Positions 1 through 64,000 of a stretch of 64,000 nt of DNA are shown here, piece after piece (within the stretch, counting starts at the first letter, position 1; every line of letters begins with the position of its first letter). Origin of the DNA: a phage; assembly GCA_036253495.1 (NCBI GenBank), contig GCA_036253495.1_4125.1; one strand, written 5' to 3'. The position numbers were made by a program, and so were the translations under genes. The notes below the pieces were generated by a model, which saw nothing but the letters and a program-made list of their open reading frames with translations, was not told where the DNA came from and made no database searches.

Positions 1-88
1 TTCTTATGTATAATTTAATCTGTACTGCTATTGTTCCTTTCTTTTATGAAATTCACAATAACATTAAACGTAAAAAACGAGGTTAATT

Positions 89-442
89 ATGTTTTCTCCT
101 GCTGGGCAAGTTATATTCATGTTATGTACACTGGTATTCTTTATGTTCTCTGTACTACTTGTGATGAAATTCTTTCACATGAAACCATTCAGTACTTGGT
201 ATGATAATATTGTGTACTATATTGGTAATGCTATAACACTCTTTTCAGTTGCATACTATTTCGGTTATTTTGCAATGCTATTTGGGTTATTACTTGAGGC
301 TCGTGCATTGCTTGTAGCTGGTATGATGGCAGATTTAATGTGTATAACACTAGCCTGTATTGGATTTACTGTATGTATGTCGTTAACCATTTTTGACAAA
401 TTATGTAAACTACACAAACGTTTAGGTGAGAGGATGAAATAA
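89..442 (+). CDS. small integral membrane protein
   Basis: 117 aa, several hydrophobic TM-like segments; GAGG SD upstream; first of three coupled ORFs. Confidence 0.6.
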   Translation: MFSPAGQVIFMLCTLVFFMFSVLLVMKFFHMKPFSTWYDNIVYYIGNAITLFSVAYYFGYFAMLFGLLLEARALLVAGMMADLMCITLACIGFTVCMSLTIFDKLCKLHKRLGERMK

Positions 443-825
443 TGACTTACCGTGATTACTTTTGTATTTTTGAAATTGCAGTATTCGCTTTAGGTTCAGT
501 CTGGTTACTTCTATACTACTTCTGTATTAATCCAGTATTCAATTGGGTTCGTCGTGCTGAACAAAGTAGTGCTGGACAAATAGCAGTTGTTATGGGTATG
601 ACATATTATATGTTCGCCGTAGCTTCTGTTGTTATTGAAGTAATATTTGGTGGCATGAATGGTGATGATGGGGCAACGTTCTATGGATTCGTTACATTCT
701 TTAGTGTGCTGATTCCGTGTGGTGCTCTTATTATTACTGCGTTCTATTGGCTATATCGTGGTGTTAAGAAGCTGGAATCAATTCACGTAGATATGCGTTC
801 AAAACGAATGGGGATTGACAAATAA
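442..825 (+). CDS. small integral membrane protein (possibly DUF350/YjfL-like)
   Basis: 127 aa, TM-rich; ATGA start/stop overlap with upstream ORF; sits before DUF1190-like gene as yjfL does before yjfM. Confidence 0.55.
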   Translation: MTYRDYFCIFEIAVFALGSVWLLLYYFCINPVFNWVRRAEQSSAGQIAVVMGMTYYMFAVASVVIEVIFGGMNGDDGATFYGFVTFFSVLIPCGALIITAFYWLYRGVKKLESIHVDMRSKRMGIDK

Positions 826-1376
826 TGAAACGAAGTTCTAATGTCATTCGTGAACGATTTCGTAAAGTAAAAACTATTAAGTACGGAGCGATTGCCTTGG
901 CACTTAGTAGTACTTTTATTATGACTGGATGTGAACGCTCTGAAGATATTTCTGTATATCAGAATGTGGACCAATGTAAAAGAAGTGGTAGCAATCCGGT
1001 ACAATGTGAAGATGATTATAAAAAAGCACTAACTGAATCGGAAAAGGTAGCACCAAAATATAGTTCACAAAGTGATTGCTCTAGTGATTTTGGTAATCAG
1101 TGTCAACAGCATAGCTCTGGATTCTTTTGGATGCCAATTATGAGTGGATTCCATAGTAGTGGTAATGGGTTTGCTAGTCAACCATTATACAACTCTAAAG
1201 GGAACTTCTATGATGCTGGTGGTAACTCCTACGGTAGCAGTACTGCAAAAGGTACAACACGTACTGTATCAAGTTCCGCATTAGCTCCAAAACCTCCTAC
1301 AACGACCACAATCACCCGCAATGGGTTTGGGTCTTCAGTAGCCAGAAGTGCCGCTCACACGAGTTCTGGTGGATAA
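825..1376 (+). CDS. DUF1190 family lipoprotein (YgiB/YjfM-like)
   Basis: signal peptide with lipobox IMTGC; motifs QCQQ, FWMP, APKPPTTTTITRNGFG recalled from E. coli YgiB; ATGA overlap with upstream ORF. Confidence 0.65.
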   Translation: MKRSSNVIRERFRKVKTIKYGAIALALSSTFIMTGCERSEDISVYQNVDQCKRSGSNPVQCEDDYKKALTESEKVAPKYSSQSDCSSDFGNQCQQHSSGFFWMPIMSGFHSSGNGFASQPLYNSKGNFYDAGGNSYGSSTAKGTTRTVSSSALAPKPPTTTTITRNGFGSSVARSAAHTSSGG

Positions 1377-1380
1377 TAAA

Positions 1381-1407
1381 AAAAGCCCACTTAATGTGGG
1401 CTTTTTG
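1381..1407. terminator. bidirectional rho-independent terminator
   Basis: AAAAAGCCCAC-ttaat-GTGGGCTTTTTG between convergent genes. Confidence 0.75.
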
Positions 1408-4341
1408 TTATTTGTGTTTTATGTGTAAAGTGTCTAATATTGTATTGAACAATGATTTAGCAGAAATCATGATTACTTGATCAAAATCTTTAGTATAAGA
1501 AATATTAGCAGTACTGGAAGAATCTTTCACCTCATCCGGTAATGCATCAAACTCTTCTTTTTCCATAATCTTTTCAAGTTCTTCACGAGAAATGGCTTTT
1601 ACGTTTTCAATAGTCCTTAGTTGTATATTATAATCTTTATAATACGAAACTAAGTTCGTTGCGTATGAACCATCTTTAGATGCTGTGCCAGTAAAATCAT
1701 AACATCCTGTATCAGTACTAACCCAATCGATTTTCCCTGAACTACCACTATATACACCTTTGTTAAATTTAATATTAACAACATCGCCAATAGTTTTCAA
1801 TATACCACCTTTACATTCATTAAATGCGTTTAATTGATAACTTGTAGTCATATAGAATTTCGGTTCTAATGTAACAGTATCACCTACAGTTGCTTTCATA
1901 TCAGAAACACTTAAGAACAATTCATTAAATCCTTTTGAATAAGTCTTGGTAATTGTTGTCCCATCCCTGTTAGTTACTGTGTATTCTAAGTCCAATTCAC
2001 AAATACTATTCAATGATAAGTAAGGGATATCAAATTTATCAGTACTAGCATCATAAGGACATCTTGAGGATGGTAGTATACCAGTAGGGTTTGGTACGTA
2101 TTGAACTTTTGTTAACTCATACCCGCTTGCATTCGCTGGTGTAACTGTAATAGACGGTGTAGATATTCCTTTCATTCCACAGAAGTATATGTTATCTGGA
2201 AAATCATTTATTACGAAGTCAGTGACAGGAATATCATAAGTATCTTTATCAGTCCAATTAAGAACAACATTAGAACTGGTTGGATCAACAATATGTTCAC
2301 TAGAACCACAGAAATATACTGATTTGGTATTAGTAATCATTAGTAATGTTTTGGATGATGAGTTCAATTCAAGAACATCTTTCACTTCAAGACCAGATGG
2401 TAATGTCAATGGTAACTTCGTGAATGATGTTAAATCTTGTTCATCTTTAACACCACTAGTCCCCGCCGGAAACTTACCTGAACCATAGAAAACACCTTTA
2501 TTCGTCATGAAATACATGAACGGGGTTGATGTTCCTTTGTCAAATAGTTTAATGTCATCACATGTTAAACCATCAGGTAAACTTACTTTAGATGGAGTTC
2601 TATAAACACCAGGCTTAATACCACCTTCACCATTACTTACATCACCTAGTACATATAAATCTTTACCTAGTTTTAAGAACATTGATTTATTTTTAGCACA
2701 CAAGAATGTATCATATGATTTATCATCAATTGGTAGCTTGGTATACTCGGTGTATGTATGTATTGAATCATCAATCCACGAACTATCACCACTAATGTAA
2801 ATGTGATTGTTTCTGTCAATATAATATGAATACACATCAGTACTGTTCATATATAAAGCATTTAGTGCATTTGTTTTCACTAAGTGATTGAACTTAAGAA
2901 CTTGTTTTCCATCGTACTTATGGGAGTTGACACCAATATCACCATTCAGGCTACTACCAAATGAATATATGTGACCACGTGGTAATAGAACTTGAACACC
3001 ACTTTTGGTTAAATTATATTTGGAGTGCAAGAGATCGTTATATACAACTCTAACTTTCTTAAAGATATCAGTACATTCAATCCACGATTTAGATGGTGTA
3101 CCATCCATTCCTATTATTGCTGGATCACCATAATAATAAGCTTTATTTTCATATGATATTTTAAAAGATGATTTACCATCTTTTGTATTAGCACTGAAAT
3201 ACACATCTTTACTATCTTTAATTGGATAAGTACTATTCTCTACAAAAGTATTATATGAGATATCGTTGTTAGCACTATTAAGAACAAAAGAAGTAGATGT
3301 ACTATTGGACTTATAGACTGCTACGGAAGATGTATCACTGAAATCAATTTTAGTGAACGTATCTTTGTATGTTTCGTTTAATAATCCTACATAAAAAACA
3401 TCAGTGCCATCAGTAACGAATATAGCATTTCTATTATTACATAAAGAAGTAATATTTTTTACTACTTTATTTGAATTATAGTTCGGTAACTTCTTTAATC
3501 CACGAACAAAATTATCACAAATAATACCAGTACCATAGAAGTTATAATCTTTATCACAGTATATAAATGCTGTATCATATGGTGAAGTACTTAAATTCTT
3601 ATAGAATGGGAATGGAGTGAATGTGAATTGTAGAACATTACGCAATTCCCCTACTGTCTCTGTTGGGAATTGTCTGTTTTTATTATTTCCAAGAAAAACA
3701 ACTCTATCTGTTAGGTATGTGTACATAATTCCATATGGTTTTACGTACAAGTCATTATATCCTAATGATAATTTAGTTGGTGATGTTAGTGGACCGGAAT
3801 TTATTTTATTTTGGTTAAAAGAAAATTCATTTGAATTATAACCAGCCCCATATGTATTACCATCAGTACTTAAATAATATACAGTAGCTTCCCCTGCTCC
3901 AAGAAAAGTCTTTACATCAGTTGCTAACGTTTTTTTGAAAGTTGGATAAAATTTATTATATGTTCCCGTTCCCATCATCAGTTCACCATTGCGGTTATGA
4001 CCACGAGCATATAGAATACCTTTGTCTGTATCTAAGAAGAACATTCCATTATATGTTTTGTAAATCTTACCTTTTGTAATATCGAAATTGGAAAAATCAT
4101 CACTAATATCAATGAATATTGTCTCAAGGTTATCTTCAAGGGAGTTTAGAGATTTACCACAATACCATACTGAGTTATCTTTTTTAACAGCAACACAACC
4201 ACACGGACTGGCATCAAAATATGTTACATCGGAAAGAACCAGTGATAAGTTCTTTGTACTGCAATAGTTATCCATTGCATATAAATCGGAATCTTTAAGT
4301 ATATATACGGAATTCCCAACCGCTTTAATCGAATTTATCAT
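1408..4341 (-). CDS. large RCC1-like repeat protein (candidate tail fibre/receptor-binding protein)
   Basis: 977 aa from ATG with GAGGA SD (track TTG start at 4431 lacks SD); GxNxxGELxxG-type blades; lacks MLPFVRM N-terminus. Confidence 0.6.
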   Translation of the reverse strand: MINSIKAVGNSVYILKDSDLYAMDNYCSTKNLSLVLSDVTYFDASPCGCVAVKKDNSVWYCGKSLNSLEDNLETIFIDISDDFSNFDITKGKIYKTYNGMFFLDTDKGILYARGHNRNGELMMGTGTYNKFYPTFKKTLATDVKTFLGAGEATVYYLSTDGNTYGAGYNSNEFSFNQNKINSGPLTSPTKLSLGYNDLYVKPYGIMYTYLTDRVVFLGNNKNRQFPTETVGELRNVLQFTFTPFPFYKNLSTSPYDTAFIYCDKDYNFYGTGIICDNFVRGLKKLPNYNSNKVVKNITSLCNNRNAIFVTDGTDVFYVGLLNETYKDTFTKIDFSDTSSVAVYKSNSTSTSFVLNSANNDISYNTFVENSTYPIKDSKDVYFSANTKDGKSSFKISYENKAYYYGDPAIIGMDGTPSKSWIECTDIFKKVRVVYNDLLHSKYNLTKSGVQVLLPRGHIYSFGSSLNGDIGVNSHKYDGKQVLKFNHLVKTNALNALYMNSTDVYSYYIDRNNHIYISGDSSWIDDSIHTYTEYTKLPIDDKSYDTFLCAKNKSMFLKLGKDLYVLGDVSNGEGGIKPGVYRTPSKVSLPDGLTCDDIKLFDKGTSTPFMYFMTNKGVFYGSGKFPAGTSGVKDEQDLTSFTKLPLTLPSGLEVKDVLELNSSSKTLLMITNTKSVYFCGSSEHIVDPTSSNVVLNWTDKDTYDIPVTDFVINDFPDNIYFCGMKGISTPSITVTPANASGYELTKVQYVPNPTGILPSSRCPYDASTDKFDIPYLSLNSICELDLEYTVTNRDGTTITKTYSKGFNELFLSVSDMKATVGDTVTLEPKFYMTTSYQLNAFNECKGGILKTIGDVVNIKFNKGVYSGSSGKIDWVSTDTGCYDFTGTASKDGSYATNLVSYYKDYNIQLRTIENVKAISREELEKIMEKEEFDALPDEVKDSSSTANISYTKDFDQVIMISAKSLFNTILDTLHIKHK

Positions 4342-4561
4342 GTTTATATCCTCATAAATTGATACCAATTCTAATGTATTTACCCACTTAAAGTACAAAA
4401 AATGATCAATTAAATGGGGAATCTTTAACAAATGAATTCATGATGTACTTGATGAATTGCCCATACCAACGGATTCCCCAGTCCCAGCATACCACATGGT
4501 ATTATCGAACTTTTTTATAATTGTAGTATCATAACCACACCAAACATCATCAACATTAGTA

Positions 4562-5914
4562 TTACAACAATTGTATTTCTGTGAGTGTTTGATATGTTGT
4601 ACCGTTGTACACACCTCTCCAATATACCCTACCTTCAGTACTAACCACTAATAGTCCATATGTTGTAAACCCAAGAGTACCACCAACATACATAGCATCT
4701 TTAATTCGAATACCAATGTCTTCATATGTAAATGAAGCGACTGCTCCCGCTTGCCACGAAGGACTAGCGTAGTAATCACTATAAACACCATGTGCTTTAT
4801 ATATTGATGTTGTTCCTGGTTCAAAAATTACAGTTCCACAGTAGTTCATTCGTATTTTAGTACTGGATGAAGTCGGTACATTTATACCTATGCCATCTTT
4901 TATCCCTGTCGTTAGGACGTTAAAACCACCCGCCACACGGTTGACGTCATTCGCACCGATTAAAAACATACCAACGTTGTATCCCATATAATATACACTA
5001 CTACTTCCATTCCAGAAAGAAAAACCACCACCATTACCACAGCGATATAGTTGTGAATTTGAGCAGTACATCATACCTTCGTTTGTCGCATCAAATTCAT
5101 CTGCTGTTCCTATTGTAGCTACAGTAGTCCACGTTTTAATCACTTGGTTTGTACTAGCTGGTGTTTGTATACCATATCGTATATTATATCCCTTACCAAC
5201 GATTGTACCATCTTCTAATTTAGCATAAAGTACAGGTCTATTACCAACAAAATACATATTATTGTGTGACATGTCTATTGTGCATCTTAATGAAACTACT
5301 TTTTGTGTCAATTGATTATCTTTAGTAAAAGAAGTAAAGTAGTAATCCGATGTTGAGTTGTTTATTAAACCTTGTATTGACAATCCCATATACCAGATTT
5401 CACCATTGCTGTTTAATGCTGCCAAAATACAACTATATTTTGAAGTGTATGCTGGTGATGTTGTTGAAGTTGCTGGTCCTTTATCATATCCACCACAGAA
5501 TACCATCTCCACAACTTCACCTACGTTCGAAAAATAAGAAGATACATTGATAAAACCATTTGTTATAAAAGGTGCTGTATTCATACTTGAATGTGTGAAT
5601 ATCCCATTTGCATATACACCACAAAAATGATATGAACCATCATTATCTTGGACTATTATTCCATTTGATAGTAACCAAAAATTGTTTACATTTTTTCTTA
5701 CTAATTCAACTCCTGCACCATTGGTTGGTGTTATACCAAAAGAAACATATTTTGTTTGACCAATACCATATAAATTTCCATTAGTTGCTAGTATTGCACC
5801 AAACCAGTTCCCACCACCATTCCTATCATGACCCATACCAATGGAGTCGAATTTCTTTACAGTAGGAACTTCAACTTTATTCCCATAATCCAACATTCTT
5901 ACAAAAGGTAACAT
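4562..5914 (-). CDS. RCC1-like repeat protein, MLPFVRM-anchor paralog
   Basis: N-term MLPFVRMLDYGN; RCC1-like blades; SD AAGGAGG 6 nt upstream; track extension to 5980 rejected. Confidence 0.7.
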   Translation of the reverse strand: MLPFVRMLDYGNKVEVPTVKKFDSIGMGHDRNGGGNWFGAILATNGNLYGIGQTKYVSFGITPTNGAGVELVRKNVNNFWLLSNGIIVQDNDGSYHFCGVYANGIFTHSSMNTAPFITNGFINVSSYFSNVGEVVEMVFCGGYDKGPATSTTSPAYTSKYSCILAALNSNGEIWYMGLSIQGLINNSTSDYYFTSFTKDNQLTQKVVSLRCTIDMSHNNMYFVGNRPVLYAKLEDGTIVGKGYNIRYGIQTPASTNQVIKTWTTVATIGTADEFDATNEGMMYCSNSQLYRCGNGGGFSFWNGSSSVYYMGYNVGMFLIGANDVNRVAGGFNVLTTGIKDGIGINVPTSSSTKIRMNYCGTVIFEPGTTSIYKAHGVYSDYYASPSWQAGAVASFTYEDIGIRIKDAMYVGGTLGFTTYGLLVVSTEGRVYWRGVYNGTTYQTLTEIQLL

Positions 5915-5944
5915 ATATCCTCCTTTATTCATTATATTATATTT

Positions 5945-5980
5945 AATCAAAAAAGAAAAGCCAGTACAGAGTACTGGCAT
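5945..5980 (-). terminator. rho-independent terminator between RCC1 paralogs
   Basis: minus-strand GCCAGTAC-tct-GTACTGGC + TTTTCTTTTTTG. Confidence 0.6.
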
Positions 5981-5989
5981 TTAAAATAA

Positions 5990-7165
5990 TCAAAATGTAG
6001 GAAGTTTGAATTCTCTCATAACAGATGAACTGCTTGCAGATACATTATCTGGTGATTTCCCTGCGTAGTATAATTTATTATCAATGAACATATACAATGT
6101 TGCATCATTTCCTGCTACAAGTGATTCACTTTTCTTAAATTTAACACCACTAGGTAAAATTGCTTCAACAAATGAACCTGATTCTCTTGTAGTATTATTT
6201 GCCAATTGACCATTGTTATTATAACCAGTACTATAAATTTTACCTGAACTATAATATACGAGTCCACGAGTACTAGTGTTTTCTATTCGAATGAATTCAC
6301 TATCATCTGGAACTGTCGTTGATAGTACTGGGTTTAACTTATAAGCAGATGATACATTATTATTACCCAATTGACCATAACCTTGAAAGCCTAGTGTATA
6401 CATAGGACATGATTCTGGTGTACCTTTTGTTATAATACCAATATAATTCACACTACAAAAAATGTCTATTACTTCTGTAATAGGTGTACCCTTATATTGA
6501 ACCCAAGGGAATACATACGATTGTTGCTTACCATTTCCCAAAGTACCGGAAGTTGTTGTCCCAGTACGCCACATTGTATCATCAAGTTTAATAATCCAGT
6601 TAGCTGTCGTTATCGATGAACAGAATTTTTTAACATTATCCACTAAAAATGTAAATTGATTATAATATGATGCAGTGTTTATACCAAACTTAGCACCAGT
6701 ATTATCACCTAACAAATATAAACTATTATCTGTACCTAAAATCAAAGCATAATCATAACCCACGTATATATCTTTAATTCTTGAAATTCCAAATTGTGTA
6801 AAATAGCTTGTACATTCTGTGAATGTTGTTATATTATTGGTTGTATTATTACCTAGCCATTTATCTAAACCACTATAAAAGAATCTATCATCATTTGTGC
6901 GTATTAGACAAAAAGCGTTCATTGTACTGCACCAAAAATCTTTAACATTGCTATATATTTTTGTCCATTCAGTTACTGCATTAGTATGACCTAAACCAAA
7001 AATTCCACCATTCTGAAGACCAATAGCCCATATTGAACCATTTTTATCAAGCATCATTGTACATGTATGTGAATAACCACCCGATGGTGTAACTAATTTA
7101 ACAAAATTGGGAATATATGGTAAAACTTTATTTCCATAATCCAACATTCTAACAAAAGGTAACAT
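5990..7165 (-). CDS. RCC1-like repeat protein, MLPFVRM-anchor paralog
   Basis: N-term MLPFVRMLDYGN; motifs GFQGYGQLGNN, GYNNNGQLANN; SD AAGGAGG; track extension rejected. Confidence 0.7.
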   Translation of the reverse strand: MLPFVRMLDYGNKVLPYIPNFVKLVTPSGGYSHTCTMMLDKNGSIWAIGLQNGGIFGLGHTNAVTEWTKIYSNVKDFWCSTMNAFCLIRTNDDRFFYSGLDKWLGNNTTNNITTFTECTSYFTQFGISRIKDIYVGYDYALILGTDNSLYLLGDNTGAKFGINTASYYNQFTFLVDNVKKFCSSITTANWIIKLDDTMWRTGTTTSGTLGNGKQQSYVFPWVQYKGTPITEVIDIFCSVNYIGIITKGTPESCPMYTLGFQGYGQLGNNNVSSAYKLNPVLSTTVPDDSEFIRIENTSTRGLVYYSSGKIYSTGYNNNGQLANNTTRESGSFVEAILPSGVKFKKSESLVAGNDATLYMFIDNKLYYAGKSPDNVSASSSSVMREFKLPTF

Positions 7166-7195
7166 AATTCCTCCTTTATTCATTATACTATATTT

Positions 7196-7230
7196 AATCA
7201 AAAAAGAAATGCCAGCATCGAGTACTGGCA
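7196..7230 (-). terminator. rho-independent terminator between RCC1 paralogs
   Basis: minus-strand imperfect hairpin GCCAG..CTGGC + T-run. Confidence 0.55.
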
Positions 7231-7236
7231 TTATTG

Positions 7237-8424
7237 TTATAGTTGTCTTGGTGTATCAAGTACATATCTATTTGTACTAGGACCACCATCATCATACGTT
7301 CCGGTTGAATAGATATTTTTCATATCAGTTAGAAATGTACGATACGAACCTCTATATATTTTTATTTTATCATACATAGAATATGTTATTTGTGCTGGCA
7401 GTGGACATGCAGTAAATTTACCAATAGTAACATTAGAACCAACACCCAACGAACCAGCATAACTACTCGCATTTAAACCAGTTGCATATACACCAGTACT
7501 CGTAACTAGTATACTAGATTGTGTTGGGTATCCAGTATGGATTGAATACAAAGTTCCAGTTGGTAGAGTAGTACTATTATTTCCTAATACTGCTAGTGCT
7601 GTACTAGTCGTAGTGTTATTACCCCATGCACCATTACTAGCTAAACCACCCACAAGGAACTGTCGTGCTCCTGTACTTGGATTTTCAACTAAAGCACTGA
7701 CCGCACCACTTGAACAACCAGTATATTGTAATGTTTTTGTATATGTTGTACTTGGCTGATATAAAGTATATTCATTATAGGGAGTCCATGTAGTACTGGA
7801 ACTTATACCGGATGTACCACCACCAATATATAAATTATTTTGTGTATCAAAAAACATTACACAGTTATTTGTTGACTGTATTTGTGCAATATCAACATTA
7901 GGTGTGACAGCTTTTACAAATGATCCATCTGTTATTTGTTGAGTTTGTCCAGTACCATCAGCGAATTGTCTACCCCCACTCCAACCAGTACTCCATATTG
8001 TATTATTATCCATTAAGAAAGTAAACCACGTAGTACCTGCATACATCTGTTTAATTGAAGTACTTGAACTTTGTGTGTACAAATTTTCAATATATTGGTT
8101 ATAACTTAAAAATGATGTAGTACTAGTTTCTAAACCAATATGACTACCATATCCACAATAAAAATAATTTAAGTCATTATCTTGTACTAACAAAGTTCCT
8201 TGTGTCACCCAGCAATCTTTGACATTTTCTCTAATTAATGTCCATGATCTTAGTGCATTATTATTTCCTCTCCCAAATTTTCCAAAACTATTACTTCCTC
8301 GTGCGTATAGTTGACCATCAGTATAAAGTACAACAACATCAGTATCAGTTGGTATTATTTTCTTAATTTGAAGTGGAATAGGTACAATATTTCCATAATC
8401 AAACATTCTAACAAAAGGTAACAT
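7237..8424 (-). CDS. RCC1-like repeat protein, MLPFVRM-anchor paralog
   Basis: N-term MLPFVRMFDYGN; SD AAGGAGG; conserved upstream cassette. Confidence 0.7.
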   Translation of the reverse strand: MLPFVRMFDYGNIVPIPLQIKKIIPTDTDVVVLYTDGQLYARGSNSFGKFGRGNNNALRSWTLIRENVKDCWVTQGTLLVQDNDLNYFYCGYGSHIGLETSTTSFLSYNQYIENLYTQSSSTSIKQMYAGTTWFTFLMDNNTIWSTGWSGGRQFADGTGQTQQITDGSFVKAVTPNVDIAQIQSTNNCVMFFDTQNNLYIGGGTSGISSSTTWTPYNEYTLYQPSTTYTKTLQYTGCSSGAVSALVENPSTGARQFLVGGLASNGAWGNNTTTSTALAVLGNNSTTLPTGTLYSIHTGYPTQSSILVTSTGVYATGLNASSYAGSLGVGSNVTIGKFTACPLPAQITYSMYDKIKIYRGSYRTFLTDMKNIYSTGTYDDGGPSTNRYVLDTPRQL

Positions 8425-8455
8425 AATTCCTCCTTTATTCATTATATTATATTTA

Positions 8456-8490
8456 ATCCAAATAAGAAAGCCAGTATCAAGTACTGGCCT
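8456..8490 (-). terminator. rho-independent terminator between RCC1 paralogs
   Basis: minus-strand GCCAGTA-cttga-TACTGGC + TTTCTTATTTGG. Confidence 0.6.
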
Positions 8491-8494
8491 ATAT

Positions 8495-9664
8495 TTAAAC
8501 TGGTGAATCTAATACAAATTCTAAACTACTAATGCCACCATATGTGACATTTGTCCCTGTGCTATATACAAAATTACCATCAGTTATATAAGTTCGGTTA
8601 TACCCACCTGCCATCTGCGACTTACTATAATCAAACCCATCAGGAACGATTGCTTTGGTATATACTAATGCATTATTAGATGTACCAATACCTAACATAC
8701 CAGCTCCTGAAGATTTATTGTAGCCGCAACAATATATACCATCTGTTGTAGCAATAACTTGGTTATAATATGAAGTAATGTTAGCAATGCTTACTACATC
8801 ACCGGGTGGCATTAGTGAAGCAGTTTGAACCTCAAATGCTCTATAATCACTGAGAGAACCATTTATCCCATCTGCTTGTGCACCAAATATTCTCGAACCG
8901 CCATTTGCGATGATGGTTTTACCAGTGGGATCAGTACCAATTGCCATTGCCATTGAAGTACTATTCTCCATATAGTACTTGATATTAATTGTATTTCTTA
9001 AGCTGGTAGGAGCACCATAATATATAGTATATAACTTACCTCCTGAACTTGTAACTGCATTTACTCTTCCTGTATAAAATAGCCATCCTTGGTTTGTAAC
9101 ATAACCGTGCATTAAATTACTTGCAAACAATTTAACAGGTAATTGATCTGCTGCGGTCGGAACAGTACTTTTGACGAATTTTCTAGCAACATTGTTAGTT
9201 GTTGTCCCATCACCCAACTGACCATCACCCCCTGCTCCAGTACTCCATATTGTTTGGTCTGTTAGTAATACACTTGTAGTCTGATAACTAACTGCTATAT
9301 CTAATATTGGTAATGTTAACGTATCGAATGTTGGCATAGCAGAAGTCCATATTGATACTGCTGCCCCTGGCATACCAACAGTTGTTGAACTTCCACTGTA
9401 CCATATTTCATCATTGCTTTTCTTAATAACTATCGACGTGGCTCCCATCCAAAAATCTTGAACATCAGAAGTGCTAAAAGTCCATGTAGTAACAATATTT
9501 TTGTGACCTAAACCCAAAAGACCATTTGTATTCTCACCACGCACATATAAATCACCACTGTTTGTTAAAACAGCAACATTATAGTTGTTAGCTAGTATTT
9601 TTTTAATATTTGGTTTAGCAGGTGCAATATTCCCATACTCTAACATTCTTACAAAAGGTAACAT
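8495..9664 (-). CDS. RCC1-like repeat protein, MLPFVRM-anchor paralog
   Basis: N-term MLPFVRMLEYGN; motif GAGGDGQLGDGTT; SD AAGGAGG; 44-aa track extension rejected. Confidence 0.7.
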   Translation of the reverse strand: MLPFVRMLEYGNIAPAKPNIKKILANNYNVAVLTNSGDLYVRGENTNGLLGLGHKNIVTTWTFSTSDVQDFWMGATSIVIKKSNDEIWYSGSSTTVGMPGAAVSIWTSAMPTFDTLTLPILDIAVSYQTTSVLLTDQTIWSTGAGGDGQLGDGTTTNNVARKFVKSTVPTAADQLPVKLFASNLMHGYVTNQGWLFYTGRVNAVTSSGGKLYTIYYGAPTSLRNTINIKYYMENSTSMAMAIGTDPTGKTIIANGGSRIFGAQADGINGSLSDYRAFEVQTASLMPPGDVVSIANITSYYNQVIATTDGIYCCGYNKSSGAGMLGIGTSNNALVYTKAIVPDGFDYSKSQMAGGYNRTYITDGNFVYSTGTNVTYGGISSLEFVLDSPV

Positions 9665-9695
9665 AATTCCTCCTTTATTCATTATATTATATTTA

Positions 9696-9730
9696 ATCCA
9701 AATAAGAAAGCCAGTATCAAGTACTGGCTT
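9696..9730 (-). terminator. rho-independent terminator between RCC1 paralogs
   Basis: same cassette as 8456-8490. Confidence 0.6.
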
Positions 9731-9734
9731 TAAT

Positions 9735-10883
9735 TCATTGTATAAATGACATATCAACTTCGGTATATCTTGTAGTGTACTGCCCAGAACTTCCACCCAT
9801 TACTAGATTGGAAAAACCAGTATAAAATAACTTACCTTCATCTGTGAGAATCAAACTACCGATGTTATTCAGTACTAAACTGTAAGAACTATTAAAATTA
9901 GCATAGGACTGGGTATAATAGAACTGATTTGTAAGATTACCAACACCCAATTGTCCACCAGTGTTAACCCCAGTTGCAAATATCGTAGTACCAAATCTGC
10001 GAATATGTGAGGCCATATTGCCGACGCAACAATGTACATTCTGAACATCCGAATTCAATAAAGTTGGTGTTGTGTATTGCTTAAGTGTTGTGCCTGTACC
10101 GAATTCATTACCATATGATACCCCATACTGTGTACCACAAGCGTACAATTTATTATCATCTTTAATAAAAAATGTACTCTGATAACTTACATCGACATCT
10201 ATAACATTAGTCTGTATTCTAACAACTCCAGTACTAGCAGTTTGATTGCCTGTCCCTAACTGATAGTAAGTGTTAATACCACAACCCCATAATGTATTAT
10301 CTTCTTTTAGGTATATGTTACCAACAGCTTTTTTTACCGATGATATGGCTTCAATCTTAACAAAGGCGTTAAATGAATTTGTATTTGTGCCATTACCAAA
10401 AGATGATCTGGTTGATGTGCTGTTTGTTCCGCAGCAATATAAAGTACCATCAGTTGTTATCAAATTCACTTTAAGATCACTGTAACTACTCATGTATTTT
10501 ATATCAGAAACATTAATACCACTGGATGTTATCCATGAAGTACAATCTGTCCACGTGTTATAATATGCACCTGAACCAGAAAACGCACTCGGACTTCCAG
10601 TTATAAACACTTTTCCAGTACCGTCTTCTTCATATAATTGACAACCACTACTGTTATTTTCCAAAAGGACTCTTTTAACATTAGTCGCACTAAGAATAAA
10701 TTTACTCGACGCTACACCAGTTCCAGTACCCTGACTGACTGCCGCTGATGCATACAAATTTTTCGTGTATGTATCATGAAAATACATAGCACTACCGCCG
10801 GAATATATTTTAAAACGTGTACTAGGATCAGGCGGGTTAGGTGCAATATTCCCATAATCTAACATTCTTACAAAAGGTAACAT
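9735..10883 (-). CDS. RCC1-like repeat protein, MLPFVRM-anchor paralog
   Basis: N-term MLPFVRMLDYGN; motifs GINTYYQLGTGN, GVNTGGQLGVGN; close paralog of 13279-14427. Confidence 0.7.
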   Translation of the reverse strand: MLPFVRMLDYGNIAPNPPDPSTRFKIYSGGSAMYFHDTYTKNLYASAAVSQGTGTGVASSKFILSATNVKRVLLENNSSGCQLYEEDGTGKVFITGSPSAFSGSGAYYNTWTDCTSWITSSGINVSDIKYMSSYSDLKVNLITTDGTLYCCGTNSTSTRSSFGNGTNTNSFNAFVKIEAISSVKKAVGNIYLKEDNTLWGCGINTYYQLGTGNQTASTGVVRIQTNVIDVDVSYQSTFFIKDDNKLYACGTQYGVSYGNEFGTGTTLKQYTTPTLLNSDVQNVHCCVGNMASHIRRFGTTIFATGVNTGGQLGVGNLTNQFYYTQSYANFNSSYSLVLNNIGSLILTDEGKLFYTGFSNLVMGGSSGQYTTRYTEVDMSFIQ

Positions 10884-10915
10884 AATTCCTCCTTTATTCA
10901 TTATACTATATTTAA

Positions 10916-10950
10916 TACAAAAAAGAAAAGCCAGTATCAAGTACTGGCAT
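10916..10950 (-). terminator. rho-independent terminator between RCC1 paralogs
   Basis: minus-strand GCCAGTA-cttga-TACTGGC + T-run. Confidence 0.6.
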
Positions 10951-10954
10951 TATG

Positions 10955-12064
10955 TTATTTTGGTAAATCAATTTTAGTAAAGACTGCAACATCCTCGCTT
11001 GCACCGGGAATGGCGTAATACGTTCCAGTACTATATACATCTCCATTTTTGGTTAATATTGAAGTCAAACCATCACTAAAAAGAACATCCCTAATCTCAC
11101 TAACTTCAACGGGTAATTGTAAATTTGTAGCACTATATATAGCACCAGTTTGAGAATTGTTTAATCCCAAACCACGGTTCGCCCCAACACCCTTCTGATA
11201 TGTACTGGTAATTACCATTTGTGTAGCAGTATTTAATGCAGGTGAATTCGTCATAAACAACGGAGAACTATTAGGAAAAGTACTTGCAGGAACTGCACGG
11301 AATGTAGTCGTGCCTGAACTAAGAAAGTTTGGAGTTTGACCACATACGAAATATGATGTACCATTATAGTAATTAAATGCATTACCACCAATGGCTGCAT
11401 CGATTACACCAGAACTACGTAATCCCCAAGTGTTAATTTGTGTTTGGTCCCCTGTACCATGCTGCCCACTGCTATTCCATCCAGAACTATATAGCTTATT
11501 ATCTAATGTAATATACATACTATCATTTGCATTAGTCATTACTTTACGCACGTTAGTAGCACATTGAGTTAATGTGTAAATCGATGATGAGCCAATACCT
11601 AAAGAACCACGATATCCATTATCTCCTGCACCATAGAGTACTGAACTAGTGCTAAGTACAAATATTAAACCATTTGTACATACAATATTAGCAATTTCAC
11701 TCACTGGTATAGCATTGGTAAACCAATTAGTCCTTTCAACTAATATAGTACTGTAAGAAGTAGTTGTAGAAGATGAGAACCAGTACGTTTCACCCGATGT
11801 CCATATCGTATTATCATTTTTAATAATAACAAGTGTACGACCACCCACGAAAAAATTAGAAACATCTGAACTTACTAATATCCATGAAGATACCGTGTTG
11901 TTATTACCATTTCCAGATTCACCACCTTGATTTCTACCTATGTAATATAAATCATGTGAATCAGTCAATAAGAATTGACCCTGTGTAGAAGCACCAACTT
12001 TAATTATATTTTTAGGACCGGGTGTAATATTTCCATAATCAAACATTCTAACAAAAGGTAACAT
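10955..12064 (-). CDS. RCC1-like repeat protein, MLPFVRM-anchor paralog
   Basis: N-term MLPFVRMFDYGN; motif GWNSSGQHGTGD; SD AAGGAGG. Confidence 0.7.
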   Translation of the reverse strand: MLPFVRMFDYGNITPGPKNIIKVGASTQGQFLLTDSHDLYYIGRNQGGESGNGNNNTVSSWILVSSDVSNFFVGGRTLVIIKNDNTIWTSGETYWFSSSTTTSYSTILVERTNWFTNAIPVSEIANIVCTNGLIFVLSTSSVLYGAGDNGYRGSLGIGSSSIYTLTQCATNVRKVMTNANDSMYITLDNKLYSSGWNSSGQHGTGDQTQINTWGLRSSGVIDAAIGGNAFNYYNGTSYFVCGQTPNFLSSGTTTFRAVPASTFPNSSPLFMTNSPALNTATQMVITSTYQKGVGANRGLGLNNSQTGAIYSATNLQLPVEVSEIRDVLFSDGLTSILTKNGDVYSTGTYYAIPGASEDVAVFTKIDLPK

Positions 12065-12074
12065 ATTTCCCTCC

Positions 12075-13205
12075 TTAATTTAATAATGCCCCTGGCAAAT
12101 CCACTTTGACGAATTGTGCATATGCTGAGGAATTTTGATCAAAGTTTGGTCCCAATCCATAAAATGAGCTAATGCCGTCTTCATTTGTGTATATGATATA
12201 AACGTTCTTTACATCATTTCCGCATATAAATCGAATGTCTTTCGTTTGTGTTCCCGCTGGAACATTACGAAGGTTAACAACGCCATTACTTGCATTGTTA
12301 TCAGCCGACGCAATTGGTAATTGATTTTGATCATATTGACCACGCATATTTTTTGCATCTAAACCAAACACAGTATTTGATACCGCACCAACTTTCAAAA
12401 ATGAACCAAAACTATTATTGAATGACTTTGGAAATTTACCACTATAAACACTTCTCCCATCTGATAATACCGCTGAACTGAATGCCCCGCTATTCGATAT
12501 GGCAAATTCATTGTAAGGAAGTGTACCCATTTTGGTATATACAGAATATGAATTAGTGGAAGTATTATCAATAATCTTATTACCATTATATCCAATACCA
12601 TACTGGTATCCGTCTGCATCTTGAACTATACACAAAGGACCACTTGGGGTTTGTGTCAACGAAACAACACGTTCAACTTGTATATCACCAAATGTATTTC
12701 TTCGCCATGTTCTATCTATTATAGTACTAGTATTACCCAAAGATAATGCCACACTATATAATAGATTGTTTTCAGTAAAAATGGCAACATAATATGGGTG
12801 GTTAATAACTTGCTTCATCCCAGCATCAATAACTTCCTGTGGAATATGATCAGTAACATCCAACCAATCAAGGTTAGATGATGCAATATCTGGAGTACTG
12901 AATTTGTCAAATCTAGTTGAGCCACAAACTAGCACTCTATCATCATTTGTCAAAGCCACTGTGCTAGTCTGCATATTAGAACTGAATGATTTAACATTAC
13001 TAATGTTAGACTTGTACCAACCCTTATCAGCAGCACCCACCGTGAATCCGGTTCCCATTGATCCACTTGTACTTGTACCATAAGCCCACATCTCACCACT
13101 ATATGTTAGTGCCATACAGTGGCTTCCATTTGCTTGGAAATCCTTTATACCAGTGGGAGCAACCACTGTATTCCCATAATTAAACATTCTAACAAAAGGT
13201 AACAT
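12075..13205 (-). CDS. RCC1-like repeat protein, MLPFVRM-anchor paralog
   Basis: N-term MLPFVRMFNYGN; tightly coupled to downstream paralog (10-nt gap, SD AAGGAGGG). Confidence 0.65.
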   Translation of the reverse strand: MLPFVRMFNYGNTVVAPTGIKDFQANGSHCMALTYSGEMWAYGTSTSGSMGTGFTVGAADKGWYKSNISNVKSFSSNMQTSTVALTNDDRVLVCGSTRFDKFSTPDIASSNLDWLDVTDHIPQEVIDAGMKQVINHPYYVAIFTENNLLYSVALSLGNTSTIIDRTWRRNTFGDIQVERVVSLTQTPSGPLCIVQDADGYQYGIGYNGNKIIDNTSTNSYSVYTKMGTLPYNEFAISNSGAFSSAVLSDGRSVYSGKFPKSFNNSFGSFLKVGAVSNTVFGLDAKNMRGQYDQNQLPIASADNNASNGVVNLRNVPAGTQTKDIRFICGNDVKNVYIIYTNEDGISSFYGLGPNFDQNSSAYAQFVKVDLPGALLN

Positions 13206-13237
13206 ATTTCCCTCCTTTATTCATTATACTATATTTA

Positions 13238-13272
13238 ATCAAAAATAAAAGCCAGTACTTGAGTACTGGCAT
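13238..13272 (-). terminator. rho-independent terminator between RCC1 paralogs
   Basis: minus-strand GCCAGTACTC-aa-GTACTGGC + TTTTATTTTTG. Confidence 0.6.
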
Positions 13273-13278
13273 ATTAAT

Positions 13279-14427
13279 TCATTGTATAAATGACATATCT
13301 ACTTCTGTATAATTAAGAACGTTCTGTCCAGAAATACCACCCATTACTACTATTGCAATGCCACAATAATATAATTTTCCAGTATCCGTAAGTATAAGTG
13401 ATCCAGATGGACTGCGTACCAAATTACAAGAGGTATTAAACGAAGTATATGAAGGAGTATAGGAGTACTGATTAATATTATTACCAACACCTAATTGACC
13501 AGACGAGTTGCTTCCAGATGCATAAAGTACTTCATCACCTTTAACTATATGTGATGCCATGTTACCAACACAAGTATATAAACTATAAACACCTGCACTC
13601 AATAATGTGGGAGTTTTATATTGTATATCAGTAGAAGAGGAAGTACCACCTGTACCAAATTCGTTCCCATATTGTGCACCGAACTGTTTACCACAAGCGT
13701 ACAAATTATTATCCGATTTGATAAAAAATGTACTCTGATAACTTACATTAAAATCTATAACATCCGAAGAAATCATCGTCACCCCAGTAATAGAAGTTTG
13801 ATTACCCGTGCCCAACTGGTAGTAATAGTTAAAACCACAACCCCATAAAGTATTATCTTCTCGCAAATAAATGTTACCAACTGCCTTTTTAACCGAAGTT
13901 ATAGTATCTACTCTTTTGAATGTGTTAAAAGAATTAATGTTTGTACCATCACCAAATGATGATATGTTCGATATATTGTTAGCTCCACAACAATACAATG
14001 TACCATCGTTTGTTATCAAATTCACCTTCATATCATAAAAACTACTCATGTATTTTATATCAGAAACATTAATACCACTTGATGTTATCCACGTAGTACA
14101 GTCCGTCCACAAAGTTTTTCTATCAGTTACACCAGTGAATGCCTTCGTGTTACCAGTGATAAAAACTTTTCCAGTACCTTTCTCTTCATACAATTGACAA
14201 TCACTACTGTTATCTTCCAATAGAACTCGTTTAACATTCTCCGCACAAAGAATAAATTTACTCGATGCTACACCTGTACCAGTACCCCAATTCGTCGCAG
14301 AAGATGCATACAACTTATCAGTATAAGTATCATGAAGATACATGGAATCACTGGAATATATTTTAAAACGTCCATCATCACCAGGGGCAATATTCCCATA
14401 ATCAAACAATCTAACAAAAGGTAACAT
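13279..14427 (-). CDS. RCC1-like repeat protein, MLPFVRM-anchor paralog
   Basis: N-term MLPFVRLFDYGN; motifs GFNYYYQLGTGN, GSNSSGQLGVGN; first gene of minus-strand cluster. Confidence 0.7.
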   Translation of the reverse strand: MLPFVRLFDYGNIAPGDDGRFKIYSSDSMYLHDTYTDKLYASSATNWGTGTGVASSKFILCAENVKRVLLEDNSSDCQLYEEKGTGKVFITGNTKAFTGVTDRKTLWTDCTTWITSSGINVSDIKYMSSFYDMKVNLITNDGTLYCCGANNISNISSFGDGTNINSFNTFKRVDTITSVKKAVGNIYLREDNTLWGCGFNYYYQLGTGNQTSITGVTMISSDVIDFNVSYQSTFFIKSDNNLYACGKQFGAQYGNEFGTGGTSSSTDIQYKTPTLLSAGVYSLYTCVGNMASHIVKGDEVLYASGSNSSGQLGVGNNINQYSYTPSYTSFNTSCNLVRSPSGSLILTDTGKLYYCGIAIVVMGGISGQNVLNYTEVDMSFIQ

Positions 14428-14475
14428 AATTCCTCCTTTATTCATTATAATATATTTAATCAAAAAAGAAAACCC

Positions 14476-14504
14476 TTGACACCCTTTCAGTACTGATGTA
14501 CTAT
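14476..14504 (+). promoter_or_regulatory. sigma70-like promoter for family A array (divergent from RCC1 cluster)
   Basis: TTGACA - 17 nt - TACTAT, then SD AAGGAG and ATG at 14530. Confidence 0.55.
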
Positions 14505-14529
14505 ATGAGAAATCTAAGGAGAATCGTAC

Positions 14530-14757
14530 ATGCCATATGCTCTAAAGTACTACATCAATGAACTAAATGAACTAGAGTACGCAAAGGTTCTCTCTGACCA
14601 ATCGTGGCTAATTGAACTAAAAAATCAGAAGAGCACTGGGTGTAACCTTATGCTTGGTAGTGCACTGAATACCCTTACTGTGAGCATTGTACACAATACA
14701 CTATTAGGGGATACCCGTAAACAATTTTTAAACATCTTAGTACTAGTGGCTATATGA
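14530..14757 (+). CDS. small hypothetical protein, family A-like
   Basis: SD AAGGAG; first ORF after divergent promoter; N-term YALKYY. Confidence 0.55.
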   Translation: MPYALKYYINELNELEYAKVLSDQSWLIELKNQKSTGCNLMLGSALNTLTVSIVHNTLLGDTRKQFLNILVLVAI

Positions 14758-14954
14758 ACATTAACCCGTACTACATCAATGCATTGCACCCTGGGCTACA
14801 AGATGCAATGAAGAACCAAAAAACAGTACTGAAAAATGCTAAACGCATACCAGGACTCCTGAACTCAAACAGGAATAACCTCATCTGGAATGCAATAGAA
14901 GGTAACGAAAGTATGCAGTACTATTTCATCTTAACACTACTATTGGAGTACTAA
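14754..14954 (+). CDS. small hypothetical protein, family A
   Basis: ATGA overlap with upstream; N-term PYYINAL, C-term LTLLLEY. Confidence 0.6.
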   Translation: MNINPYYINALHPGLQDAMKNQKTVLKNAKRIPGLLNSNRNNLIWNAIEGNESMQYYFILTLLLEY

Positions 14955-14955
14955 T

Positions 14956-15165
14956 ATGAATACTGAACATAAAGAATTCTACACCAAATACCTCAGCAAC
15001 GAAGAACAAATGTTTCTAAGGAGTGTACCACCTGTAAGTATAGACACACCCAACACAAGGAATTGCTTTAATAATTGTATACGTAGTACTCTAGAAGCTA
15101 TTGAATGCAATAACAAAAATATGCAGTACTCAAGTTTAATCGGACTAATATACTTCTATGAATAA
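14956..15165 (+). CDS. small hypothetical protein, family A
   Basis: N-term HKEFYTKYL, C-term LIGLIYFYE; coupled. Confidence 0.65.
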   Translation: MNTEHKEFYTKYLSNEEQMFLRSVPPVSIDTPNTRNCFNNCIRSTLEAIECNNKNMQYSSLIGLIYFYE

Positions 15166-15352
15166 TCATAAAGATTTCTACTGTAGTAAACTACACAAGC
15201 AAGACCAGCTATCATTCTCTTTAGCACCACCTATGAGAAAGGATAATCTATATTACAATTACGATTTCAGGATGGCGACACGTTATGCAATAGAACATCA
15301 GTTCCCTGAAACTAAGTACCGCTCTATCCTGAACCTCATCTTTAAGTTCTAA
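15158..15352 (+). CDS. small hypothetical protein, family A
   Basis: N-term HKDFYCSKL, C-term LNLIFKF. Confidence 0.65.
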   Translation: MNNHKDFYCSKLHKQDQLSFSLAPPMRKDNLYYNYDFRMATRYAIEHQFPETKYRSILNLIFKF

Positions 15353-15363
15353 AAAGGTACTAT

Positions 15364-15576
15364 ATGAAAACTACAAACATTCATCAGTACTACATAGATA
15401 TTCTACCTAAAGATGTACAGTTCATACTTAAACAAGAATTCAGTACTTTTAAAAAACTTAAAAGAACCGCACCTTCAGCAATCATCCTGCACCACAAACA
15501 TGTCGTGCGTAATATTCTACAAGGTGCAACAGGGACCGAGTACTTTAATATAGTAAGGCTAATTACATTACAATGA
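15364..15576 (+). CDS. small hypothetical protein, family A
   Basis: N-term HQYYIDIL, C-term IVRLITLQ. Confidence 0.6.
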   Translation: MKTTNIHQYYIDILPKDVQFILKQEFSTFKKLKRTAPSAIILHHKHVVRNILQGATGTEYFNIVRLITLQ

Positions 15577-15758
15577 ATCATATAAGCTACTATTACCAAA
15601 AACTATCCGACAGAGACAAGTACAGCCACAACTCCCATGTGTGGTACTACAAACGCGGCAGTATAAGAGACAAACAACATTACTTCTGTACTGCTATAAA
15701 AGAAGTACTAACAACTAAGTACACGTACAGAGCAGTACTTAAACTTATTGAAATGTAG
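15573..15758 (+). CDS. small hypothetical protein, family A
   Basis: N-term SYYYQKL, C-term VLKLIEM; ATGA overlap. Confidence 0.6.
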   Translation: MNHISYYYQKLSDRDKYSHNSHVWYYKRGSIRDKQHYFCTAIKEVLTTKYTYRAVLKLIEM

Positions 15759-15766
15759 AGAATACA

Positions 15767-15946
15767 ATGCTAGAATACTACCTAAGCGTAATTTACCCAG
15801 AAGATAGATACGGCTTCAATTACTTCTCAATGAGCTATCATTGTAGTTCGCAAAGAAAACAAAGAAAATTACTCCTGAATTGTACTAAATTGGCACAGGA
15901 CGAAATGTTCACATATAATGAAGTACTGAAACTAATTTCTATCTAA
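15767..15946 (+). CDS. small hypothetical protein, family A (59 aa, not in ORF track)
   Basis: MLEYYLSVIY...YNEVLKLISI; below the 60-aa track cutoff. Confidence 0.6.
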   Translation: MLEYYLSVIYPEDRYGFNYFSMSYHCSSQRKQRKLLLNCTKLAQDEMFTYNEVLKLISI

Positions 15947-15954
15947 GGTACACT

Positions 15955-16134
15955 ATGCAAGAATTCTATATCTATAAACTCCAGAACAAAGATAGATACA
16001 TCTATAATCAATTCCAAAGGTACTACACAGTCGGGAACAAAAGAGATAAAAAACGATACCTGCTATCATGTACAGTAGAAGCACAAAACGAAAAGTACAC
16101 GTACAGAGAAGTACTGAAACTAATCTCTATATAA
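15955..16134 (+). CDS. small hypothetical protein, family A (59 aa, not in ORF track)
   Basis: MQEFYIYKLQNKDRY...YREVLKLISI; close paralog of 15767-15946. Confidence 0.6.
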   Translation: MQEFYIYKLQNKDRYIYNQFQRYYTVGNKRDKKRYLLSCTVEAQNEKYTYREVLKLISI

Positions 16135-16144
16135 GGAATAAACT

Positions 16145-16324
16145 ATGCTAGAGTACTACACCGATAATCTCAGTACTAAGGATCGTTTCATGTACGACAC
16201 CTTCGTGAAGTACTACAACCTGGGAACAAAAAGTACTAAAACTATTAATCTCAATAGCTGCATTCATCACGTCCTGACAAAAAATAACCCATACAGAGAA
16301 ATAATCTCGCTTGTAACAGTATAA
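16145..16324 (+). CDS. small hypothetical protein, family A (59 aa, not in ORF track)
   Basis: MLEYYTDNLSTKDRF...YREIISLVTV; overlapping antisense track ORF 16148-16429 rejected. Confidence 0.6.
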   Translation: MLEYYTDNLSTKDRFMYDTFVKYYNLGTKSTKTINLNSCIHHVLTKNNPYREIISLVTV

Positions 16325-16352
16325 GCAGTATAAGCAATTTAAGGAGACTAAA

Positions 16353-17024
16353 ATGAAACTCAATCCACAAAGCAAACGATACCTACAGCACTTCAAGTAC
16401 CTGCAATCAATCCAGGCTGAATCTACCACTAATGCATATACTTATCACCCTAATGTACTAAAGAACCTAAAGAAAAGTAAAAAAACCAGTACAAATGGAG
16501 TTAACGTATCAAAGAACCTTGAATTGTACATGAAGAAAAATAATATAGCTGTTCATTATATGAATATCTATAATACTGATTTAAAAGTATTGAGTACTAA
16601 TACGAGCATGAAGGTACTAAAGAACGCATCCTTCATCATCCATATGCAGTTGGATAATACCCCGTGCACTTTAATGCTATACTTCGGGAATACATACTTC
16701 TTCGGGAATTGTAACACCTCCCACGATGTCAATACAGCACAATTCCAAATGGGTGGCATATACAGTATGGGTTCAGAAGAAATACACGATAACATGCATT
16801 TCTTCCAACAGCAACGTACAGAAGAAACTAAATCAATTGTAGAATTCCTCAAAGAACTAGAACACAAAGAATTATCAGAAGAAGAACTATTCATGTACAG
16901 TACTGTAATCGATAATCCTGTACTGTACAAAAACGCGTACAATCTTACAAAACATGTACAGGAACTTATCAGTACTAATAAGAAAATTCATCACCTCATT
17001 ACATATATTACAAACTATGCATAA
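16353..17024 (+). CDS. hypothetical protein (223 aa) with family C-like EEELFMYSTVID motif
   Basis: SD AAGGAGA; embedded in family A array; C-terminal motif resembles family C core. Confidence 0.6.
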   Translation: MKLNPQSKRYLQHFKYLQSIQAESTTNAYTYHPNVLKNLKKSKKTSTNGVNVSKNLELYMKKNNIAVHYMNIYNTDLKVLSTNTSMKVLKNASFIIHMQLDNTPCTLMLYFGNTYFFGNCNTSHDVNTAQFQMGGIYSMGSEEIHDNMHFFQQQRTEETKSIVEFLKELEHKELSEEELFMYSTVIDNPVLYKNAYNLTKHVQELISTNKKIHHLITYITNYA

Positions 17025-17199
17025 AGAATACTACGTAAGTAAACTTACAATAGATCTCCAAAAACTTATTCCCCAAAAACCTGTAGATTTCAAAGATAAA
17101 AGCCAAACTATATTCTACCGATATCAAACAGAATCTGCAATAAATGAAGATGATATCTATAACTTGTACAATGTACTAACACTTATATACAGGTACTAA
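17017..17199 (+). CDS. small hypothetical protein, family A
   Basis: start MHKEYYVSKL overlaps upstream stop (ATGCATAA); C-term LTLIYRY; track extension rejected. Confidence 0.65.
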   Translation: MHKEYYVSKLTIDLQKLIPQKPVDFKDKSQTIFYRYQTESAINEDDIYNLYNVLTLIYRY

Positions 17200-17200
17200 T

Positions 17201-17389
17201 ATGCACAAAGAATACTACACAAAATATTTCCCAATGTACCTCATAACTAATCTATTAGATAAACCTCGCGGTATCAATGCACAAAACGATAAAAAGTACT
17301 TTACTATGTGCACTAAAGCATGTATACAAGATTATGATAGCTATCATCGAGCACTGTACCACACCCTGTACCTCGCATTCGTGTACTAA
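17201..17389 (+). CDS. small hypothetical protein, family A
   Basis: MHKEYYTKYFPM...LYLAFVY. Confidence 0.7.
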   Translation: MHKEYYTKYFPMYLITNLLDKPRGINAQNDKKYFTMCTKACIQDYDSYHRALYHTLYLAFVY

Positions 17390-17398
17390 GGAAATAAT

Positions 17399-17584
17399 AT
17401 GCATAAAGAATACTACATAAATAAACTCCCAATGCATCTACAATACCTTGTACCAACAAAACCATTGGGTATAGAAAAAGACTACGAAAAAGACTACTTC
17501 GTTAAGTGCACTAAATCCTCGATAGATATTGACGACTATAATCGAGTACTGTATCACATCCTTTTACTAATATATAAGTACTAA
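17399..17584 (+). CDS. small hypothetical protein, family A
   Basis: MHKEYYINKLPMHLQYLVPTKPLGI...LLLIYKY. Confidence 0.7.
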   Translation: MHKEYYINKLPMHLQYLVPTKPLGIEKDYEKDYFVKCTKSSIDIDDYNRVLYHILLLIYKY

Positions 17585-17585
17585 T

Positions 17586-17774
17586 ATGAACGACTATAAA
17601 GAATACTACCAAGATAAACTCCCAATGCATCTCCAACACCTTGTGCCAACAAAACCATTGGGCATAAAAGATCATGCAAAAATAATGTTCCAACAATGTA
17701 CTAAGTACACCCTAATATACGATGACAATCCATATATGCTGTACTACATAACAATGCTAATATTCAGGTACTAA
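17586..17774 (+). CDS. small hypothetical protein, family A
   Basis: MNDYKEYYQDKLPMHLQHLVPTKPLGI...MLIFRY. Confidence 0.7.
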   Translation: MNDYKEYYQDKLPMHLQHLVPTKPLGIKDHAKIMFQQCTKYTLIYDDNPYMLYYITMLIFRY

Positions 17775-17776
17775 TC

Positions 17777-17977
17777 ATGTATAAAGAATACTATATGAGT
17801 AAACTATCAAGCACCGAAAGAATCTGGTGCGAAGCCGCCGCCCCCGTTAATCCAAAAAGTGCATACGCAAAAATGGGCTTTAGGAAAGCTACAACGAACT
17901 CAATTGAAGCTCTAGAACAAGATGACACTAAAGCACTATACTCTAACCTAATGTTGCTAGTATATATCTATGGATAA
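17777..17977 (+). CDS. small hypothetical protein, family A
   Basis: MYKEYYMSKL...LLVYIYG. Confidence 0.65.
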   Translation: MYKEYYMSKLSSTERIWCEAAAPVNPKSAYAKMGFRKATTNSIEALEQDDTKALYSNLMLLVYIYG

Positions 17978-18161
17978 TTATAAAGAATACTATAAACAAT
18001 TTGTTAAAGAGAACTACAAAGATGCCGTCCCCGTAATCCCTTTAAATTCCCATGACCCAAGTTCTATATTCTTGTTTAAGGACGCAATACGTACAGTACT
18101 CAATACTAAAGATGAACAGGTGCAGTACGTATTCTTACTATTACTTATATACAGACACTAA
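17970..18161 (+). CDS. small hypothetical protein, family A
   Basis: MDNYKEYYKQF...LLLIYRH. Confidence 0.65.
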   Translation: MDNYKEYYKQFVKENYKDAVPVIPLNSHDPSSIFLFKDAIRTVLNTKDEQVQYVFLLLLIYRH

Positions 18162-18162
18162 T

Positions 18163-18360
18163 ATGAATGACCATAAAGAATTCTATATAAGTAAACTCAA
18201 AGAGAATGAACAAGTATGGATTAACGCTCTAATCCCTCTACCAATGACTCGATATGAATTTAATAAATGTACTAATATAGCAATAGACCCTTCTCCTGTT
18301 CTAGAGAATGTACAGTACAATCAGTACTACTATATCTTAATGCTTATATATAGGAAGTAA
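18163..18360 (+). CDS. small hypothetical protein, family A
   Basis: MNDHKEFYISKL...LMLIYRK; track N-terminal extension from 18052 rejected. Confidence 0.65.
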   Translation: MNDHKEFYISKLKENEQVWINALIPLPMTRYEFNKCTNIAIDPSPVLENVQYNQYYYILMLIYRK

Positions 18361-18990
18361 TTAAACACATATAGCTAGGGGAAGCTCCGTAGTGCAAGCA
18401 TTATACAGGCTTTAACATATGTTGCATATGTTAAAATTCAGCCTGGACAAATGCGATCACTAGGATTCTCCCCAGGCTAAACCCCGTAATCATAAGTAAT
18501 CATATATAAACATTTAAGTAATCATTTATAATCATTGTAGTGAACAGTATTGAGTACTAGAGTGCAGGAATGATTCAGAATGATTCAGTACTGATATCCC
18601 ACTAAGTAGGCAAATGAAGTCGCCCAAAATTTACATAATTTTACAGTACTGAACAATTGCAAAACAAATCATTTCCAATCAAAAGTAATCACGGAATGAC
18701 CAGTACTGAAAACTCCCAATCACCTATTCAAAAAAGTTCAATTTACCCTTTGTCAAAAATCCCGAATACCCATTGGGGAAAATTCCGAATACCCCTTGAG
18801 GCTCCAGCAAAAAGTTGGTTAGTACTCCATCGTAAATCTGGATCGTAAAAATTTTGGAGTACCTATGAAATAAAAGTTGGATCTTCGAAAGTTGAAATTT
18901 ACATTGGGACATATAGGATTAGTGGGATATAATGAGTTTTGAAGAGATACAGAGTATACGATTTCAGTACTGAATAATGGAAGAAATCTA

Positions 18991-19018
18991 TTGACATTAT
19001 GATTCAGTACTGTATAAT
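18991..19018 (+). promoter_or_regulatory. sigma70-like promoter with no downstream ORF
   Basis: TTGACA - 16 nt - TATAAT with AGTACTG spacer; T-run about 115 nt downstream. Confidence 0.5.
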
Positions 19019-19140
19019 GTTCTACATAGAGTGATGAATTGCCGCAAACAATTCAGAGCCTTAGCCCTCCTGTCGTGAGACAGTACAGAAGAGATTGAAT
19101 CCTCCTATGCAGTGGTTCATCTTTGACAACCTCTTTTTTC
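19019..19140 (+). ncRNA. candidate small non-coding transcript
   Basis: starts after promoter 18991-19018; no ORF or SD; internal hairpin CTGTC-gtga-GACAG; ends at CCTCTTTTTTCG. Confidence 0.25.
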
Positions 19141-19150
19141 GTAATATAAA

Positions 19151-19219
19151 CAGTACTGTTATTAACAGAATGGTAGCAGTACTGTTATTAACAGAATGGT
19201 AGCAGTACTGATATTAATC
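19151..19219. repeat. tandem direct repeat (26 bp x 2.6)
   Basis: CAGTACTGTTATTAACAGAATGGTAG x2 then CAGTACTGATATTAATC. Confidence 0.85.
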
Positions 19220-19372
19220 TAATATAATGTTACCATGCAATGTGGTGAATTTCCCTTAACAGTATTCAGTACTACATGATAGTCTTCATCCTCCTAGGGT
19301 AACATAGTGAGGGCTATGATGGCAGTACTGAATACTCCCTTCTTAAAGATAGATCTATGGTATAGTACTGAC

Positions 19373-19413
19373 GGATTTTGGGCGTAGTAACCCTGGGTGG
19401 ATTTTGGACGTAG
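19373..19413. repeat. direct repeat GGATTTTGG(G/A)CGTAG x2
   Basis: two copies 11 bp apart; related motif recurs at ~19745 and ~19950. Confidence 0.7.
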
Positions 19414-19444
19414 AGATGCCTAGCCCTCCAGAAGTCTGGAAGTA

Positions 19445-19592
19445 AAGATGGCTATCCCTCTAGACGGCTGGATGGCTGGATGGCTAGATTTCTAGATGGC
19501 TGTACTGCTAGACGTTTGGACGGCTAAACGGCTAGATGGTTAAACGTCTGGATGTATAGACGGTTAAATCAAAATTTTTATTTTGTTTTTTC
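19445..19592. repeat. iteron-like array plus AT-rich tract (candidate replication origin)
   Basis: about 10 degenerate copies of (T/G)(A/G)GA(T/C)GG(C/T)T in ~125 bp, followed by AAAATTTTTATTTTGTTTTTTCC. Confidence 0.4.
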
Positions 19593-19725
19593 CAATAGTT
19601 CCCCTACCGCGTGGGGATGGTTTCCCCGCAGTATCTGGAGTTAGATTTTTCTGAATCTGGAAACATTATCCCAGTTTTAGCGGGGTATGTCAACCGCCTG
19701 GATGAATATTTTTAAAAAATAATCT

Positions 19726-19808
19726 AGTACTGAATTTTGGGCGTAACTATGCACCCGGTGGGCTAGAGTCTTTCTCGACTTGATGAAATAATTATAGCAG
19801 TACTGAAT
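19726..19808. repeat. ~80-bp repeated intergenic element (copy 1)
   Basis: AGTACTGAATTTTGGGCGTA..GCACCCGGTGGGCTAGAG..TAATTATAGCAGTACTGAA; copies at 19944-20030 and 24041-24127. Confidence 0.6.
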
Positions 19809-19943
19809 TATAAAAGCAATAGCCTAAGTGTAAAAAGTTTTAATTAATTTGCTTGCCATCCTGGGGCGTACTATGGTACTATGATTCAGTACTGAGAAAG
19901 TACTTTGACCCGCTAGGGTGCGGGAGTGTATCCTTTTTAAATT

Positions 19944-20030
19944 TACTGAATTTTGGGCGTAGTTCCGCACCCCCTGGGGTATCCGCTTTCTCGCGTCTAT
20001 GTAGTAATTATACGCTTTTTTAGTACTGAG
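19944..20030. repeat. ~80-bp repeated intergenic element (copy 2)
   Basis: ACTGAATTTTGGGCGTAG..CACCCCCTGGGG..TAATTATACG..AGTACTGA. Confidence 0.55.
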
Positions 20031-20269
20031 TCAATAGCTAAAAACAAAATAATTGAAAATAATTTAACGCGTTTAAACGGCCCGTAAAGCCCTGGATTGT
20101 TGGGAGTGGTGCAAATGTATAGCTTAGGTGTATTAATGCGTTAGAATGCGTCTGAGGCCGTTTTAAGGGTATAGTACTGAATAATTGTACTCACTGGATT
20201 GATTCAGTACTGAATGATAGTACTCCTATATAGAAAGAAAACTATTTTAAAAGTATTTGCAGAAAGTAC

Positions 20270-20297
20270 TTGCATACTATGTTTAAGGGCGTATAAT
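20270..20297 (+). promoter_or_regulatory. early promoter
   Basis: AAAGTACTTGCAT ... TATAAT GTTTTACATC. Confidence 0.6.
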
Positions 20298-20353
20298 GTT
20301 TTACATCGAGACGGGGGAAACGCTCCTAACTCACTTTAATAGGAATTAAAACG

Positions 20354-20716
20354 ATGGCGACTCAAATCACTAAAATCATTGCTAACCTGGTTAACTTTCG
20401 CGAAGAGATGAAAGATCTTCCGGCTGAGACTGTAAAGATTCATATTTCAGCTTATCGGGAATTGATTGCAATGTTGCCGCTTAAGCGTGAACAATACGCC
20501 GCTACTGTGATGCTTGATGCGATGATCCACAAGATGATTGCCAGTGATTTAACGATGGCTTATCAGTACATGGGCGAACTATTTGCGGTGTATAGTAAAC
20601 CAGTGCCTGGGATGGAAAGTACAGAAGTATTGCACGGCTTAAACTTAAAACAAGATGCATGGGATAATATGCCTCGTTTCCTGGTATGGGCTGACAGTGG
20701 CAAGATTTACGAATAA
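20354..20716 (+). CDS. hypothetical early protein
   Basis: 120 aa; promoter TTGCAT/TATAAT upstream; SD AGGA. Confidence 0.65.
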   Translation: MATQITKIIANLVNFREEMKDLPAETVKIHISAYRELIAMLPLKREQYAATVMLDAMIHKMIASDLTMAYQYMGELFAVYSKPVPGMESTEVLHGLNLKQDAWDNMPRFLVWADSGKIYE

Positions 20717-20730
20717 GTTTTAAAAAGTAC

Positions 20731-20758
20731 TTGCAAAGTAAGTTTAAAAGCGTATAAT
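20731..20758 (+). promoter_or_regulatory. early promoter + 5' stem-loop
   Basis: TTGCAA-16-TATAAT; hairpin GTGGGGAA-tag-TTCCCCAC at ~20770-20789. Confidence 0.65.
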
Positions 20759-20810
20759 GTTTTACATCAGGTGGGGAATAGTTCCCCACTATATAAGAGG
20801 ATTTTTAATT

Positions 20811-21050
20811 ATGGCTACTACTAAAACTTTCAACGGTCACAAAAACAAAACTCATTGGAATGTAAGCCTTTGGATTAATAACGATGAGTCATTGTATCGT
20901 CTGGCGAAAGAATTTATCGACGCTAATACTAATCGTAATGATGCGGCCCGTCATATGATGCTATTTTTAGAACAAATTGGACAAGATAAAACTCCAGACG
21001 GTTTCAAGTATAGCACTACGGCGATCCGTGCTGCAATGGTTGGAATGTAA
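20811..21050 (+). CDS. hypothetical early protein
   Basis: 79 aa from MATTKTF; promoter + 5' hairpin + SD AGAGGA; track extension rejected. Confidence 0.65.
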   Translation: MATTKTFNGHKNKTHWNVSLWINNDESLYRLAKEFIDANTNRNDAARHMMLFLEQIGQDKTPDGFKYSTTAIRAAMVGM

Positions 21051-21071
21051 GAGAATAGATTTAAAGTACTA

Positions 21072-21096
21072 TTGCACGGTGATAGTACTTTATAAT
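21072..21096 (+). promoter_or_regulatory. possible promoter (weak spacing)
   Basis: TTGCAC ... TATAAT with short spacer. Confidence 0.3.
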
Positions 21097-21132
21097 AGAT
21101 TTCTTTTATACAACAACGATAGGGGTAACAGC

Positions 21133-21399
21133 ATGAATATTATATACTTTGCAACGCGTGAACAAGCTCGGCAAGCGGCAAAGGTTGACGGTGCAACGTT
21201 TAAAGATATGGGCGTACAATCTGAACGTGGTAAACGTTGGGCCGTAGTAAAGCAAAGTACAGCCCGATCAATTCAGTACTGGCTATCGGCTTTAAAGAGT
21301 CCTGATAGTGTATCGCGTCGAGTGGTAGAAATAAAGCACGACCGCAAGGGCAACCGTGTTACTGTGTACAGTACTAAAAAGATTGCAGTACTTGAATAA
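21133..21399 (+). CDS. hypothetical early protein (paralog of 33805-34200)
   Basis: 88 aa; shares FYATREQAR..GA.FKDMG..RWAV and HDRKGNRVTVYS with 33805-34200. Confidence 0.65.
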   Translation: MNIIYFATREQARQAAKVDGATFKDMGVQSERGKRWAVVKQSTARSIQYWLSALKSPDSVSRRVVEIKHDRKGNRVTVYSTKKIAVLE

Positions 21400-21405
21400 A
21401 AGTAC

Positions 21406-21433
21406 TTGCAAAGTAATTAGATTAACGTATAAT
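21406..21433 (+). promoter_or_regulatory. early promoter + 5' stem-loop
   Basis: TTGCAA-16-TATAAT; hairpin GTGGGGAA/TTCCCCAC. Confidence 0.65.
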
Positions 21434-21486
21434 ACTTTCTATCAGGTGGGGAATAGTTCCCCACTACAAATAAGAGGATTTTTAAA

Positions 21487-21717
21487 ATGGCTATTATGTA
21501 TATGACCGAAGTTAAAACCGTAAAAGATACTACCACTAATAAAACTACTTACTTACAGCGGGTATGCGGTGTATGGCAACGTATTAGTAAAGCAAAGTAC
21601 TTTAAATTAACATCATATGCTAATCGTTCGGATTCATTCAGTACTGAAATAAAAGGTAATAAATTACACCAATACGGCACTTATTATTATTATAGCCTGG
21701 ACGCGATTGCAGTCTAA
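21487..21717 (+). CDS. hypothetical early protein
   Basis: 76 aa; 5' region nearly identical to that of 20811-21050. Confidence 0.65.
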   Translation: MAIMYMTEVKTVKDTTTNKTTYLQRVCGVWQRISKAKYFKLTSYANRSDSFSTEIKGNKLHQYGTYYYYSLDAIAV

Positions 21718-21747
21718 GCAGTTTACAAATCTTTACAATTGCCGGTA

Positions 21748-21776
21748 TTGACTTATTTTGTCAGTACTGGCATAAT
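21748..21776 (+). promoter_or_regulatory. sigma70-like promoter in non-coding region
   Basis: TTGACT-17-CATAAT. Confidence 0.5.
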
Positions 21777-21968
21777 GTATCTATTGAAACGAACAATTTG
21801 GCCCACGGGGTGCGGGAGTGTATCTATAGAAAAAGTAGTTTAGTACAGTTACAATTGTGCACCCTATGGGTTAGCTGTTGTCATGGGGTATATTATACCA
21901 GTACTTGATAATGCTGTCAATACTTTTTTTTTACTATTCAGTACTGAAAACTATTTTTTAAAAAGTAC

Positions 21969-21996
21969 TTGCATACTATGTTTAAAGGCGTATAAT
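21969..21996 (+). promoter_or_regulatory. early promoter (upstream of structured leader)
   Basis: AAAAAGTACTTGCAT ... TATAAT GTTTTACATCAG. Confidence 0.6.
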
Positions 21997-22002
21997 GTTT
22001 TA

Positions 22003-22085
22003 CATCAGGACGGGGAACGAAATAAGTAACTCCCCGTTAAGTAGCCCAGGAGTAAGGCACACGAAAAACTCCCCTGATAAAATAG
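22003..22085 (+). other. conserved structured 5' leader RNA between tandem promoters (copy 1)
   Basis: ACGGGGAAcgaaataagtaaCTCCCCGT hairpin then CCAGGAG...CTCCCCTG; copy at 32613-32694 shows covariation. Confidence 0.5.
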
Positions 22086-22114
22086 TTTGACAAATGTTTT
22101 TAAAAGCGTATAAT
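22086..22114 (+). promoter_or_regulatory. second (proximal) promoter
   Basis: TTGACA-17-TATAAT, 30 nt before ATG 22147. Confidence 0.55.
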
Positions 22115-22146
22115 ACTTACATCAACTACTGAATGAGAGTTACAAA

Positions 22147-22821
22147 ATGAAAACTATCACTACTACTACTTTCGTTATGGATTTTTCTGAATTGAATGAG
22201 GGTGGCAAAGCGAAAACTATCACTACTACTACTTATGTTATGGCTTTTTCTGAATTGACCGCAGAACAACAAACGTCAGCTATCGAACTGGTTCGGGATC
22301 GTGAGCGTTCATGCGGGGATGATTTCTTTTCTGAGTCAGTGATCGAATACTATAAAGAAACATTATTGCCGGAATATGGCATTAATGACGCAGATTTACG
22401 ATTCAGTGGTTTTTGGTCGCAGGGTGACGGTGCATCAATCAGTACTGATCACGTTGACGGTGTGAAGTTTTTACGCAAGATTAAAGCATTAACTAAGTAT
22501 CGTTCTATCCGTCACCTGCTGAATGAAGATGATTTGGCAATGAGTGTAAAGCGTTCTCACTCCCACTACTCGCATGAAAACACTGTAAGCGGGTACATTG
22601 AATCGGCTTACACTGATTTAACCGCAAAACAAGAAACGTTAGTTAATGAGCTTGAGGAACTACTCACTGAAACTATTCGTGAATTATCTCGCAAGTTGTA
22701 CCGTGATTTAGAGAATGCATATGAGGATCAATTCACTACTGAGAACATTGTAGCACTGATTGAGGGTAACGAATATCAATTCAATGTTATTGATGGCGTA
22801 GTAGAATCAATCGAATATTAA
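22147..22821 (+). CDS. hypothetical protein with N-terminal in-frame tandem duplication
   Basis: 224 aa; KTITTTT(F/Y)VM(D/A)FSEL repeated twice; tandem promoters and structured leader upstream. Confidence 0.65.
   Translation: MKTITTTTFVMDFSELNEGGKAKTITTTTYVMAFSELTAEQQTSAIELVRDRERSCGDDFFSESVIEYYKETLLPEYGINDADLRFSGFWSQGDGASISTDHVDGVKFLRKIKALTKYRSIRHLLNEDDLAMSVKRSHSHYSHENTVSGYIESAYTDLTAKQETLVNELEELLTETIRELSRKLYRDLENAYEDQFTTENIVALIEGNEYQFNVIDGVVESIEY
22150..22262 (+). repeat. in-frame tandem duplication (~66-bp period) at 5' end of CDS 22147-22821
   Basis: AAAACTATCACTACTACTACTT..GTTATGG.TTTTTCTGAATTGA present twice. Confidence 0.8.
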
Positions 22822-22877
22822 TTCAGTACTGAATCAATGGCGGGAGTGGTTCCCGCCTATAACCAGGAGTAAGCATC

Positions 22878-23111
22878 ATGATCGAACAAATTCAAACGAC
22901 TACTAGCCGGAGCGGAACGAAAGTACATTCCATCGCTGATACTGATAAAGGTGTACCCTATTGTGCTGTACACGTAAACACTGACGGTGACTATTGGTTA
23001 ACTGTATACGGGCGTTACTCGTTTGCTTTTAGTGCACATAGTAAGATCCTGGAAGTAGTGAAGCCAACGGGTAAAAATATTACCGCTGAAATGTTTTATA
23101 AAAAGCACTAA
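22878..23111 (+). CDS. hypothetical early protein (paralog of 24247-24483)
   Basis: 77 aa; GVPYCAVHVNTDG.YW.TVYG..SF and PTGKNITAEMFYKK shared with 24247-24483. Confidence 0.65.
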   Translation: MIEQIQTTTSRSGTKVHSIADTDKGVPYCAVHVNTDGDYWLTVYGRYSFAFSAHSKILEVVKPTGKNITAEMFYKKH

Positions 23112-23118
23112 AAAGTAC

Positions 23119-23146
23119 TTGCAAAGTAATTAGATTAACGTATAAT
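23119..23146 (+). promoter_or_regulatory. early promoter + 5' stem-loop
   Basis: TTGCAA-16-TATAAT; hairpin GCGGGAA/TTCCCGC. Confidence 0.65.
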
Positions 23147-23196
23147 ACTTTATATCGAGAGCGGGAATAGTTCCCGCCTATACTGAGGATTATCTA

Positions 23197-23478
23197 ATGA
23201 GCAAAGTAATTAACTATACAGTACTAAGCAAGTCATTGTCTATCAGTGAGTGCACCGATGGTTATTGGCTTTATGATGAAACGCGTGGCATGAATTTAGC
23301 TATGCAGGAGAAAACTACTGATGCGGCATATCTTAAAGCACTGGAATACTACCAGAAGCGTTTAAAGGAAGTAGAAAACGATTATAATAACCTGAAAGCG
23401 AAAGTAGATAATTTCGTTGGTCAATTCGTTGACGATGACGAGGGGCACTACTGCGACCGTTGCGGATCTTACAGTTAA
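23197..23478 (+). CDS. hypothetical early protein
   Basis: 93 aa; promoter + hairpin GCGGGAA/TTCCCGC upstream. Confidence 0.6.
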   Translation: MSKVINYTVLSKSLSISECTDGYWLYDETRGMNLAMQEKTTDAAYLKALEYYQKRLKEVENDYNNLKAKVDNFVGQFVDDDEGHYCDRCGSYS

Positions 23479-23495
23479 GTACTAAGGATTATATA

Positions 23496-23699
23496 ATGAG
23501 TGATTTAATTGAACGTATCAAAGAGCTTGAAGAAAAAGAATTGCAGCTAATCGGCTTACAGAATAAAATCTATCATGATTTGGGGAGTTTTATCAATGCC
23601 TGGGATAGTGGCGATCCTGATGCGTTACCTGCTAACCGCCAGGCGATGATCAATGATGTGCGTCGTGTCTTTGAGTATGTTTTTAAGCAATTAAATTAA
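23496..23699 (+). CDS. hypothetical early protein
   Basis: 67 aa from MSDLIERIKELEE; SD AAGGA; track start 23460 rejected. Confidence 0.55.
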   Translation: MSDLIERIKELEEKELQLIGLQNKIYHDLGSFINAWDSGDPDALPANRQAMINDVRRVFEYVFKQLN

Positions 23700-23706
23700 A
23701 AAGTAC

Positions 23707-23734
23707 TTGCAATTAGTTTTCAGTACTGTATAAT
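23707..23734 (+). promoter_or_regulatory. early promoter + 5' stem-loop
   Basis: TTGCAA ... cAGTACTG TATAAT; hairpin GGGGAGAA/TTCTCCC. Confidence 0.65.
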
Positions 23735-23784
23735 AGTTTACATCAAGGGGAGAAATGGTTCTCCCTGGTAATGAGGAAAATACA

Positions 23785-24006
23785 ATGGCTAACATTACTA
23801 CCCTTTCCCAACTTGAAGCACTGGTTAAATCTATGCGGGAACATGCCGACAATATCGGCGTAAAAGATCCAGCCGTTTGCTTCTGCGACGATGTAAATGA
23901 TGATACACTGGTAATAGCAGAAGTCCAGGACGTTTCTAACTATTCATCGCGTTACACTGGCGGTGTAGCAAATAAAGGTGACTTCTGTTTATACCTTACT
24001 AAGTAA
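23785..24006 (+). CDS. hypothetical early protein
   Basis: 73 aa from MANITTLSQ; promoter + hairpin upstream; terminator downstream. Confidence 0.65.
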   Translation: MANITTLSQLEALVKSMREHADNIGVKDPAVCFCDDVNDDTLVIAEVQDVSNYSSRYTGGVANKGDFCLYLTK

Positions 24007-24010
24007 TACA

Positions 24011-24040
24011 GAGGGGATCGATTGATCCCCTTTATTTTGC
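24011..24040 (+). terminator. rho-independent terminator
   Basis: GGGGATC-gatt-GATCCCC + TTTATTTT. Confidence 0.7.
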
Positions 24041-24127
24041 AGTACTGAATCATTTAATAGACGGATCTATGCACCCGGTGGGTTAGAGACTGTATCGTCT
24101 TGATGTAGTAATTATGCCAGTACTGGA
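24041..24127. repeat. ~80-bp repeated intergenic element (copy 3)
   Basis: AGTACTGAA..CTATGCACCCGGTGGGTTAGAG..GTAATTATGCCAGTACTGG. Confidence 0.6.
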
Positions 24128-24172
24128 TGCAGTTGTCAAGAACTATTTTTCAAATACTTTTTATTAAAATAC

Positions 24173-24200
24173 TTGCTAATAGTTTTTAAACGCGTATAAT
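24173..24200 (+). promoter_or_regulatory. early promoter + 5' stem-loop
   Basis: TTGCTA-16-TATAAT; hairpin GGGGAgcgGTTCCCC. Confidence 0.6.
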
Positions 24201-24246
24201 GTTTTGCATAGGGGAGCGGTTCCCCTGGTAACTAAGGAATAAGAAA

Positions 24247-24483
24247 ATGCTTGAACAAATCAAAACAACGTCTGCGAATGTAACGGGAACGGTATCACAC
24301 TTTATTGGTGATGAATCGCGGGGCGTACCCTATTGTGCTGTACATGTAAACACTGATGGCAACTACTGGTTTACGGTTTACGGATCTTATTCATTTGGTC
24401 GACCTGGACATCAAAAAATCCTGGATAAAGTACAGCCAACGGGTAAAAATATCACTGCTGAAATGTTTTATAAAAAATCATAA
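24247..24483 (+). CDS. hypothetical early protein (paralog of 22878-23111)
   Basis: 78 aa; promoter + hairpin upstream. Confidence 0.65.
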   Translation: MLEQIKTTSANVTGTVSHFIGDESRGVPYCAVHVNTDGNYWFTVYGSYSFGRPGHQKILDKVQPTGKNITAEMFYKKS

Positions 24484-24488
24484 AGTAC

Positions 24489-24516
24489 TTGCAATTAGTT
24501 TTTAGTACTGTATAAT
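24489..24516 (+). promoter_or_regulatory. early promoter + 5' stem-loop
   Basis: TTGCAA-16-TATAAT; hairpin GGGGGAAC/GTTCCCC. Confidence 0.65.
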
Positions 24517-24566
24517 ATTTTACATAGCAAGGGGGAACGGTTCCCCTGGTAACTAAGGATAATCAA

Positions 24567-24866
24567 ATGAAAATTGCAATCATCGCCCTGGCTTTATCTG
24601 TTTCCTCTTTCGCTGTTAATGCGTCATTAGATGTACCTGGTGATAAATTCATTCAGTGCACAGTAGCAATGACAGATGAAAGTACTGGCGAGATTGTTTT
24701 AAAGGATCTGGAATTACAGCCAGAAGCATTTAAAAACGGGCCGTTCCATGAAGAAGACGAAAAAGGTAGCACAACAATTTATTATGATGCAATGAAAAAA
24801 CGTGGTTCTGTCACTGTTATGGATACTGAGAAAGTAACGCATACAGGCGTTATTAACTGCCTATAA
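24567..24866 (+). CDS. small secreted protein (signal peptide)
   Basis: MKIAIIALALSVSSFAVNA then mature part; terminator downstream. Confidence 0.65.
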   Translation: MKIAIIALALSVSSFAVNASLDVPGDKFIQCTVAMTDESTGEIVLKDLELQPEAFKNGPFHEEDEKGSTTIYYDAMKKRGSVTVMDTEKVTHTGVINCL

Positions 24867-24885
24867 TACATCAGTACTGAATCAC

Positions 24886-24915
24886 TAGCCCACTATAAGC
24901 AGTGGGCTTTTTTGT
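24886..24915 (+). terminator. rho-independent terminator
   Basis: AGCCCACT-ataagc-AGTGGGCT + TTTTTG. Confidence 0.75.
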
Positions 24916-24961
24916 AGTATCGTAGTACTGGAATACTTTGAAAATAGTTTTAAAAAAGTAG

Positions 24962-24990
24962 TTGACATTACCGCAAAAAGGCGTAGAATG
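24962..24990 (+). promoter_or_regulatory. promoter with long leader (H-NS-like gene)
   Basis: TTGACA-17-TAGAAT; ~120-nt leader before ATG 25113. Confidence 0.55.
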
Positions 24991-25112
24991 TATTACATCA
25001 AGACGGGGAACACTAAGTAGACCGCCAGTAAGTCGAACGAAAAACTGGACACGTCGAGAAAACTTTGATACACTAACTAACGTAAACTAAACTTTAATTG
25101 AGGAATTACATA

Positions 25113-25595
25113 ATGGCTAACGTAAAATCATTCATCAAAGCACTGGTAGCAAATGAAACTAACGTAGCGGCAGAAATCCTGGCCGAACTGGATAGCGATA
25201 CCATGAAAGCAGTACGCAACAATTTTAACATTGCGTACAGCGAAGCGAAAGAACTGCAAGCTAATAAAGCGGCAGCACTTGAAGCTGAGAAGGCAGCACG
25301 CGAAGCTGAATTGCAGAAAACGATTGAAGATATTAACGCCGCCGTCGCTGGGCTTGATCTGGAAGTAGTTACCGAAATGGCACGTAAAGCCCTGGCAGCG
25401 AAATACGGGGAAGACAAGCCAGAAGTAAAAGCTAAAAAATGGATTCAAGAACGTGTGACGGTTGTACTGGATAATGGCGAGGAATACACTGTACCAGTAC
25501 GCGGTAACTGCATTGCGGTAGTACTGGATGCTATCAAAGAAAGCGGATTGACTCGCGAGGAATGGATCGAATCTCATCGCAAAGTTGAAGCATAA
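25113..25595 (+). CDS. H-NS-like protein candidate (coiled-coil N-terminus, H-NS-like C-terminal domain)
   Basis: Ala/Glu/Lys-rich N-terminal half; C-terminus LDNGEEYTVPVRGNCIAVVLDAIKESGLTREEWI resembles H-NS [33 protein letters not shown]; long 5' leader; terminator. Confidence 0.45.
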   Translation: MANVKSFIKALVANETNVAAEILAELDSDTMKAVRNNFNIAYSEAKELQANKAAALEAEKAAREAELQKTIEDINAAVAGLDLEVVTEMARKALAAKYGEDKPEVKAKKWIQERVTVVLDNGEEYTVPVRGNCIAVVLDAIKESGLTREEWIESHRKVEA

Positions 25596-25615
25596 CAATT
25601 AAAGTACTGAATCAC

Positions 25616-25646
25616 TAGCCCACCTTAAACAGTGGGCTTTTTTTGT
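25616..25646 (+). terminator. rho-independent terminator
   Basis: AGCCCAC-cttaaac-AGTGGGCT + TTTTTTT. Confidence 0.75.
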
Positions 25647-25663
25647 GTCTATAGTATCCCAGT

Positions 25664-25733
25664 CCACCAGCACCGCCTAGAATCGATTCTAACGCATTAA
25701 ACTGATTATCTGATGCATCGCCCTAGCTGGTGG
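25664..25733. repeat. inverted repeat bounded by Chi octamers
   Basis: CCACCAGC (25664-25671) and GCTGGTGG (25726-25733); inner inverted CGATTCTAACGCATT / CGTTAGAATGCGATT. Confidence 0.6.
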
Positions 25734-25798
25734 CGTTAAGGTCGTTAGAATGCGATTGAGAGCGTTTAAAGTATTTTGCAAAAAGTAATAAAAAGTAC

Positions 25799-25826
25799 TT
25801 GCACGATAAAGAGATTAGCGTATAAT
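25799..25826 (+). promoter_or_regulatory. early promoter
   Basis: AAAAAGTACTTGCAC-16-TATAAT. Confidence 0.6.
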
Positions 25827-25871
25827 TAATTACATCAAGGCGAGACACCTTAACTAACTGAGGATATAAAG

Positions 25872-26024
25872 ATGAATACTTATGAACTGGATTGTTTCAC
25901 TTTACAAGTAATGTCAGTATGCAGTAAAAAAGATTGGTCATCAAAGGAATTTAAAGCAGTTATCGCGTGTGCAAAACACGGCAAGACTATCAATGAAACG
26001 GCATCAATCATTGATAAACTTTAA
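25872..26024 (+). CDS. small hypothetical protein (50 aa, not in ORF track)
   Basis: promoter TTGCAC/TATAAT upstream, SD GAGGA; MNTYELDCFTLQVMSVCSKK... Confidence 0.5.
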   Translation: MNTYELDCFTLQVMSVCSKKDWSSKEFKAVIACAKHGKTINETASIIDKL

Positions 26025-26032
26025 AAAATAGT

Positions 26033-26061
26033 TTGACAATAGTTTTAAGTACTGCGATAAT
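26033..26061 (+). promoter_or_regulatory. early promoter
   Basis: TTGACA-17-GATAAT. Confidence 0.55.
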
Positions 26062-26094
26062 ACATACATCAACTACTGAATAGGAATCAAAACA

Positions 26095-26322
26095 ATGGCT
26101 ATCGTAATCACTCGCGTAACTGGTACTACTGGCAATTCTTCTACTGTTGCTGTAATTACTAATAAGAAAGGTGCGGAATTGCATTTTGCAATGGATACCT
26201 GGGCAGTGAATGAGTTCGGTCAGTGGGCTAGTGTAGAATACATTGAATCCTATCAAGTGCCATCGATTAGCTTAACTGATTTAGGTGTAGAACGTATCCT
26301 TTGCCTGGATGAATTAAATTAA
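26095..26322 (+). CDS. hypothetical early protein
   Basis: 75 aa; promoter TTGACA/GATAAT upstream. Confidence 0.6.
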   Translation: MAIVITRVTGTTGNSSTVAVITNKKGAELHFAMDTWAVNEFGQWASVEYIESYQVPSISLTDLGVERILCLDELN

Positions 26323-26330
26323 AAAAGTAC

Positions 26331-26358
26331 TTGCAAAGTAAATCAAATAAAGTATAAT
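26331..26358 (+). promoter_or_regulatory. early promoter + 5' stem-loop
   Basis: TTGCAA-16-TATAAT; hairpin GGGGAGAA/TTCTCCCC. Confidence 0.65.
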
Positions 26359-26408
26359 ACATTACATCAAGGGGAGAAATGGTTCTCCCCACTAAGAGGA
26401 AACGAAAA

Positions 26409-26552
26409 ATGAAAACTTGTCAATGTGGTAAAAAATCTATTACTGGTTTAAAGCGGGGCGTTGCTCTTTGTCAGTATCACTATAATGCTCAAGTATGGGG
26501 TAAAGAGTGGGCCGACCGGGTTGAAGCATCAAAGAAAGCAAAAAGTAAGTAA
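26409..26552 (+). CDS. small Cys-rich protein (47 aa, not in ORF track)
   Basis: MKTCQCGKK...CQYHY; promoter + hairpin + SD AGAGGA upstream. Confidence 0.5.
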   Translation: MKTCQCGKKSITGLKRGVALCQYHYNAQVWGKEWADRVEASKKAKSK

Positions 26553-26571
26553 AAATATTATCACAGTACTA

Positions 26572-26600
26572 TTGACATAGATTGATAGTACTGGCATAAT
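26572..26600 (+). promoter_or_regulatory. early promoter (duplicated cassette, copy 1)
   Basis: TTGACA-17-CATAAT; same 90-bp cassette at 26857-26947 and 30738-30827. Confidence 0.6.
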
Positions 26601-26643
26601 AGATTTTATCAAGACAACACATATTAATTTAAGGAATACTAAA

Positions 26644-26856
26644 ATGGCTATCATTATTAAAAACAAAGTTAACAAGACTATCGTTAAACTGGCAGAAGTG
26701 AAAGAAGGTTATAAAGTATCTTGGGAGGGTTTTTATAGGATGTTCACAGATATAGACGATGCAATCAAGTACTACACTGATACGGTTGCTGACTTTGTTC
26801 GTTCTGATGTAGTAATGGCAGTTGCACAACATAAAGCATCGAAAGAAAGTAAGTAA
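26644..26856 (+). CDS. hypothetical early protein (cassette paralog, cf. 30828-31007)
   Basis: 70 aa; near-identical promoter/leader to 26857-26947 and 30738-30827. Confidence 0.65.
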   Translation: MAIIIKNKVNKTIVKLAEVKEGYKVSWEGFYRMFTDIDDAIKYYTDTVADFVRSDVVMAVAQHKASKESK

Positions 26857-26875
26857 AATTATTATCACAGTACTA

Positions 26876-26904
26876 TTGACATAGTTTGATAGTACTGGCA
26901 TAAT
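26876..26904 (+). promoter_or_regulatory. early promoter (duplicated cassette, copy 2)
   Basis: TTGACA-17-CATAAT. Confidence 0.6.
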
Positions 26905-26947
26905 AGATTTTATCAAGACAACACATATTAATTTAAGGAATACTAAA

Positions 26948-27271
26948 ATGGCTAAAACTATCATTAACACCGTATCCCTGGCTGCAATCCGTGCAATCAA
27001 TGTTGACGGTAAACGTTGGACTGATTCATATGGCAATACTTATCATTCTTGTCATGTAAGCGTTGAACTGGATAACGGTGTGAATGATCTGGCGGTTGAA
27101 TCATTTACTTATGGCTATGAAGATGCATATCAACAAACGGCGTTATCTCTCTTAAAGGAATCAGTAGATGGGCTTGATACTGTTGAAACCTCCCTTAATC
27201 GTTTGTGCAATGATTTGTCTATCCCGTTGCATTGTACTGTACAGAATGTTAAACGCAAAAAAGATCTTTAA
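26948..27271 (+). CDS. hypothetical early protein (paralog of 33386-33709)
   Basis: 107 aa; RWTDS.GNTYHSC, FTYGY, VKRKKD shared with 33386-33709. Confidence 0.7.
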   Translation: MAKTIINTVSLAAIRAINVDGKRWTDSYGNTYHSCHVSVELDNGVNDLAVESFTYGYEDAYQQTALSLLKESVDGLDTVETSLNRLCNDLSIPLHCTVQNVKRKKDL

Positions 27272-27351
27272 TTAGCTTTACTTTATGCAGATACTTTGAT
27301 ATAGTGTCTGCATAGGGGAAAGAAATTAAATTAACTTAAGAGGATAGTATA

Positions 27352-27621
27352 ATGAAAAATATCAGTACTTTAATCGATGCAGGTACGCATGTTCGTCGGT
27401 CTATGGTTGCAACCAGTACTACAAAACAAGTAGCGAGCGGTTATCTTGTATTTGTGCACGATGGTAAACTCCTGGAACGTTCAATCAATTTTGATGTTAA
27501 AAACAATTGCCGTTTTATTATCTTTAAGCGTGAACAATATAAAATTGATTTACCAGCGAAGCCCATAAGCGGGGCGTACAACGTGCAATCATTGTTTGAG
27601 CGTCAACCATACACCTATTAA
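27352..27621 (+). CDS. hypothetical early protein
   Basis: 89 aa; SD AAGAGGA. Confidence 0.6.
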   Translation: MKNISTLIDAGTHVRRSMVATSTTKQVASGYLVFVHDGKLLERSINFDVKNNCRFIIFKREQYKIDLPAKPISGAYNVQSLFERQPYTY

Positions 27622-27672
27622 TCAAAACATCGTTAGCGGTTGATTTAGGCCGCTTATATTGAGGATTATACC

Positions 27673-27942
27673 ATGAACGTTAATCAAGTACTGAATGAAG
27701 TTGAAAGCATCATTAAACCAATGAAACGAATTGATGCAATTCCTACACCGGAAGAATGCCGCCTTTATGAGCGTTACAGTGTAGAACAAGCCCAGGCGAT
27801 GGCCCGTATCCGTCCGGTTGCTAGTACTGAGAACGCGGATCAGGACGTTACAGGGGATTATATCATTAATCCAGTACTAGGGAAGATGCCGCCAATCACC
27901 GAAGAACAAAAAGACTATTTGAGCCAGTACTTAAAAGGTTAA
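27673..27942 (+). CDS. hypothetical early protein
   Basis: 89 aa; SD GAGGA. Confidence 0.6.
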   Translation: MNVNQVLNEVESIIKPMKRIDAIPTPEECRLYERYSVEQAQAMARIRPVASTENADQDVTGDYIINPVLGKMPPITEEQKDYLSQYLKG

Positions 27943-27947
27943 TTAAT

Positions 27948-28157
27948 ATGCTTACTGTACAGGATAAGATCGACATCTTAAAGGTTAATATGTATGTGAT
28001 TGATGCAGATCCTGAAAAAGTATTTGCATACGATGATTCTAATCGTAGTCCTTTCTATTGTAGTCATGTAGTTGGATACGTGCCGTTGGCGTATGTTATC
28101 GAAAGAGTGGTTGATGCAGCATACAATCATTTTTTAGAAAATAATACTTGCAATTAG
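27948..28157 (+). CDS. hypothetical early protein
   Basis: 69 aa; closely follows upstream ORF. Confidence 0.55.
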   Translation: MLTVQDKIDILKVNMYVIDADPEKVFAYDDSNRSPFYCSHVVGYVPLAYVIERVVDAAYNHFLENNTCN

Positions 28158-28175
28158 TTTTCAGTACTGTATAAT
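28148..28175 (+). promoter_or_regulatory. early promoter + 5' stem-loop
   Basis: TTGCAA-16-TATAAT; hairpin GCGGGAA/TTCCCGC. Confidence 0.65.
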
Positions 28176-28229
28176 GATTTGCATCGAGAGCGGGAATGGT
28201 TCCCGCCTAACTCAAAGAGAGAAAATATA

Positions 28230-28472
28230 ATGGAAACTATTTTAATCAAAGACACTGCAACTACTGTTACTTATGATAATGATTGTATTATCCCTGGCAC
28301 TGATTACGGTGAACGTGTACCCGTTCAAGTCGAGATTGATACTACATACATTGACCAGGCTGAAAAGTGTATCACTATTGTTATTGGTGAATATCGTTTT
28401 CTACCAGAAGAGATCCAAAAATGGCAGTATATGATTGACCGTGCGAAATTAGTCGCACAAAGTTTAAAATAA
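28230..28472 (+). CDS. hypothetical early protein
   Basis: 80 aa from METILIKD; promoter + hairpin upstream; track extension rejected. Confidence 0.6.
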   Translation: METILIKDTATTVTYDNDCIIPGTDYGERVPVQVEIDTTYIDQAEKCITIVIGEYRFLPEEIQKWQYMIDRAKLVAQSLK

Positions 28473-28475
28473 TAC

Positions 28476-28503
28476 TTGCAATTAGTTTTCAGTACTGTAT
28501 AAT
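28476..28503 (+). promoter_or_regulatory. early promoter + 5' stem-loop
   Basis: TTGCAA-16-TATAAT; hairpin GGGGAG/CTCCCC. Confidence 0.65.
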
Positions 28504-28554
28504 GTTTTACATGAAGGGGAGAAATAGTACTCCCCACTAATTAAGGAATATGAA

Positions 28555-28701
28555 ATGAAAGCATCAAAAAAGAGTAATACTAAGAAAGCATGTTCACCTT
28601 TCGCTGGGGTATTCCCTTTACGTTTCGTTGATGAAGTGGTTTCCTACCCGCCGGGCCTTACTCCTGAGATGGTAGAAAGTTTGCGTAAATCTAAAAAATA
28701 G
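28555..28701 (+). CDS. small basic protein (48 aa, not in ORF track)
   Basis: MKASKKSNTKKACSPF...; promoter + hairpin + SD AAGGA upstream. Confidence 0.5.
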   Translation: MKASKKSNTKKACSPFAGVFPLRFVDEVVSYPPGLTPEMVESLRKSKK

Positions 28702-28704
28702 TAC

Positions 28705-28732
28705 TTGCAATTAGTTTTCAGTACTGTATAAT
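28705..28732 (+). promoter_or_regulatory. early promoter + 5' stem-loop
   Basis: TTGCAA-16-TATAAT; hairpin GGGGAAA/GGTTCTCCCC. Confidence 0.65.
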
Positions 28733-28782
28733 GTTTTACATAGAGGGGGGAAATGGTTCTCCCCGATACTAGGAGAATCAAA

Positions 28783-28935
28783 ATGAAACAATATAATGCT
28801 CGGTTTGATGTTACTATCGGCAACGGCAAAGGTCAATTTTCTTTCAGTACTCGTCGCAGTTATACAGAAAACTTCCTGCGTAATTGTGCATTGACCGCCG
28901 CACAAATTAAACATTACTTCCAGGCTAAAAAATGA
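28783..28935 (+). CDS. small hypothetical protein (50 aa)
   Basis: MKQYNARFDV...; promoter + hairpin + SD AGGAGA; track extension rejected. Confidence 0.55.
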   Translation: MKQYNARFDVTIGNGKGQFSFSTRRSYTENFLRNCALTAAQIKHYFQAKK

Positions 28936-29021
28936 AATCATTGGCTTATTACAGTTCGGCGGTGATCGGTGCATTGATCGCGGCATTGTTAGTAACCTAT
29001 CTATTCTTTGTGGTGATTTAA
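28932..29021 (+). CDS. small hydrophobic membrane peptide (29 aa)
   Basis: MKSLAYYSSAVIGALIAALLVTYLFFVVI; ATGA overlap with upstream stop. Confidence 0.4.
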   Translation: MKSLAYYSSAVIGALIAALLVTYLFFVVI

Positions 29022-29159
29022 ATGAATCCTAACGGTTTAATTTATAGTACTCCTAAAACGAAAGCAGATAAAGCGAAAGCACGTAAAGCGAAAGTAAAGG
29101 AGTACATCAAGCAAGGCATGACGCGAAAAGCAGCAGTACTAAAAGCTAAAAATAAATGA
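29022..29159 (+). CDS. small Lys-rich protein (45 aa)
   Basis: MNPNGLIYSTPKTKADKAKARKAKVKEY...; directly follows membrane peptide. Confidence 0.4.
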   Translation: MNPNGLIYSTPKTKADKAKARKAKVKEYIKQGMTRKAAVLKAKNK

Positions 29160-29164
29160 AAAAA

Positions 29165-29197
29165 GTGGTTGACTTCGGTCAGCCATTTTGCTATTAT
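29165..29197 (+). promoter_or_regulatory. composite terminator-hairpin/promoter element (copy 1, divergent)
   Basis: AAAAAGTGGTTGACTTCGGTCAGCCATTTTGCTATTAT: hairpin spans -35 TTGACT and spacer; -10 TATTAT. Confidence 0.5.
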
Positions 29198-29278
29198 ATA
29201 TTCATTGAGAGATAGCTCACTAGCCCACCGGGTGCGGAAGTGTAAATAAAATATATCAATCTAATAAGGAGTACTACA

Positions 29279-29461
29279 ATGTTTAAACCAATCGAACTAG
29301 CGGCATCACATATCATCGGTAAACCTGCCGTTATCATACGCCAGGAAGACGTAAACCTATGGATCATCTATGTAGACATGAAAGAGATTGAGCGTCACGA
29401 TGATTTCAAATCAGCGTCAATTGCGTATGATATGGCGTTATGTGAGTATCAAAGAGATTAA
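29279..29461 (+). CDS. hypothetical early protein
   Basis: 60 aa; SD AAGGAG; composite terminator/promoter element upstream. Confidence 0.6.
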   Translation: MFKPIELAASHIIGKPAVIIRQEDVNLWIIYVDMKEIERHDDFKSASIAYDMALCEYQRD

Positions 29462-29481
29462 AAGTATTTTGCAAAAAGTAC

Positions 29482-29509
29482 TTGCATTGTACTTAGAATC
29501 AAGTATAAT
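29482..29509 (+). promoter_or_regulatory. early promoter + 5' stem-loop
   Basis: TTGCAT-16-TATAAT; hairpin GGGGAAAC/GTTTCCCC. Confidence 0.65.
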
Positions 29510-29561
29510 GTTTTACATAGCAAGGGGAAACGGTTTCCCCTGGTAACTAAGGAAATGAATT

Positions 29562-30029
29562 ATGAATAGCATCGAATTCGTCGCAGCAGTACAAGAAAAC
29601 TTCCTGAAAGTATTCCCTAACGGTTTCTTTATCGCCCGACCTTTACCGCTGGGTGGCGACGTGGGGATCACTATGTCACTGACTCGCGAGCTTGCCGACT
29701 GCCCCCACAATATCCGCGATAACGACCGCATGATGATGACCTTTGCGATCCACGGTATGAAGTTCGGGGATAGCGACGAATACACAGACAAGCTGATCAT
29801 GGAACCGTACCGCAGCGTTATCAGTACTATTCCACGTAAACAGTACTACGCGATGGGACATGACAAAATCCCTACCCGTAAGACTACAAACACGCCTGAG
29901 AAGCTGTTAGCGACTCTTAACAAGTATATTCGGGCCGCAGGTAAACAGGTGTTAGATCTTAAAGCATTAAACGAGATTTACCAACAGGAAAACATCAAAG
30001 AGCAGTACTTAGAAATTAACGTAAAATAG
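29562..30029 (+). CDS. hypothetical early protein
   Basis: 155 aa; promoter TTGCAT/TATAAT + hairpin GGGGAAAC/GTTTCCCC upstream. Confidence 0.7.
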   Translation: MNSIEFVAAVQENFLKVFPNGFFIARPLPLGGDVGITMSLTRELADCPHNIRDNDRMMMTFAIHGMKFGDSDEYTDKLIMEPYRSVISTIPRKQYYAMGHDKIPTRKTTNTPEKLLATLNKYIRAAGKQVLDLKALNEIYQQENIKEQYLEINVK

Positions 30030-30032
30030 TAC

Positions 30033-30061
30033 TAGACAACACAACGGGGCTATTATATAAT
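30033..30061 (+). promoter_or_regulatory. promoter
   Basis: TAGACA-17-TATAAT within imperfect palindrome. Confidence 0.45.
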
Positions 30062-30093
30062 AGTCCCATCTTAAGCAAACAAGGAACTACAAA

Positions 30094-30432
30094 ATGATCT
30101 CAATCGCTCAATCTAACTTTGAAAACGAAATCATCGCCCAGGCACTGCGTTTAAATGATGGTCGGGCCGAAATTAATTACGGTTTCAATTCAGGCGGTTG
30201 TGAAAACTATCAGTACTTTGTAACGGCTGATGGCGGTGTCCTGGGAATCAATACAGTTATTGTAAACATTCAGAAAATTAATTTCAATGATCCAGAAGAT
30301 AGCCAGTTTTACATCACGGGCGTAGACGTGAACTATGAGGATGACTCACTAACTGATGATTGCACTGGTGAGAAGTTAGAAAGTGCATACGGTGAAGATG
30401 ATTATCAGTCCGGTCCAGAAGATTTCGAATAA
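30094..30432 (+). CDS. acidic hypothetical protein (candidate DNA-mimic)
   Basis: 112 aa; highly acidic C-terminal half (NDPEDSQFY...YEDDSLTDD...YGEDDYQSGPEDFE). Confidence 0.6.
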   Translation: MISIAQSNFENEIIAQALRLNDGRAEINYGFNSGGCENYQYFVTADGGVLGINTVIVNIQKINFNDPEDSQFYITGVDVNYEDDSLTDDCTGEKLESAYGEDDYQSGPEDFE

Positions 30433-30445
30433 TATAAAAAATAGT

Positions 30446-30473
30446 TTGACAATAGATTATAGTACTGTATAAT
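30446..30473 (+). promoter_or_regulatory. early promoter + 5' stem-loop
   Basis: TTGACA-16-TATAAT; hairpin GGGGAGAA/TTCTCCCC. Confidence 0.65.
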
Positions 30474-30524
30474 AAGTTACATCAAGGGGAGAATAGTTCT
30501 CCCCACAAACAGAGAGAAAACAAA

Positions 30525-30737
30525 ATGGCTAATATCCGCACTGTACTGAAAAATGCAAAACAAGTTTTATTTTCTGATCATGAAAATTTCAACAAGGATA
30601 TCACAGGCGTTCGGAATATCAAAGATGTAAAAAATGTTATGGGTATCTATTGCAATATGAAACGTGTTGGCACGTTCGGCGATAAAGTACTATACCAGGC
30701 AGGGGATTACAATTTTACACTGACTATCATTAACTAA
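30525..30737 (+). CDS. hypothetical early protein
   Basis: 70 aa; promoter + hairpin upstream. Confidence 0.65.
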   Translation: MANIRTVLKNAKQVLFSDHENFNKDITGVRNIKDVKNVMGIYCNMKRVGTFGDKVLYQAGDYNFTLTIIN

Positions 30738-30756
30738 AAATATTATCACAGTACTA

Positions 30757-30785
30757 TTGACAACGTTTGATAGTACTGACATAAT
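30757..30785 (+). promoter_or_regulatory. early promoter (duplicated cassette, copy 3)
   Basis: TTGACA-17-CATAAT. Confidence 0.6.
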
Positions 30786-30827
30786 AACTTTTATCAAGAC
30801 AACGCATATTAACTTAAGGAATTAAAA

Positions 30828-31007
30828 ATGGCTATTATCGCAAAAACTGAAATCGTTGGTCTGGATTCTATCATCATGACGTTTGAAGATCAAAAAGGGA
30901 TGTATGTAGTTTCCTATGGTGATTATGTTCGGGAGTATGAAACGGTAGACGAAGCCTTTGAAAGTTACATTCGCCAGGTGAATAAAGCATACGACGACTA
31001 CCGCTAA
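30828..31007 (+). CDS. small hypothetical protein (59 aa, not in ORF track), cassette paralog of 26644-26856
   Basis: MAIIAKTEIVGLDS...; same promoter/leader cassette as 26553-26643. Confidence 0.55.
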   Translation: MAIIAKTEIVGLDSIIMTFEDQKGMYVVSYGDYVREYETVDEAFESYIRQVNKAYDDYR

Positions 31008-31034
31008 AATATATTACCAGTACTATTAAAGATA

Positions 31035-31062
31035 TTGACATAGTTTGATAGTACTGTATAAT
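31035..31062 (+). promoter_or_regulatory. early promoter
   Basis: TTGACA-16-TATAAT. Confidence 0.6.
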
Positions 31063-31106
31063 AAGTTTTATCAACAGTAGTTAACTTAACCTAAGAGAGA
31101 AAGAAA

Positions 31107-31250
31107 ATGATCGCACTGGATTCATTCATCGAAGCAGTACTGGCAAAAACTGGCGAAGATCTGACCGCAGAACAATACGCAATGATCGAACAATGCCAGC
31201 AAGACGGTAAATCGGTGAAAGATACTGTTAAGATTATCCGCAAGATGTAA
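31107..31250 (+). CDS. small hypothetical protein (47 aa, not in ORF track)
   Basis: MIALDSFIEAVLAKTGEDLTAEQYAMIEQCQQDGK...; promoter upstream, terminator downstream. Confidence 0.5.
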   Translation: MIALDSFIEAVLAKTGEDLTAEQYAMIEQCQQDGKSVKDTVKIIRKM

Positions 31251-31255
31251 GATTA

Positions 31256-31288
31256 TAGCCCACTGGTTAACGCTGGTGGGCTTTTTAG
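31256..31288 (+). terminator. rho-independent terminator (contains Chi octamer)
   Basis: AGCCCAC-tggttaacgctg-GTGGGCT + TTTT; includes GCTGGTGG. Confidence 0.65.
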
Positions 31289-31362
31289 TATATACCTATC
31301 CGATAGTACTACAAAATAGATTAGCTCGTTAGAATGCGTTTGAGAGCGTTTAAATAAGTACT

Positions 31363-31390
31363 AAAAAGTATTGACAGTACTGATAGATAG
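31363..31390 (+). promoter_or_regulatory. early promoter + 5' stem-loop
   Basis: TTGACA-16-TATAAT; hairpin GGGGAA-acatc-TTCCCC. Confidence 0.65.
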
Positions 31391-31445
31391 TGTATAATGT
31401 TTTACATGAAGGGGAAACATCTTCCCCTACTAAGAGGAAAACAAA

Positions 31446-31634
31446 ATGGAACAATTATCAAGTATTTTAGTACAAGATGAATACGGCAATCCAGGAAGTG
31501 CTATCATTGTTCGGGGTAATAAGGCAACGTTTGTTATTGCTGGTGGACCTGTACAGCGTAGCATTAAAAACAATGCCGTTACTATTAATAATGTACGCTA
31601 TCGTTTAGATAAAGAATTAATTCATAAACTTTAA
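31446..31634 (+). CDS. hypothetical early protein
   Basis: 62 aa; promoter + hairpin upstream. Confidence 0.65.
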   Translation: MEQLSSILVQDEYGNPGSAIIVRGNKATFVIAGGPVQRSIKNNAVTINNVRYRLDKELIHKL

Positions 31635-31642
31635 AAAAGTAC

Positions 31643-31670
31643 TGGACAATAGATTATAGTACTGTATAAT
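31643..31670 (+). promoter_or_regulatory. early promoter + 5' stem-loop
   Basis: TGGACA-16-TATAAT; hairpin GGGGAGAA/TTCTCCCC. Confidence 0.6.
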
Positions 31671-31720
31671 AAGTTACATGAAGGGGAGAAATGATTCTCC
31701 CCAGTACTGAGGAAAGAAAA

Positions 31721-31933
31721 ATGCAAGGTCAACTAATCGTTCGTAAATGGTCTGATACTAACGCTAAACCGTGGGATGTACAATACATCGCCCCCAATGG
31801 TGAATCCAGATATCAACCAGGTGTAACGCATAGTACTGAGCAATATGCCGCCGCACACCGTGAACGCCTGTTACAATCCATGCAGCAAGGCTTCGGTGAA
31901 AAATTCATCCAAGATCATTGGCTGAAAGATTAA
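31721..31933 (+). CDS. hypothetical early protein
   Basis: 70 aa from MQGQLIVRKW; promoter + hairpin; track extension rejected. Confidence 0.65.
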   Translation: MQGQLIVRKWSDTNAKPWDVQYIAPNGESRYQPGVTHSTEQYAAAHRERLLQSMQQGFGEKFIQDHWLKD

Positions 31934-31941
31934 AAAAGTAT

Positions 31942-31969
31942 TTGACAAAGTATCACAGTACTGTATAAT
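31942..31969 (+). promoter_or_regulatory. early promoter + 5' stem-loop
   Basis: TTGACA-16-TATAAT; hairpin GGGGAGAA/TTTCTCCCC. Confidence 0.65.
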
Positions 31970-32020
31970 TAATTACATCAAGGGGAGAAGTTTTCTCCCC
32001 ACCATATAAGGGTAACAGTT

Positions 32021-32110
32021 ATGCACATGAATCCGTTCATAGTAGTAATTGCAATCATTATGGCAGTACAGGCCGTATTAGTTTACTTAAGCAAAGCAGG
32101 AGTTATCTAA
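32021..32110 (+). CDS. small hydrophobic membrane peptide (29 aa)
   Basis: MHMNPFIVVIAIIMAVQAVLVYLSKAGVI; promoter + hairpin upstream. Confidence 0.4.
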   Translation: MHMNPFIVVIAIIMAVQAVLVYLSKAGVI

Positions 32111-32111
32111 A

Positions 32112-32285
32112 ATGATCCATGTAGAATTATCAGTACTGAAAGATTTGTTTTATCGGATGGGTACTACTGGCGAATATCCGAAGGGTGATACCGCAAAACT
32201 TTTTGTATCACTCGACTTATGGCAACGCGAACAATTAGTAACGTCCTGGCGTAAAGGTAAAGCCGACAAGGGGGCCGTAGCATGA
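32112..32285 (+). CDS. small hypothetical protein (57 aa, not in ORF track)
   Basis: MIHVELSVLKDLFYRMGTTGEYPKGD...; preferred over antisense track ORF 32150-32332. Confidence 0.45.
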   Translation: MIHVELSVLKDLFYRMGTTGEYPKGDTAKLFVSLDLWQREQLVTSWRKGKADKGAVA

Positions 32286-32431
32286 AAGAATACATTTTCG
32301 AAGTTACGTTTTTGGGTAAAGGTATGCATCAACTGATACGGTCCAGCGGATACAGTGTTAACCAGGCGTGGAATAACTTAAAACAAATGTACCCGAACGC
32401 TATCACATATCGCAACCCTCGCGAGGCATAA
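32282..32431 (+). CDS. small hypothetical protein (49 aa, not in ORF track)
   Basis: MKEYIFEVTFLGKGMHQLIRSSGYS...; ATGA overlap with upstream ORF. Confidence 0.45.
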   Translation: MKEYIFEVTFLGKGMHQLIRSSGYSVNQAWNNLKQMYPNAITYRNPREA

Positions 32432-32446
32432 AATAAATTGAAAAAA

Positions 32447-32479
32447 GGGATTGACTCCGGTCAGTCCCTTTGCTATTAT
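32447..32479 (+). promoter_or_regulatory. composite terminator-hairpin/promoter element (copy 2)
   Basis: AAAAAAGGGATTGACTCCGGTCAGTCCCTTTGCTATTAT. Confidence 0.55.
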
Positions 32480-32578
32480 ATACGCATAGAAACAAATTAG
32501 CCCACCGGGTGCATAAATGTATCTATTGTTTGCTGGTGGAGGTATTATCTAGTACTGAAAACTATTTTTAAAAAGTAC

Positions 32579-32606
32579 TTGCATTGTACTTAGAATCAAG
32601 TATAAT
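32579..32606 (+). promoter_or_regulatory. early promoter (upstream of structured leader)
   Basis: TTGCAT-16-TATAAT GTTTTACATCAG. Confidence 0.6.
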
Positions 32607-32612
32607 GTTTTA

Positions 32613-32694
32613 CATCAGGACGGGGAATGAAACAAGTAACCCCGTTAAGTAGTCCAGGAGTAAGACATAAGAAAACCTCCCCTGATAAAATAGT
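32613..32694 (+). other. conserved structured 5' leader RNA between tandem promoters (copy 2)
   Basis: ACGGGGAAtgaaacaagtaaCCCCGT then CCAGGAG...CCTCCCCTG. Confidence 0.5.
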
Positions 32695-32722
32695 TTGACA
32701 ATAGAAAGTAAACGAGTATAAT
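32695..32722 (+). promoter_or_regulatory. second (proximal) promoter
   Basis: TTGACA-16-TATAAT before ATG 32755. Confidence 0.55.
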
Positions 32723-32754
32723 ACTTACATCAACCACTGATAAGGAAACATAAA

Positions 32755-33030
32755 ATGCGGATTCTACTGACAGCTAACGAAATCGAGCAAGTACTGACTA
32801 CTAACCTGGAACAATGGAAACGTGATGCAGATATCCAGGCGGTACAATGGCTTAACGATAAGTTAACGCCAGATGACTTAAGCAAGATTGTTGACCCTCA
32901 ATTCTATGAAGATATTCACGACACGGCTTTAAGCGTCGAGGATGTACTTGATAAGCACTACATTGATATTGATTTGCAGGTTTACGGTCGTAAAAACTTT
33001 ATCACTATTCACGACATTTACAATACTTAA
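32755..33030 (+). CDS. hypothetical early protein
   Basis: 91 aa; tandem promoters and structured leader upstream. Confidence 0.65.
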   Translation: MRILLTANEIEQVLTTNLEQWKRDADIQAVQWLNDKLTPDDLSKIVDPQFYEDIHDTALSVEDVLDKHYIDIDLQVYGRKNFITIHDIYNT

Positions 33031-33033
33031 GTA

Positions 33034-33061
33034 TTGACAAAGTATCTTAGTACTGTATAAT
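33034..33061 (+). promoter_or_regulatory. early promoter + 5' stem-loop
   Basis: TTGACA-16-TATAAT; hairpin GAGGGGAA/TTCCCCTC. Confidence 0.65.
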
Positions 33062-33115
33062 AGTTTACATCAAGAGGGGAATGGTTCCCCTCCTAACAAA
33101 GAGAGAGAAATAAAA

Positions 33116-33298
33116 ATGGCTAAGTGCACTATCTGTAAGAAAGAAATCGTATTAGTTCCAAGTGCCCGTGAACGTGCCGCTCGGTTCGGTGGCAAAGCGT
33201 CAGACTATACAAAAATGTTTACTGCCCATGCAGATTGCCAGGTAGCAAAACGTTCACAAGAAAGCGTAGAATTAATGCGTAAACTTTCCAAAAAATAA
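33116..33298 (+). CDS. small zinc-ribbon-like protein
   Basis: 60 aa; CTIC...HADC motif; promoter + hairpin upstream. Confidence 0.6.
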   Translation: MAKCTICKKEIVLVPSARERAARFGGKASDYTKMFTAHADCQVAKRSQESVELMRKLSKK

Positions 33299-33301
33299 GT
33301 A

Positions 33302-33329
33302 TTGACAAAGTATCTTAGTACTGTATAAT
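33302..33329 (+). promoter_or_regulatory. early promoter + 5' stem-loop (duplicate of 33034)
   Basis: TTGACA-16-TATAAT; hairpin GAGGGGAA/TTCCCCTC. Confidence 0.65.
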
Positions 33330-33385
33330 AGTTTACATCAAGTGAGGGGAATGGTTCCCCTCCTAACTAAAAGAGAGAAATAAAA

Positions 33386-33709
33386 ATGGCTATGATCCTC
33401 ACCCAGAAAGTAGAACTGAAAATTGTAACATCCTTTGACATTAAAGTTAATCGGTGGACTGATTCACACGGCAATACTTACCACTCTTGCTACGTGTCTG
33501 CGTTAATTGGCGACCGCTGGGAGGATTTAGGACATGAAACCTTTACTTACGGTTACGGCACACAAGGCGAATACACGGGCTTGGAGATCATTAAAGAAAC
33601 GGTTATAGGTTTCAACCCGAAAGAAAAAGTTATTCATCAAATAGAAAAAGAGATCAACAAAGAAATAACAGTTCGCTACAACGATGTAAAACGTAAGAAA
33701 GACATGTAA
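33386..33709 (+). CDS. hypothetical early protein (paralog of 26948-27271)
   Basis: 107 aa; upstream promoter/hairpin nearly identical to that of 33116. Confidence 0.7.
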   Translation: MAMILTQKVELKIVTSFDIKVNRWTDSHGNTYHSCYVSALIGDRWEDLGHETFTYGYGTQGEYTGLEIIKETVIGFNPKEKVIHQIEKEINKEITVRYNDVKRKKDM

Positions 33710-33731
33710 TAGAATCCATTTAAAGTACTAT

Positions 33732-33760
33732 TTGACATTGCCCAGATAGTACTTTATAAT
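33732..33760 (+). promoter_or_regulatory. early promoter
   Basis: TTGACA-17-TATAAT. Confidence 0.6.
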
Positions 33761-33804
33761 AGACTCTAGCTTGTAGTACTAACTTAACTAATAGGATGTA
33801 TACC

Positions 33805-34200
33805 ATGATTACTAAATTCTACGCTACCCGTGAAGCTGCCCGTATTGTTGCACGCGAGGAAGGAGCAGCATTTAAAGACATGGGCACGACCGCACCGAAA
33901 GGCCAACGCTGGGCCGTACAGTTCAAAGAAATCTCTGATATTGTGAATTCACCTGAACCAGTACTAACAGCAGCAGAACAGAAGAAAGCTGATGAACTGT
34001 CAGCAGTACTTAACGCTCAAGATGAATTTATCGCGGGTTCTGATATCAAAGTACAGGTAAATGCTAATGCATGGACTCACGCGGATCACCTGGCTAACCT
34101 GAAGCGTCCAAGTGAACTGGTTCGCAACCAGAAAGAGATCCGACACGACCGTAAGGGTAATCGTGTAACAGTATACAGTAAACGCCGCCAGGTTATCTAA
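33805..34200 (+). CDS. hypothetical early protein (paralog of 21133-21399)
   Basis: 131 aa from MITKFYATREAAR; SD AGGA; terminator downstream. Confidence 0.65.
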   Translation: MITKFYATREAARIVAREEGAAFKDMGTTAPKGQRWAVQFKEISDIVNSPEPVLTAAEQKKADELSAVLNAQDEFIAGSDIKVQVNANAWTHADHLANLKRPSELVRNQKEIRHDRKGNRVTVYSKRRQVI

Positions 34201-34221
34201 TAACTTGCAGTACTAACAACA

Positions 34222-34250
34222 CGGCGGGATCAGTTCCCGCCTTTTTTATA
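34222..34250 (+). terminator. rho-independent terminator
   Basis: GGCGGGA-tcagt-TCCCGCC + TTTTTT. Confidence 0.75.
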
Positions 34251-34262
34251 GGATAAACTAAA

Positions 34263-34517
34263 ATGATTAAGGTACAACTATCTAAAGATAATATCTTGCG
34301 GGTACACTATAAAGCCCCTCAGAGAATCATCACAAAGGCCGTACAGCTTGCTAATGAGTTTATTAATGGTAATCTATTGCCCAGGAAGTTAAGCAACGGC
34401 AAACTGCGTGTAATCGATGTAGACACTAACAACAGGATAGTAATCGAGAATACCGGAAAGATAAACCTCTATGAACACCAACAATATAATAAGAAAATAA
34501 AACTAATATCACGTTGA
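34263..34517 (+). CDS. hypothetical early protein
   Basis: 84 aa; SD AGGA. Confidence 0.6.
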   Translation: MIKVQLSKDNILRVHYKAPQRIITKAVQLANEFINGNLLPRKLSNGKLRVIDVDTNNRIVIENTGKINLYEHQQYNKKIKLISR

Positions 34518-34542
34518 CAGTACTCAATTGTTTTAGTACTAT
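34514..34542 (+). promoter_or_regulatory. early promoter
   Basis: TTGACA-17-TACTAT. Confidence 0.55.
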
Positions 34543-34570
34543 GTATCTATACCAACACGGGAGAAACAAA

Positions 34571-34789
34571 ATGAAATTATCTAAAATCGAAAAGAAAACT
34601 ATTGATGAAGCAGTTAAGCACGGTTATACCTTTCGTAATGATTCACATTTTACCAATTTTCAACAAGGGTATCGTACTATTAAAAAACTAATTGACAAAG
34701 GTTTATTAGTTAAAGTAGATAACGGTAACGGCGTGGAGTATCAGCCAACACAAGACGCATTATCTTTAAAGAAATATGCAATTATCTAA
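34571..34789 (+). CDS. hypothetical early protein
   Basis: 72 aa from MKLSKIEKK; promoter TTGACA/TACTAT; SD GGGAGA; track extension rejected. Confidence 0.6.
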   Translation: MKLSKIEKKTIDEAVKHGYTFRNDSHFTNFQQGYRTIKKLIDKGLLVKVDNGNGVEYQPTQDALSLKKYAII

Positions 34790-34818
34790 TTGACAGTACT
34801 CAAATGTTTTAGTACTAT
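34790..34818 (+). promoter_or_regulatory. early promoter (duplicate of 34514)
   Basis: TTGACA-17-TACTAT. Confidence 0.55.
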
Positions 34819-34854
34819 ATGTACATACCAACACGGAATAACTGGAGAAACAAA

Positions 34855-35082
34855 ATGATTAATATCTTAGAACGCATCAAAGAAACTACTACGCTGGTGG
34901 ATCTACTCAATGTACTGACTTTTAAAGTAACTCGGTTTAGTACTCCTGAATTTATCAACCTCATTGATAGTAAAGGTGAATACCGCATCACTATTGAAAA
35001 TGGTCGTGCTAATGTATTCAGTACTAAATCAGGTAAAACCGCAATTCATTCTGTAATTGCAAATAAAACTGTTGCAATCTAA
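34855..35082 (+). CDS. hypothetical early protein
   Basis: 75 aa from MINILERIK; duplicated promoter as upstream gene. Confidence 0.6.
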   Translation: MINILERIKETTTLVDLLNVLTFKVTRFSTPEFINLIDSKGEYRITIENGRANVFSTKSGKTAIHSVIANKTVAI

Positions 35083-35100
35083 TTAGTACTAACATATAAT
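35072..35100 (+). promoter_or_regulatory. promoter + 5' stem-loop (kinase-like gene)
   Basis: TTGCAA-17-TATAAT; hairpin GCAGGGA/TCCCTGC. Confidence 0.55.
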
Positions 35101-35151
35101 AGTCACATCAAGGCAGGGAATACCTCCCTGCTATCTTAAAGAGTAAATGCA

Positions 35152-35736
35152 ATGCGTAATTATACTAAATTCATCCGGGCACTGGCAGAAATGGAAACTA
35201 ACAAAGAGATCCTTACAGCTTGTCGGTTGGCTGGTCTGGAGATCATCGGGGCCGGATCATCCCGTATCGTATTCGCTTTAAATGATCGGTTAGTGATTAA
35301 GGTCGCTAATTGTGACGCTGGCGTAGAACAAAATGAAACAGAATGTAAGGTATGGAATTTTTTAGATTATGACCGCCCTCACCTTAAACAGTACTTTGCT
35401 AAGGTGCATATGCATTTAAGCGATCCTGATAATATGTTTATTGTTATGGATCGTTTGAGTACTGCAAGCAAAGGCAGTGTAAAGCACGTTAACGCTTGCA
35501 ATGAATTAAAGTACAATGTCAAACGTAACACTATTGAACGCCAACACCATTTCGCTGATGCACTACAACACGTTGATGATACCTTATCAACACTAACGAT
35601 AAGAGATATCAGAAAGCAGAACATAGGCCAAGATCGCAATGGCCTGATTAAAGTACTTGATTACGGTTTAACCCGCAATATCTGGAATCAGTACTATAAA
35701 CAACGCGACGTAAAAGCCGTAACTATAACACGATAA
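35152..35736 (+). CDS. protein kinase-like protein (candidate small Ser/Thr or atypical kinase)
   Basis: 194 aa; Gly-loop IIGAGSSRIVF, Lys motif LVIKV, catalytic-loop-like IRDIRKQNIG, DFG-like VLDYG. Confidence 0.5.
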   Translation: MRNYTKFIRALAEMETNKEILTACRLAGLEIIGAGSSRIVFALNDRLVIKVANCDAGVEQNETECKVWNFLDYDRPHLKQYFAKVHMHLSDPDNMFIVMDRLSTASKGSVKHVNACNELKYNVKRNTIERQHHFADALQHVDDTLSTLTIRDIRKQNIGQDRNGLIKVLDYGLTRNIWNQYYKQRDVKAVTITR

Positions 35737-35750
35737 AAAAGATTAAAAAA

Positions 35751-35783
35751 GGGATTGACTCCAGTCAGTCCCTTTGCTATTAT
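35751..35783 (+). promoter_or_regulatory. composite terminator-hairpin/promoter element (copy 3)
   Basis: AAAAAAGGGATTGACTCCAGTCAGTCCCTTTGCTATTAT. Confidence 0.55.
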
Positions 35784-35878
35784 ATAGTCATTGAGAGATA
35801 ACTCACTGACCCATAGGGTGCATAAGTGTATCTATAATATAAGTATTGTCAGTACTGAAAACTATTTTAAAAAAGTAC

Positions 35879-35906
35879 TTGCATTGTACTTAGAATCAAG
35901 TATAAT
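35879..35906 (+). promoter_or_regulatory. early promoter + 5' stem-loop
   Basis: TTGCAT-16-TATAAT; hairpin GGGGGAAAC/GTTCTCCC. Confidence 0.65.
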
Positions 35907-35958
35907 GTTTTATATCGAGAGGGGGAAACGGTTCTCCCTGGCAATAAGGAATAAAATC

Positions 35959-36180
35959 ATGACTACAATGACTTGCATTTACGCTTCCAATCTTCTGAAT
36001 GATGCGGCCTTTAATGTTGATTCAGAATATCAATGTTATCGGGATGAAAATAAAAAAGTTTTTGTAGTTGATAATAATGGTTTCCATATTGAATTGCAAT
36101 CCGGCTTCACTGGCGTTGATGGTAAATCAGTATGGGGCGTACAGGATGATAAAGGTACATATCATTTTAAACGTAATTAA
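35959..36180 (+). CDS. hypothetical early protein
   Basis: 73 aa from MTTMTCIY; promoter + hairpin; track extension from 35791 rejected. Confidence 0.6.
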   Translation: MTTMTCIYASNLLNDAAFNVDSEYQCYRDENKKVFVVDNNGFHIELQSGFTGVDGKSVWGVQDDKGTYHFKRN

Positions 36181-36183
36181 GTA

Positions 36184-36211
36184 TTGACAAAGTATCTTAG
36201 TACTGTATAAT
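36184..36211 (+). promoter_or_regulatory. early promoter + 5' stem-loop
   Basis: TTGACA-16-TATAAT; hairpin GGGGAGAA/TTCTCCCC. Confidence 0.65.
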
Positions 36212-36263
36212 AGTTTACATCAAGGGGAGAATAGTTCTCCCCGATACTAAAAGGAATAAAATC

Positions 36264-36671
36264 ATGACTACTACTAATCAAGCTCGGTCCATCGCCAACG
36301 ATAAAAATCATGCTGCAATGGTCGCTGGTTACATTGAAGCTATGCAATTCAGTACTGTACACAATGAGAACGGCGAATACCTGGAAGATTATGAATTATC
36401 AGAGCAAGCCCATCAAGCGGCAGTGATTGCATGTTCACGTTTCCTTGCTGTACATGGTGAAGATATGGAAACAGTACAAAAACACCATAATCCTGATTAT
36501 ACTTATAATCATGCAGGTCATGATCTCTTTCTTACTCGCGAAGGTCACGGTACTGGCTTTTGGGATCGTGATATCGGTCACTATGACGATGTATTCACTA
36601 AGTACTGCGAAGAAATCAACGTTTGCGATCCCTATGTAGGCGATGATAATCTAATCTATATGGGCGAATAA
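36264..36671 (+). CDS. hypothetical protein with His/Asp-rich motif
   Basis: 135 aa; HAGHDLFLTREGHGTGFWDRDIGHYDD suggests metal-binding/hydrolase-like site (speculative). Confidence 0.65.
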   Translation: MTTTNQARSIANDKNHAAMVAGYIEAMQFSTVHNENGEYLEDYELSEQAHQAAVIACSRFLAVHGEDMETVQKHHNPDYTYNHAGHDLFLTREGHGTGFWDRDIGHYDDVFTKYCEEINVCDPYVGDDNLIYMGE

Positions 36672-36677
36672 AAGTAC

Positions 36678-36705
36678 TTGACAAAGTATATCAGTACTGT
36701 ATAAT
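36678..36705 (+). promoter_or_regulatory. early promoter + 5' stem-loop
   Basis: TTGACA-16-TATAAT; hairpin GGGGAGAA/TTCTCCCC. Confidence 0.65.
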
Positions 36706-36758
36706 AGTTTACATCAAGGGGAGAATAGTTCTCCCCACCAATAAAAGGAAACAACATT

Positions 36759-37031
36759 ATGTCAAGCTACTCCGCTACTATGATCATTAAAGATATGAAC
36801 GGTAATCCTACTTCTGCTGGTGGATCATTTGGAAACATTAACTTAGATGGTCGGTTATCAATGGAATCAGCCATCAATGCAGCGAAAGAAGTTTTTAAGA
36901 ATGAATGTACTGTAAGCAAGCTAGATTATATGGGCTTCGCTATCGAGAAAACTAAACGTTTTGTGGACTACAAAAATCCACTAATGATTGATACTAACCT
37001 GAAAGCTAACGAAGTGGAATACTTATTATGA
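36759..37031 (+). CDS. hypothetical early protein
   Basis: 90 aa; promoter + hairpin upstream. Confidence 0.65.
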   Translation: MSSYSATMIIKDMNGNPTSAGGSFGNINLDGRLSMESAINAAKEVFKNECTVSKLDYMGFAIEKTKRFVDYKNPLMIDTNLKANEVEYLL

Positions 37032-37219
37032 CAGTTGAAGAAGTTAAAAAAGTACTGGCAGTACTACGCTATCATAATCATTGCAAGGTGAAGAATGATC
37101 CTGATTATGTTGATTCATCCCTGGAGGAAGACACCTTAAACGCGATAAGCCATATGCAAACATTAGCAAAGCGTATGACCGAAAAGAATAGGCCGGACTA
37201 TATCGGAAATAAAATTTAA
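37028..37219 (+). CDS. hypothetical early protein
   Basis: 63 aa; ATGA overlap with upstream ORF. Confidence 0.55.
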   Translation: MTVEEVKKVLAVLRYHNHCKVKNDPDYVDSSLEEDTLNAISHMQTLAKRMTEKNRPDYIGNKI

Positions 37220-37226
37220 AAAGTAC

Positions 37227-37254
37227 TTGCATTGTAGTTAGATTAAAGTATAAT
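37227..37254 (+). promoter_or_regulatory. early promoter + 5' stem-loop
   Basis: TTGCAT-16-TATAAT; hairpin GGGGGAAA/TTTCCCCT. Confidence 0.65.
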
Positions 37255-37306
37255 GTTTTATATCGAGAGGGGGAAATGGTTTCCCCTCAAGTCCAGGAGA
37301 TACACC

Positions 37307-37570
37307 ATGAACACTATCGAAATCACTATTAATGCTCACGTATACGACAACGTAGTACTGCAAACTACTATGACCGCTAACGATACCAGTACTTTGCGGA
37401 ATACTGTTATAAGTGCTGTATGTGCCGCTATCGGTGATGTATCCCTGGAAAATGCAGAACACATCAACAACGGTTTCACTATGTGCAAACGTGATAACGC
37501 AAAACATATCATCGTAGAAGGTTACGGCGGTGTAGAATATAACCTTTATATGAAAAAAGTACTTGCATAG
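37307..37570 (+). CDS. hypothetical early protein
   Basis: 87 aa from MNTIEITINAH; 3' end overlaps next promoter. Confidence 0.6.
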   Translation: MNTIEITINAHVYDNVVLQTTMTANDTSTLRNTVISAVCAAIGDVSLENAEHINNGFTMCKRDNAKHIIVEGYGGVEYNLYMKKVLA

Positions 37571-37590
37571 TAACTAAAACAAAGTATAAT
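37563..37590 (+). promoter_or_regulatory. early promoter + 5' stem-loop
   Basis: TTGCAT-16-TATAAT; hairpin GGGGGAG-atatc-CTCCCCC. Confidence 0.65.
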
Positions 37591-37638
37591 GTTTTGCATA
37601 GGGGGAGATATCCTCCCCCACTAATAAGGAGTACTACG

Positions 37639-37863
37639 ATGGCTAATCATGATGAACTGATTCGGGAAGTAGCTAACCTGGCGGCAGAAAAGAAATCATT
37701 TGATTCTATCTATAACACCGCTCACCGTGATTCAGTACTGGCATGTAATCAGGATCAAAAAGATGAACTGATCGCAACCTATCATGAAGCATGGAAGTAT
37801 TACCGTCAATGGGAGAAAGAAGAAAAAGCATCAACCATAAGAGGATTAAATAATCTAGTATAA
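37639..37863 (+). CDS. hypothetical early protein
   Basis: 74 aa from MANHDELIREV; SD AAGGAG. Confidence 0.6.
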   Translation: MANHDELIREVANLAAEKKSFDSIYNTAHRDSVLACNQDQKDELIATYHEAWKYYRQWEKEEKASTIRGLNNLV

Positions 37864-37869
37864 CAATAA

Positions 37870-37900
37870 AAGGGGATGATAATATCCCCTTAATAATTTC
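37870..37900 (+). terminator. possible terminator (weak U-tract)
   Basis: GGGGAT-gataat-ATCCCC + TTAATAATTT. Confidence 0.4.
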
Positions 37901-37915
37901 TATAATAGGTTAACA

Positions 37916-38182
37916 ATGAAAAAGAAAACAACATATCGCTATAATAAAAATTATCAATCCGTTGTATTAGATCACTCTATGCTCCCGCTCGTTGTCCCTG
38001 CCGTTGGTGTAGTCTATCAATCCATATACTGGTCAAGGAAACAACAAAAGTACTTAAAAGGCCCACTAGCACGTTATGAGGGTAACGGTGTATGGTCCGA
38101 TCCGTTACATCCAATCACTACGCGTTATATTGAATATTTTCCTTATTGTGACTACATTGAAATACATCCTAAATTTAATTGA
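37916..38182 (+). CDS. hypothetical early protein (paralog of 38263-38520)
   Basis: 88 aa; shares NG.W.DP..PI and YIE motifs with next gene. Confidence 0.6.
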   Translation: MKKKTTYRYNKNYQSVVLDHSMLPLVVPAVGVVYQSIYWSRKQQKYLKGPLARYEGNGVWSDPLHPITTRYIEYFPYCDYIEIHPKFN

Positions 38183-38187
38183 TAGTA

Positions 38188-38215
38188 TTGACAGTACTAA
38201 CTGATAGTGTATAAT
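38188..38215 (+). promoter_or_regulatory. early promoter + 5' stem-loop
   Basis: TTGACA-16-TATAAT; hairpin GGGGGAATACTCCCCC. Confidence 0.65.
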
Positions 38216-38262
38216 GTTTTGCATAGGGGGAATACTCCCCCAATATTAAAAGGGGAATCATC

Positions 38263-38520
38263 ATGGAACAATTCACACAATATCGGGTAAATCCTCAAGC
38301 TATGGCCTACGTAGAAGACCATAAAACGTTACCAGTACTGCAACCAGTTAAAGGCCGTATCTATCGTGGCCTTGCATGGAATACGGCCCAGGATGGATAT
38401 AAAACCGTTGCCGTGGGGATGTATTGCGGGAATGGTGAATGGTTTGATCCTAACAATCCGATTGCACTTGACAGTACTGAAAAAATGAAATGGGCCGACT
38501 ATATCGAGGATATCTCATAA
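38263..38520 (+). CDS. hypothetical early protein (paralog of 37916-38182)
   Basis: 85 aa; promoter + hairpin GGGGGAATACTCCCCC upstream. Confidence 0.65.
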   Translation: MEQFTQYRVNPQAMAYVEDHKTLPVLQPVKGRIYRGLAWNTAQDGYKTVAVGMYCGNGEWFDPNNPIALDSTEKMKWADYIEDIS

Positions 38521-38525
38521 AACTA

Positions 38526-38554
38526 TTTGACAGTACTATCATATAGTGTATAAT
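38526..38554 (+). promoter_or_regulatory. early promoter + 5' stem-loop
   Basis: TTGACA-17-TATAAT; hairpin GCGGGGGAA/TTCTCCCGC. Confidence 0.65.
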
Positions 38555-38609
38555 GTTTTACATAGAGCGGGGGAATAGTTCTCCCGCCAATAGTTTGGAG
38601 TAAAACATT

Positions 38610-38810
38610 ATGTCAATCGCTATCGCCCTGGTTGAAGTACTGAAAGAAGCTAAAGCTAACCTGATCGACGTAAAGATCCAGGAACTACAATCCGGCTTAA
38701 TCGGCTGTACTTGTACCGCTGGTGGGGCGACAGATTATCGTGAATTCGAATCACTCGAATCTATGGTTCGGTATCTTACAATGATCGTGGAAGATTGGAA
38801 GATCATCTAA
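38610..38810 (+). CDS. hypothetical early protein
   Basis: 66 aa; promoter + hairpin upstream. Confidence 0.6.
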   Translation: MSIAIALVEVLKEAKANLIDVKIQELQSGLIGCTCTAGGATDYREFESLESMVRYLTMIVEDWKII

Positions 38811-38828
38811 CAAAAAAGAATAAAAAAA

Positions 38829-38861
38829 GGGATTGACTCCGGTCAGTCCCTTTGCTATTAT
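38829..38861 (+). promoter_or_regulatory. composite terminator-hairpin/promoter element (copy 4)
   Basis: AAAAAAAGGGATTGACTCCGGTCAGTCCCTTTGCTATTAT. Confidence 0.55.
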
Positions 38862-38974
38862 ATACGCATAGACAAAAACTAGCCCACAGGGTGCATAGGT
38901 GTATCTAAAATATATAGTTAATAACGGTGAGTAACTATCTGCTGGTGGAGTGAAAACTATTAATAAAAAACTAT

Positions 38975-39002
38975 TGACAAAGTATAGCAGTACTGCAATA
39001 AT
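38975..39002 (+). promoter_or_regulatory. promoter
   Basis: TTGACA-16-AATAAT. Confidence 0.5.
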
Positions 39003-39055
39003 GTATCTCGTAGGGCGGCAATGGTGCGACGGTCCACAAAGTTAGGAGATTCAAA

Positions 39056-39388
39056 ATGAGTACTTCAATCGCTATCGTAAACGCTTTCATCCGTACCAAT
39101 GTTTCATCTGTATTCATTGACGGGCTGGATCGGGAAGTAGAATACTCAATCATTATCGCACAAACTGCAAACGGTGCTCGGTATATCCTCAATGATAGTG
39201 AAGCAAATCACTACTACTACACTAAAGCTACTGGCTTTAAACGCATCGATGCGGACGTAGTATACGCTAAGATGAATAAGCTGGTAGACAAGATTAACGC
39301 TAAAGGTACTATCGATTTACAGTACTGGACCGAAACCGATCCAGAATATGGATCACATCGCTACCTGAATCCAGGTATTAAAATGTAA
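39056..39388 (+). CDS. hypothetical early protein
   Basis: 110 aa; SD AGGAGA; promoter TTGACA upstream. Confidence 0.65.
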   Translation: MSTSIAIVNAFIRTNVSSVFIDGLDREVEYSIIIAQTANGARYILNDSEANHYYYTKATGFKRIDADVVYAKMNKLVDKINAKGTIDLQYWTETDPEYGSHRYLNPGIKM

Positions 39389-39395
39389 AAAGTAC

Positions 39396-39423
39396 TTGCA
39401 TAGTACTTAGTAAAGTGTATAAT
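39396..39423 (+). promoter_or_regulatory. early promoter + 5' stem-loop
   Basis: TTGCAT-16-TATAAT; hairpin GAGGGGGAAA/GGTTCTCCCTC. Confidence 0.65.
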
Positions 39424-39477
39424 GTTTTACATAGAGAGGGGGAAATGGTTCTCCCTCCTAAATTAAGGAGTTTTATC

Positions 39478-39879
39478 ATGACCTTCTCAATCACTTCTTA
39501 CGCTGACGTTTTAGTACTGGCTCGGACTTTTGGTAAAGATGCACTGGAGTACGCTGTAAGTAATGGTACTATCCAACCGGAGCAGTGCCGCATCATTGGA
39601 AACTGCAAACGTTGGGCGGTATCCAATACTATTGCACTGGAAAACTTCAACGATGGCAACAATGAATATTCTGTTGATGTAGTATTCGAAGCCGTTGATC
39701 TCGGCGGTATCTATAACACTAACCTGAATGATGTGCGTATCGTTCGCACGGGGTTCGGTGCTTATGATGTATCTATTCGTGAAGCTATGAACACCGGATA
39801 CATTAGCAAGGACTTACTTGCTCACATCATGCAGCTGTGGACGGAACGTAACGAAGCACGCACTATCTTAGGACTGTAA
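39478..39879 (+). CDS. hypothetical early protein
   Basis: 133 aa from MTFSITSYADV; promoter + hairpin; track extension rejected. Confidence 0.65.
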   Translation: MTFSITSYADVLVLARTFGKDALEYAVSNGTIQPEQCRIIGNCKRWAVSNTIALENFNDGNNEYSVDVVFEAVDLGGIYNTNLNDVRIVRTGFGAYDVSIREAMNTGYISKDLLAHIMQLWTERNEARTILGL

Positions 39880-39947
39880 GCATTACACATCACCAAACAT
39901 CATAGGCCGCTCTCTAGCGGCCTTAACTATATCAGGAGTACACACAC

Positions 39948-40157
39948 ATGATCTATACAGTATACAGCGTTCTAGGTACTATTGCAGGCGTACACGATAA
40001 CGTCAATGATGCTATGCGTACAGTACTGCAACAGGTTCCACTAAAGCCTAAGACTATTAAGCAGATGACAGCACGACTAACCAGGGCAAAGGCTGGCGGT
40101 GAAGTCTGGCAGGACTACGCGGATACGCAGATTATCATTGCAGTAAGTAATGATTAA
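39948..40157 (+). CDS. hypothetical protein
   Basis: 69 aa; SD AGGAG; strong terminator downstream. Confidence 0.6.
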   Translation: MIYTVYSVLGTIAGVHDNVNDAMRTVLQQVPLKPKTIKQMTARLTRAKAGGEVWQDYADTQIIIAVSND

Positions 40158-40199
40158 TGAATTAAATGATTCAGTACTAAAACTATTAGTCAGAAAATA

Positions 40200-40236
40200 A
40201 TCGGTGCATTTTTAAAATGCATCGTTTTTTATTTTA
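40200..40236 (+). terminator. rho-independent terminator at end of early region
   Basis: CGGTGCATTTT-ta-AAATGCATCG + TTTTTTATTTT. Confidence 0.7.
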
Positions 40237-40339
40237 ACCAGTACACTATAACGTATGAAATAGTTTCGACCTGTTATTATAACTTAGGGCAACTAGGGGC
40301 GGGTAATTGCTTAGCTCGTGTGAAGGGGTTCATAGGGTA

Positions 40340-40368
40340 TTGACTTTTTATATGAATCGTGTATTATA
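40340..40368 (+). promoter_or_regulatory. promoter for family B array
   Basis: TTGACT-17-TATTAT, then SD AAGGGAG and ATG 40398. Confidence 0.55.
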
Positions 40369-40397
40369 TGATTGATATTAATTTTAAGGGAGTCCCT

Positions 40398-40595
40398 ATG
40401 CGTATTTTAACACAAGAAGAGCATCACGAAAGACTTATCAATAACATGGCTATGATAATGTATAAGTCTCATAAACGTGGTAATGCCTATAAACGTGAAT
40501 TAGTTATGGAACTATTCTTAGGAACTAACTTACAAAATGAATATGTTAAACTATATGTAAAAGAGTTATGTTTAGAGATAAATGGTAAACTATGA
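40398..40595 (+). CDS. small protein, family B (LGTNYQ-motif)
   Basis: first array member; promoter TTGACT/TATTAT and SD AAGGGAG upstream; FLGTNLQNEYV. Confidence 0.65.
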   Translation: MRILTQEEHHERLINNMAMIMYKSHKRGNAYKRELVMELFLGTNLQNEYVKLYVKELCLEINGKL

Positions 40596-40792
40596 AAATG
40601 CGTACATTAACTCAAGATGAATATCATCATATACTACGTAAAAACACGGCAAGAATTTACCAAAGCAATGTGCACTTAGAAAGAGTTGAGTTGTACCTGT
40701 TGATTACGATGGGAACAAACTATCAGGAAGTGTGGATAACTCACTATTTGGAATCTTTGAAAGCTGACATACGAGCTAGGAGAAAACTATGA
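40592..40792 (+). CDS. small protein, family B
   Basis: MKMRTLTQDEY...MGTNYQEVWI; ATGA overlap. Confidence 0.65.
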   Translation: MKMRTLTQDEYHHILRKNTARIYQSNVHLERVELYLLITMGTNYQEVWITHYLESLKADIRARRKL

Positions 40793-40989
40793 AAATGCGT
40801 ACATTAACCGAAAAAGAATATCAAGCTCTACTACGTAAAAACATGGTAAGGATTTACCAAAGCGATGTGCACTTAGAAAGAGTTGAGTTGTACCTTTTGA
40901 TTACAATGGGAACCAACTATCAGGAAGCATTGATATCGAAATATTTGGAATCTTTGAAAGCTGACATACGAGCGAGGTGCAAACATTGA
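40789..40989 (+). CDS. small protein, family B
   Basis: MKMRTLTEKEY...MGTNYQEALI; near-duplicate of previous. Confidence 0.65.
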   Translation: MKMRTLTEKEYQALLRKNMVRIYQSDVHLERVELYLLITMGTNYQEALISKYLESLKADIRARCKH

Positions 40990-41195
40990 AAATCATAACA
41001 CAGACACAAGCATTTGGTCGTATATTGAAATACCTTGATGACATGATAGATATACATAGTGACCTCCCTAAAACTGTAATCGACGCCAAAAGAGCAGAAT
41101 ATCGCATGATGGCTGTACTGAACACAAACTTTCAGGAAGAGTATGTCAATGATTGGATTGGATTTTTAATTGAAGATATAAAGAGTAAACTATGA
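40977..41195 (+). CDS. small protein, family B (divergent)
   Basis: non-ATG start (GTG at 40977 or TTG near 40986); LNTNFQEEYV. Confidence 0.5.
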   Translation: MQTLKIITQTQAFGRILKYLDDMIDIHSDLPKTVIDAKRAEYRMMAVLNTNFQEEYVNDWIGFLIEDIKSKL

Positions 41196-41404
41196 TTATA
41201 TTAACACCAGAGCAATATAGGAAACGTTACAATTCTAAGCAGATTGAAATCTTGCTGATATATGCAGACAGGGATGATGTATACTTATCAAAAGTTATGG
41301 AAAAAGAATTACTTATGGGTGTCTTCTTAGGAACTGACCACCAGAAATCTTATGTCCAAGAGTATCTAATAGCTCTTGAGAAATACATCAGGAGTAAACT
41401 ATGA
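41192..41404 (+). CDS. small protein, family B
   Basis: FLGTDHQKSYV; ATGA overlap. Confidence 0.6.
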   Translation: MIILTPEQYRKRYNSKQIEILLIYADRDDVYLSKVMEKELLMGVFLGTDHQKSYVQEYLIALEKYIRSKL

Positions 41405-41625
41405 ACTGCATTAATAACTTTGAATACGAGGCTCGCTCAAGGTGTGCATCTCAAAAAGAGAACCACATTTACTTCACTATGATGTACTTATCTTGGAATG
41501 AAATTGAAGAAATGGTTGCTGAAGTATGGCTGTTTGAATTCATGGGGACGCAGTATCAGAATAGGTTTGTGGGTGAGTATCTTAATGTTCTTATGAAACA
41601 TATAGAAAGAAAGGGAATGAACTAA
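41401..41625 (+). CDS. small protein, family B
   Basis: FMGTQYQNRFV; ATGA overlap. Confidence 0.6.
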   Translation: MNCINNFEYEARSRCASQKENHIYFTMMYLSWNEIEEMVAEVWLFEFMGTQYQNRFVGEYLNVLMKHIERKGMN

Positions 41626-41876
41626 TGAAAGTATTATCAAGCACTGAGTATCAATCTGCCCTATTCTCTTTACTAAACACCCTTCGCAAGAACAATGAAC
41701 TTTATCCTTCCCCTGAGAATGATGTAGTTAATGGTGACGTGTTTCTACTTAAATTCGTTGGAACTAATAAACAAGATATCTTCACTGATCGTTATATCAA
41801 TGCACTAAGAAACCTTGTAGCGTATAAAACCCGCCAGGCCAAAAGAGAATGGAAGAGACAATGCGATCCAGAATAA
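41625..41876 (+). CDS. small protein, family B
   Basis: FVGTNKQDIFT; start overlaps upstream stop. Confidence 0.6.
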   Translation: MKVLSSTEYQSALFSLLNTLRKNNELYPSPENDVVNGDVFLLKFVGTNKQDIFTDRYINALRNLVAYKTRQAKREWKRQCDPE

Positions 41877-42109
41877 ATCACATCATGTACGTTAAACTAT
41901 TTCAGAAACTAATCCACAAACACTATGATACAGTATCTGATAAACTCACTAATGATATCAGCAGACTTATTCACTGTGAAGCAGAGATGCTTGTACTGAT
42001 GACGGGAGACGATACACAAACAATCTCTAAGGCAATAGAGAACTATCTGGAAGCATATCAACAACATATAAGAACGGAAGTCTGGAGACGAGAGAATGAA
42101 AATCCTTAG
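41861..42109 (+). CDS. small protein, family B-like (start uncertain)
   Basis: overlaps upstream 3' end; track start 41849. Confidence 0.5.
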   Translation: MRSRINHIMYVKLFQKLIHKHYDTVSDKLTNDISRLIHCEAEMLVLMTGDDTQTISKAIENYLEAYQQHIRTEVWRRENENP

Positions 42110-42311
42110 TGGGTATGAATATTACAGGCTGTTGCGAACTATACAAGCAAAAGTTTCTAGTATTTCTTTAAACAAATCTATTGCACAAGTGGACAAATGT
42201 GTTATAATAACTGAAATGAAGCTATCTATCTTCATTGGGACAAACTATCAAAGCATCTACACTGACGCATGGTTAGCAAGTCTACGTAACAAGGTGATAT
42301 CCAGAGAATGA
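42096..42311 (+). CDS. small protein, family B
   Basis: FIGTNYQSIYT. Confidence 0.6.
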   Translation: MKILSGYEYYRLLRTIQAKVSSISLNKSIAQVDKCVIITEMKLSIFIGTNYQSIYTDAWLASLRNKVISRE

Positions 42312-42526
42312 AAAAATTACAAGGTTTTGAATATATTAAGCTTCTGCAAACCTGTGAAATCCAAAGAAGAAAGATTCAAAAGGCTAAAAGAATTACCGCA
42401 GAACGAAAGTTTACACTGATAACTGAAGTCTATGTAGAGGCACTCTTAGGCACAAACTATCAACAAACGTATATAGACCTATGGATTGATGCACTCCAGA
42501 AAGAGGTTAAAAGTAAATGCAAATGA
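42308..42526 (+). CDS. small protein, family B
   Basis: LLGTNYQQTYI; ATGA overlap. Confidence 0.6.
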   Translation: MKKLQGFEYIKLLQTCEIQRRKIQKAKRITAERKFTLITEVYVEALLGTNYQQTYIDLWIDALQKEVKSKCK

Positions 42527-42741
42527 TTAATTTAAGTAAAGATGAATATTATGTACGTCTTGCAAAAACTTATTCATTACGCAAGGCCATTTATGAAAGT
42601 CACATTATTGAACAATCAAATAAGTGGATTGTAGTAAATGAAATCAAGATGCTTTCAGTCTTAGGAACAAACTATCAAGCGAGTGCTGTACTGAAGGTCA
42701 TTAATGCACTTCAAAATGAGGTCCAAAGTAAATGCAAATGA
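42517..42741 (+). CDS. small protein, family B
   Basis: MQMINLSKDEY...LGTNYQASAV. Confidence 0.6.
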   Translation: MQMINLSKDEYYVRLAKTYSLRKAIYESHIIEQSNKWIVVNEIKMLSVLGTNYQASAVLKVINALQNEVQSKCK

Positions 42742-42995
42742 TCAATTTAAGTCAAGATGAATATAACGAGCGACTTGCAAAAATCTCACCTAAACGTAAT
42801 GCAATCTATCACAGCCAAGAAATTCAACACAGTAAGAAGATGATTATGTTTCGTGAGTTAAAGATGGGTGTCTTCTTAGGAACAAACTATCAAGAGACAG
42901 AAGTAAATCGCGTCATAACCGAGTTACTCATGGAAATCAGAGGTAAGCTGTACTTTCATCAAATGACCCAACCACTGAGGTGTAATGAGAAATGA
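42732..42995 (+). CDS. small protein, family B
   Basis: MQMINLSQDEY...LGTNYQETEV. Confidence 0.6.
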   Translation: MQMINLSQDEYNERLAKISPKRNAIYHSQEIQHSKKMIMFRELKMGVFLGTNYQETEVNRVITELLMEIRGKLYFHQMTQPLRCNEK

Positions 42996-43228
42996 ATAAA
43001 ATTAATAACATCAACTTAGCAGAAAGATTTGATAGAATTGGGGAAGCTCTGAGAAGATACGATAAAGCATATGGTCATTTAAGCTTTACCATAGAAACGA
43101 GATATGCCCTTGAAGAAGAGTTTAAAATGCATAGTCTCTTAGGCACACAGTATCAAAAACAATATGTTCAAAAATGGATTGAATGTTTAATCCAAACAAT
43201 TCATGTGAGGAACATAAAATGCAAATGA
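42992..43228 (+). CDS. small protein, family B
   Basis: LLGTQYQKQYV; ATGA overlap. Confidence 0.6.
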   Translation: MNKINNINLAERFDRIGEALRRYDKAYGHLSFTIETRYALEEEFKMHSLLGTQYQKQYVQKWIECLIQTIHVRNIKCK

Positions 43229-43473
43229 TATACTTAACAGACGATGAAATAAAAGAAAGAATAATTAAATCCAGAAAACATACAAATCAACTGCCAAAAG
43301 ACCCAAATCAAACCCCTGCTGAAAGGAGTGCAGAAGTATTATATCAACAACTCCTGTACTTTCTTGGAACTGATAGACAGGATTATTATGTTCGATCGAT
43401 TCTTAGATATCTTAAAATGACTATTCAGGAAAAGATACATGACCAAATATATAAAAATCTTAACAGTCAATGA
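43219..43473 (+). CDS. small protein, family B
   Basis: MQMIYLTDDE...LGTDRQDYYV; track extension from 43183 rejected. Confidence 0.6.
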   Translation: MQMIYLTDDEIKERIIKSRKHTNQLPKDPNQTPAERSAEVLYQQLLYFLGTDRQDYYVRSILRYLKMTIQEKIHDQIYKNLNSQ

Positions 43474-43690
43474 ATATCATAAGATTATCATGAAGACTAA
43501 TATTGAGAATTCTAAAAAATCAAATACCAAGTACATTCTGGAACACACATTTGAAGAACGACAATTAGCTTTAGTTGAAGCAAAACTTCTTGCACTATTA
43601 GGGACTAACTATCAAGACGAGTACGTAAGAAAACTAATATACCTTTTAACTAAACACATCAGGAAAAGAAATGCAGCACTTGACAGATGA
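43439..43690 (+). CDS. small protein, family B
   Basis: LLGTNYQDEYV; start overlaps upstream gene. Confidence 0.55.
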   Translation: MTKYIKILTVNEYHKIIMKTNIENSKKSNTKYILEHTFEERQLALVEAKLLALLGTNYQDEYVRKLIYLLTKHIRKRNAALDR

Positions 43691-43880
43691 CGAATACGGT
43701 GTTATCATCCTTGATGTTATCAATAAAGAATACCATAGGAAACAACGATACGCTTGTTATGAAGATAAACAGCTTTCTATAGCTGAACAACAATTAGTTC
43801 ATTTATTAGGAACAAACTATCAAGAACAATGCACTGAACGTTACCTGTATCTACTGTCGAGGAAAACACAAAGATTATGA
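43671..43880 (+). CDS. small protein, family B
   Basis: LLGTNYQEQCT. Confidence 0.6.
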   Translation: MQHLTDDEYGVIILDVINKEYHRKQRYACYEDKQLSIAEQQLVHLLGTNYQEQCTERYLYLLSRKTQRL

Positions 43881-44092
43881 AAATTTTAAGCGAAGGTGAT
43901 GAAGTAATATTACTTATAGAGAATTCAAGTAAATTCTTAAACATATCACTGTCTGATATAGATGAAGATGACAAAGAAGTACTGAGAGCAGATTTAAGAG
44001 TACTGTTACATCTCGGAACAAACCTACAAGAACAATTTGTTGAGGACTACATCAATGAACTTAAAGAATCAGTACTGAGAAGATGCAAATGA
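43877..44092 (+). CDS. small protein, family B
   Basis: HLGTNLQEQFV; ATGA overlap. Confidence 0.6.
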   Translation: MKILSEGDEVILLIENSSKFLNISLSDIDEDDKEVLRADLRVLLHLGTNLQEQFVEDYINELKESVLRRCK

Positions 44093-44325
44093 AAATCATT
44101 TCACCTACTGAATACAACCAACTATTAAGTAGTTTAATTCCAAAGTTGCATCGTAGCTGGTCAGCAGAATTATCACAGGATGAAAAAAATATTCTAATAA
44201 GTGAAATCTATGTTCTAGCTACTATAGGAACTAACTATCAAGAACACATCATCGTGGATTATATTAATACACTTAAAAGGGTAATACAATTAAAATGCAC
44301 AGACAGCACATACACAAACCCCTAG
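44083..44325 (+). CDS. small protein, family B
   Basis: TIGTNYQEHII. Confidence 0.6.
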   Translation: MQMKIISPTEYNQLLSSLIPKLHRSWSAELSQDEKNILISEIYVLATIGTNYQEHIIVDYINTLKRVIQLKCTDSTYTNP

Positions 44326-44525
44326 GAACAGCAGAATACATTGAACTAATGGCAGCAAACTTCTCATCCTTTCAGAAACTGAGGCAAGAATCAAATAATG
44401 ATTTAGAATATCATATCAAAAGTTCAGATTTAAGATTGTTACTCACTCTAGGAACAGACAGTCAGTACAAATTCGTACAGGAGCATATTAGAGCACTTTT
44501 AAATGGCATCAGGGATAAACTATGA
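44295..44525 (+). CDS. small protein, family B
   Basis: TLGTDSQYKFV; start overlaps upstream gene. Confidence 0.55.
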   Translation: MHRQHIHKPLGTAEYIELMAANFSSFQKLRQESNNDLEYHIKSSDLRLLLTLGTDSQYKFVQEHIRALLNGIRDKL

Positions 44526-44737
44526 AGGAAATATCAAATCAAGAGTACTTGGCACTATTCAGAAAAAATAAGAAAGAATTTATTGTACTTGATACAAGAA
44601 CTGATATAGGGGAACTTGAAAAAAATCTTTTGCGTTCAGATATGATAGTACTGATACTCTTAGGAACACAGCATCAAGAAAGAACTGTTAATTCACACAT
44701 AGAAATACTTAAGAAGCTTATACAGGAAAAGTTATGA
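44522..44737 (+). CDS. small protein, family B
   Basis: LLGTQHQERTV; ATGA overlap. Confidence 0.6.
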   Translation: MKEISNQEYLALFRKNKKEFIVLDTRTDIGELEKNLLRSDMIVLILLGTQHQERTVNSHIEILKKLIQEKL

Positions 44738-44955
44738 GAATCATAACACAAAAAGATATGTTTAAGTTAGCAAGGGATCATGCATCTGAAATTGATGCTA
44801 TAGTATCAAAAAGTTACAATGACCCTTATACACAAGATGTACACTACAATGAATTATGGGTGTATATACTTTTAGATACAAATTATCAAGAGCAAGCAGT
44901 ACAGAGGTATTTGAGTGCTTTAAGTACTGCTACTGCTAATGGAATAGGTGTTTAA
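44734..44955 (+). CDS. small protein, family B
   Basis: LLDTNYQEQAV; ATGA overlap. Confidence 0.6.
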   Translation: MRIITQKDMFKLARDHASEIDAIVSKSYNDPYTQDVHYNELWVYILLDTNYQEQAVQRYLSALSTATANGIGV

Positions 44956-44957
44956 AA

Positions 44958-45299
44958 ATGAAAACTAATATTCAACTTAAGGTTTATAAATCATTTGCAA
45001 GTACATATATCAAATGCAGTCTATGTAAAGATGTAATGGACTACAAAGGTAAGCCATTCACGATTACTTACGATTCTACAAGAGGTTTTTATATATCTTT
45101 TGCTGATTACAAATATAACATGTACGAACACATTGACATTGAAGATTTAAGTACTTTATCTGAAGAAGAATACTTTCAAGAATCATTAGTATGGGATTTA
45201 GAGTTTCCTATGCCATTGGTACATAAGATGATAGTACTAATAAAAGAAACTAAACAGGAGCCTAATAGTGCTTATGAAGAACACATTATTGAGTACTGA
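44958..45299 (+). CDS. small protein, family C (EEYFQxS-motif) inside family B array
   Basis: SEEEYFQESLVWD. Confidence 0.65.
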   Translation: MKTNIQLKVYKSFASTYIKCSLCKDVMDYKGKPFTITYDSTRGFYISFADYKYNMYEHIDIEDLSTLSEEEYFQESLVWDLEFPMPLVHKMIVLIKETKQEPNSAYEEHIIEY

Positions 45300-45302
45300 A
45301 CC

Positions 45303-45533
45303 ATGAAAAGATTATCATTCGAAGAGTACTGCAAGCTTATTAATACTTTACAACCACAAATAAAACAAATAAATTCTCTTCCTATATCCCAAGAAGAACG
45401 TGCAGTACTGAAAGATGAGTTAATTTTAAAATGCACAGTAGGTACTAACTATCAAGCTGATAGTGTTCGTTATCTAATTTGGGGTTTAATGTGCATAATA
45501 GAGAACAAAGCAGTTGACAGTACTCTAATGTAG
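45303..45533 (+). CDS. small protein, family B
   Basis: TVGTNYQADSV. Confidence 0.6.
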   Translation: MKRLSFEEYCKLINTLQPQIKQINSLPISQEERAVLKDELILKCTVGTNYQADSVRYLIWGLMCIIENKAVDSTLM

Positions 45534-45542
45534 TGCTATAGT
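45514..45542 (+). promoter_or_regulatory. internal promoter
   Basis: TTGACA-17-TATAGT. Confidence 0.45.
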
Positions 45543-45582
45543 GTCAGTACTTTTTCGAGCGTTAAAATATAGGGTACAGATT

Positions 45583-45828
45583 ATGTTAAAATTTTTAAAT
45601 TTCCTTATCGTCTTGTGTATTGTTCTTGGGATTGCACCGTTTGTATTAGCGTATCTGGATTCAGATGAAATGCACAAGATGAATTGCACAAAGACAGGAC
45701 AGAGTAGAAAAGAGACGGTTATGATGCCCGTAACGGTTATTGTGAATAACATGCCGATTACAAACATGGTCCCTACCCTAACGACAACGTACCAGTACTC
45801 TTGTGATGACGGAGAGAGGTGGAGATAA
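45583..45828 (+). CDS. small membrane protein
   Basis: MLKFLNFLIVLCIVLGIAPFVLAYL TM segment; promoter TTGACA/TATAGT upstream; track start 45541. Confidence 0.5.
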   Translation: MLKFLNFLIVLCIVLGIAPFVLAYLDSDEMHKMNCTKTGQSRKETVMMPVTVIVNNMPITNMVPTLTTTYQYSCDDGERWR

Positions 45829-45835
45829 TGCGATA

Positions 45836-46162
45836 ATGCGTAAGATCAATTGTATAAAAAGAGCGAATACATGTTTCATTGCGTTGACCAATGTACCGGG
45901 TGGGTCTGGTGTTAAGATATTTGAGTACAATAAAGTTGATAATTGTTTCTATTGGGTAGAAGGTATCAAATCATATGAAAATACGATAGCAGTACCGAAT
46001 CTAGTTGATATCTCTGAAGAAGAAGAGTTTCAGTACATGTTAGTACACGATGATTCTTTTGGGTTGACATACAAAGAGATGAAGGAAGTACAAAGGCAGA
46101 TGATATCATGTATGAATATTTCTAAGCATTTCCTTCAAAATATTCATCCAATTTACGTATAA
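45836..46162 (+). CDS. small protein, family C
   Basis: SEEEEFQYMLVHDD; start uncertain (track 45803). Confidence 0.55.
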   Translation: MRKINCIKRANTCFIALTNVPGGSGVKIFEYNKVDNCFYWVEGIKSYENTIAVPNLVDISEEEEFQYMLVHDDSFGLTYKEMKEVQRQMISCMNISKHFLQNIHPIYV

Positions 46163-46171
46163 GAGATTAAT

Positions 46172-46507
46172 ATGAAATTCAACATTCATAGAATTAATTC
46201 CGGTTGTATATTTGCTTATACGCATGAGAATTACAAGAAGTACATGAATCATGAAGTACATTATGTTTTTGAGGACGGTAAAGAATATTTTGCTTATTTG
46301 AGTCCCAGGAGTTTAGGTAAGTACGAGTTGCTTCAGGATCTTTCTCTTATGCAGGAAGATGAATTATTTCAGTACAGTCTAATTCATGACCCTTATATGT
46401 TTGATATAGATATTATGTGCAGTTTACAGAAGAGGATGAAAGAAGTTTGGGATTCGATTAAAAGAGGTGATTGTATAGAATATGATAGTATACAAGAAGA
46501 TGCCTAA
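46172..46507 (+). CDS. small protein, family C
   Basis: QEDELFQYSLIHDP. Confidence 0.65.
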   Translation: MKFNIHRINSGCIFAYTHENYKKYMNHEVHYVFEDGKEYFAYLSPRSLGKYELLQDLSLMQEDELFQYSLIHDPYMFDIDIMCSLQKRMKEVWDSIKRGDCIEYDSIQEDA

Positions 46508-46700
46508 CGGATATGAATTGAAGTACAGACATTTTATTCGAAATGTAGATTCAGATCCTTTTAATGTTAAAATGGCAGAGTTCGATTTATTATTTTATCT
46601 AGGAACGAGAGCACAGCCACAATTCGTTGATGCATACATAAGGGCTTTACGAACAGAGATAGTATGCACACCAAAGGAGTCTAAATGTACAAAAATGTAA
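46482..46700 (+). CDS. small protein, family B-like inside family C array
   Basis: FYLGTRAQPQFVDAYIRAL. Confidence 0.55.
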   Translation: MIVYKKMPNGYELKYRHFIRNVDSDPFNVKMAEFDLLFYLGTRAQPQFVDAYIRALRTEIVCTPKESKCTKM

Positions 46701-46942
46701 ACCATCATTTGTACGCATCAAAGTACAGGGATTTTTGTTTACAAGGGGGCGATGAAGATTTTGCTTTGCGATTATCGGAATTTAATATGTTATTTTATCT
46801 TGGTACATCAGTACAAGAAGAAATGGTACAGAAATTTATCAAGCACCTTGAACGAAAAATTCATACGCAAATTTTGGTTGTTAAGTTACAGAATGAGATA
46901 AATGAATACAATGCAGAATCTAACAATAGTACAGGATCTTAG
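46685..46942 (+). CDS. small protein, family B-like inside family C array
   Basis: FYLGTSVQEEMVQKFIKHL. Confidence 0.55.
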   Translation: MYKNVNHHLYASKYRDFCLQGGDEDFALRLSEFNMLFYLGTSVQEEMVQKFIKHLERKIHTQILVVKLQNEINEYNAESNNSTGS

Positions 46943-47303
46943 ACCAGTAATAATGATGTTAAATGCAAGACGAGATTTATGGCACGAAATGCATAACAAG
47001 AAGGATTCATTTGCACAAATCAATTTAGTCTTTCAGGAGTTAATCCAGAGTGCATTGGATGTTATTGAACCAAAATACAAAGATGGTATATTCTGTGTAA
47101 AGAATGCAGTTCGTCCTCATGCAATTCCAAGGAAAATTAAGTTAGCTAGATTAACATTTGACGAGAGGGATTTCTTCAGTTATAATCCCAGTACAGCTTT
47201 ATATTTTATTCCTGATTCAGACAAATATCATCCTATCCATTACGGATGGATTATGTCTTATATAGTAAATGAAACGGAATACCCTATTAAATGGGAAAGA
47301 TGA
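46902..47303 (+). CDS. hypothetical protein
   Basis: 133 aa; start overlaps upstream gene; no family motif. Confidence 0.5.
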   Translation: MNTMQNLTIVQDLRPVIMMLNARRDLWHEMHNKKDSFAQINLVFQELIQSALDVIEPKYKDGIFCVKNAVRPHAIPRKIKLARLTFDERDFFSYNPSTALYFIPDSDKYHPIHYGWIMSYIVNETEYPIKWER

Positions 47304-47479
47304 TGATAGATGTTAAGACATTAAATGCATTACAGGATTCATTATTAGATAGTATTAAGCTGTATTACAATATGCATTTGAGGGGTGGTATCAATGATTA
47401 CAATTATTATTTGAGTGTAATTATATTTGAGCATCTTTCAGTACAGGATAGAATTTTACACAAGTACAAACATTATTGA
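47291..47479 (+). CDS. small hypothetical protein
   Basis: 62 aa; coupled. Confidence 0.45.
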   Translation: MGKMMIDVKTLNALQDSLLDSIKLYYNMHLRGGINDYNYYLSVIIFEHLSVQDRILHKYKHY

Positions 47480-47850
47480 GGAAACAAAATATGTTCAATA
47501 AAATCATGTTCATTTTAACATTTGTGTTTTTATCATTCACAAACACCGCTCATGCAGTACATGCAGAACAGGCATCATCGGATGTACCGTTATATGAAAC
47601 ATACAAATTTGATTGCAGATTGCAGAATAATGAAATAATCAATATCTTTTTACACAATACAGAAGTACCTTATTTGCAGATTGAAGCAACGAAGTACATG
47701 TATTATGGTACGAATTCGGTACAGGAATTTTTATTCAAACACACCAATCAGGATGTAATTATATCATTGCAGTACGTTGATAGTTCATTGTCTTTAATGC
47801 ATTTCAAGAATGCAGAGGGATTAGTTACAGTGCTCAAATGCTATAGGTAA
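47476..47850 (+). CDS. small secreted protein (signal peptide)
   Basis: MFNKIMFILTFVFLSFTNTAHA signal-like N-terminus; ATGA overlap. Confidence 0.55.
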   Translation: MRKQNMFNKIMFILTFVFLSFTNTAHAVHAEQASSDVPLYETYKFDCRLQNNEIINIFLHNTEVPYLQIEATKYMYYGTNSVQEFLFKHTNQDVIISLQYVDSSLSLMHFKNAEGLVTVLKCYR

Positions 47851-47856
47851 TAATAT

Positions 47857-48372
47857 ATGAATGAAATTGAATTATTAACGCACAAGATTAGTACAATAAT
47901 GCTTATGCTCAAAAATAATCATCCTATACATAAGTACATTGATATAGATGAATTACGCATAGAAGATAGGCATGGTAAATTATCGTTTATGTTTCACAAT
48001 GCAAATAATGCAGGGAATGTTAACGTTTGTATTGCAGCATTTACCCAAGCCAATCCAGTACAAACATCTCCTGTTGTATACGAAAATAAAGAAGGGTATT
48101 TGTGGGTAAACACAAACGATTATTTCTTTTATGATTTGAAACAAGATGATGAAGTAGAAGAACGAATTGATTTAATTGATATTAGTACAGATTGTAGTGC
48201 TGAATTATTTCAGAAATCGTTATTATATAGTCCTCGTCAAATGCATTATCTAAAGTTATTCAGTTCATTGTACGCGAATCCTTTAATTAAGGGTTTTAAA
48301 TTTTATATAAAAGTTCCTGACATTCAAGCAGTTTATGATATTTTGATGCAAGGATATAGTTATGAAGTATAG
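47857..48372 (+). CDS. small protein, family C
   Basis: SAELFQKSLLYSP. Confidence 0.65.
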   Translation: MNEIELLTHKISTIMLMLKNNHPIHKYIDIDELRIEDRHGKLSFMFHNANNAGNVNVCIAAFTQANPVQTSPVVYENKEGYLWVNTNDYFFYDLKQDDEVEERIDLIDISTDCSAELFQKSLLYSPRQMHYLKLFSSLYANPLIKGFKFYIKVPDIQAVYDILMQGYSYEV

Positions 48373-48670
48373 AATGCTCTATACAAAAGATATGATTTAT
48401 GTTGAATTAGAAGGCGATGAAGACGGTTGGAATTTGATTTATTCATGTAGTTCAGGTTGGTACATGGCACATTTAAATGATAACGAAGTCACAGATTATT
48501 TTGTAGATTTCAATACATTATCCGACGAAGAATTGTTTCAACAGCAATTAGTGATTGACACAGGTGGATATGATGTGTTATTATTAAAAAAGATACAGAA
48601 AGCTGTTATGAATTTTAATGCCCAGGTATCCGAATGGGAAAGGAAATATTATGACCTCGAAGTACAATAA
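48362..48670 (+). CDS. small protein, family C
   Basis: SDEELFQQQLVIDT. Confidence 0.6.
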   Translation: MKYRMLYTKDMIYVELEGDEDGWNLIYSCSSGWYMAHLNDNEVTDYFVDFNTLSDEELFQQQLVIDTGGYDVLLLKKIQKAVMNFNAQVSEWERKYYDLEVQ

Positions 48671-49019
48671 TACATTTGATATCAATAAGTTAACAGAATG
48701 GTTTTATAATATTGAAATTGAAGCTATTCCGTATCATAAGTACGAACAAAGTGATTTGCGTAGTATAGATATTCGTGAGTTGTATGCATATTATCAGAGT
48801 GCATTAGAGATGCATAAGATATTTTTGAGTACAGAATACATGACACGTTGTAAGGATGCGTTTGATGAATTCAAGAAGAATGATAATTTAGTACAGAAAT
48901 ATGTAATAGCAAAGTACATGTACCTTCAGGGAATTACAAGTACAGTGGAATTCAATACAGTTCTTGCTTTAGTTGAGATTATTTTATTATGCAAAAATGT
49001 AAAGTGGAATTTAGTTTAG
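48651..49019 (+). CDS. hypothetical protein
   Basis: from MTSKYNNTF with SD AAGGAAA; track start 48618. Confidence 0.5.
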   Translation: MTSKYNNTFDINKLTEWFYNIEIEAIPYHKYEQSDLRSIDIRELYAYYQSALEMHKIFLSTEYMTRCKDAFDEFKKNDNLVQKYVIAKYMYLQGITSTVEFNTVLALVEIILLCKNVKWNLV

Positions 49020-49486
49020 AGAGTGCTGTACAGTACGTTAAGTACATTGAAGGTGTATACAATATAATGAAAGCATATGAAGGAAAAGGATATGCTTCAA
49101 TAAATCACAAATATGATTATATTAACAATCAGTTAGAAGAATCAAATTCAGGTAAAGTGCTTTTTAGTTTTTTATATTTTGCTCCTGACAATGTATATCC
49201 TGATGAAAATGATCTTCGTCTGGAAAGAGATGACCTTTGGTATATGTATCCAGGACGTGATAAGCCAATGGATGATGCTTTGTTGGAAATCAAATACAGT
49301 ACAGAACCTTTGACACCGGAGTTGTGGTTCCAGTACAGTACAATACATGAAGAAATTGATATCTTTTTCTACGCAATATATAAGATGCTTTATGAGAATG
49401 GTGTGCTTAAGAATCATGTATATTTTTATTTCCAGCAAATGAAAAATGTATATGAGTCCTTTTACCCAACCGAGCCTGTATCGTAA
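48989..49486 (+). CDS. small protein, family C
   Basis: TPELWFQYSTIHEE; start overlaps upstream. Confidence 0.6.
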   Translation: MQKCKVEFSLESAVQYVKYIEGVYNIMKAYEGKGYASINHKYDYINNQLEESNSGKVLFSFLYFAPDNVYPDENDLRLERDDLWYMYPGRDKPMDDALLEIKYSTEPLTPELWFQYSTIHEEIDIFFYAIYKMLYENGVLKNHVYFYFQQMKNVYESFYPTEPVS

Positions 49487-49512
49487 GATATGGGCTTTTT
49501 TACGTTTTGGTA

Positions 49513-49541
49513 TTGACACAGTACAGAATCGGTGCTAACAT
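49513..49541 (+). promoter_or_regulatory. possible internal promoter
   Basis: TTGACA-17-TAACAT (weak -10). Confidence 0.35.
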
Positions 49542-49568
49542 ACCTGAACCATTTTTAAGGAGAACCCA

Positions 49569-50111
49569 ATGCAAACATCGCAAAAATCGCAAAAATCGCA
49601 AGTACAGAAAGCAATGACATTCAATGAAATTGGTGCATTTAAAGATAAGATTATTGATTGTATTGAATACGCGATTTGTAGTAATATCAAAAGTATAGAG
49701 GTATTTAACAAGTCAAATCGCTCTTACCATATGATGTACATTGCAAACAATAATGGTATCATTCCATTTGTTTCGGATAGTACAATATGGTTCGCTTGCG
49801 ATGTGAAAAAATACACAATAGGTTCATATGTCTTCGGTAAACATGGTGATCTAATTATTCCTGAGCATTGTATGCAAGAAGAAGAATATTTTCAAAAGCA
49901 ATGTGTACATGAACCATTAGAGATGGTTGCTTTATATATGATACCTTATATCTCTAAATGTGTTCATGAGAATAAAGCTCCGTGGAATCATGAATTTGTA
50001 TCGTTGAAGTTATTGTATAATGTTTTAGTACAATATTATGATTACAGACACGAGGGTACAATCAGCGATGTATGGGATTTCGAAAATTTAAGGGTAAAAA
50101 CATATGAATAA
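49569..50111 (+). CDS. small protein, family C
   Basis: QEEEYFQKQCVHEP; N-terminal QKSQKSQ repeat; SD AAGGAG; weak promoter upstream. Confidence 0.65.
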   Translation: MQTSQKSQKSQVQKAMTFNEIGAFKDKIIDCIEYAICSNIKSIEVFNKSNRSYHMMYIANNNGIIPFVSDSTIWFACDVKKYTIGSYVFGKHGDLIIPEHCMQEEEYFQKQCVHEPLEMVALYMIPYISKCVHENKAPWNHEFVSLKLLYNVLVQYYDYRHEGTISDVWDFENLRVKTYE

Positions 50112-50742
50112 TTTTCCAAGAAATGCTTCACCGTATGAGGTGATGAAGTTCATGGAGCCTCATGTTCCTTATATGTTTGAAATGCTAAAGAAGTTCAATG
50201 CTATTTTCCCTGAGAATTCAAAATTGGAGATTCCATTTGATTCCGCATCCAGATACAGTGCATCCTGTGGTAAATTAGTTTTAGTTATCGGTAGTGACAG
50301 AATTGGTTTCAGGGAAGTATTTGACACGTCATTAGCATTTGGTATATTCGATAACAACAATAACATCACATACATTGACAAGTACATTTGCGACATAGCA
50401 GGTTCATCTAAGCCGGATTCCTTTGTGGATTCAGTTGCAGATTATGGTGTTTCAAAAGATGGTAATGTAATAAGTACAAAGACGTTCATATCATTATCGT
50501 TAGACGATGACATATGTTACATTGCAGGTCAAGAGTACGAGGGTGTAGAGGAAGTGCTTTTTCAAATGTCCTTAGTACAGAAGGATATGGTGGACCCTAC
50601 CGAAATCCTGAAGTTGTGCAAATATGCAAATGAGTACAAGAAATTGATTGAACCTGGGTTTAGTTTCAGTGCACAGAGTCCGCATTTTCAGATAAAAGTA
50701 TATGAAGATTTCATTTTGAAGTTAAAAGAGATTGTGTTATAA
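50104..50742 (+). CDS. small protein, family C
   Basis: VEEVLFQMSLVQKD. Confidence 0.65.
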   Translation: MNNFPRNASPYEVMKFMEPHVPYMFEMLKKFNAIFPENSKLEIPFDSASRYSASCGKLVLVIGSDRIGFREVFDTSLAFGIFDNNNNITYIDKYICDIAGSSKPDSFVDSVADYGVSKDGNVISTKTFISLSLDDDICYIAGQEYEGVEEVLFQMSLVQKDMVDPTEILKLCKYANEYKKLIEPGFSFSAQSPHFQIKVYEDFILKLKEIVL

Positions 50743-50794
50743 TACGCAATAACATGCAATAACACACAATACAACAAAGACGGGAGTGATTTAG

Positions 50795-51331
50795 ATGATC
50801 CAGCACAAACATTTTGAGTACGAGTTCGCTGACAATTTAGTAAAAATCGTACAGGCGTTTGAGGCTGGGGATTTTGACCACATCTATCCTAAGCACAAGG
50901 AAGGATGGCTTGAGCCTAAGAGCGATATTGAAAAGTATCCATCTATTGTGTATTACAGGAGAGATACGGTAATGCACGCTGTAGGTGAGAAGATGCAGTT
51001 AGAGTATTGTCTTTTGTTCAATGCTATTACATCGGCTACATCAGCATCTGAAGAGTTCGCTCCAGTGAATTGGATTCGTTATTTGGATATGAGCAAGAGA
51101 GAGGAAGAAACCTTTTTTGCTTTAACAAAGCACGTTGATATTGCAACCTTGAATCCTAACATCCTGAGTCCTGAAGAATATTTTCAGGAGTCCTTAGTAC
51201 AAGATCCTTATGTTTTACAGGTGCAGCAAGTATATAATGTATTACGTGCTAATGTGAAAACGAATTTCTTTTTAGCTTTAACGTGGTACGATAGGTTAGT
51301 AAAAGATCTCAAAGAGATTAAGGGGGAGTAA
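50795..51331 (+). CDS. small protein, family C
   Basis: SPEEYFQESLVQDP; SD GGGAG. Confidence 0.65.
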   Translation: MIQHKHFEYEFADNLVKIVQAFEAGDFDHIYPKHKEGWLEPKSDIEKYPSIVYYRRDTVMHAVGEKMQLEYCLLFNAITSATSASEEFAPVNWIRYLDMSKREEETFFALTKHVDIATLNPNILSPEEYFQESLVQDPYVLQVQQVYNVLRANVKTNFFLALTWYDRLVKDLKEIKGE

Positions 51332-51897
51332 TGCTGGACCTTCAGGACATAGAAAGTACATGCAAAGCGATAGAAGATGATTTAGAATACATCAAGGGGT
51401 TGTATTTAATTGTAGATAGGATTTACAAAAATCCGAATGCGTTTCAGGAAACGTACCAGCATGATAAATTTCGTCACGAACCAATCATTACGCTTATGTC
51501 GGATTTATCGATTTACGAAAGAAAATCCAACAAATCACATAGTGTATTATTTGTGAGTACAGATAGATTTTACAGTACAACATCAATTTGTTCAGATGTA
51601 TCATGTGCATGGTTCAGTTCAAATGAATATATAACAGTTAAAAATAATGGCGAAAATGAGAAATTAAAAGTAAGTGAGCTTATTGATTTGATGCCATATA
51701 GTCCTGATGTTGTGTTTCAGTACAGTACATTGCACGATTATAATTCAATACGATATCGTTATTTTGTTAAGCATTATTATGATACCTTCGGGGAGTTGAC
51801 GGAGAAGTTAACGTTGAGATTTGACCGTGATATCGATCTCGTTGCAATGCTTCAGTACATACAGTACGTGTTTGATAAGGACGCGGAAAAGGGGTAA
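51331..51897 (+). CDS. small protein, family C
   Basis: SPDVVFQYSTLHDY. Confidence 0.65.
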   Translation: MLDLQDIESTCKAIEDDLEYIKGLYLIVDRIYKNPNAFQETYQHDKFRHEPIITLMSDLSIYERKSNKSHSVLFVSTDRFYSTTSICSDVSCAWFSSNEYITVKNNGENEKLKVSELIDLMPYSPDVVFQYSTLHDYNSIRYRYFVKHYYDTFGELTEKLTLRFDRDIDLVAMLQYIQYVFDKDAEKG

Positions 51898-52097
51898 TTT
51901 TAAAATGATAAATATAGGCTTGTTTTTGGGGGTCAAAAAAATTTTCGCTGAAAAACATGTTAAGGTATATGTTTAATATAAAATTTTATATTGTGTTTTT
52001 CAGAGTACAGTTCATGTTTCCTTAAACAAAAAATACCCCGCCGCCGAACGTGCTCCTTATATTGTAGTTTACCTTATTAATTATAGTAGAGGTTATT

Positions 52098-52454
52098 ATG
52101 AGCAATGATTTTGCTATTCACAGTTTTTTCTACAAAAAGGTTGAGTTCTATTGTAATCTCGTTAAGGGTGATACCAATCATTCGTTGGACCAATATATTA
52201 AGTACACCTCAAATGGATTTTCTTTTATTGATTACGGTCGAGTGGGTGGTGGTGTTAATGAACCTCTACTGGACTATACAGAAATGGATGAGGCTACACT
52301 ATTTCAGGAATCATTAGTGTTCGATAAGAAATATATTTGTACACTAGATGAAGTTATTGGTATTCAGAATATCATGAAAGAACACTCTGCGAAGTGCATG
52401 ATAGAATTAACTCAAGATAAGCACAAGACTGTTCAGTACCATTTCAATCTTTAG
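52098..52454 (+). CDS. small protein, family C
   Basis: DEATLFQESLVFDK; SD AGAGG. Confidence 0.65.
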   Translation: MSNDFAIHSFFYKKVEFYCNLVKGDTNHSLDQYIKYTSNGFSFIDYGRVGGGVNEPLLDYTEMDEATLFQESLVFDKKYICTLDEVIGIQNIMKEHSAKCMIELTQDKHKTVQYHFNL

Positions 52455-52465
52455 GGGTCTTAACT

Positions 52466-52810
52466 ATGACATACAATGAATACCGTGAAATAGATCTTCT
52501 CCAGAATACATTATATGAAATTGAAGATTTAATGCACGGATGGACAAGTCTTTCTTTCTTTAATGAAATGTTCGAAGAAATAAAAGTAGTACTACAGAAA
52601 AAACATAATGGTACTAAAATTAAAATAAAGACTTTCACTGGAGAAGTCTGGTGCGGAGAAATTGTGAAATACATTATAACTCGCAATAACGCATCATTCT
52701 GTTTGAATACTGGTCATTACAGAAATCATTTCAACAATAGCAGTACTCAAATTATTTCCGAGGAAGAATACAATGAGCACTGTAATAAACTTCTTAAGAG
52801 TAGATTCTAA
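52466..52810 (+). CDS. hypothetical protein
   Basis: 114 aa; no clear family motif. Confidence 0.5.
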   Translation: MTYNEYREIDLLQNTLYEIEDLMHGWTSLSFFNEMFEEIKVVLQKKHNGTKIKIKTFTGEVWCGEIVKYIITRNNASFCLNTGHYRNHFNNSSTQIISEEEYNEHCNKLLKSRF

Positions 52811-53136
52811 TGAATACTAAAATATATGTTTCTTCAAGTACAATGGGAAGTGGTTTTACTTATACGTGCTTTTTTACTACATTGAATAAAACACCTATAT
52901 TGATTATTCGTGATTTCAATGAATGTAATATAGAGTACGTATCCAAAACAGATAAGCTTCCTAATTACATCGAATGCGAATACATGGAGAACTATGAAAG
53001 TTTTATATTTCAGGAATCATTAGTATGGGATAAAGAAATCGATTTCTTTATGTACCTTGCATTACAAAAGTACTACAGAGATAACAAGGACCAAATAGTT
53101 CGTTCTTGCATTTATTCTATTAATCTGGAGTACTGA
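52810..53136 (+). CDS. small protein, family C
   Basis: YESFIFQESLVWDK. Confidence 0.65.
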   Translation: MNTKIYVSSSTMGSGFTYTCFFTTLNKTPILIIRDFNECNIEYVSKTDKLPNYIECEYMENYESFIFQESLVWDKEIDFFMYLALQKYYRDNKDQIVRSCIYSINLEY

Positions 53137-53306
53137 TGCTTAAAAAAGAACAAATGGAATCATTAATGAATGCAGTTATTCGTCGTTTTGTTAAAGACAT
53201 TAGTCATAAAAACTGTATTACAAATGACAGGTACGGTATAGAATTGTATATAGCTAATATTCACATGGCGTACAGAGAATATATTAAGACACGTCACAGG
53301 GGTTGA
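53136..53306 (+). CDS. small hypothetical protein (56 aa, not in ORF track)
   Basis: MLKKEQMESLMNAVIRRF...KTRHRG; ends with same CACAGGGGTTGA junction as 53308-53790. Confidence 0.4.
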   Translation: MLKKEQMESLMNAVIRRFVKDISHKNCITNDRYGIELYIANIHMAYREYIKTRHRG

Positions 53307-53307
53307 A

Positions 53308-53790
53308 ATGAGTTTAGAAAGTGCATTGAAAGAAGCAAAGAAGATTCATGAGTACATGAATATGGCAAAAGAAGGTTCAGTTTACGGTATTTTCAAAGAC
53401 ACAAGTACTCAATATTATGTCTCTGATAACCTCATTGATAATGACTTCCCAGATACAGAAACGTGCGTACTAGATACCGACCCTAATGATTATGAATGTT
53501 TCATTGATATGCATAATGAGTACATGGTCTATGTTAATGATGGAGATATTACCATCTACAGTACTGTCCACGATACCGATGACATTATAATTCCGTGTGC
53601 AGTACTGGAAGGTCCGTGGGATAGTGAAGAGTATTACTTCCAACAAAGTACTGTATACAATGAAGAAGAACTTGATTGTATTGTAATTATGTGGTACTTT
53701 AAAAGTATTGGTTCTGAGAACTTCTATTTCGATTACAGATACGTAAAGAAAACTGTAGATAACGGTATTAATAAACTTCACAGGGGTTGA
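53308..53790 (+). CDS. small protein, family C
   Basis: MSLESALKEAKKIHEY...SEEYYFQQSTVYNE. Confidence 0.7.
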   Translation: MSLESALKEAKKIHEYMNMAKEGSVYGIFKDTSTQYYVSDNLIDNDFPDTETCVLDTDPNDYECFIDMHNEYMVYVNDGDITIYSTVHDTDDIIIPCAVLEGPWDSEEYYFQQSTVYNEEELDCIVIMWYFKSIGSENFYFDYRYVKKTVDNGINKLHRG

Positions 53791-53791
53791 A

Positions 53792-54235
53792 ATGAGTTTA
53801 GAAAGAGCACTAGAACTAGCCAACAAAATACATCACTTCCACGATAACATAAAAAGTGGGTTCTATGGTGATAAAGTAAGTGCATTTGGTAATGAGTATT
53901 ATCTATCAGGTATAAAGACATACTCTGCTGATATTTTACTTATGGGTCATGATAAAGACAATACTATACAGTACTCTTCATGTAGTCAATATACTAGTTT
54001 TATGGTATATATTCCAGGTACTAAGATTACTTTTGACACAACAAATACACCTGTTGACTTCGGGGTACTTGATGGCCCGTGGGGTACTGAAGAGTATTAC
54101 TTCCAACAGAGTCTCATTTTTAACCAAGAAATGCTTGATTCCTTGGTTGTGTTGTGGTACTTTAAGGAATTGAATTTTGAACCATTCTTTCTTGACTGGG
54201 GAGCATGTGAATATTTAAGTACAGGGGATTTGTAA
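53792..54235 (+). CDS. small protein, family C
   Basis: MSLERALELANKIHHF...TEEYYFQQSLIFNQ. Confidence 0.7.
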   Translation: MSLERALELANKIHHFHDNIKSGFYGDKVSAFGNEYYLSGIKTYSADILLMGHDKDNTIQYSSCSQYTSFMVYIPGTKITFDTTNTPVDFGVLDGPWGTEEYYFQQSLIFNQEMLDSLVVLWYFKELNFEPFFLDWGACEYLSTGDL

Positions 54236-54690
54236 TGTCGTTACAAAGTGCATTGAAAGAAGCAAAGAAGATTCATGAGTACATGATTAAGGTCAAAGGT
54301 GGAGAAATTCCAGGTATCTTCAAAATGTCAGAGACAGAATATTGCACGAAGAATATTGAGGATTTTGATGGTTCTGATACATTAGTACTGCAATGTGATG
54401 ATTATGATCATGATAATTGTGGTTATAACCCTTTGTACTACTTTATCAATTACTACCCAGGGTCAGATATAACCGTATACAACCCTGATTATTATGGTAA
54501 AGATTTGACAATTCCGTTTTCAGTACTGGATGGTCCGTGGGATAGTGAAGAGTATTACTTTCAGCAAAGTACTGTATATACTGAACATGAACTCGATACT
54601 CTGGTCATTATGTGGTACTTTAAAAGTATAGATTCAACATGTTTCTATATGGATTATGAATACATAGAGACACAGAAATATAAGAGGTAA
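54235..54690 (+). CDS. small protein, family C
   Basis: MSLQSALKEAKKIHEY...SEEYYFQQSTVYTE. Confidence 0.7.
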   Translation: MSLQSALKEAKKIHEYMIKVKGGEIPGIFKMSETEYCTKNIEDFDGSDTLVLQCDDYDHDNCGYNPLYYFINYYPGSDITVYNPDYYGKDLTIPFSVLDGPWDSEEYYFQQSTVYTEHELDTLVIMWYFKSIDSTCFYMDYEYIETQKYKR

Positions 54691-54695
54691 TTGTA

Positions 54696-55142
54696 ATGTT
54701 TTTTTATTATTATGAAGTAAATGATAAGTTGGTTCAGGATATTGTACAAATAATCAAGTACTTCAATGATAATCCTAACGTATTGGGTAGTGAGCTTGAA
54801 TACGAGAAAGGTGGGTGTGTATATTTTACTTTCTGTGGTGGGTGCTCGGAAGAGCAATCATTTTTCAATTCTTATTCAAATTACATCTCCTATAATGCAC
54901 TTGCAGACGAGTTGATTGTGGTACGTGACAGTAGTGATGACCGTACAGTGTATACCAGAGAGACAATACAAAGTGTAGGTAATGAAGAAGGATACTTTCA
55001 ATTGAGTACAGTACTTAATCATGAAGAACTACATGTATTACGTTTGTTTTATCTTATTAGTACTATGAACTTGAAGCACGATCAGGTATACATTGATTTA
55101 GATTACTTTGAGTACTTACGTAAGATTAGTTCTAAAAAATAA
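54696..55142 (+). CDS. small protein, family C
   Basis: NEEGYFQLSTVLNH. Confidence 0.65.
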   Translation: MFFYYYEVNDKLVQDIVQIIKYFNDNPNVLGSELEYEKGGCVYFTFCGGCSEEQSFFNSYSNYISYNALADELIVVRDSSDDRTVYTRETIQSVGNEEGYFQLSTVLNHEELHVLRLFYLISTMNLKHDQVYIDLDYFEYLRKISSKK

Positions 55143-55152
55143 GTTCATGCTA

Positions 55153-55180
55153 TTGACAAGAGCCTGTACTGTGTTACAAT
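55153..55180 (+). promoter_or_regulatory. internal promoter
   Basis: TTGACA-16-TACAAT. Confidence 0.5.
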
Positions 55181-55214
55181 GCACAGTAATATTAATTCAA
55201 AAGGTGCACATTAA

Positions 55215-55748
55215 ATGATTATTGATGCTTACAATGCTGAGGAAATGCAGGAATTATCTCGTAAAATCAACATTATAGTTCCTTTGCTTAAGGATTGCAG
55301 TACTGGTTTGATTCCATCACGAGACATTATTAAAGAAGGATACTACCTACAGGCAGTCTATAAGGGTGGTACATTTCATCGTTGTCGTGTATTACGTGAT
55401 GGCCTTCCTGCACTTACACTCATTGGTATTGGTATTGCCTTATGCGGTACGAACCGTTTGTACTTGAATGAAAAAAATCAAATCATGAATTTGTTTTATA
55501 CAGGAAAAAGTACTGAATTATATTTTGGTATTCAGAACTGGTGGGATACAGTAAAGAGTAGTACTATTGAAATCCCAAAATACAATTACAACGCATTTGA
55601 AGAGCAGATGTTTCAATTGTCATGTACAGATGACATGTACATGATTCTACGTCTATATATGGAGATGCAAATGAACTTCAGAAGTAATTTATACATTGAT
55701 ACTTCAACATTTGAATTCGAAGATGTATTCGTTGATGGTATACTATGA
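55215..55748 (+). CDS. small protein, family C (divergent)
   Basis: FEEQMFQLSCTDD; promoter TTGACA/TACAAT upstream. Confidence 0.6.
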   Translation: MIIDAYNAEEMQELSRKINIIVPLLKDCSTGLIPSRDIIKEGYYLQAVYKGGTFHRCRVLRDGLPALTLIGIGIALCGTNRLYLNEKNQIMNLFYTGKSTELYFGIQNWWDTVKSSTIEIPKYNYNAFEEQMFQLSCTDDMYMILRLYMEMQMNFRSNLYIDTSTFEFEDVFVDGIL

Positions 55749-55972
55749 AGTATATTCCAAAACACCAGTACTACAGGATGTGTTCTGACATTTACACAAA
55801 ATGGAATACATTTCATCCCCTTTTGAAGAAGAGGCGTCCATATCATGATTACAAGTTGAATCATTTTCTTGGAACTAATTATCAAGAGGTTGTGATGAAA
55901 GATTACATTTTTAACCTTCAGAAATTAATTCAGAATAAAGTTCAAGGAAAGGGGGAGTCACCGTGGGTATAA
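55745..55972 (+). CDS. small protein, family B-like inside family C array
   Basis: HFLGTNYQEVVMKDYIFNL. Confidence 0.55.
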   Translation: MKYIPKHQYYRMCSDIYTKWNTFHPLLKKRRPYHDYKLNHFLGTNYQEVVMKDYIFNLQKLIQNKVQGKGESPWV

Positions 55973-56169
55973 GACACAGAGACATGCAAGATATTCTTAA
56001 CCAATACAGTGCTCAAATGTTCACTGCAATCAGGTCTTCCAATCAAAATGACGTGTCGGAATTACAGTTACTGATGTACATAGGGACACAATACCAGGAG
56101 GCTTCAGTTGAGACGTATATTAAGTACCTATTGGGTATTATAAGGATGAAAAATGGACAATACTTTTGA
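55963..56169 (+). CDS. small protein, family B-like inside family C array
   Basis: MYIGTQYQEASVETYIKYL. Confidence 0.55.
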   Translation: MGIRHRDMQDILNQYSAQMFTAIRSSNQNDVSELQLLMYIGTQYQEASVETYIKYLLGIIRMKNGQYF

Positions 56170-56389
56170 ACAAGCACCAGCATCGGATTTTAGTTATGGG
56201 TTTATTATAGATATATTTTCTGGTACTGAAGAATCGGATATACCTCTCTATATCTTTGCTAATATGCGTTATATTTTTCGTATTGCAGAGGACAGTGACA
56301 AATCTGATATGTCTTTTATGATTAAAAAAATTATATACCTATCGTGCTATGAATATATGAATAAAATGAGCGAACACTATGACCTATGA
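56153..56389 (+). CDS. small hypothetical protein
   Basis: 78 aa; coupled. Confidence 0.45.
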   Translation: MDNTFEQAPASDFSYGFIIDIFSGTEESDIPLYIFANMRYIFRIAEDSDKSDMSFMIKKIIYLSCYEYMNKMSEHYDL

Positions 56390-56927
56390 TGAGATAATTT
56401 CTTTTGCAAATAAGTTAAGTACACTAACCAAATTGACGGAAGTAGTACTGCAAGATGAGCGTATACTTTCTAGGAGTGAGCTAATTGTTTCACAACACGA
56501 TTACATGACGTATATGTCTTTCAGATCGTCAGGCCGAACAATTATTAAGTTCGGTTCTGTTCCTGAAACAAATGGAAAATTATCTATGTGCACCCATAAC
56601 AATGGGGAATTGTATGGATTAGTGTACAGAAAAGATTCGACAGTACTGAATACTTTTAATGCAGGTGCGAGTGCAGTTGATGTTACATCATTAAGCGATG
56701 TTGACAAACACATAGATTTACCACACCTTGAAATTAATGAAGAAAGTGTTTTTCAGTTAAGTACAGTGTACAATGATATTGAAGTGTTTGGTATTTCTTT
56801 GTGGAATATCCTTCGTTTAAGGGATGATGCTCCTGTATTTGTATATGCAAATTATGAAGACATTGATACTTGTATTGATGAAATGGAGAAATACATTGAT
56901 CAATTTAAACAAAACTTCCACATTTGA
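56379..56927 (+). CDS. small protein, family C
   Basis: NEESVFQLSTVYND. Confidence 0.65.
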   Translation: MTYDEIISFANKLSTLTKLTEVVLQDERILSRSELIVSQHDYMTYMSFRSSGRTIIKFGSVPETNGKLSMCTHNNGELYGLVYRKDSTVLNTFNAGASAVDVTSLSDVDKHIDLPHLEINEESVFQLSTVYNDIEVFGISLWNILRLRDDAPVFVYANYEDIDTCIDEMEKYIDQFKQNFHI

Positions 56928-57474
56928 TATTCACGAGAAAGCTAAGCTACTCATCAGTACTGCTGAATATTATTACGATACAGTACTGAGTCAATCACCT
57001 TCTACATTTCGTGATTTAGTTAAATCATTTAATAAAACACAAAAAGAATGTGAGCTTTCATATAATGGTGTGAACTTTATGTATATTAAACCATATATGT
57101 CAAAGCGTGATTTGATTAAATGCAATGATGATTTCAAGATTGATCGTGATTTAAATCGTTTCTTCTACGATGTAAGAAGCAATCTGTATCAACTTACATT
57201 AAATTCCAGTACTTCTTTCATTATTGGATTGGGTAAGAATTTAGGCACAGGTACTTCATTTTATAATAAAGGTGCAGTACAAGATGTGGATCTCAATCCA
57301 AGTACTGATGTTGCATTCCAACAGGATTTGATTATGAATGTGGATTCAGCATCAGTATACAGTTCTAATGTTCTGTGTAAGGAATTTCAGAATTCCAAAA
57401 TTCTTGAGTTATTGTACATTGCGGATTGCAATATACTGTACAAATTTTGTACTCATCTGAAGGAGATTTTATGA
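56824..57474 (+). CDS. hypothetical protein, family C-like (start uncertain)
   Basis: TDVAFQQDLIMNVD; track start overlaps upstream gene by ~100 nt, true start probably internal. Confidence 0.5.
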   Translation: MMLLYLYMQIMKTLILVLMKWRNTLINLNKTSTFDIHEKAKLLISTAEYYYDTVLSQSPSTFRDLVKSFNKTQKECELSYNGVNFMYIKPYMSKRDLIKCNDDFKIDRDLNRFFYDVRSNLYQLTLNSSTSFIIGLGKNLGTGTSFYNKGAVQDVDLNPSTDVAFQQDLIMNVDSASVYSSNVLCKEFQNSKILELLYIADCNILYKFCTHLKEIL

Positions 57475-57839
57475 AAAAAGAAATTAGAATCCAATTCGGT
57501 ATGAGGAAAAAAGAGGTCATTTGTACACTGAATCATGAGGTCGTGGAAAGGTTTGATGCATTACAAAAATTCTCCCATTTTGTTCTTGTACTATATGAAA
57601 ATGGGTCTTTTAAAATCTTCACATATGATGATTCAAAAAATTATCGTAATGATTTTGTAAATCTTACAGTACTGTCAGAAGAGGAATTCTTTCAGGAAAG
57701 TACAGTTTGGGATTTACCAGGAGCACCAATTGAATACGTCCGTGCTACACAGGTAGAGATGATCAAAGCAATGCAGAACTATCCAGAAGATCATATGACT
57801 AAGTTTCCTGAATCTATTCATGTAGAGGTTGAGTACTGA
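57471..57839 (+). CDS. small protein, family C
   Basis: from MKKEIRIQFG with SD AAGGAG; SEEEFFQESTVWD; track start 57426 rejected. Confidence 0.65.
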   Translation: MKKEIRIQFGMRKKEVICTLNHEVVERFDALQKFSHFVLVLYENGSFKIFTYDDSKNYRNDFVNLTVLSEEEFFQESTVWDLPGAPIEYVRATQVEMIKAMQNYPEDHMTKFPESIHVEVEY

Positions 57840-58177
57840 TGGATTTAGTAAAAGTTACTATAGCCAAACATCAGTACTATGTAATGATTGAGTTAGGTTA
57901 TAACCACAAGAAAGAACATTTTTATTATCTTACATATGAAAAGAATATGTTCAAGATAATCACTAATAATTTAGCACGAGATGTATATCATATTTTTGAT
58001 TACAGTGATTATAGTGAAGAAGAGTTATTTCAGGAATCATTAGTATGGGAGTACAATAGAATTGTAGATATTGAAAAGTTAATTAAGTATCAACAACTAA
58101 TGAAAGATATAATGAATAACTATCCATGTAAACTACAAAGAGAACTGGAATTTATTGTCCAATACAAAGAGGTTTAA
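57839..58177 (+). CDS. small protein, family C
   Basis: SEEELFQESLVWEY. Confidence 0.65.
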   Translation: MDLVKVTIAKHQYYVMIELGYNHKKEHFYYLTYEKNMFKIITNNLARDVYHIFDYSDYSEEELFQESLVWEYNRIVDIEKLIKYQQLMKDIMNNYPCKLQRELEFIVQYKEV

Positions 58178-58179
58178 TT

Positions 58180-58716
58180 ATGTTAGATTATGACAGAATA
58201 GAGAAAGATGATTGGGACGGTACTCACCATTTAAAGGTTGACACTTTTGAACACGCTCGCAGTACTGCTCAAGATCTTATGCAAATCCATGAGTTCATTT
58301 GTAATAACAGAGAGACTTCTATTTGGACAAAATCTGACAGATTTATTGATTCAAGTTATGATTACTTCAGTATTCGTTCAAATCATCTAGATGATGACGG
58401 GTACAGTGTTGATATGTTCAATATCAACAAATTTAATGACCCTGAATATGATCCAAAATACAGCGGTGGATTTTTAAGTTATTCCCCTAACTATGACAGA
58501 ATAAAGTTCTTTTACGTAGATACTGACATTGTTCTTCCATTTATCGAAGAAGAACTTACAGAAGAACTGTTCTTTCAGATGAGTACTGTTGACGACCCGT
58601 ACATAGTTGGTGTACAATTCATGTTCTCTTGGCTTAAACAGAATAACTTCCCTCCTTTTTATGTTGACCTTACTTTTTACGATCTAATTTGGAATTTTGT
58701 TCGTAATCCATCTTGA
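58180..58716 (+). CDS. small protein, family C
   Basis: TEELFFQMSTVDDP. Confidence 0.65.
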   Translation: MLDYDRIEKDDWDGTHHLKVDTFEHARSTAQDLMQIHEFICNNRETSIWTKSDRFIDSSYDYFSIRSNHLDDDGYSVDMFNINKFNDPEYDPKYSGGFLSYSPNYDRIKFFYVDTDIVLPFIEEELTEELFFQMSTVDDPYIVGVQFMFSWLKQNNFPPFYVDLTFYDLIWNFVRNPS

Positions 58717-58741
58717 CACCTCCTTCTGTGCATGATATAAT
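58713..58741 (+). promoter_or_regulatory. internal promoter
   Basis: TTGACA-17-TATAAT. Confidence 0.55.
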
Positions 58742-58772
58742 CTTTTTCATCTAATACGAAAAGGATCATATC

Positions 58773-59279
58773 ATGCAATTCAATCCTGAACTCTCATACA
58801 GTAATGCTATAACTTTTGCAGACAATTTAATTCGCATTCATAACTTTTTAAGAGATGTTGAAACTAATTTTGACGTTACATATGTGGACCCCAAAAGTGG
58901 TGAAATGTTTACCGATACAGTACAGGTATCCAGTATCCTGTCATTTCGTATGCATATGTTATACAGCAAAGTTGAAGCACATAATAATGTCAGAATTCTT
59001 GGTTCGTCATTCTTTGGATTCAATGCGAAAGCGAAAGGTACTCTTCGTTTTTATAAAGAATTTTTGGAGTACGAAGATATAGAATATATAGATCTCATTG
59101 ATATCAATGATGAGTGTGAATACTTTCAGTACTGCACAATCTATTCAGAAGATGTGGTTTTTGCATTAACTGCAATATCTGAATTGCATAAAAAATTACC
59201 ACCAGATGCCCAATTTTACTTTGACCTTAGTGATTATGATATCATGTTGGATCATATTAATCGTGTAGGAGAATTGTAA
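58773..59279 (+). CDS. small protein, family C
   Basis: DECEYFQYCTIYSE; promoter TTGACA/TATAAT upstream. Confidence 0.65.
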   Translation: MQFNPELSYSNAITFADNLIRIHNFLRDVETNFDVTYVDPKSGEMFTDTVQVSSILSFRMHMLYSKVEAHNNVRILGSSFFGFNAKAKGTLRFYKEFLEYEDIEYIDLIDINDECEYFQYCTIYSEDVVFALTAISELHKKLPPDAQFYFDLSDYDIMLDHINRVGEL

Positions 59280-59782
59280 TGCCTGATATTAGTAAACTTA
59301 ATTACGATGAGATTGAACAGTACGCAAAAGATATCTACGAAATCTATGATGAATTCAAGAACAATACTACAGCATTTGGTTCAATGTATTCTCGAAAAAA
59401 GAGTCTTAACAGGGATAGGAAAAGTTGTTTAACATATACACAGAAATCGGGCGAAATGATGGAAATCTTCTGTGAATCATTTGATGATAGTGAATATAGT
59501 GTAGGCATGAATTACCTATCTTACTCAAAAAAAGGTGAAGTTGTAGTAGATTTACGTCTTGAAAATGGTCGTAATAGAAAGAGTAGTATCAATGAAGAAG
59601 ATGTAAAACTAATTTCTGAAGAAGATTACTTTCAGTTAAGTACTACTATGAATATGTTGGTATTGAGTGTCATAACACTCTACGGTTTCCTTCGATATAA
59701 GCATGAAATTGAAACTGACTTCTATTTTGATTTGAATGATTTTGAAGTATGCAAGGGATATCTAAATGGGAAAAGTAGTTGA
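59279..59782 (+). CDS. small protein, family C
   Basis: SEEDYFQLSTTMN. Confidence 0.65.
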   Translation: MPDISKLNYDEIEQYAKDIYEIYDEFKNNTTAFGSMYSRKKSLNRDRKSCLTYTQKSGEMMEIFCESFDDSEYSVGMNYLSYSKKGEVVVDLRLENGRNRKSSINEEDVKLISEEDYFQLSTTMNMLVLSVITLYGFLRYKHEIETDFYFDLNDFEVCKGYLNGKSS

Positions 59783-60104
59783 TATTGAGTACATGCACGA
59801 TGGTGATGAAATTTTCATTGTCCAAAAAGAATGCAAGGCTGGACATTGGGTTATCTTCTCTGTAGAAGAGGATGAATCCATTGTATCTTTTATTTCTACT
59901 AAACACAAAGATACGAATTTAGAACTTCTTTACAATTTAAGTGAAGAAGAACTATTTCAAATGAGCACTGCATTTGAATATGATGTATACGAATTATTAG
60001 ATGTACAGAATATTTTGTTGGAGTCTCTTCAGAAACTAAAACACAAAGATTTATTTCTGGTTAAATCATTTATGATGCACAAATATACACTTGAGGTGGA
60101 TTAA
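59766..60104 (+). CDS. small protein, family C
   Basis: SEEELFQMSTAFEYD. Confidence 0.6.
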   Translation: MGKVVDIEYMHDGDEIFIVQKECKAGHWVIFSVEEDESIVSFISTKHKDTNLELLYNLSEEELFQMSTAFEYDVYELLDVQNILLESLQKLKHKDLFLVKSFMMHKYTLEVD

Positions 60105-60535
60105 TGTATTTTGAAATTATAAAAGTTAAATCAAAGGCGTTACTTAATACAAGATTTCAAACGTATGGTTGCACTCATAGTGTAATGCTGGATGATAATA
60201 ACGAATTGTATTATTCTAAAGTAACACAACCAGTACCGGAGAATAAATTCTATATCTATTCTCACAAAGATAACTCACAATATGACATTGAGAATCTCGC
60301 TGTAATGCCACCTGACGAGCTATTTCAGTACAGCTTAGTATGTCCTTACCGTGGTGATATTGACCTTCTCAAGAAGATTCAGGAGGGTTTAATGGACTTT
60401 GTGCCTAAGTCTAGCCCTGAATATTTTTCAACTAATGTAGAGTTTTTAAAGATCGAAAGAGAAATTCCTGATTATATGCTTAGTGATGATGAGTTCTACG
60501 ATAAGCATTTCCCAGGAAAAAAATGGAGAGATTAA
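60104..60535 (+). CDS. small protein, family C
   Basis: PPDELFQYSLVCPY. Confidence 0.65.
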   Translation: MYFEIIKVKSKALLNTRFQTYGCTHSVMLDDNNELYYSKVTQPVPENKFYIYSHKDNSQYDIENLAVMPPDELFQYSLVCPYRGDIDLLKKIQEGLMDFVPKSSPEYFSTNVEFLKIEREIPDYMLSDDEFYDKHFPGKKWRD

Positions 60536-61005
60536 TGACATTCCAGGAAGATATTGATTTTGCAAAAAAGATTTACAAAATTCATCTTATAATGGAAAGT
60601 ACTGAGTTCCAAAAGCGTTCATATGTCGATAAGATTAAAAGCTGTGATAAAAGTTCATTTGTCATAAAACTACCAACATTCAAATCCAAAAGAGAGGCCA
60701 TCTACGCTACGATTTATGATGATTCAGAATACAATCTAATGGATTTGTACATGACCTTTACCCCAGGGAATACACTTGTATGTTACTTCCAATGGGAGGA
60801 AGAGACAATTGTACTTGATAATATAAGTTCTTATAAGCCCACTGAAGAGACGCACTTTCAGTTATCTTTGATCTATACAGAAGAAACGGTTCGTGCTATA
60901 ATGTTGTATTCATATCTCAATAGTGTAAATGCCAGTGCTTTCTATCTGGATTTAGTACATCTTGAACTTATTGAGGAATTACTTGCAGAGGAACTTTCTC
61001 TATGA
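60523..61005 (+). CDS. small protein, family C
   Basis: TEETHFQLSLIYTE. Confidence 0.6.
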   Translation: MERLMTFQEDIDFAKKIYKIHLIMESTEFQKRSYVDKIKSCDKSSFVIKLPTFKSKREAIYATIYDDSEYNLMDLYMTFTPGNTLVCYFQWEEETIVLDNISSYKPTEETHFQLSLIYTEETVRAIMLYSYLNSVNASAFYLDLVHLELIEELLAEELSL

Positions 61006-61472
61006 TAGAATCCGACGAGTTAGTACTGGATGGTCACGTTATCCGATACGATTCATTTGCGGCGTGTATTGATTTTGCAAAGATTTTGATGAAGATTTAT
61101 CATGCTGGTAATAATGGTAAATTTGACAAAGTGTTTGAAAAATCATTTACTCATAATGCATGGTATTACGCTGGTACTGAAGTTTTAAACATAGGGGAAT
61201 CAGTGTGTGATAATGAATCATTCATGAGCTTTGATTACTATTATATTCAGTACCATTCATACCTTGATAAAATTTGTGTTCATGACAGTGATTTTAAAGT
61301 ATTACCTTCATATATTGAAATATGTAATGAAGAGATGTACTTTCAAAACTCATTATTATATACAAGTAATATACTTTTACTATCTGTGATTGTAACATAC
61401 TTAAGAAGCGAAGGACTTAATTCCTTTTATATTGATTTGGATTTCTTTAATACATTTTTGGAACATTTATAA
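61002..61472 (+). CDS. small protein, family C
   Basis: NEEMYFQNSLLYTS. Confidence 0.65.
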   Translation: MIESDELVLDGHVIRYDSFAACIDFAKILMKIYHAGNNGKFDKVFEKSFTHNAWYYAGTEVLNIGESVCDNESFMSFDYYYIQYHSYLDKICVHDSDFKVLPSYIEICNEEMYFQNSLLYTSNILLLSVIVTYLRSEGLNSFYIDLDFFNTFLEHL

Positions 61473-61481
61473 AGGTGCTAT

Positions 61482-61988
61482 ATGTCGAGGAAACTATCAG
61501 AACTAATAAAGTTCGCAAAGGATTGTCTTGATACAATAACTTATTTGTACGTTAATGAAGTTAATTTGCATAGATATTTCGCTATCCATCACAGTACTGA
61601 ATCGTCTTTCAATATTCGTCACGGTGCTCATAGTATATATTTTCATACTAAAGCTGAAGATCGTCTGGCTCATTCTATGTTTGAGAAAGGTAAAACGGAC
61701 TATATTCTATTTCGTTCAGATGGTTCTGATATAAAATATATTTCACACCAAAGAGGAAAAGCCCAATTTATTAATCATATACTTCCGTACATTACGGATT
61801 TAACGGATGAAAATTATTTCCAAAATTCATTAATTTACAATGACTCTGAACTTAAAGCTATGTTTATTCTATCGTACTTTAAAAAATATAGTGAGTTTCA
61901 GAGAATTAGTTTTGAATTTGCTTCAATGAAGCACTTTATTAAACAGGTAAGGATTTTAAAAAATGCTGACAAACGAAACAATAGATAA
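61482..61988 (+). CDS. small protein, family C
   Basis: TDENYFQNSLIYND. Confidence 0.65.
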   Translation: MSRKLSELIKFAKDCLDTITYLYVNEVNLHRYFAIHHSTESSFNIRHGAHSIYFHTKAEDRLAHSMFEKGKTDYILFRSDGSDIKYISHQRGKAQFINHILPYITDLTDENYFQNSLIYNDSELKAMFILSYFKKYSEFQRISFEFASMKHFIKQVRILKNADKRNNR

Positions 61989-62574
61989 AATTAGTCAGAT
62001 AAGTTTAGAACTAATTCGTATTCATGAATTTGCATGGCGTCTAACAAATCGTGTTATTTCATTTCATACCAGTACTGACCAAAATTCTACATACAAATTT
62101 GACCGTGGTGACAAATGGTTTGATTTAATGGATGAAAATGATAAATGTATCATCTGCGTAAGAACTGAATTGACCGACCGCAACAGTGCAAGAGATTTAG
62201 ATATATATATGCCCAGTTCTTATATTTGTATCTCAAGAAGCGATGGTATTTTTATTAGTTCATCTGGACTTAATTATCTTAATAAAGTCTACATTGATAT
62301 GGATGAAGAAGAATACTATGTCACAACACATGAACCTGAATTTCTGGATATTCCAGATGATGATGTACTCGACGAAACATTGTTTCAGTACTCATTAATT
62401 CACAACGCCTGTGTTATTGATGCTATTAAATTTTGTAAAAATCTATCCCCTAAATTACCATTAACAAAGTATATCAAATTAGAACCTGAAATATTCAAAG
62501 AACAGGACTGGGATGGGTTATTACTTAAATTAAAAAGTATTACTGAAGAAAACATATGTACAATTGAGGATTAA
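61963..62574 (+). CDS. small protein, family C
   Basis: LDETLFQYSLIHNA; start overlaps upstream gene. Confidence 0.6.
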   Translation: MLTNETIDKISQISLELIRIHEFAWRLTNRVISFHTSTDQNSTYKFDRGDKWFDLMDENDKCIICVRTELTDRNSARDLDIYMPSSYICISRSDGIFISSSGLNYLNKVYIDMDEEEYYVTTHEPEFLDIPDDDVLDETLFQYSLIHNACVIDAIKFCKNLSPKLPLTKYIKLEPEIFKEQDWDGLLLKLKSITEENICTIED

Positions 62575-62578
62575 TTGA

Positions 62579-63211
62579 ATGAGTACAAAAAGAAAACCAA
62601 TTTCAAAGTACGTTTTTCATCGCCTAGAATATAAGCACTGCATTGCGTATGCACGAGCCTTAACGGACATATTACCACGTCTGAAAGATGATAAGTTCCT
62701 TGAATGTTATGACATGCGTTTTCATAACAATGTTCTTGAGTACATAGAATCAGATGATAGTGAGTTGAATGAAGTATGGCTTGATTTCAGTCCTAGTGGT
62801 TTAGATAAAAATAGAGTTGGGAACTTGGGTCTATTTTATACGCACTGCTTGAACTTCGATTTGTCAGATAAAACATTAGTACTGGATAGTAATGAGGTAC
62901 TTAGATTGAACCTCAATGTTATGGATTATTCAGAAGAATCATTCTTTCAAAATAGTTTAATATATGAACCGAATGATTTATTATATACTATTGTTTTCCC
63001 ATATCTACATGAGCACCTTAAAGGTACTACAGTTCAAAGAGCAGACATTACCTTTAGTTTAGTAAATTTATTCAAGTACAGTGACGTATTCAAAGAAATA
63101 TGTATTGAAGGCGGTTACTTCGATGACCTTGCTGATTTGAATAACATGGCGTTTGAAAATGATAATTATTTTAACGATACCTATATAGGCGGTTCAAGGA
63201 TAATGAAATGA
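62579..63211 (+). CDS. small protein, family C
   Basis: SEESFFQNSLIYEP. Confidence 0.65.
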   Translation: MSTKRKPISKYVFHRLEYKHCIAYARALTDILPRLKDDKFLECYDMRFHNNVLEYIESDDSELNEVWLDFSPSGLDKNRVGNLGLFYTHCLNFDLSDKTLVLDSNEVLRLNLNVMDYSEESFFQNSLIYEPNDLLYTIVFPYLHEHLKGTTVQRADITFSLVNLFKYSDVFKEICIEGGYFDDLADLNNMAFENDNYFNDTYIGGSRIMK

Positions 63212-63759
63212 GTTTACCATTAACAATAAACCCAGTACTAAAAGATCTATCTAAAGTTATTATGAACTTTTTTCCTATTGTACTACAAGATATAAAACCT
63301 ATATCAAATCTTGGTTCATGTTATATTCGACACAGTAATAATAAAAACGGTACTATAGGTACTTTGTACATTAGTGATAGTTCATTGTTTCTTTTGCACC
63401 CTGAGTTATCAGATGAAGAAATTGCAGATGGTTGTTCGGAGGCACAGAATCGTGTACTCACCCGTTATCCATATGTGTACATAAGCAGCATTAAACATAA
63501 AAATCTTGCTAATAACTTTTGCCAATGCAATCACGGTGATAACTTAATAGATTTAAATGTTGACGATGGGGTGCTTTTCCAGTACAGTACTCTATATGAT
63601 CAGTTAACAATGGATATCATTGAGTTGGATAAGTTAGTGCGTGATTACATCCCTGATGGTTTCTATCTTACAATGGATCTTAATGTACTGAATTCCGTAA
63701 TGGAACAAGGCACTCTACCAAACATTCTGAGAGACTTACGAGCATTTAAAAGACCCTGA
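63208..63759 (+). CDS. small protein, family C
   Basis: DDGVLFQYSTLYDQ; last array member, terminator follows. Confidence 0.65.
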   Translation: MSLPLTINPVLKDLSKVIMNFFPIVLQDIKPISNLGSCYIRHSNNKNGTIGTLYISDSSLFLLHPELSDEEIADGCSEAQNRVLTRYPYVYISSIKHKNLANNFCQCNHGDNLIDLNVDDGVLFQYSTLYDQLTMDIIELDKLVRDYIPDGFYLTMDLNVLNSVMEQGTLPNILRDLRAFKRP

Positions 63760-63775
63760 TGGGTCTTTTTTCGTT
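63749..63775 (+). terminator. rho-independent terminator after family C array
   Basis: AGACCC-tgat-GGGTCT + TTTTTCGTTT. Confidence 0.75.
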
Positions 63776-63781
63776 TATAGG

Positions 63782-63810
63782 TTGACATTAGTAATGTAGA
63801 GTGTTAGAAT
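63782..63810 (+). promoter_or_regulatory. promoter
   Basis: TTGACA-17-TAGAAT after terminator. Confidence 0.5.
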
Positions 63811-63841
63811 ATTGTAACCTATTTAAAAGAGAGCGTATTTT

Positions 63842-64000
63842 ATGGATAGCATTGTAAATATTATTGAATGCATGATTTATATTTTTAAAAACAGTCCTGA
63901 TAATAAGACTGTTAATTTTGAGTTAGGTGAATTAAATATCAACCCAAAAGAATCTCCATCAGTATATTCTAATATTACATTGTTCATTAGTGGTTTAGGT
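63842..64000 (+). CDS. hypothetical protein (3' end beyond window)
   Basis: ATG after promoter TTGACA/TAGAAT and SD AAGAGAG; MDSIVNIIECMIYIF... Confidence 0.5.
   Translation, partial: MDSIVNIIECMIYIFKNSPDNKTVNFELGELNINPKESPSVYSNITLFISGLG

Follow-up and report, generated by a model that had tools for sequence, protein, structure and literature searches.

The window, a 64,000-nt stretch of phage DNA, belongs, to judge by its best DNA matches (Asteriusvirus phages), to an Asteriusvirus-type jumbo coliphage. Everything described here lies within the equivalent of the long direct terminal repeat (DTR) of these phages, at ~18,606-40,300 (roughly 21.7 kb; no strand assigned). The placement was obtained by mapping the ends of the fEgEco12 DTR, of which position 1 falls at ~18,606 and the end (20,993) at ~40,300. 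The 21-kb direct terminal repeat of fEgEco12 has been confirmed by PhageTerm and restriction digests (PMC13070987), and the annotation of vB_Ec-M-J gives a 21,525-bp DTR spanning the same genes. This presumptive early region holds 53 tiny genes, all on the + strand, as are all the features listed below, and mostly with one regulatory cassette each. The block is likely to be transcribed by host RNA polymerase, presumably as immediate-early genes, and from the likeness to SPO1 and T5, whose early regions also lie in terminal repeats, we infer that its products would serve host takeover. Domain matches for the DTR genes are weak or generic (kinase-like, E 0.001; ParE-like, E 6e-11; DUF1033), and for the paralogous proteins discussed below, whose specialisation against different hosts or defences is a conjecture, Pfam and PDB sequence searches gave no significant match. 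The best megablast coverage against known phages is 71% for the DTR and 50-55% for the flanks; thus the region can be called 'hyperplastic' in its gene content only, not in sequence divergence.

The cassette runs from an A-rich/AGTACT upstream element through a sigma-70 promoter, a conserved TTTACAT at the presumed start, a hairpin and a Shine-Dalgarno (SD) sequence to the ATG. Its promoters are at or near the sigma-70 consensus, and the hairpin is present in about 27-29 cassettes. The window contains 16 perfect TTGACA-N16/17-TATAAT promoters against an expected 0.13, and all but one of these (15) lie in the DTR equivalent; about 45 + strand sites in the early region match at least 10 of the 12 consensus positions. 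An nhmmer profile made from 27 seeds gave 34 matches, all on the + strand and all within 18,606-40,300, with no match in the window's other 42 kb. The same profile finds 35 matches in vB_Ec-M-J (the last at 20,629) and 33 in fEgEco12 (the last at 20,162), and in both phages the last match falls inside the DTR. With 34 profile matches, the family is larger than was counted in the initial annotation.

Complete cassettes, with promoter, hairpin and SD, lie at 20715-20802 (where the leader hairpin is GC-rich), 21392-21478, 23105-23196, 23694-23785, 24476-24567, 28461-28551, 30436-30520, 31356-31438, 31627-31719, 35062-35147 (driving the kinase-like gene), 35864-35960, 37211-37308, 37547-37638, 38512-38607 and 39381-39478; others are given below with the genes or modules they adjoin. 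The copy at 31927-32017 has promoter and hairpin with no ORF of at least 40 aa directly behind it, and those at 20256-20351 and 38958-39057 are recorded as promoter and leader. The profile also matches promoter parts at 18983-19036 (where the DTR, near its left end, carries few ORFs), 24946-25013 and 25786-25844, the perfect consensus promoter of gene 22147 (22078-22125), and the promoters of a conserved ~80-nt RNA candidate (21953-22019) and of its second copy (32564-32629). Hairpin-less cassettes occur at 26033-26094, at 31025-31106 (repeat family D8) and 32695-32754, both with perfect consensus promoters, and at 34500-34570 and 34790-34854, both of the form TTGACA-17-TACTAT.

The leader hairpin is GC-rich, 7-9 bp long, and spans roughly +5 to +25 of the predicted transcript. 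Among 20 distinct stems, arms pair with their own partners over 7.75 contiguous positions and with swapped partners over 4.70 (permutation 0/10,000); the hairpin is evidently under selection for pairing. We infer that it acts as RNA, a 5' structure that would insulate and stabilise each short mRNA, and it might also reduce read-through coming from the module before it. Placing the start site at the A of ACAT leaves about 4-5 unpaired nt before the hairpin, a distance at the limit of what protects a 5' end in E. coli. The inverted repeat could instead be a DNA operator at which a dimeric phage repressor shuts off early transcription, since a location at +5 to +25 fits a roadblock operator, its centre (GGAA-TRG-TTCC) varies rather little and large lytic phages can be expected to turn off their early genes. 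This is very improbable, however, because compensatory changes in the arms of the different stems keep the pairing while altering the sequence, a kind of variation that fits RNA structure and is unusual for an operator recognised by protein, and because the repeat is missing from about 11 cassettes.

A less remote alternative, though a doubtful one, is that the leader hairpins are mainly terminators or attenuators isolating the modules, as in classical PeSLs, rather than stabilising or insulating 5' structures. A PeSL stem-loop of RB49/phi1 cut downstream lacZ expression as much as rrnB T1 (PMC2839356), the annotators of G17 (using ARNOLD) labelled several hairpins just 5' of start codons as terminators, and at 34223-34251 a hairpin of the cassette type, GGCGGGATCAGTTCCCGCC, is followed by TTTTTT and resembles an intrinsic terminator. 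However, no promoter-proximal leader hairpin has a T run, our scan for terminator-like sites lists none of them among its 23, and a leader hairpin lies downstream of its own promoter and therefore would attenuate its own transcript too. Separate canonical terminators stand at about 10 other places. Intrinsic terminator-like sites are seen at 24887-24918 (AGCCCAC...GTGGGCT and a T run), 25617-25648 and 31257-31292, and a terminator-like hairpin listed on both strands lies at 37870-37901. At 29162-29197 a terminator-like hairpin contains the -35 element (TTGACT) and is followed by a TATTAT -10; such terminator/promoter composites recur at 32444-32479 (AAAGGGATTGACTCCGGTCAGTCCCTTT followed by TATTAT; repeat family D14), 35748-35783 and 38826-38861.

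The near-verbatim repetition of promoter and leader that the initial annotation reported holds throughout. Its cassettes at 26553-26643 and 26857-26947 are 98% identical across 90 nt upstream of the genes; a third copy (30738-30827) is 89% identical. These three hairpin-less cassettes form repeat family D11, 124 nt long, in which the first copy (26542-26665) takes in the final codons of one gene and the initial codons of the next (26644), and the second (26846-26969) and third (30727-30850) show 94% and 75% identity. Likewise, 33031-33115 and 33299-33385 are 96% identical, the cassettes at 34500 and 34790 have 80% column identity, and the 5' regions of genes 20811 and 21487 are 83% identical. 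The cassettes fall into subfamilies defined by their spacers, and these are dispersed along the early region.

Such cassettes probably make the early DTR block a set of tiny genes in standard frames, among which recombination between cassettes exchanges single ORFs. Since many sites share 60-125 nt of cassette at 75-98% identity, homologous recombination from cassette to cassette deletes, inserts or replaces one ORF at a time, and each exchange leaves a functional chimeric cassette. With insulation by the leader hairpin, an ORF would be able to function behind whichever cassette precedes it.

Comparison with six relatives (A4, vB_Ec-M-J, G17, fEgEco12, CRJP21 and 121Q) revealed exact gains and losses of one module. 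Three modules lying between 88-98% identical cassettes are exactly missing from some relatives, and a single, chimeric cassette is left in their place. The module at 26644-26856, between the 98% identical cassettes, is missing from G17 and fEgEco12, which have one cassette there. The module at 33116-33298, flanked by the complete cassettes 33023-33107 and 33291-33376 (96%), is missing from 121Q, and that at 36264-36671, between complete cassettes 36172-36260 and 36668-36756 (88%), from CRJP21 and 121Q. At this last site the single cassette of 121Q consists of the 5' part of the left copy joined to the 3' part of the right one. Cassettes are also swapped and split: in CRJP21 gene 26644 stands directly behind the complete hairpin cassette which in the window (26317-26399) drives gene 26409, and gene 29562-30029 has entered directly behind the SD of the complete cassette 29466-29559, which in all relatives drives gene 30094. 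This insertion brought with it the promoter at 30033-30093 (TAGACA-17-TATAAT, with a stem-loop across the -10). The module of gene 22878, at 22824-23108, is missing from A4 and vB_Ec-M-J.

The homology breakpoints, clustered against five of the relatives, are BLAST block ends, which tend to stop where repeated cassettes end; with that reading, 30 of 45 clusters are intergenic or at gene edges (31.6% expected; binomial p 1.4e-6), and if up to 25 nt from a gene end is allowed the number rises to 42. Loss of phages with broken genes would likewise shift surviving breakpoints to intergenic DNA. The proposal that promoter-gene units behave as mobile modules is thus borne out by breakpoints at cassettes and gene edges and by exact one-module indels, in the sense that a single gene with its cassette is exchangeable.

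Could the likeness of the cassettes be due to convergence on the best promoter, leader and SD and to purifying selection that keeps them so, the modules moving by illegitimate recombination and gene-breaking events being removed? The -35, -10 and SD match their consensus and should be conserved in any case, and selection alone predicts intergenic breakpoints. This seems unlikely nonetheless, because the identity also covers stretches on which no constraint is expected, namely the upstream flank, the spacer of 17 nt and the end codons of neighbouring genes (in the 124-nt repeat), the spacer-defined subfamilies are scattered along the region, and relatives lacking a module keep one cassette whose polymorphisms are first of the left type and then of the right. 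Moreover, all three of the most similar adjacent cassette pairs flank polymorphic modules. Homologous recombination between cassettes remains the preferred reading.

The genes themselves are a different matter. Five pairs had been put forward as paralogs, and pairwise alignment is significant for four of them. Pair A comprises 21133-21399 (88 aa) and 33805-34200 (131 aa; behind a hairpin-less cassette with a perfect consensus promoter at 33732-33804), which share 33% identity by BLASTP (E 1.5e-18) and belong to one PHROG (phrog_8127). Pair B, in phrog_9227, is 22878-23111 (B1, 77 aa) and 24247-24483 (B2, 78 aa, driven by the complete cassette 24159-24248), with 67.5% identity (E 1.6e-39). The two 107-aa proteins of pair C (26948-27271 and 33386-33709, the latter driven by cassette 33291-33376; phrog_6246) are 36% identical (E 6e-27), and the adjacent genes of pair D, 37916-38182 (D1, 88 aa) and 38263-38520 (D2, 85 aa, driven by the complete cassette 38178-38264), are 37% identical (E 3e-19; phrog_34861). 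The fifth pair, 26644-26856 (70 aa, phrog_35559) and 30828-31007 (59 aa, phrog_9374), is not established as paralogous, because there is no BLASTP match, the PHROGs differ, and a Smith-Waterman shuffle test giving 1/3000 rises to 17/3000 once the MAII start common to both is removed. That start belongs to the cassette, so the likeness of these two genes is one of cassette and first codons only.

The four pairs are old, with synonymous sites near or at saturation: dN and dS are 0.55 and 3.0 for pair A and 0.27 and 0.98 for pair B, and dS is not computable for the two remaining pairs. Both members of pair A are kept in all six relatives. B2 and D2 are the conserved copies of their families and B1 and D1 extra ones, D1 being unique. 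B1 has a leader (22822-22877) with hairpin and SD and lacks its own promoter, and no phage record matches it at more than 73% amino acid identity. The upstream region of D1, with the terminator-like hairpin at 37870-37901 just 5' of the gene, is without a strong consensus promoter or leader hairpin; in tblastn all 35 matches of D1 are below 60% identity and lie on D2 orthologs, the best among the matches listed being 37.9%. Since neither gene has an ortholog among 50,697 phage records, B1 and D1 look like lineage-specific acquisitions, that is, acquired divergent homologs and not local duplicates. Two of the four pairs are ancient and have become fixed throughout the genus, and the paralogs are a minor by-product.

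The further view, that the region was built by duplication of promoter-gene units, fared poorly. If it had grown mainly by duplicating whole units whose copies then diverged, one could point to the four significant pairs, to the side-by-side D1 and D2, to three genes of C-family length (324 nt) in the annotation of related phages and to tandem paralog arrays elsewhere in the window. However, just eight of the 53 genes are involved, their synonymous sites are saturated or nearly so although some cassettes are still 98% identical, and B1 and D1 have neither a promoter of their own nor an ortholog in the phage records. The cassettes of paralogs resemble each other no more than cassettes paired at random do (18th-84th percentile; 7% identity for pair D and 52-68% for A, B and C), whereas near-identical cassettes (88-98%) stand before unrelated ORFs. 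Growth by unit duplication is therefore a poor prospect. The repeated, recombining unit is the cassette, and ORFs and cassettes are uncoupled.

The closest known system is that of the PeSLs of T4-like phages; because the principle of cassette-mediated gene exchange is already known there, the present region is a clear new example and not a new mechanism. What it offers is a block in which about 45 near-consensus promoter/leader cassettes separate the genes and serve as crossover points for the gain, loss and swapping of single genes. The pool of genes and cassettes is common to unrelated coliphage lineages. In another subfamily, the Vequintavirinae phage A5-4 has seven of the DTR gene families (eight genes) at 72-85% nucleotide identity in a different order, a reordering that agrees with mobile modules, together with cassettes of the same type that score up to 66.6 bits against the profile; one is 88.9% identical to the complete cassette at 28132-28226. 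A B-family gene stands behind the same layout of promoter, hairpin and SD in a Phapecoctavirus. Matches to the DTR occur in 230 phage records, which span several genera, and matches to both flanks in only 36-37 records. In a cross-genus search with the complete cassette at 28690-28783 as query, 66 records proved to contain a 98-nt cassette, which in the Klebsiella phages Muenster and fENko-Kae01 lies within the annotated terminal repeat.

The 17.7-kb region finds its best matches in the Asteriusvirus genus of Escherichia jumbo phages (121Q, PBECO4, G17, A4, CRJP21 and fEgEco12), with identity of ~90% to these records and coverage of at most 71% in any record. In vB_Ec-M-J, the homologous genes (001–053) fall within an annotated direct terminal repeat (DTR) of 21,525 bp, and the fEgEco12 DTR, detected with PhageTerm and verified by restriction digests, is 20,993 bp long (PMC13070987). 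The alignment of the region with both repeats is end to end. Since alignment places position 1 of the fEgEco12 DTR at ~18,606 and its end at ~40,300, the whole of the region under study lies inside the DTR equivalent, which is present in the window as one collapsed copy preceded by the sequence of the other genome end. By homology, the early-gene region would sit in the terminal repeat of the packaged genome. Gene packing differs across this boundary: beyond 40.3 kb genes are tight and overlapping, while those within the DTR equivalent stand apart, mostly with a regulatory unit of their own. The idea that the DTR is unusually divergent was rejected, as its flanks are covered still less by known phages.

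Between 20,354 and 39,879, 53 + strand genes of 45–224 aa were defined. They fall into three upstream classes: ~27–29 genes have a near-consensus promoter, a TTTACAT start region, a GC-rich hairpin, an SD sequence and ATG; ~11 lack the hairpin but have a strong promoter; and ~7 are operonic. These are small genes behind host-type promoters and ribosome-binding sites that are predicted to be strong. None of the genes could be assigned a function. Nearly all of the DTR genes tested have no significant match in Pfam, including the ten paralog proteins, and PDB sequence searches with four paralog families gave nothing significant; a structure model for the family of genes 26948 and 33386 is confident, with weak fold matches. 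Matches were obtained for a kinase-like protein (35152–35736; Pkinase, E 0.001, under the Pfam cut-off, annotated in fEgEco12 as a Ser/Thr kinase), a ParE-like toxin domain (34263–34517; PF24732, E 6e-11, above the cut-off), whose gene is preceded by a true terminator, and DUF1033 (23197–23478; E 4.6e-6). The equivalent region of the relatives also carries DksA-like and GNAT genes. The DTR genes are presumably early, host-takeover genes.

The region contains a repeated regulatory cassette, consisting of a promoter, in most cases a GC-rich leader hairpin, and an SD sequence. Perfect TTGACA-N16/17-TATAAT promoters occur 16 times in the window, against 0.13 expected, and 15 of the 16 are in the DTR equivalent; ~45 + strand promoter sites match at least 10 of 12 positions. 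Most cassettes also contain the upstream element AAAAAGTAC. A profile seeded with 27 hairpin-type cassettes detects 34 copies, all on the + strand and all between 18,983 and 39,478, with none in the other 42 kb. The same profile finds 35 copies in vB_Ec-M-J and 33 in fEgEco12, the last at 20,629 and 20,162, respectively, within their DTRs. The initial annotation had pointed to four sets of nearly identical promoter-leader sequences, and alignment bears out all four, with 98% identity over the 90 nt upstream of genes 26644 and 26948 and 96% over the 90 nt upstream of 33116 and 33386. The cassette duplication it described is thus real, but is only a part of the family.

The leader hairpin of 27–29 cassettes is a 6–9 bp stem just after the -10 (dG -11 to -16 kcal/mol). 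There are 20 distinct stems, and differences between the arms of different copies are compensatory. In a loop-anchored comparison, used because a MAFFT/RNAalifold alignment did not keep the structures in register and its counts were noisy, contiguous pairs averaged 7.75 for a hairpin's own arms and 4.70 for swapped arms (0 of 10,000 permutations). This excess, together with the compensatory changes, argues for selection for pairing and thus for a structure at the RNA level. No leader hairpin is followed by a T run, nor were leader hairpins among the terminator-like sites listed by the scan. They may serve in 5' insulation or stabilisation, and possibly in attenuation. The ~10 terminator-like sites are separate. 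Four are composites (29162, 32444, 35748 and 38826) in which the hairpin contains the -35 of a TTGACT/TATTAT promoter, and by sequence these and the site at 34223 resemble terminators. One further promoter has a stem-loop across its -10.

The initial annotation saw the region as built by duplication of promoter-gene units, and four of its five paralog pairs hold up, each within one PHROG: 21133/33805 (BLASTP E 1.5e-18), 22878/24247 (67.5% identity, E 1.6e-39), 26948/33386 (E 6e-27) and 37916/38263 (E 3e-19). The fifth, 26644–26856/30828–31007, was rejected as unproven. It gives no BLASTP hit and falls into two different PHROGs, and its Smith-Waterman score, reached in 1 of 3000 shuffles, was reached in 17 of 3000 once the first five residues were removed; the MAII start is part of the shared cassette. 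The genuine pairs are old by their divergence: dN is 0.27 and dS 0.98 for 22878/24247, dS is 3.0 for 21133/33805, and dS cannot be computed for the other two. The 21133/33805 and 26948/33386 pairs are both complete in all six relatives compared. Cassette similarity within paralog pairs is not especially high (7–68%), and the most similar cassettes stand before unrelated ORFs. Genes 22878–23111 and 37916–38182 lie directly behind another gene without a promoter of their own, and neither has an ortholog in the six relatives or in 50,697 phage records. The best match of the former has 73% aa identity; those of the latter are all below 60%, with 37.9% the best among the matches listed. These two genes may be recent acquisitions from unsampled phages. 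Since the paralogs are old, their cassettes are not especially similar and these two genes lack orthologs, duplication of promoter-gene units does not explain the architecture.

Larger paralog arrays do occur in the rest of the window, at 1408–14463 (- strand) and at 14754–18360, 40359–46942 and 53308–54690 (+ strand). They include seven fibre-like genes with common N-termini, arrays of 60–70-aa genes before the DTR, a family of ~20 overlapping ~70-aa genes directly after it, and a set of three genes of ~150 aa each. While duplication is frequent in the window, it is not so within the DTR.

The architecture is better described by exchange of single genes at the cassettes. Colinear BLAST chains against five relatives, made for each locus, define 45 clusters of breakpoints, of which 30 are intergenic or at gene edges (31.6% expected; p 1.4e-6) and 42 are intergenic or no more than 25 nt from a gene end. 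One of the three exceptions, the only recurrent in-gene one, is explained by a 63-bp tandem duplication (22130–22273; two copies, 79–87% matches) that covers the leader and 5' end of gene 22147–22821 and doubles the KTITTTT.VM.FSEL segment of its product. Compared with the six relatives, 38 of the 53 genes are conserved and 15 are variable. As the initial annotation anticipated, such a comparison reveals gain and loss of modules, in the form of exact absences of one module bounded by cassettes, with chimeric single cassettes left in place. Each of the three most similar adjacent cassette pairs flanks a module that is precisely missing from some relatives. Gene 26644–26856 is missing from G17 and fEgEco12, where one cassette stands between the same neighbours; the repeat flanking this gene extends at one end into the final codons of the gene upstream and at the other into the initial codons of the gene downstream. 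Module 33116–33298 is missing from 121Q, and module 36264–36671 from CRJP21 and 121Q. At the latter site the 121Q cassette takes its 5' part from the left copy and its 3' part from the right copy, and that of CRJP21 is mosaic on a finer scale. Cassettes are also replaced: in CRJP21, gene 26644 lies behind the hairpin cassette that in the window drives gene 26409. None of the six relatives has gene 29562–30029; its insertion point is the SD of the cassette that drives gene 30094 there.

The same material extends beyond the genus. As a query, the DTR matches 230 phage records from several genera, compared with 36–37 records, of Escherichia and Salmonella phages, for flanks of equal length. Gene 24247 was considered as the source of the ~190 non-Asteriusvirus DNA hits and rejected; these come mainly from gene 20811–21050, 37028–37219 and a few others. 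Gene 20811–21050 is 84–92% identical at the DNA level in many ~136–152 kb phages of other groups, including Phapecoctavirus-sized genomes and JES2013, which a reverse search places beside rV5-related records. In Escherichia phage A5-4 (OP744025; Vequintavirinae, 145 kb), seven DTR gene families are represented by eight genes at 2501–5145, with 72–85% nt identity. The order of this 2.6-kb cluster (20811, 23197, 26095, 26409, 30525, 26644, 20811 again and 30094) differs from that in the window, and its cassettes are of the same type, up to 88.9% identical to those of the window. A Phapecoctavirus member of the 22878/24247 family is preceded by a TTGACA-17-TATTAT promoter, a GGCGGGAA/TTTCCCGCC hairpin and an SD sequence. 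Blastn detects a 98-nt cassette in 66 records, among them Klebsiella phages Muenster and fENko-Kae01, where it lies in the annotated terminal repeat, and jumbo phages of Salmonella, Erwinia, Serratia and Yersinia.

These properties are close to those of the promoter-early stem-loops (PeSLs) of the T4-type phages RB49/phi1, T4/PST and KVP40/nt-1 (Arbiol et al. 2010, PMC2839356; Comeau et al. 2014, PMC4122927), whose stem-loops lie over the -35, over the -10 or after the -10 according to subclass, and of which a chimeric copy remains after deletion (PMC2839356, PMC4122927). Both are repeated motifs of ~100 bp that begin with AT-rich sequence and combine a sigma-70 promoter that is strong (here by prediction), a GC-rich stem-loop linked to it and placed differently in different subclasses, an SD sequence and a start codon. 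Both are intergenic, precede small ORFans and cluster in plastic regions of variable gene content, and both bound indels between close relatives, with deletion leaving one chimeric motif, as at the three modules in this region. The terminator hairpin over the -35 at 32444 and other sites matches a described PeSL subclass. The present finding is a further case of this known principle, not a new mechanism. It differs in that the phages are Rak2-like jumbo phages rather than T4-type, in that every copy lies within a single 21.7-kb terminal repeat whereas PeSLs occupy several hyperplastic regions, in that the main class has its stem-loop within the 5' leader and without a T run, and in that the cassette pool is common to other phage subfamilies. 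The comparison is one of sequences. A literature text search returned PeSL reports for T4-like phages only, and no description of the promoters or cassettes was found in papers on Asteriusvirus, fEgEco12, fENko-Kae01 and related jumbo phages.

In its setting, the region recalls the terminal-repeat host-takeover module of SPO1, where small early genes have promoters and ribosome-binding sites typical of high expression (summary in PMC6873191). Here, 53 genes are packed into a 21.7-kb DTR equivalent with consensus promoters. In contrast to this region, where most genes have their own promoter, the ~26 SPO1 genes are grouped into operons; there is no sequence relationship between the two, host shutoff has been demonstrated for genes of SPO1 but for none of this region, and the description of SPO1 does not include cassette-mediated shuffling. 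The pre-early region of coliphage T5 (first-step-transfer DNA) is likewise a long direct terminal repeat that holds the first-expressed genes behind strong host-type promoters. The T5 repeat has far fewer genes and no homology to this one, and two-step DNA transfer is not known in Asteriusvirus. The morons of lambdoid phages (Juhala/Hendrix) are extra single genes that bring a promoter, and in some cases also a terminator, and are inserted between neighbours; as here, they are present or absent among relatives. However, morons are scattered and have no common cassette, whereas in this region a repeated standard cassette supplies the homology for exchange.

The finding gives a sequence-level account of turnover in the large sets of ‘dark matter’ early genes that jumbo phages carry, in which single ORFs are swapped at standard regulatory cassettes and their products stay expressible. 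It takes the PeSL principle from T4-like phages to another phage group, into a terminal repeat and as far as exchange across subfamilies. The cassettes are predicted to be compact, probably very strong and context-independent expression units, and the polymorphic modules (26644, 33116, 36264, 29562, 22878 and 37916) provide natural knock-outs and knock-ins for testing the roles of early genes.

Other repeated elements accompany the cassettes. The palindrome CAGTACTG has 59 copies in the window, ~70-fold above the 0.83 expected from shuffles, and AGTACT has 271. The motif is densest at 18,500–40,300 and absent from 46–52 kb. In the DTR, AGTACT has a density of 13 per kb outside genes and 3.6 per kb within coding sequence, where it is enriched in all three frames. 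Both occupy two fixed positions in the cassette, one immediately ahead of the -35 or overlapping it, the other with its end 1 nt short of the -10, and are possibly sites for protein binding, modification or recombination.

Two families of structured RNA candidates were also found. The first is a two-hairpin leader, with nine sigma-70 promoter-proximal elements in gene-free gaps on both strands (+: 21775–21824, 29197–29246, 32474–32523, 35783–35832 and 38856–38905; -: 19740–19789, 19956–20005, 21848–21897 and 24060–24109), including two convergent pairs (21802+/21870-). All four pairs of its 4-bp first stem covary (17 double-change cells; 0 of 500 shuffles), and its second hairpin has an invariant CCC-AYN-GGG with a variable loop, within the motif CCCAYNGGGTGC, which has nine copies against 0.5 expected. 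These elements could be small RNAs or cis-acting leader signals. Three intrinsic terminator-like hairpins (24887–24908, 25617–25638 and 31257–31282) have the arms AGCCCAC...GTGGGCT in common, and as the left arm is the start of the two-hairpin-leader motif AGCCCACCGGGTGC, a common origin is suggested. The second family is a non-coding RNA candidate of ~80 nt with two copies (22003–22082 and 32612–32690), each preceded by a strong promoter and directly followed by another promoter and a gene. It is 92–99% identical in all Asteriusvirus loci and 90% in A5-4 (2501–2587), and is conserved more than the adjoining genes. Its predicted fold has a closing stem, AUCAGG/CCUGAU, and two hairpins (MFE -22.3 kcal/mol, z -3.25); almost all substitutions are in loops, and one changes a stem G-C to G-U. 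Rfam gave no matches at gathering thresholds anywhere in the window, nor in 18.3–40.6 kb with E relaxed to 1, and a tRNA scan found no tRNA. If functional, the two RNA families and CAGTACTG would count as new regulatory elements, and in phages that are widely isolated.

It is conceivable, though on balance doubtful, that the Rak2-like terminal repeat acts as a platform for exchange across families, with the cassettes, possibly helped by CAGTACTG, as recombination adaptors through which Asteriusvirus, Vequintavirinae and Stephanstirmvirinae would trade host-takeover genes. In such a scheme the two RNA families would exert cis-acting control, for example as put- or nut-like antitermination signals or processing signals that coordinate the modules.

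The left 1.6 kb of the DTR equivalent (18,606–20,250) stands apart in having no convincing ORF. It contains short tandem and iteron-like repeats (18744–18798; 19151–19217, a 26-nt unit repeated 2.6 times; and 19405–19554) as well as - strand promoters, and is a candidate packaging-end or origin region.

Follow-up and report, generated by a model that had tools for sequence, protein, structure and literature searches.

In the T7 literature that we searched, the stretch between the early promoters A1 and A2 of this phage is handled as promoter spacer only, and as part of a "non-coding internalisation signal" (PMC11863960). In T4-type phages, a strong σ70-like early promoter with a stem-loop (PeSL; Arbiol et al. 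2010) is repeated among small non-essential genes; recombination between the repeats leads to insertion, deletion or replacement of modules, and the stem-loops are described as effective terminators (PMC2839356). Other points of comparison are the nut elements (boxA-boxB) of lambda and the rrn operons, the put element of phage HK022, and riboswitch aptamers, of which small H-type pseudoknots with an A-rich third loop are a typical form. Here we describe a leader element of a jumbo coliphage whose core recurs in the T7 A1-to-A2 stretch.

The DNA analysed, a stretch of 64,000 nt that we call the window, is of the Asteriusvirus type. It holds exactly three copies of an element of about 75 nt: A, B and a diverged copy, C (Table 1). 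Upstream of each is a strong σ70-type promoter (P1) predicted to transcribe it, and a second promoter (P2) follows. A preliminary description of this DNA had reported such a leader between tandem promoters, and the sequences of copies A and B read as it gave them. The distal TTGCAT hexamer fits TTGACA at only three of six positions, but the promoter belongs to a family with more than 20 copies in the window. The leaders of A and B are 88% identical (66/75), whereas the promoter spacers on either side are essentially unrelated. In both, the closing stem runs into AUAAAAUAGUUUGACAA, the UP/−35 region of P2, and GAUAAAAUAGU lies before the P2 −35 box. Copy C differs in that the 3′ arm of the first hairpin is missing and there is no local Ha hairpin, and in its weaker second promoter. 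This leader had been listed both as a diverged third copy and as one of different sequence; the diverged copy does exist (24962-25112), but the second statement fails, since the invariant TAAGTAG and the pseudoknot core are present. The label "H-NS-like" given to gene C is backed by no library (Pfam, PHROGs, NCBIfam, PADLOC or PDB). The leader has no ATG or GTG start, and neither a mini-ORF nor a leader peptide was found in it; a tRNA/tmRNA scan of the window found none.

Table 1. Coordinates of the three leader copies, their promoters and the genes behind them.
Feature	Position	Strand	Detail
Copy A, distal promoter P1	21969..21996	+	−35 TTGCAT 21969-21974, 16-nt spacer, −10 TATAAT 21991-21996
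Copy A, predicted start	A22004	+	inferred from the 7-nt distance to the −10 box, as at T7 A1
Copy A, leader RNA domain	22004..22078	+	predicted closing stem AUCAGG (22004-09)/CCUGAU (22073-78) around Ha, UAAGUA and the pseudoknot
Copy A, hairpin Ha	22010..22037	+	ACGGGGA/UCCCCGU, 14-nt loop
Copy A, TAAGTAGCCCAGGAGTAAG	22038-22056	+	read from sequence
Copy A, CTCCCCTGAT	end at 22078	+	read from sequence
Copy A, core	22038..22072	+	UAAGUA(G) 22038-44; S1 GCC 22044-46/GGC 22056-58
Copy A, helix S2	GGAG 22049-52/CUCC 22069-72	+	part of the core; covariance model of the whole core, 54.2 bits
Copy A, A-rich loop ACACGAAAAA	22059-68	+	part of the pseudoknot core
Copy A, proximal promoter P2	22087..22114	+	TTGACA-16-TATAAT, 12/12 consensus match
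Gene A	22147-22821	+	after P2 and SD; acidic product, phrog_5162
Copy B, distal promoter P1	32579..32606	+	predicted start A32614
Copy B, leader RNA domain	32614..32686	+	predicted closing stem 32614-19/32681-86
Copy B, hairpin Ha	ACGGGG 32620-25/CCCCGU 32640-45	+	read from sequence
Copy B, core	32646..32680	+	UAAGUAG 32646-52; S1 GUC 32652-54/GAC 32664-66; S2 GGAG 32657-60/CUCC 32677-80; 51.9 bits
Copy B, proximal promoter P2	32695..32722	+	TTGACA-16-TATAAT, 12/12 consensus match
Gene B	32755-33030	+	acidic product, phrog_14947
Copy C, distal promoter	24962..24989	+	TTGACA-16-TAGAAT, directly 3′ of terminator 24887-24908
Copy C, predicted start	A24997	+	inferred
Copy C, leader	24997..25069	+	core lies between 5′ AUCAAG/GACG and its pairing partners CGUC (25052-55) and CUUUGAU (25063-69)
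Copy C, core	25014..25048	+	UAAGUAG 25014-20; S1 GAC 25020-22/GUC 25032-34; S2 CCAG 25025-28/CUGG 25045-48; 52.8 bits
Copy C, candidate weak proximal promoter	25046..25074	+	TGGACA-17-TACACT with TG; −35 overlaps the S2 3′ arm
Gene C	25113-25595	+	phrog_27871; then terminator 25617-25638

The core consists of an invariant UAAGUA followed by a small H-type pseudoknot, in which S1 comprises three base pairs of the form G-N-C/G-N′-C and S2 four to five; loop 2 is UAA, and loop 3 is A-rich and ends in GAAAA. S1 and S2 can form, and cross, in all three window copies. A 19-nt core pattern matches the window twice (0.02 expected). A covariance model of the core (R1) picks out all three copies over its full length (51.9-54.2 bits, E about 1e-11), the next best score in the 64 kb being 8.4 bits. 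Among 30 distinct sequences, 96.7% of S1/S2 cells are paired; shuffles reach 78.2% (0/500) and slid registers 15-40%. Double changes occur at four of the eight S1/S2 pairs. The sequences are related, and the independent compensatory events come to about 8-10, not dozens. The middle pair of S1 is A-U (21), C-G (4) or U-A (4), each alternative on more than one S2 background, and S2 varies among CCUG/CAGG, CCAG/CUGG, CUUG/CAAG and GGAG/CUCC. G-U pairs in the two helices are compatible only with RNA of the + strand. Nineteen core positions, mostly unpaired, are invariant, and S1 or S2 alone is worth only −0.6 to −2.9 kcal/mol. From the all-lineage alignment RNAalifold recovered S1 only; an unbiased run on the T7-like leaders alone gave the 5′ hairpin, Ha with covariation, and S2. 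The element is a genuine structured RNA, as had been proposed for the space between the tandem promoters, with a fold that begins at the predicted +1. Separately, AAGUCGAACG, which we took to be a 10-nt match to 16S rRNA, was dropped because the loop positions concerned vary among motif members.

As a whole, the leader of copy A has a predicted minimum free energy of −22.3 kcal/mol (z −2.74) and that of copy B one of −17.9 (z −1.5); for copy C, shuffles fold as well as the nested structure does (z +0.71). Neither the closing stem nor Ha varies within the A/B type, and there they are therefore thermodynamic predictions only. The difference between the A and B hairpins had been read as a paired change; it is in fact a 2-nt indel (CT) that shortens the Ha stem from 7 to 6 bp and is not compensatory. 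In T7-like phages, a hairpin at the place equivalent to Ha covaries. A closing stem starts at the predicted +1 in every non-T7 lineage, with differing sequences (AUCAGG/CCUGAU, GACGG/CCGUC, AUCGAA/UUCGGU, AACGAA/UUCGUU); stems analogous to that of copy C also occur at loci LTH01, L066 and L068. Ha and the closing stem do not align in one frame across lineages, and are described here lineage by lineage rather than formally counted. The boundaries of the leader block are kept in other phage families, and they match those of the transcript domain even where the promoters compared are unrelated (A7_1).

In the T7 A1 transcript, this core spans +54 to +92 and adjoins the A2 −35 box. At locus L060, whose leader agrees in every letter with the T7 sequence given in PMC11863960, it occupies positions 551-589, beginning 53 nt downstream of the A1 start and ending 2 nt short of the A2 −35; T7-like leaders also carry AAAAA at about −46 to −42 of A2. 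T7/T3 leaders share with the window the invariant UAAGUAG, S1 of the form G-N-C/G-N′-C, S2 and the A-rich loop, as well as the position 3′ of a strong σ70 early promoter and just 5′ of the next, with a short hairpin before. In T7, however, the motif begins at +54 after a separate 5′ hairpin, whereas a stem from +1 encloses it in the window; S2 reads CCUG/CAGG in T7 but GGAG/CUCC in copies A and B. T7-like phages have one copy, usually with boxA downstream; the window has three and no boxA with them.

T7/T3-like phages account for at least 507 records with the core, each with a single copy; rV5-like, phi92-like and other jumbo phages have it too. The phages concerned are podoviruses, myoviruses and jumbo phages that infect many host genera, and three unrelated phage subfamilies share the A/B form at 91-94% identity. 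It sits in early σ70-type promoter transcripts, as judged by predicted starts, with a second promoter usually within about 80 nt; in podoviruses no early transcript precedes the one that carries it. Measured from the core, the next −35 is 37 to 77 nt away, depending on the locus, and L066 and L068 have no second promoter. The motif is restricted to lytic phages: 5,426 E. coli genomes gave no match, and a 185,579-species genome collection gave three, one of them a T7-like fragment, only 3 of 32 million bacterial contigs. This near-absence leaves no host or prophage homolog from which to borrow a function. Rfam 15 gave no match to the window at gathering thresholds, nor to the element at E ≤ 5 at four element-bearing loci. 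In the literature on the T7 leader, on pseudoknots and small RNAs, and on Asteriusvirus and rV5 promoters we found only template listings that do not describe the motif, and it appears never to have been described before.

The surroundings of the element are modular. Between 18983 and 39454 the window contains at least 24 cassettes of promoter, 5′ hairpin, SD and ATG, and at the leader copies the leader replaces the usual hairpin behind ordinary promoters. P1 of copy A (family D4) agrees at 90% of its positions with an ordinary cassette promoter, the one at 20255-20306, and P1 of copy B is identical over 45 nt to those at 29467 and 35864. Among relatives, phage alia has one hybrid P1/P2 promoter at the very place that P1-leader-P2 takes up in outra and muut, outra is without gene muut_139, and the P2 transcripts of outra and A73 come with a hairpin already; the downstream gene of relatives can do without the element. 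From leader-less relatives such as alia, with their single hybrid promoter, the tandem-promoter layout is, on sequence comparison, the trace of cassette gain or loss through recombination between promoter repeats. Against phage 121Q the leader is 92% identical and the intergenic flanks 97%, and we dropped the notion that the leader is the more conserved. Copy A of 121Q carries B-type variants, which suggests conversion between copies.

This arrangement resembles PeSL in its repeated promoter and stem-loop, and the indels among alia, outra and muut likewise break inside the repeated cassette. Unlike in PeSL, the hairpins of the window are at the transcript 5′ end, 3′ of the promoter and without a U-run, and the payload of the leader cassettes is a conserved non-coding pseudoknot with no ORF. 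Four points, then, go beyond the preliminary description: a pseudoknot forms the core, copy C is a homolog, the motif is that of the T7 A1-to-A2 spacer and is widespread, and cassette recombination explains the layout.

Six unrelated gene families lie downstream of the leader; gene B also follows it in phage muut. The cargo proteins are acidic and belong to no annotated family in Pfam, PHROGs, NCBIfam, PADLOC or PDB. The units of copy C and of its Munch ortholog are monocistronic and end in a strong terminator. Taken together, the variable downstream genes, the invariant loop nucleotides and the marginal helices point to a cargo-independent RNA domain that would bind a host factor.

Building on the sequence family, its two helices, its place in the transcript and its cassette behaviour, all of which the genomes compared show, we propose that each copy may be understood as a promoter-flanked, non-coding cassette, which would have moved by promoter-repeat recombination and left the tandem promoters behind. 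At the distal promoter, host σ70 RNA polymerase would make an RNA domain of about 75 nt that begins at the predicted +1 and, we infer, accumulates; in copies A and B it would comprise the closing stem AUCAGG/CCUGAU, Ha, a single-stranded UAAGUA and the H-type pseudoknot. Once folded, this domain could serve as a platform for a conserved host component, whatever gene lies behind it. The putative component may act on the nascent early transcript or its polymerase in nut/put-type fashion, and pairing of the 5′ end might, as a second benefit, also guard against 5′-end-dependent decay. The pointers to such a partner are the invariant, mostly unpaired positions, the weakness of the helices, and the boxA that lies near the domain in L066 and L068 and follows in most T7-like leaders. 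We favour this account, though tentatively, and put it as a whole at slightly below an even chance.

Like nut and put, the element is a short RNA 3′ of an early promoter, with a conserved linear segment and a small helix whose A-rich loop is conserved. Its tandem strong promoters recall rrn operons, and the domain of L066 and L068 lies 11-17 nt 5′ of a canonical boxA, as rrn boxB does. No likeness in sequence to nut or put emerged, however; the RNA folds into a pseudoknot, not into a simple hairpin, the copy C unit is closed by a terminator, and no N-like protein is common to these phages. boxA occurs downstream in 25 of 35 T7-like leaders and at none of 18 non-T7 loci. It was absent at every jumbo, rV5-like and phi92-like locus examined, and in the window the seven CGCUCUUUAACAA-like matches with up to two mismatches (7.6 expected) include none near copies A, B or C; a Nus/boxA-type mechanism is therefore not general. 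Processive antitermination fits the copy C and Munch units poorly, given the strong terminator that closes them. With HK022 put the analogy is one of position only, just 3′ of an early promoter, and the terminator of gene C argues against put-type action.

A bolder proposal, which we consider unlikely, makes the pseudoknot an RNA-only immediate-early effector of T7-like, rV5-like, phi92-like and jumbo phages. Its target would be a protein conserved among enterobacteria, be it RNA polymerase or Nus factors, RNase E, S1 or a defence sensor. As the first phage product in the cell, it would in this way reprogramme transcription or RNA decay in the host, or weaken a defence, ahead of all phage proteins, and it would spread between unrelated phages as a promoter-flanked RNA cassette.

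E. coli mRNAs are stabilised by 5′-terminal stem-loops. By this general principle, the leader could be a pure 5′-end stabiliser, an elaborate form of the short G+C hairpin found behind every other early promoter of this region. It would pair the first nucleotides of the transcript and set a compact fold in the 5′ UTR, and so block 5′-end-dependent RppH/RNase E attack and RNase E scanning and lengthen the life of P1 mRNA with no specific partner. The many 5′-hairpin cassettes of the window, where the leader takes the place of the hairpin, fit this reading, as do the closing stems of unlike sequence at +1 in all non-T7 lineages. It leaves unexplained, however, both the positions kept invariant from T7 to jumbo phages, which are mostly unpaired, and a pseudoknot with marginal helices. 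The T7 motif begins only at +54, behind a 5′ hairpin of its own, and RNase III then separates it from the 0.3 mRNA; the P2 transcripts of outra and A73 already possess a hairpin. We hold a role confined to stabilisation to be rather improbable.

It is a little less probable again that P1 and the leader form a small RNA gene acting in trans, its abundant pseudoknot, made from one of the first promoters to reach the cell, sequestering or re-targeting a host protein (nuclease, RNA chaperone or defence sensor) with no need of translation and with the rest of the transcript irrelevant. Such a decoy would account for a payload at the ORF position of other cassettes, gained and lost as a unit, for the variable cargo, for the near-identity of the A/B form across subfamilies, for the confinement to lytic phages, and for the place in the first podoviral transcript. 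Yet the leader has no terminator or other defined 3′ end, T7-like genomes carry a single copy and no array, and no likeness to Rfam antitoxin, 6S or other decoy RNAs was seen at E ≤ 5. A discrete sRNA defined by a terminator was rejected, the leader being without a U-run; the ncRNA of about 90 nt ending within P2, one of the possibilities first raised, would require processing, not termination.

A DNA-level promoter element, either an UP element with an A-tract or an operator of P2 with the inverted repeats as protein half-sites, is very improbable. The T7-like S2 3′ arm does end just before the A2 −35, near the AAAAA tract, and GAUAAAAUAGU precedes the P2 −35 in copies A and B. Against this, the spacing from the core to the next −35 is variable, L066 and L068 have no P2, and crossing helices with compensatory changes and G-U pairs on the + strand only signify RNA pairing, unlike half-sites.

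We give slightly less credit again to an attenuator or riboswitch in which alternative folds end P1 transcripts before the gene or hide its ribosome-binding site. At about 30 nt, the pseudoknot resembles preQ1-I, SAM-II and similar riboswitch aptamers in size; it is also like them in topology, in its A-rich third loop, and in having marginal helices while many unpaired nucleotides are invariant. In copy B the 5′ AUCAG can pair instead with a CUGAU beside the SD. That alternative pairing, the only one seen, is absent from 121Q and EJP2, however. Attenuation, suggested in the preliminary description, falls because there is no terminator: none of the copies shows a G+C hairpin with a U-run behind it, and there is no terminator-like site in 21969-22146, 24962-25112 or 32579-32754. 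Moreover, the gene has its own promoter 3′ of the element, the T7 element is more than 300 nt from the first gene, and, unlike the aptamers, this RNA matches no Rfam riboswitch model at E ≤ 5, has no expression platform and occurs only in early leaders of lytic phages. Least credible of all is a neutral recombination scar, a functionless passenger of promoter-cassette shuffling: shuffling is evident, relatives do without the element and it is no more conserved against 121Q than its flanks, but the core is kept with compensatory substitutions in podoviruses, myoviruses and jumbo phages of many host genera, and the A/B leaders stay alike where the adjoining spacers have diverged completely.

T7 is among the best-studied viruses, yet its A1-A2 stretch is treated as spacer. 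That a core of about 35 nt is kept with compensatory changes in more than 500 T7/T3-like genomes, together with cassette exchange with three other large-coliphage groups, implies, at the level of sequence, that selection acts on an RNA function exerted just as infection begins. The window also offers a concrete case of non-coding payloads moving by promoter-repeat recombination. The motif is relevant wherever the T7 A1 promoter fragment serves as template, as it widely does as a standard in transcription work, and T7 offers a direct way to test it. Should there be a host partner, the element would add a new member to the nut/put class of leader elements, or amount to an RNA-based device for takeover or anti-defence.

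Asteriusvirus, the 121Q/PBECO4/G17 group of jumbo coliphages, includes the window phage; 121Q matches a 2-kb stretch around the element over its full length at 88.8% identity, and many other relatives match the same stretch at 91-95%. From about 19 to 40 kb the plus strand is densely packed with small genes in at least 24 cassettes, which begin with a near-consensus sigma70-type promoter and continue through a short G+C hairpin to the SD and the ATG; the element has to be judged in this setting. The initial transcribed sequence of T7 A1, ATCGAGAGGGA...TCCC, resembles the hairpin starts of these cassettes. At three places, copies A, B and C, the sequences agree with the preliminary description of a leader between a distal (P1) and a proximal (P2) promoter. 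Leaders A and B are identical at 66 of 75 positions (88%), whereas the two copies are unrelated in the spacers of P1 and P2 alike, so the conserved unit is the transcribed segment. A 19-nt core pattern matches twice in the window, with 0.02 matches expected, and a covariance model of the core scores 52-54 bits at exactly the three places A, B and C, the runner-up in the window reaching 8.4 bits. Two details of the description need correction: the change between A and B in the first hairpin (Ha), read there as paired, is a 2-nt indel rather than a compensatory substitution, and copy C, taken to differ in sequence, has its core in common with A and B.

Compared across the lineages, the core has the form UAAGUA-[G-N-C]-N(1-2)-(S2 5' arm)-(A)UAA-[G-N'-C]-NNAYGAAAA(A)-(S2 3' arm). 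Helix S2 is CCUG/CAGG in most T7-like phages, CUUG/CAAG in L033 and phage LTH01 (L-numbers denote phage loci or contigs compared for the motif), CCAG/CUGG in copy C, phage Munch, L058, L066 and L068, and GGAG/CUCC in copies A and B and their relatives. In an all-lineage alignment, RNAalifold found a 3-bp helix, S1, pairing G-N-C with G-N'-C; S1 and S2 cross and thus together form an H-type pseudoknot. Pairing counts were concordant on three alignments, the third built by an S2-only model and therefore not fitted to S1: 95.5-96.7% of cells were paired, whereas shuffles gave 78-80% (0/500) and slid registers 15-41%; the covariation score came to 0.38-0.47 (0.13-0.15 in shuffles), and double changes occurred in four of the eight pairs. 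The middle pair of S1 is A-U in 21 cases, C-G in 4, U-A in 4 and mismatched in 1. With these positions left free in an extra scan, U-A appears on the T7-like CCUG/CAGG background (L065) and C-G on the CCAG/CUGG background (L066, L068), showing that the S1 switches depend neither on S2 nor on lineage. The G-U pairs, of which 13 fall at the outermost pair of S2 and others in Ha, are compatible only with plus-strand RNA. Single helices are marginal (-0.6 to -2.9 kcal/mol each), and 19 positions, mostly unpaired, are invariant. We consider this identity and structure highly probable.

Coordinates of features in the window and of boxA sites in other phage loci
Feature	Position	Strand	Remarks
About 8 paralogous units (repeat families D7, D10, D13)	5820-14498	-	~1.2-kb period; each ends ...AACATTCTAACAAAAGGTAACATAATTCCTCCTTTA plus hairpin; genes on minus strand
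Four ~190-nt repeats	17021-17669		
Weak AU-rich core look-alike ACTAAGTAGGCAAATGAAGTCGCCCAAAATTT	18601-18632	+	only 6.8 bits; S1 GGC/GUC and S2 AAAU/AUUU possible
Cassettes	18983-39454	+	promoter AAAAGTACTTGCA..TATAAT..TTTACAT; 5' G+C hairpin (GGGGAGAAATGGTTCTCCCC-like)
GCCCAC(G/C)GGGTGC...TGTATCTAT	21800-21830; 32495-32530		upstream of P1 in A and B; also in CMSTMSU
Leftward promoter	21892-21920	-	perfect extended -10 consensus, TTGACA-17-TGgTATAAT
Copy A P1	21969-21996	+	leader next
Copy A P2	22087-22114	+	12/12 consensus, 16-nt spacer
Duplication within start of gene A	22147-22260		MKTITTTTFVMDFSEL ... KTITTTTYVMAFSEL
Copy C region	24962-25112	+	
ACUAAACUUUAAUUGAGGAAUUACAUAAUG, upstream of gene C	25086-25112		contains AACUUUAA
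Copy B P1	32579-32606	+	leader next
Copy B P2	32695-32722	+	12/12 consensus, 16-nt spacer
197-nt tandem duplication	40587-40980		
Eight copies of a 44-nt motif	42208-44889	+	ends GGAACAAACTATCAA; spaced ~210 nt
boxA, L022	~785-797		
boxA, L060	~812-823		
boxA, L068	4164-4182		
boxA, L066	~5445-5459		

Folded to an unbiased consensus, the T7-like leaders show a hairpin at the 5' terminus, then Ha with covariation, then S2. In the minimum-energy folds of copies A (-22.3 kcal/mol, z -2.74) and B (-17.9 kcal/mol, z -1.5), AUCAGG from the predicted +1 pairs with CCUGAU and encloses Ha and S2. Being invariant within the A/B type, its closing stem and Ha stand as predictions. Other lineages have closing stems at the same place with different sequences: GACG/CGUC plus AUCAAG/CUUUGAU in copy C, GACGG/CCGUC in LTH01, AUCGAA/UUCGGU in L068 and AACGAA/UUCGUU in L066.

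The 91-nt leader of copy A matched 45 phage records, including all Asteriusvirus genomes with two copies each. At 91-94% identity it recurs in ~145-kb phages of other subfamilies, namely Justusliebigvirus (outra, muut, EmilieFrey) and Vequintavirinae (A73, W70, A7_1, A5-4), where the order P1-leader-P2 is kept and the promoters and downstream genes differ. A7_1 has another type of promoter at both positions (-10 TAAGAT), and the homology runs from ACATCAGG to CCTGATAAAA, limits that define the shared block as the RNA domain with the inverted repeat AUCAGG/CCUGAU at its ends. With the core of copy C as query, matches came from T7-like Yersinia phages (nt 553-587) and from other jumbo phages; pattern scans added about 35 T7-like contigs, including L060 (39,937 bp), one 366-kb jumbo contig, and phages Munch, Hallingskeid and LTH01. 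Searching the database for the T7-type core gave 507 records of T7, T3 and Studiervirinae, one place per record, from Escherichia, Klebsiella, Salmonella, Yersinia, Enterobacter, Serratia, Pantoea, Aeromonas and other hosts; these records annotate the motif at most as '-35 signal' or 'promoter'. None of 5,426 E. coli genomes contained it, and it is practically absent among 185,579 bacterial and archaeal genomes. A 2.7-kb contig in an 'uncultured bacterium' MAG (L063, CAXYYW010000111.1) scores 67 bits for the T7-type motif and evidently derives from a T7-like phage. We found no Rfam family for the motif and no paper describing it in the searchable literature, which excludes older subscription work on T7 and T3.

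In L060 the motif lies 53 nt past the A of ATCGAGAGGG, and TTGACA-18-TAAGAT follows 2 nt after its end. Taking the T7 map to place the A1 start at 498 and A2 at 626, this is the A1-to-A2 spacer. The L060 leader is the T7 sequence printed in PMC11863960, where the region is termed an 'otherwise non-coding internalisation signal'. The look-alike in the window lies ~320 nt from the left genome end, as placed by comparison with BF17 (copy A at 3722), and recalls T7 position 551. Of 35 T7-like loci, 25 have a perfect or near-perfect boxA downstream of the motif; none of the 18 jumbo, rV5-like or phi92-like loci has one there, and none follows the motif in the window. In the podovirus-like contigs L066 and L068, terminase and lysis genes lie immediately upstream, and the order is then a single promoter, the closed domain, a canonical boxA 11-17 nt on, and the first gene. 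The early leaders of T7 and phiA1122 also contain the canonical rrn-type boxA CGCTCTTTAACAA. This suggests Nus-factor antitermination of host polymerase in T7-like early operons.

A second promoter follows the core by 37-77 nt in nearly every lineage, only L066 and L068 being without one. At outra's leader locus its close relative alia has a single promoter, a hybrid of the P1 -35 and spacer joined to the P2 -10 (L064 430-480 against L003 2460-2610); outra and muut differ from alia by exactly one unit, which runs from the P1 -10 through the leader to the P2 -35 and spacer. The alia hybrid is direct evidence of recombination between tandem promoter repeats. Outra also lacks the gene found behind the leader in muut and window copy B. 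The window P1 promoters are ordinary cassette promoters, that of copy A being 90% identical to the promoter at 20255 and that of copy B identical over 45 nt to those at 29467 and 35864, and in Vequintavirinae the same locus holds either the A/B or the C form. On these observations the leader behaves as a non-coding payload in promoter-repeat shuffling of the kind described for the PeSL cassettes of T4-type phages (PMC2839356), and the tandem promoters are the footprint of such shuffling. About 50 nt upstream of copy A P1, the leftward promoter forms a divergent pair with it and has no obvious gene behind it. The motif common to the upstream regions of A and B suggests that the duplicated block once reached further upstream.

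The downstream genes vary by place (phrog_5162, 14947, 27871, 8099, 13850, 871), which makes a gene-specific regulator unlikely; none of these families has an assigned function, and all three cargo proteins of the window are acidic. The transcription unit headed by copy C holds one gene and ends at a terminator, as does that of its Munch ortholog. AACUUUAA, upstream of gene C, is similar to UUAACUUUA, the 'epsilon' translational enhancer of T7 gene 10. The 121Q ortholog of gene A aligns over just 610 of its 675 nt; at 77%, the identity is far lower than in the adjoining non-coding DNA. Behind the copy-B leader and P2, 121Q has a different gene, ATGAAACATTTTAC... (L002 5857-5960), and the counterpart of gene B apparently lies further downstream, which would be a further case in which the cargo behind this leader has been exchanged.

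We propose that the self-contained RNA domain binds a conserved host component and, once bound, would act on its own transcript or on the polymerase. Four features argue for such a platform: invariant loop nucleotides, marginal helices, cargo independence, and confinement of the motif to early leaders in lytic phages reliant on host polymerase. Taken alone, this cis-acting mechanism is the likeliest of the readings, though less likely than not. Protection of the 5' end would be a by-product of it; that the element serves solely as a 5' stabiliser is unlikely, and that it works in trans as a decoy is slightly more so. A promoter element operating at the DNA level is very improbable. An attenuator, as the preliminary description had offered, fails because no terminator was found in or after any of the three window copies. 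An attenuator or riboswitch is marginally less credible than the DNA-level element, and a neutral scar has the slightest chance of the named alternatives; the remaining probability falls to something else. From structure through mechanism, the host-platform explanation as a whole stands, in our judgement, just short of even. We class the element with the structured leader RNAs of phage early transcripts, as one that travels in a mobile cassette flanked by promoters.
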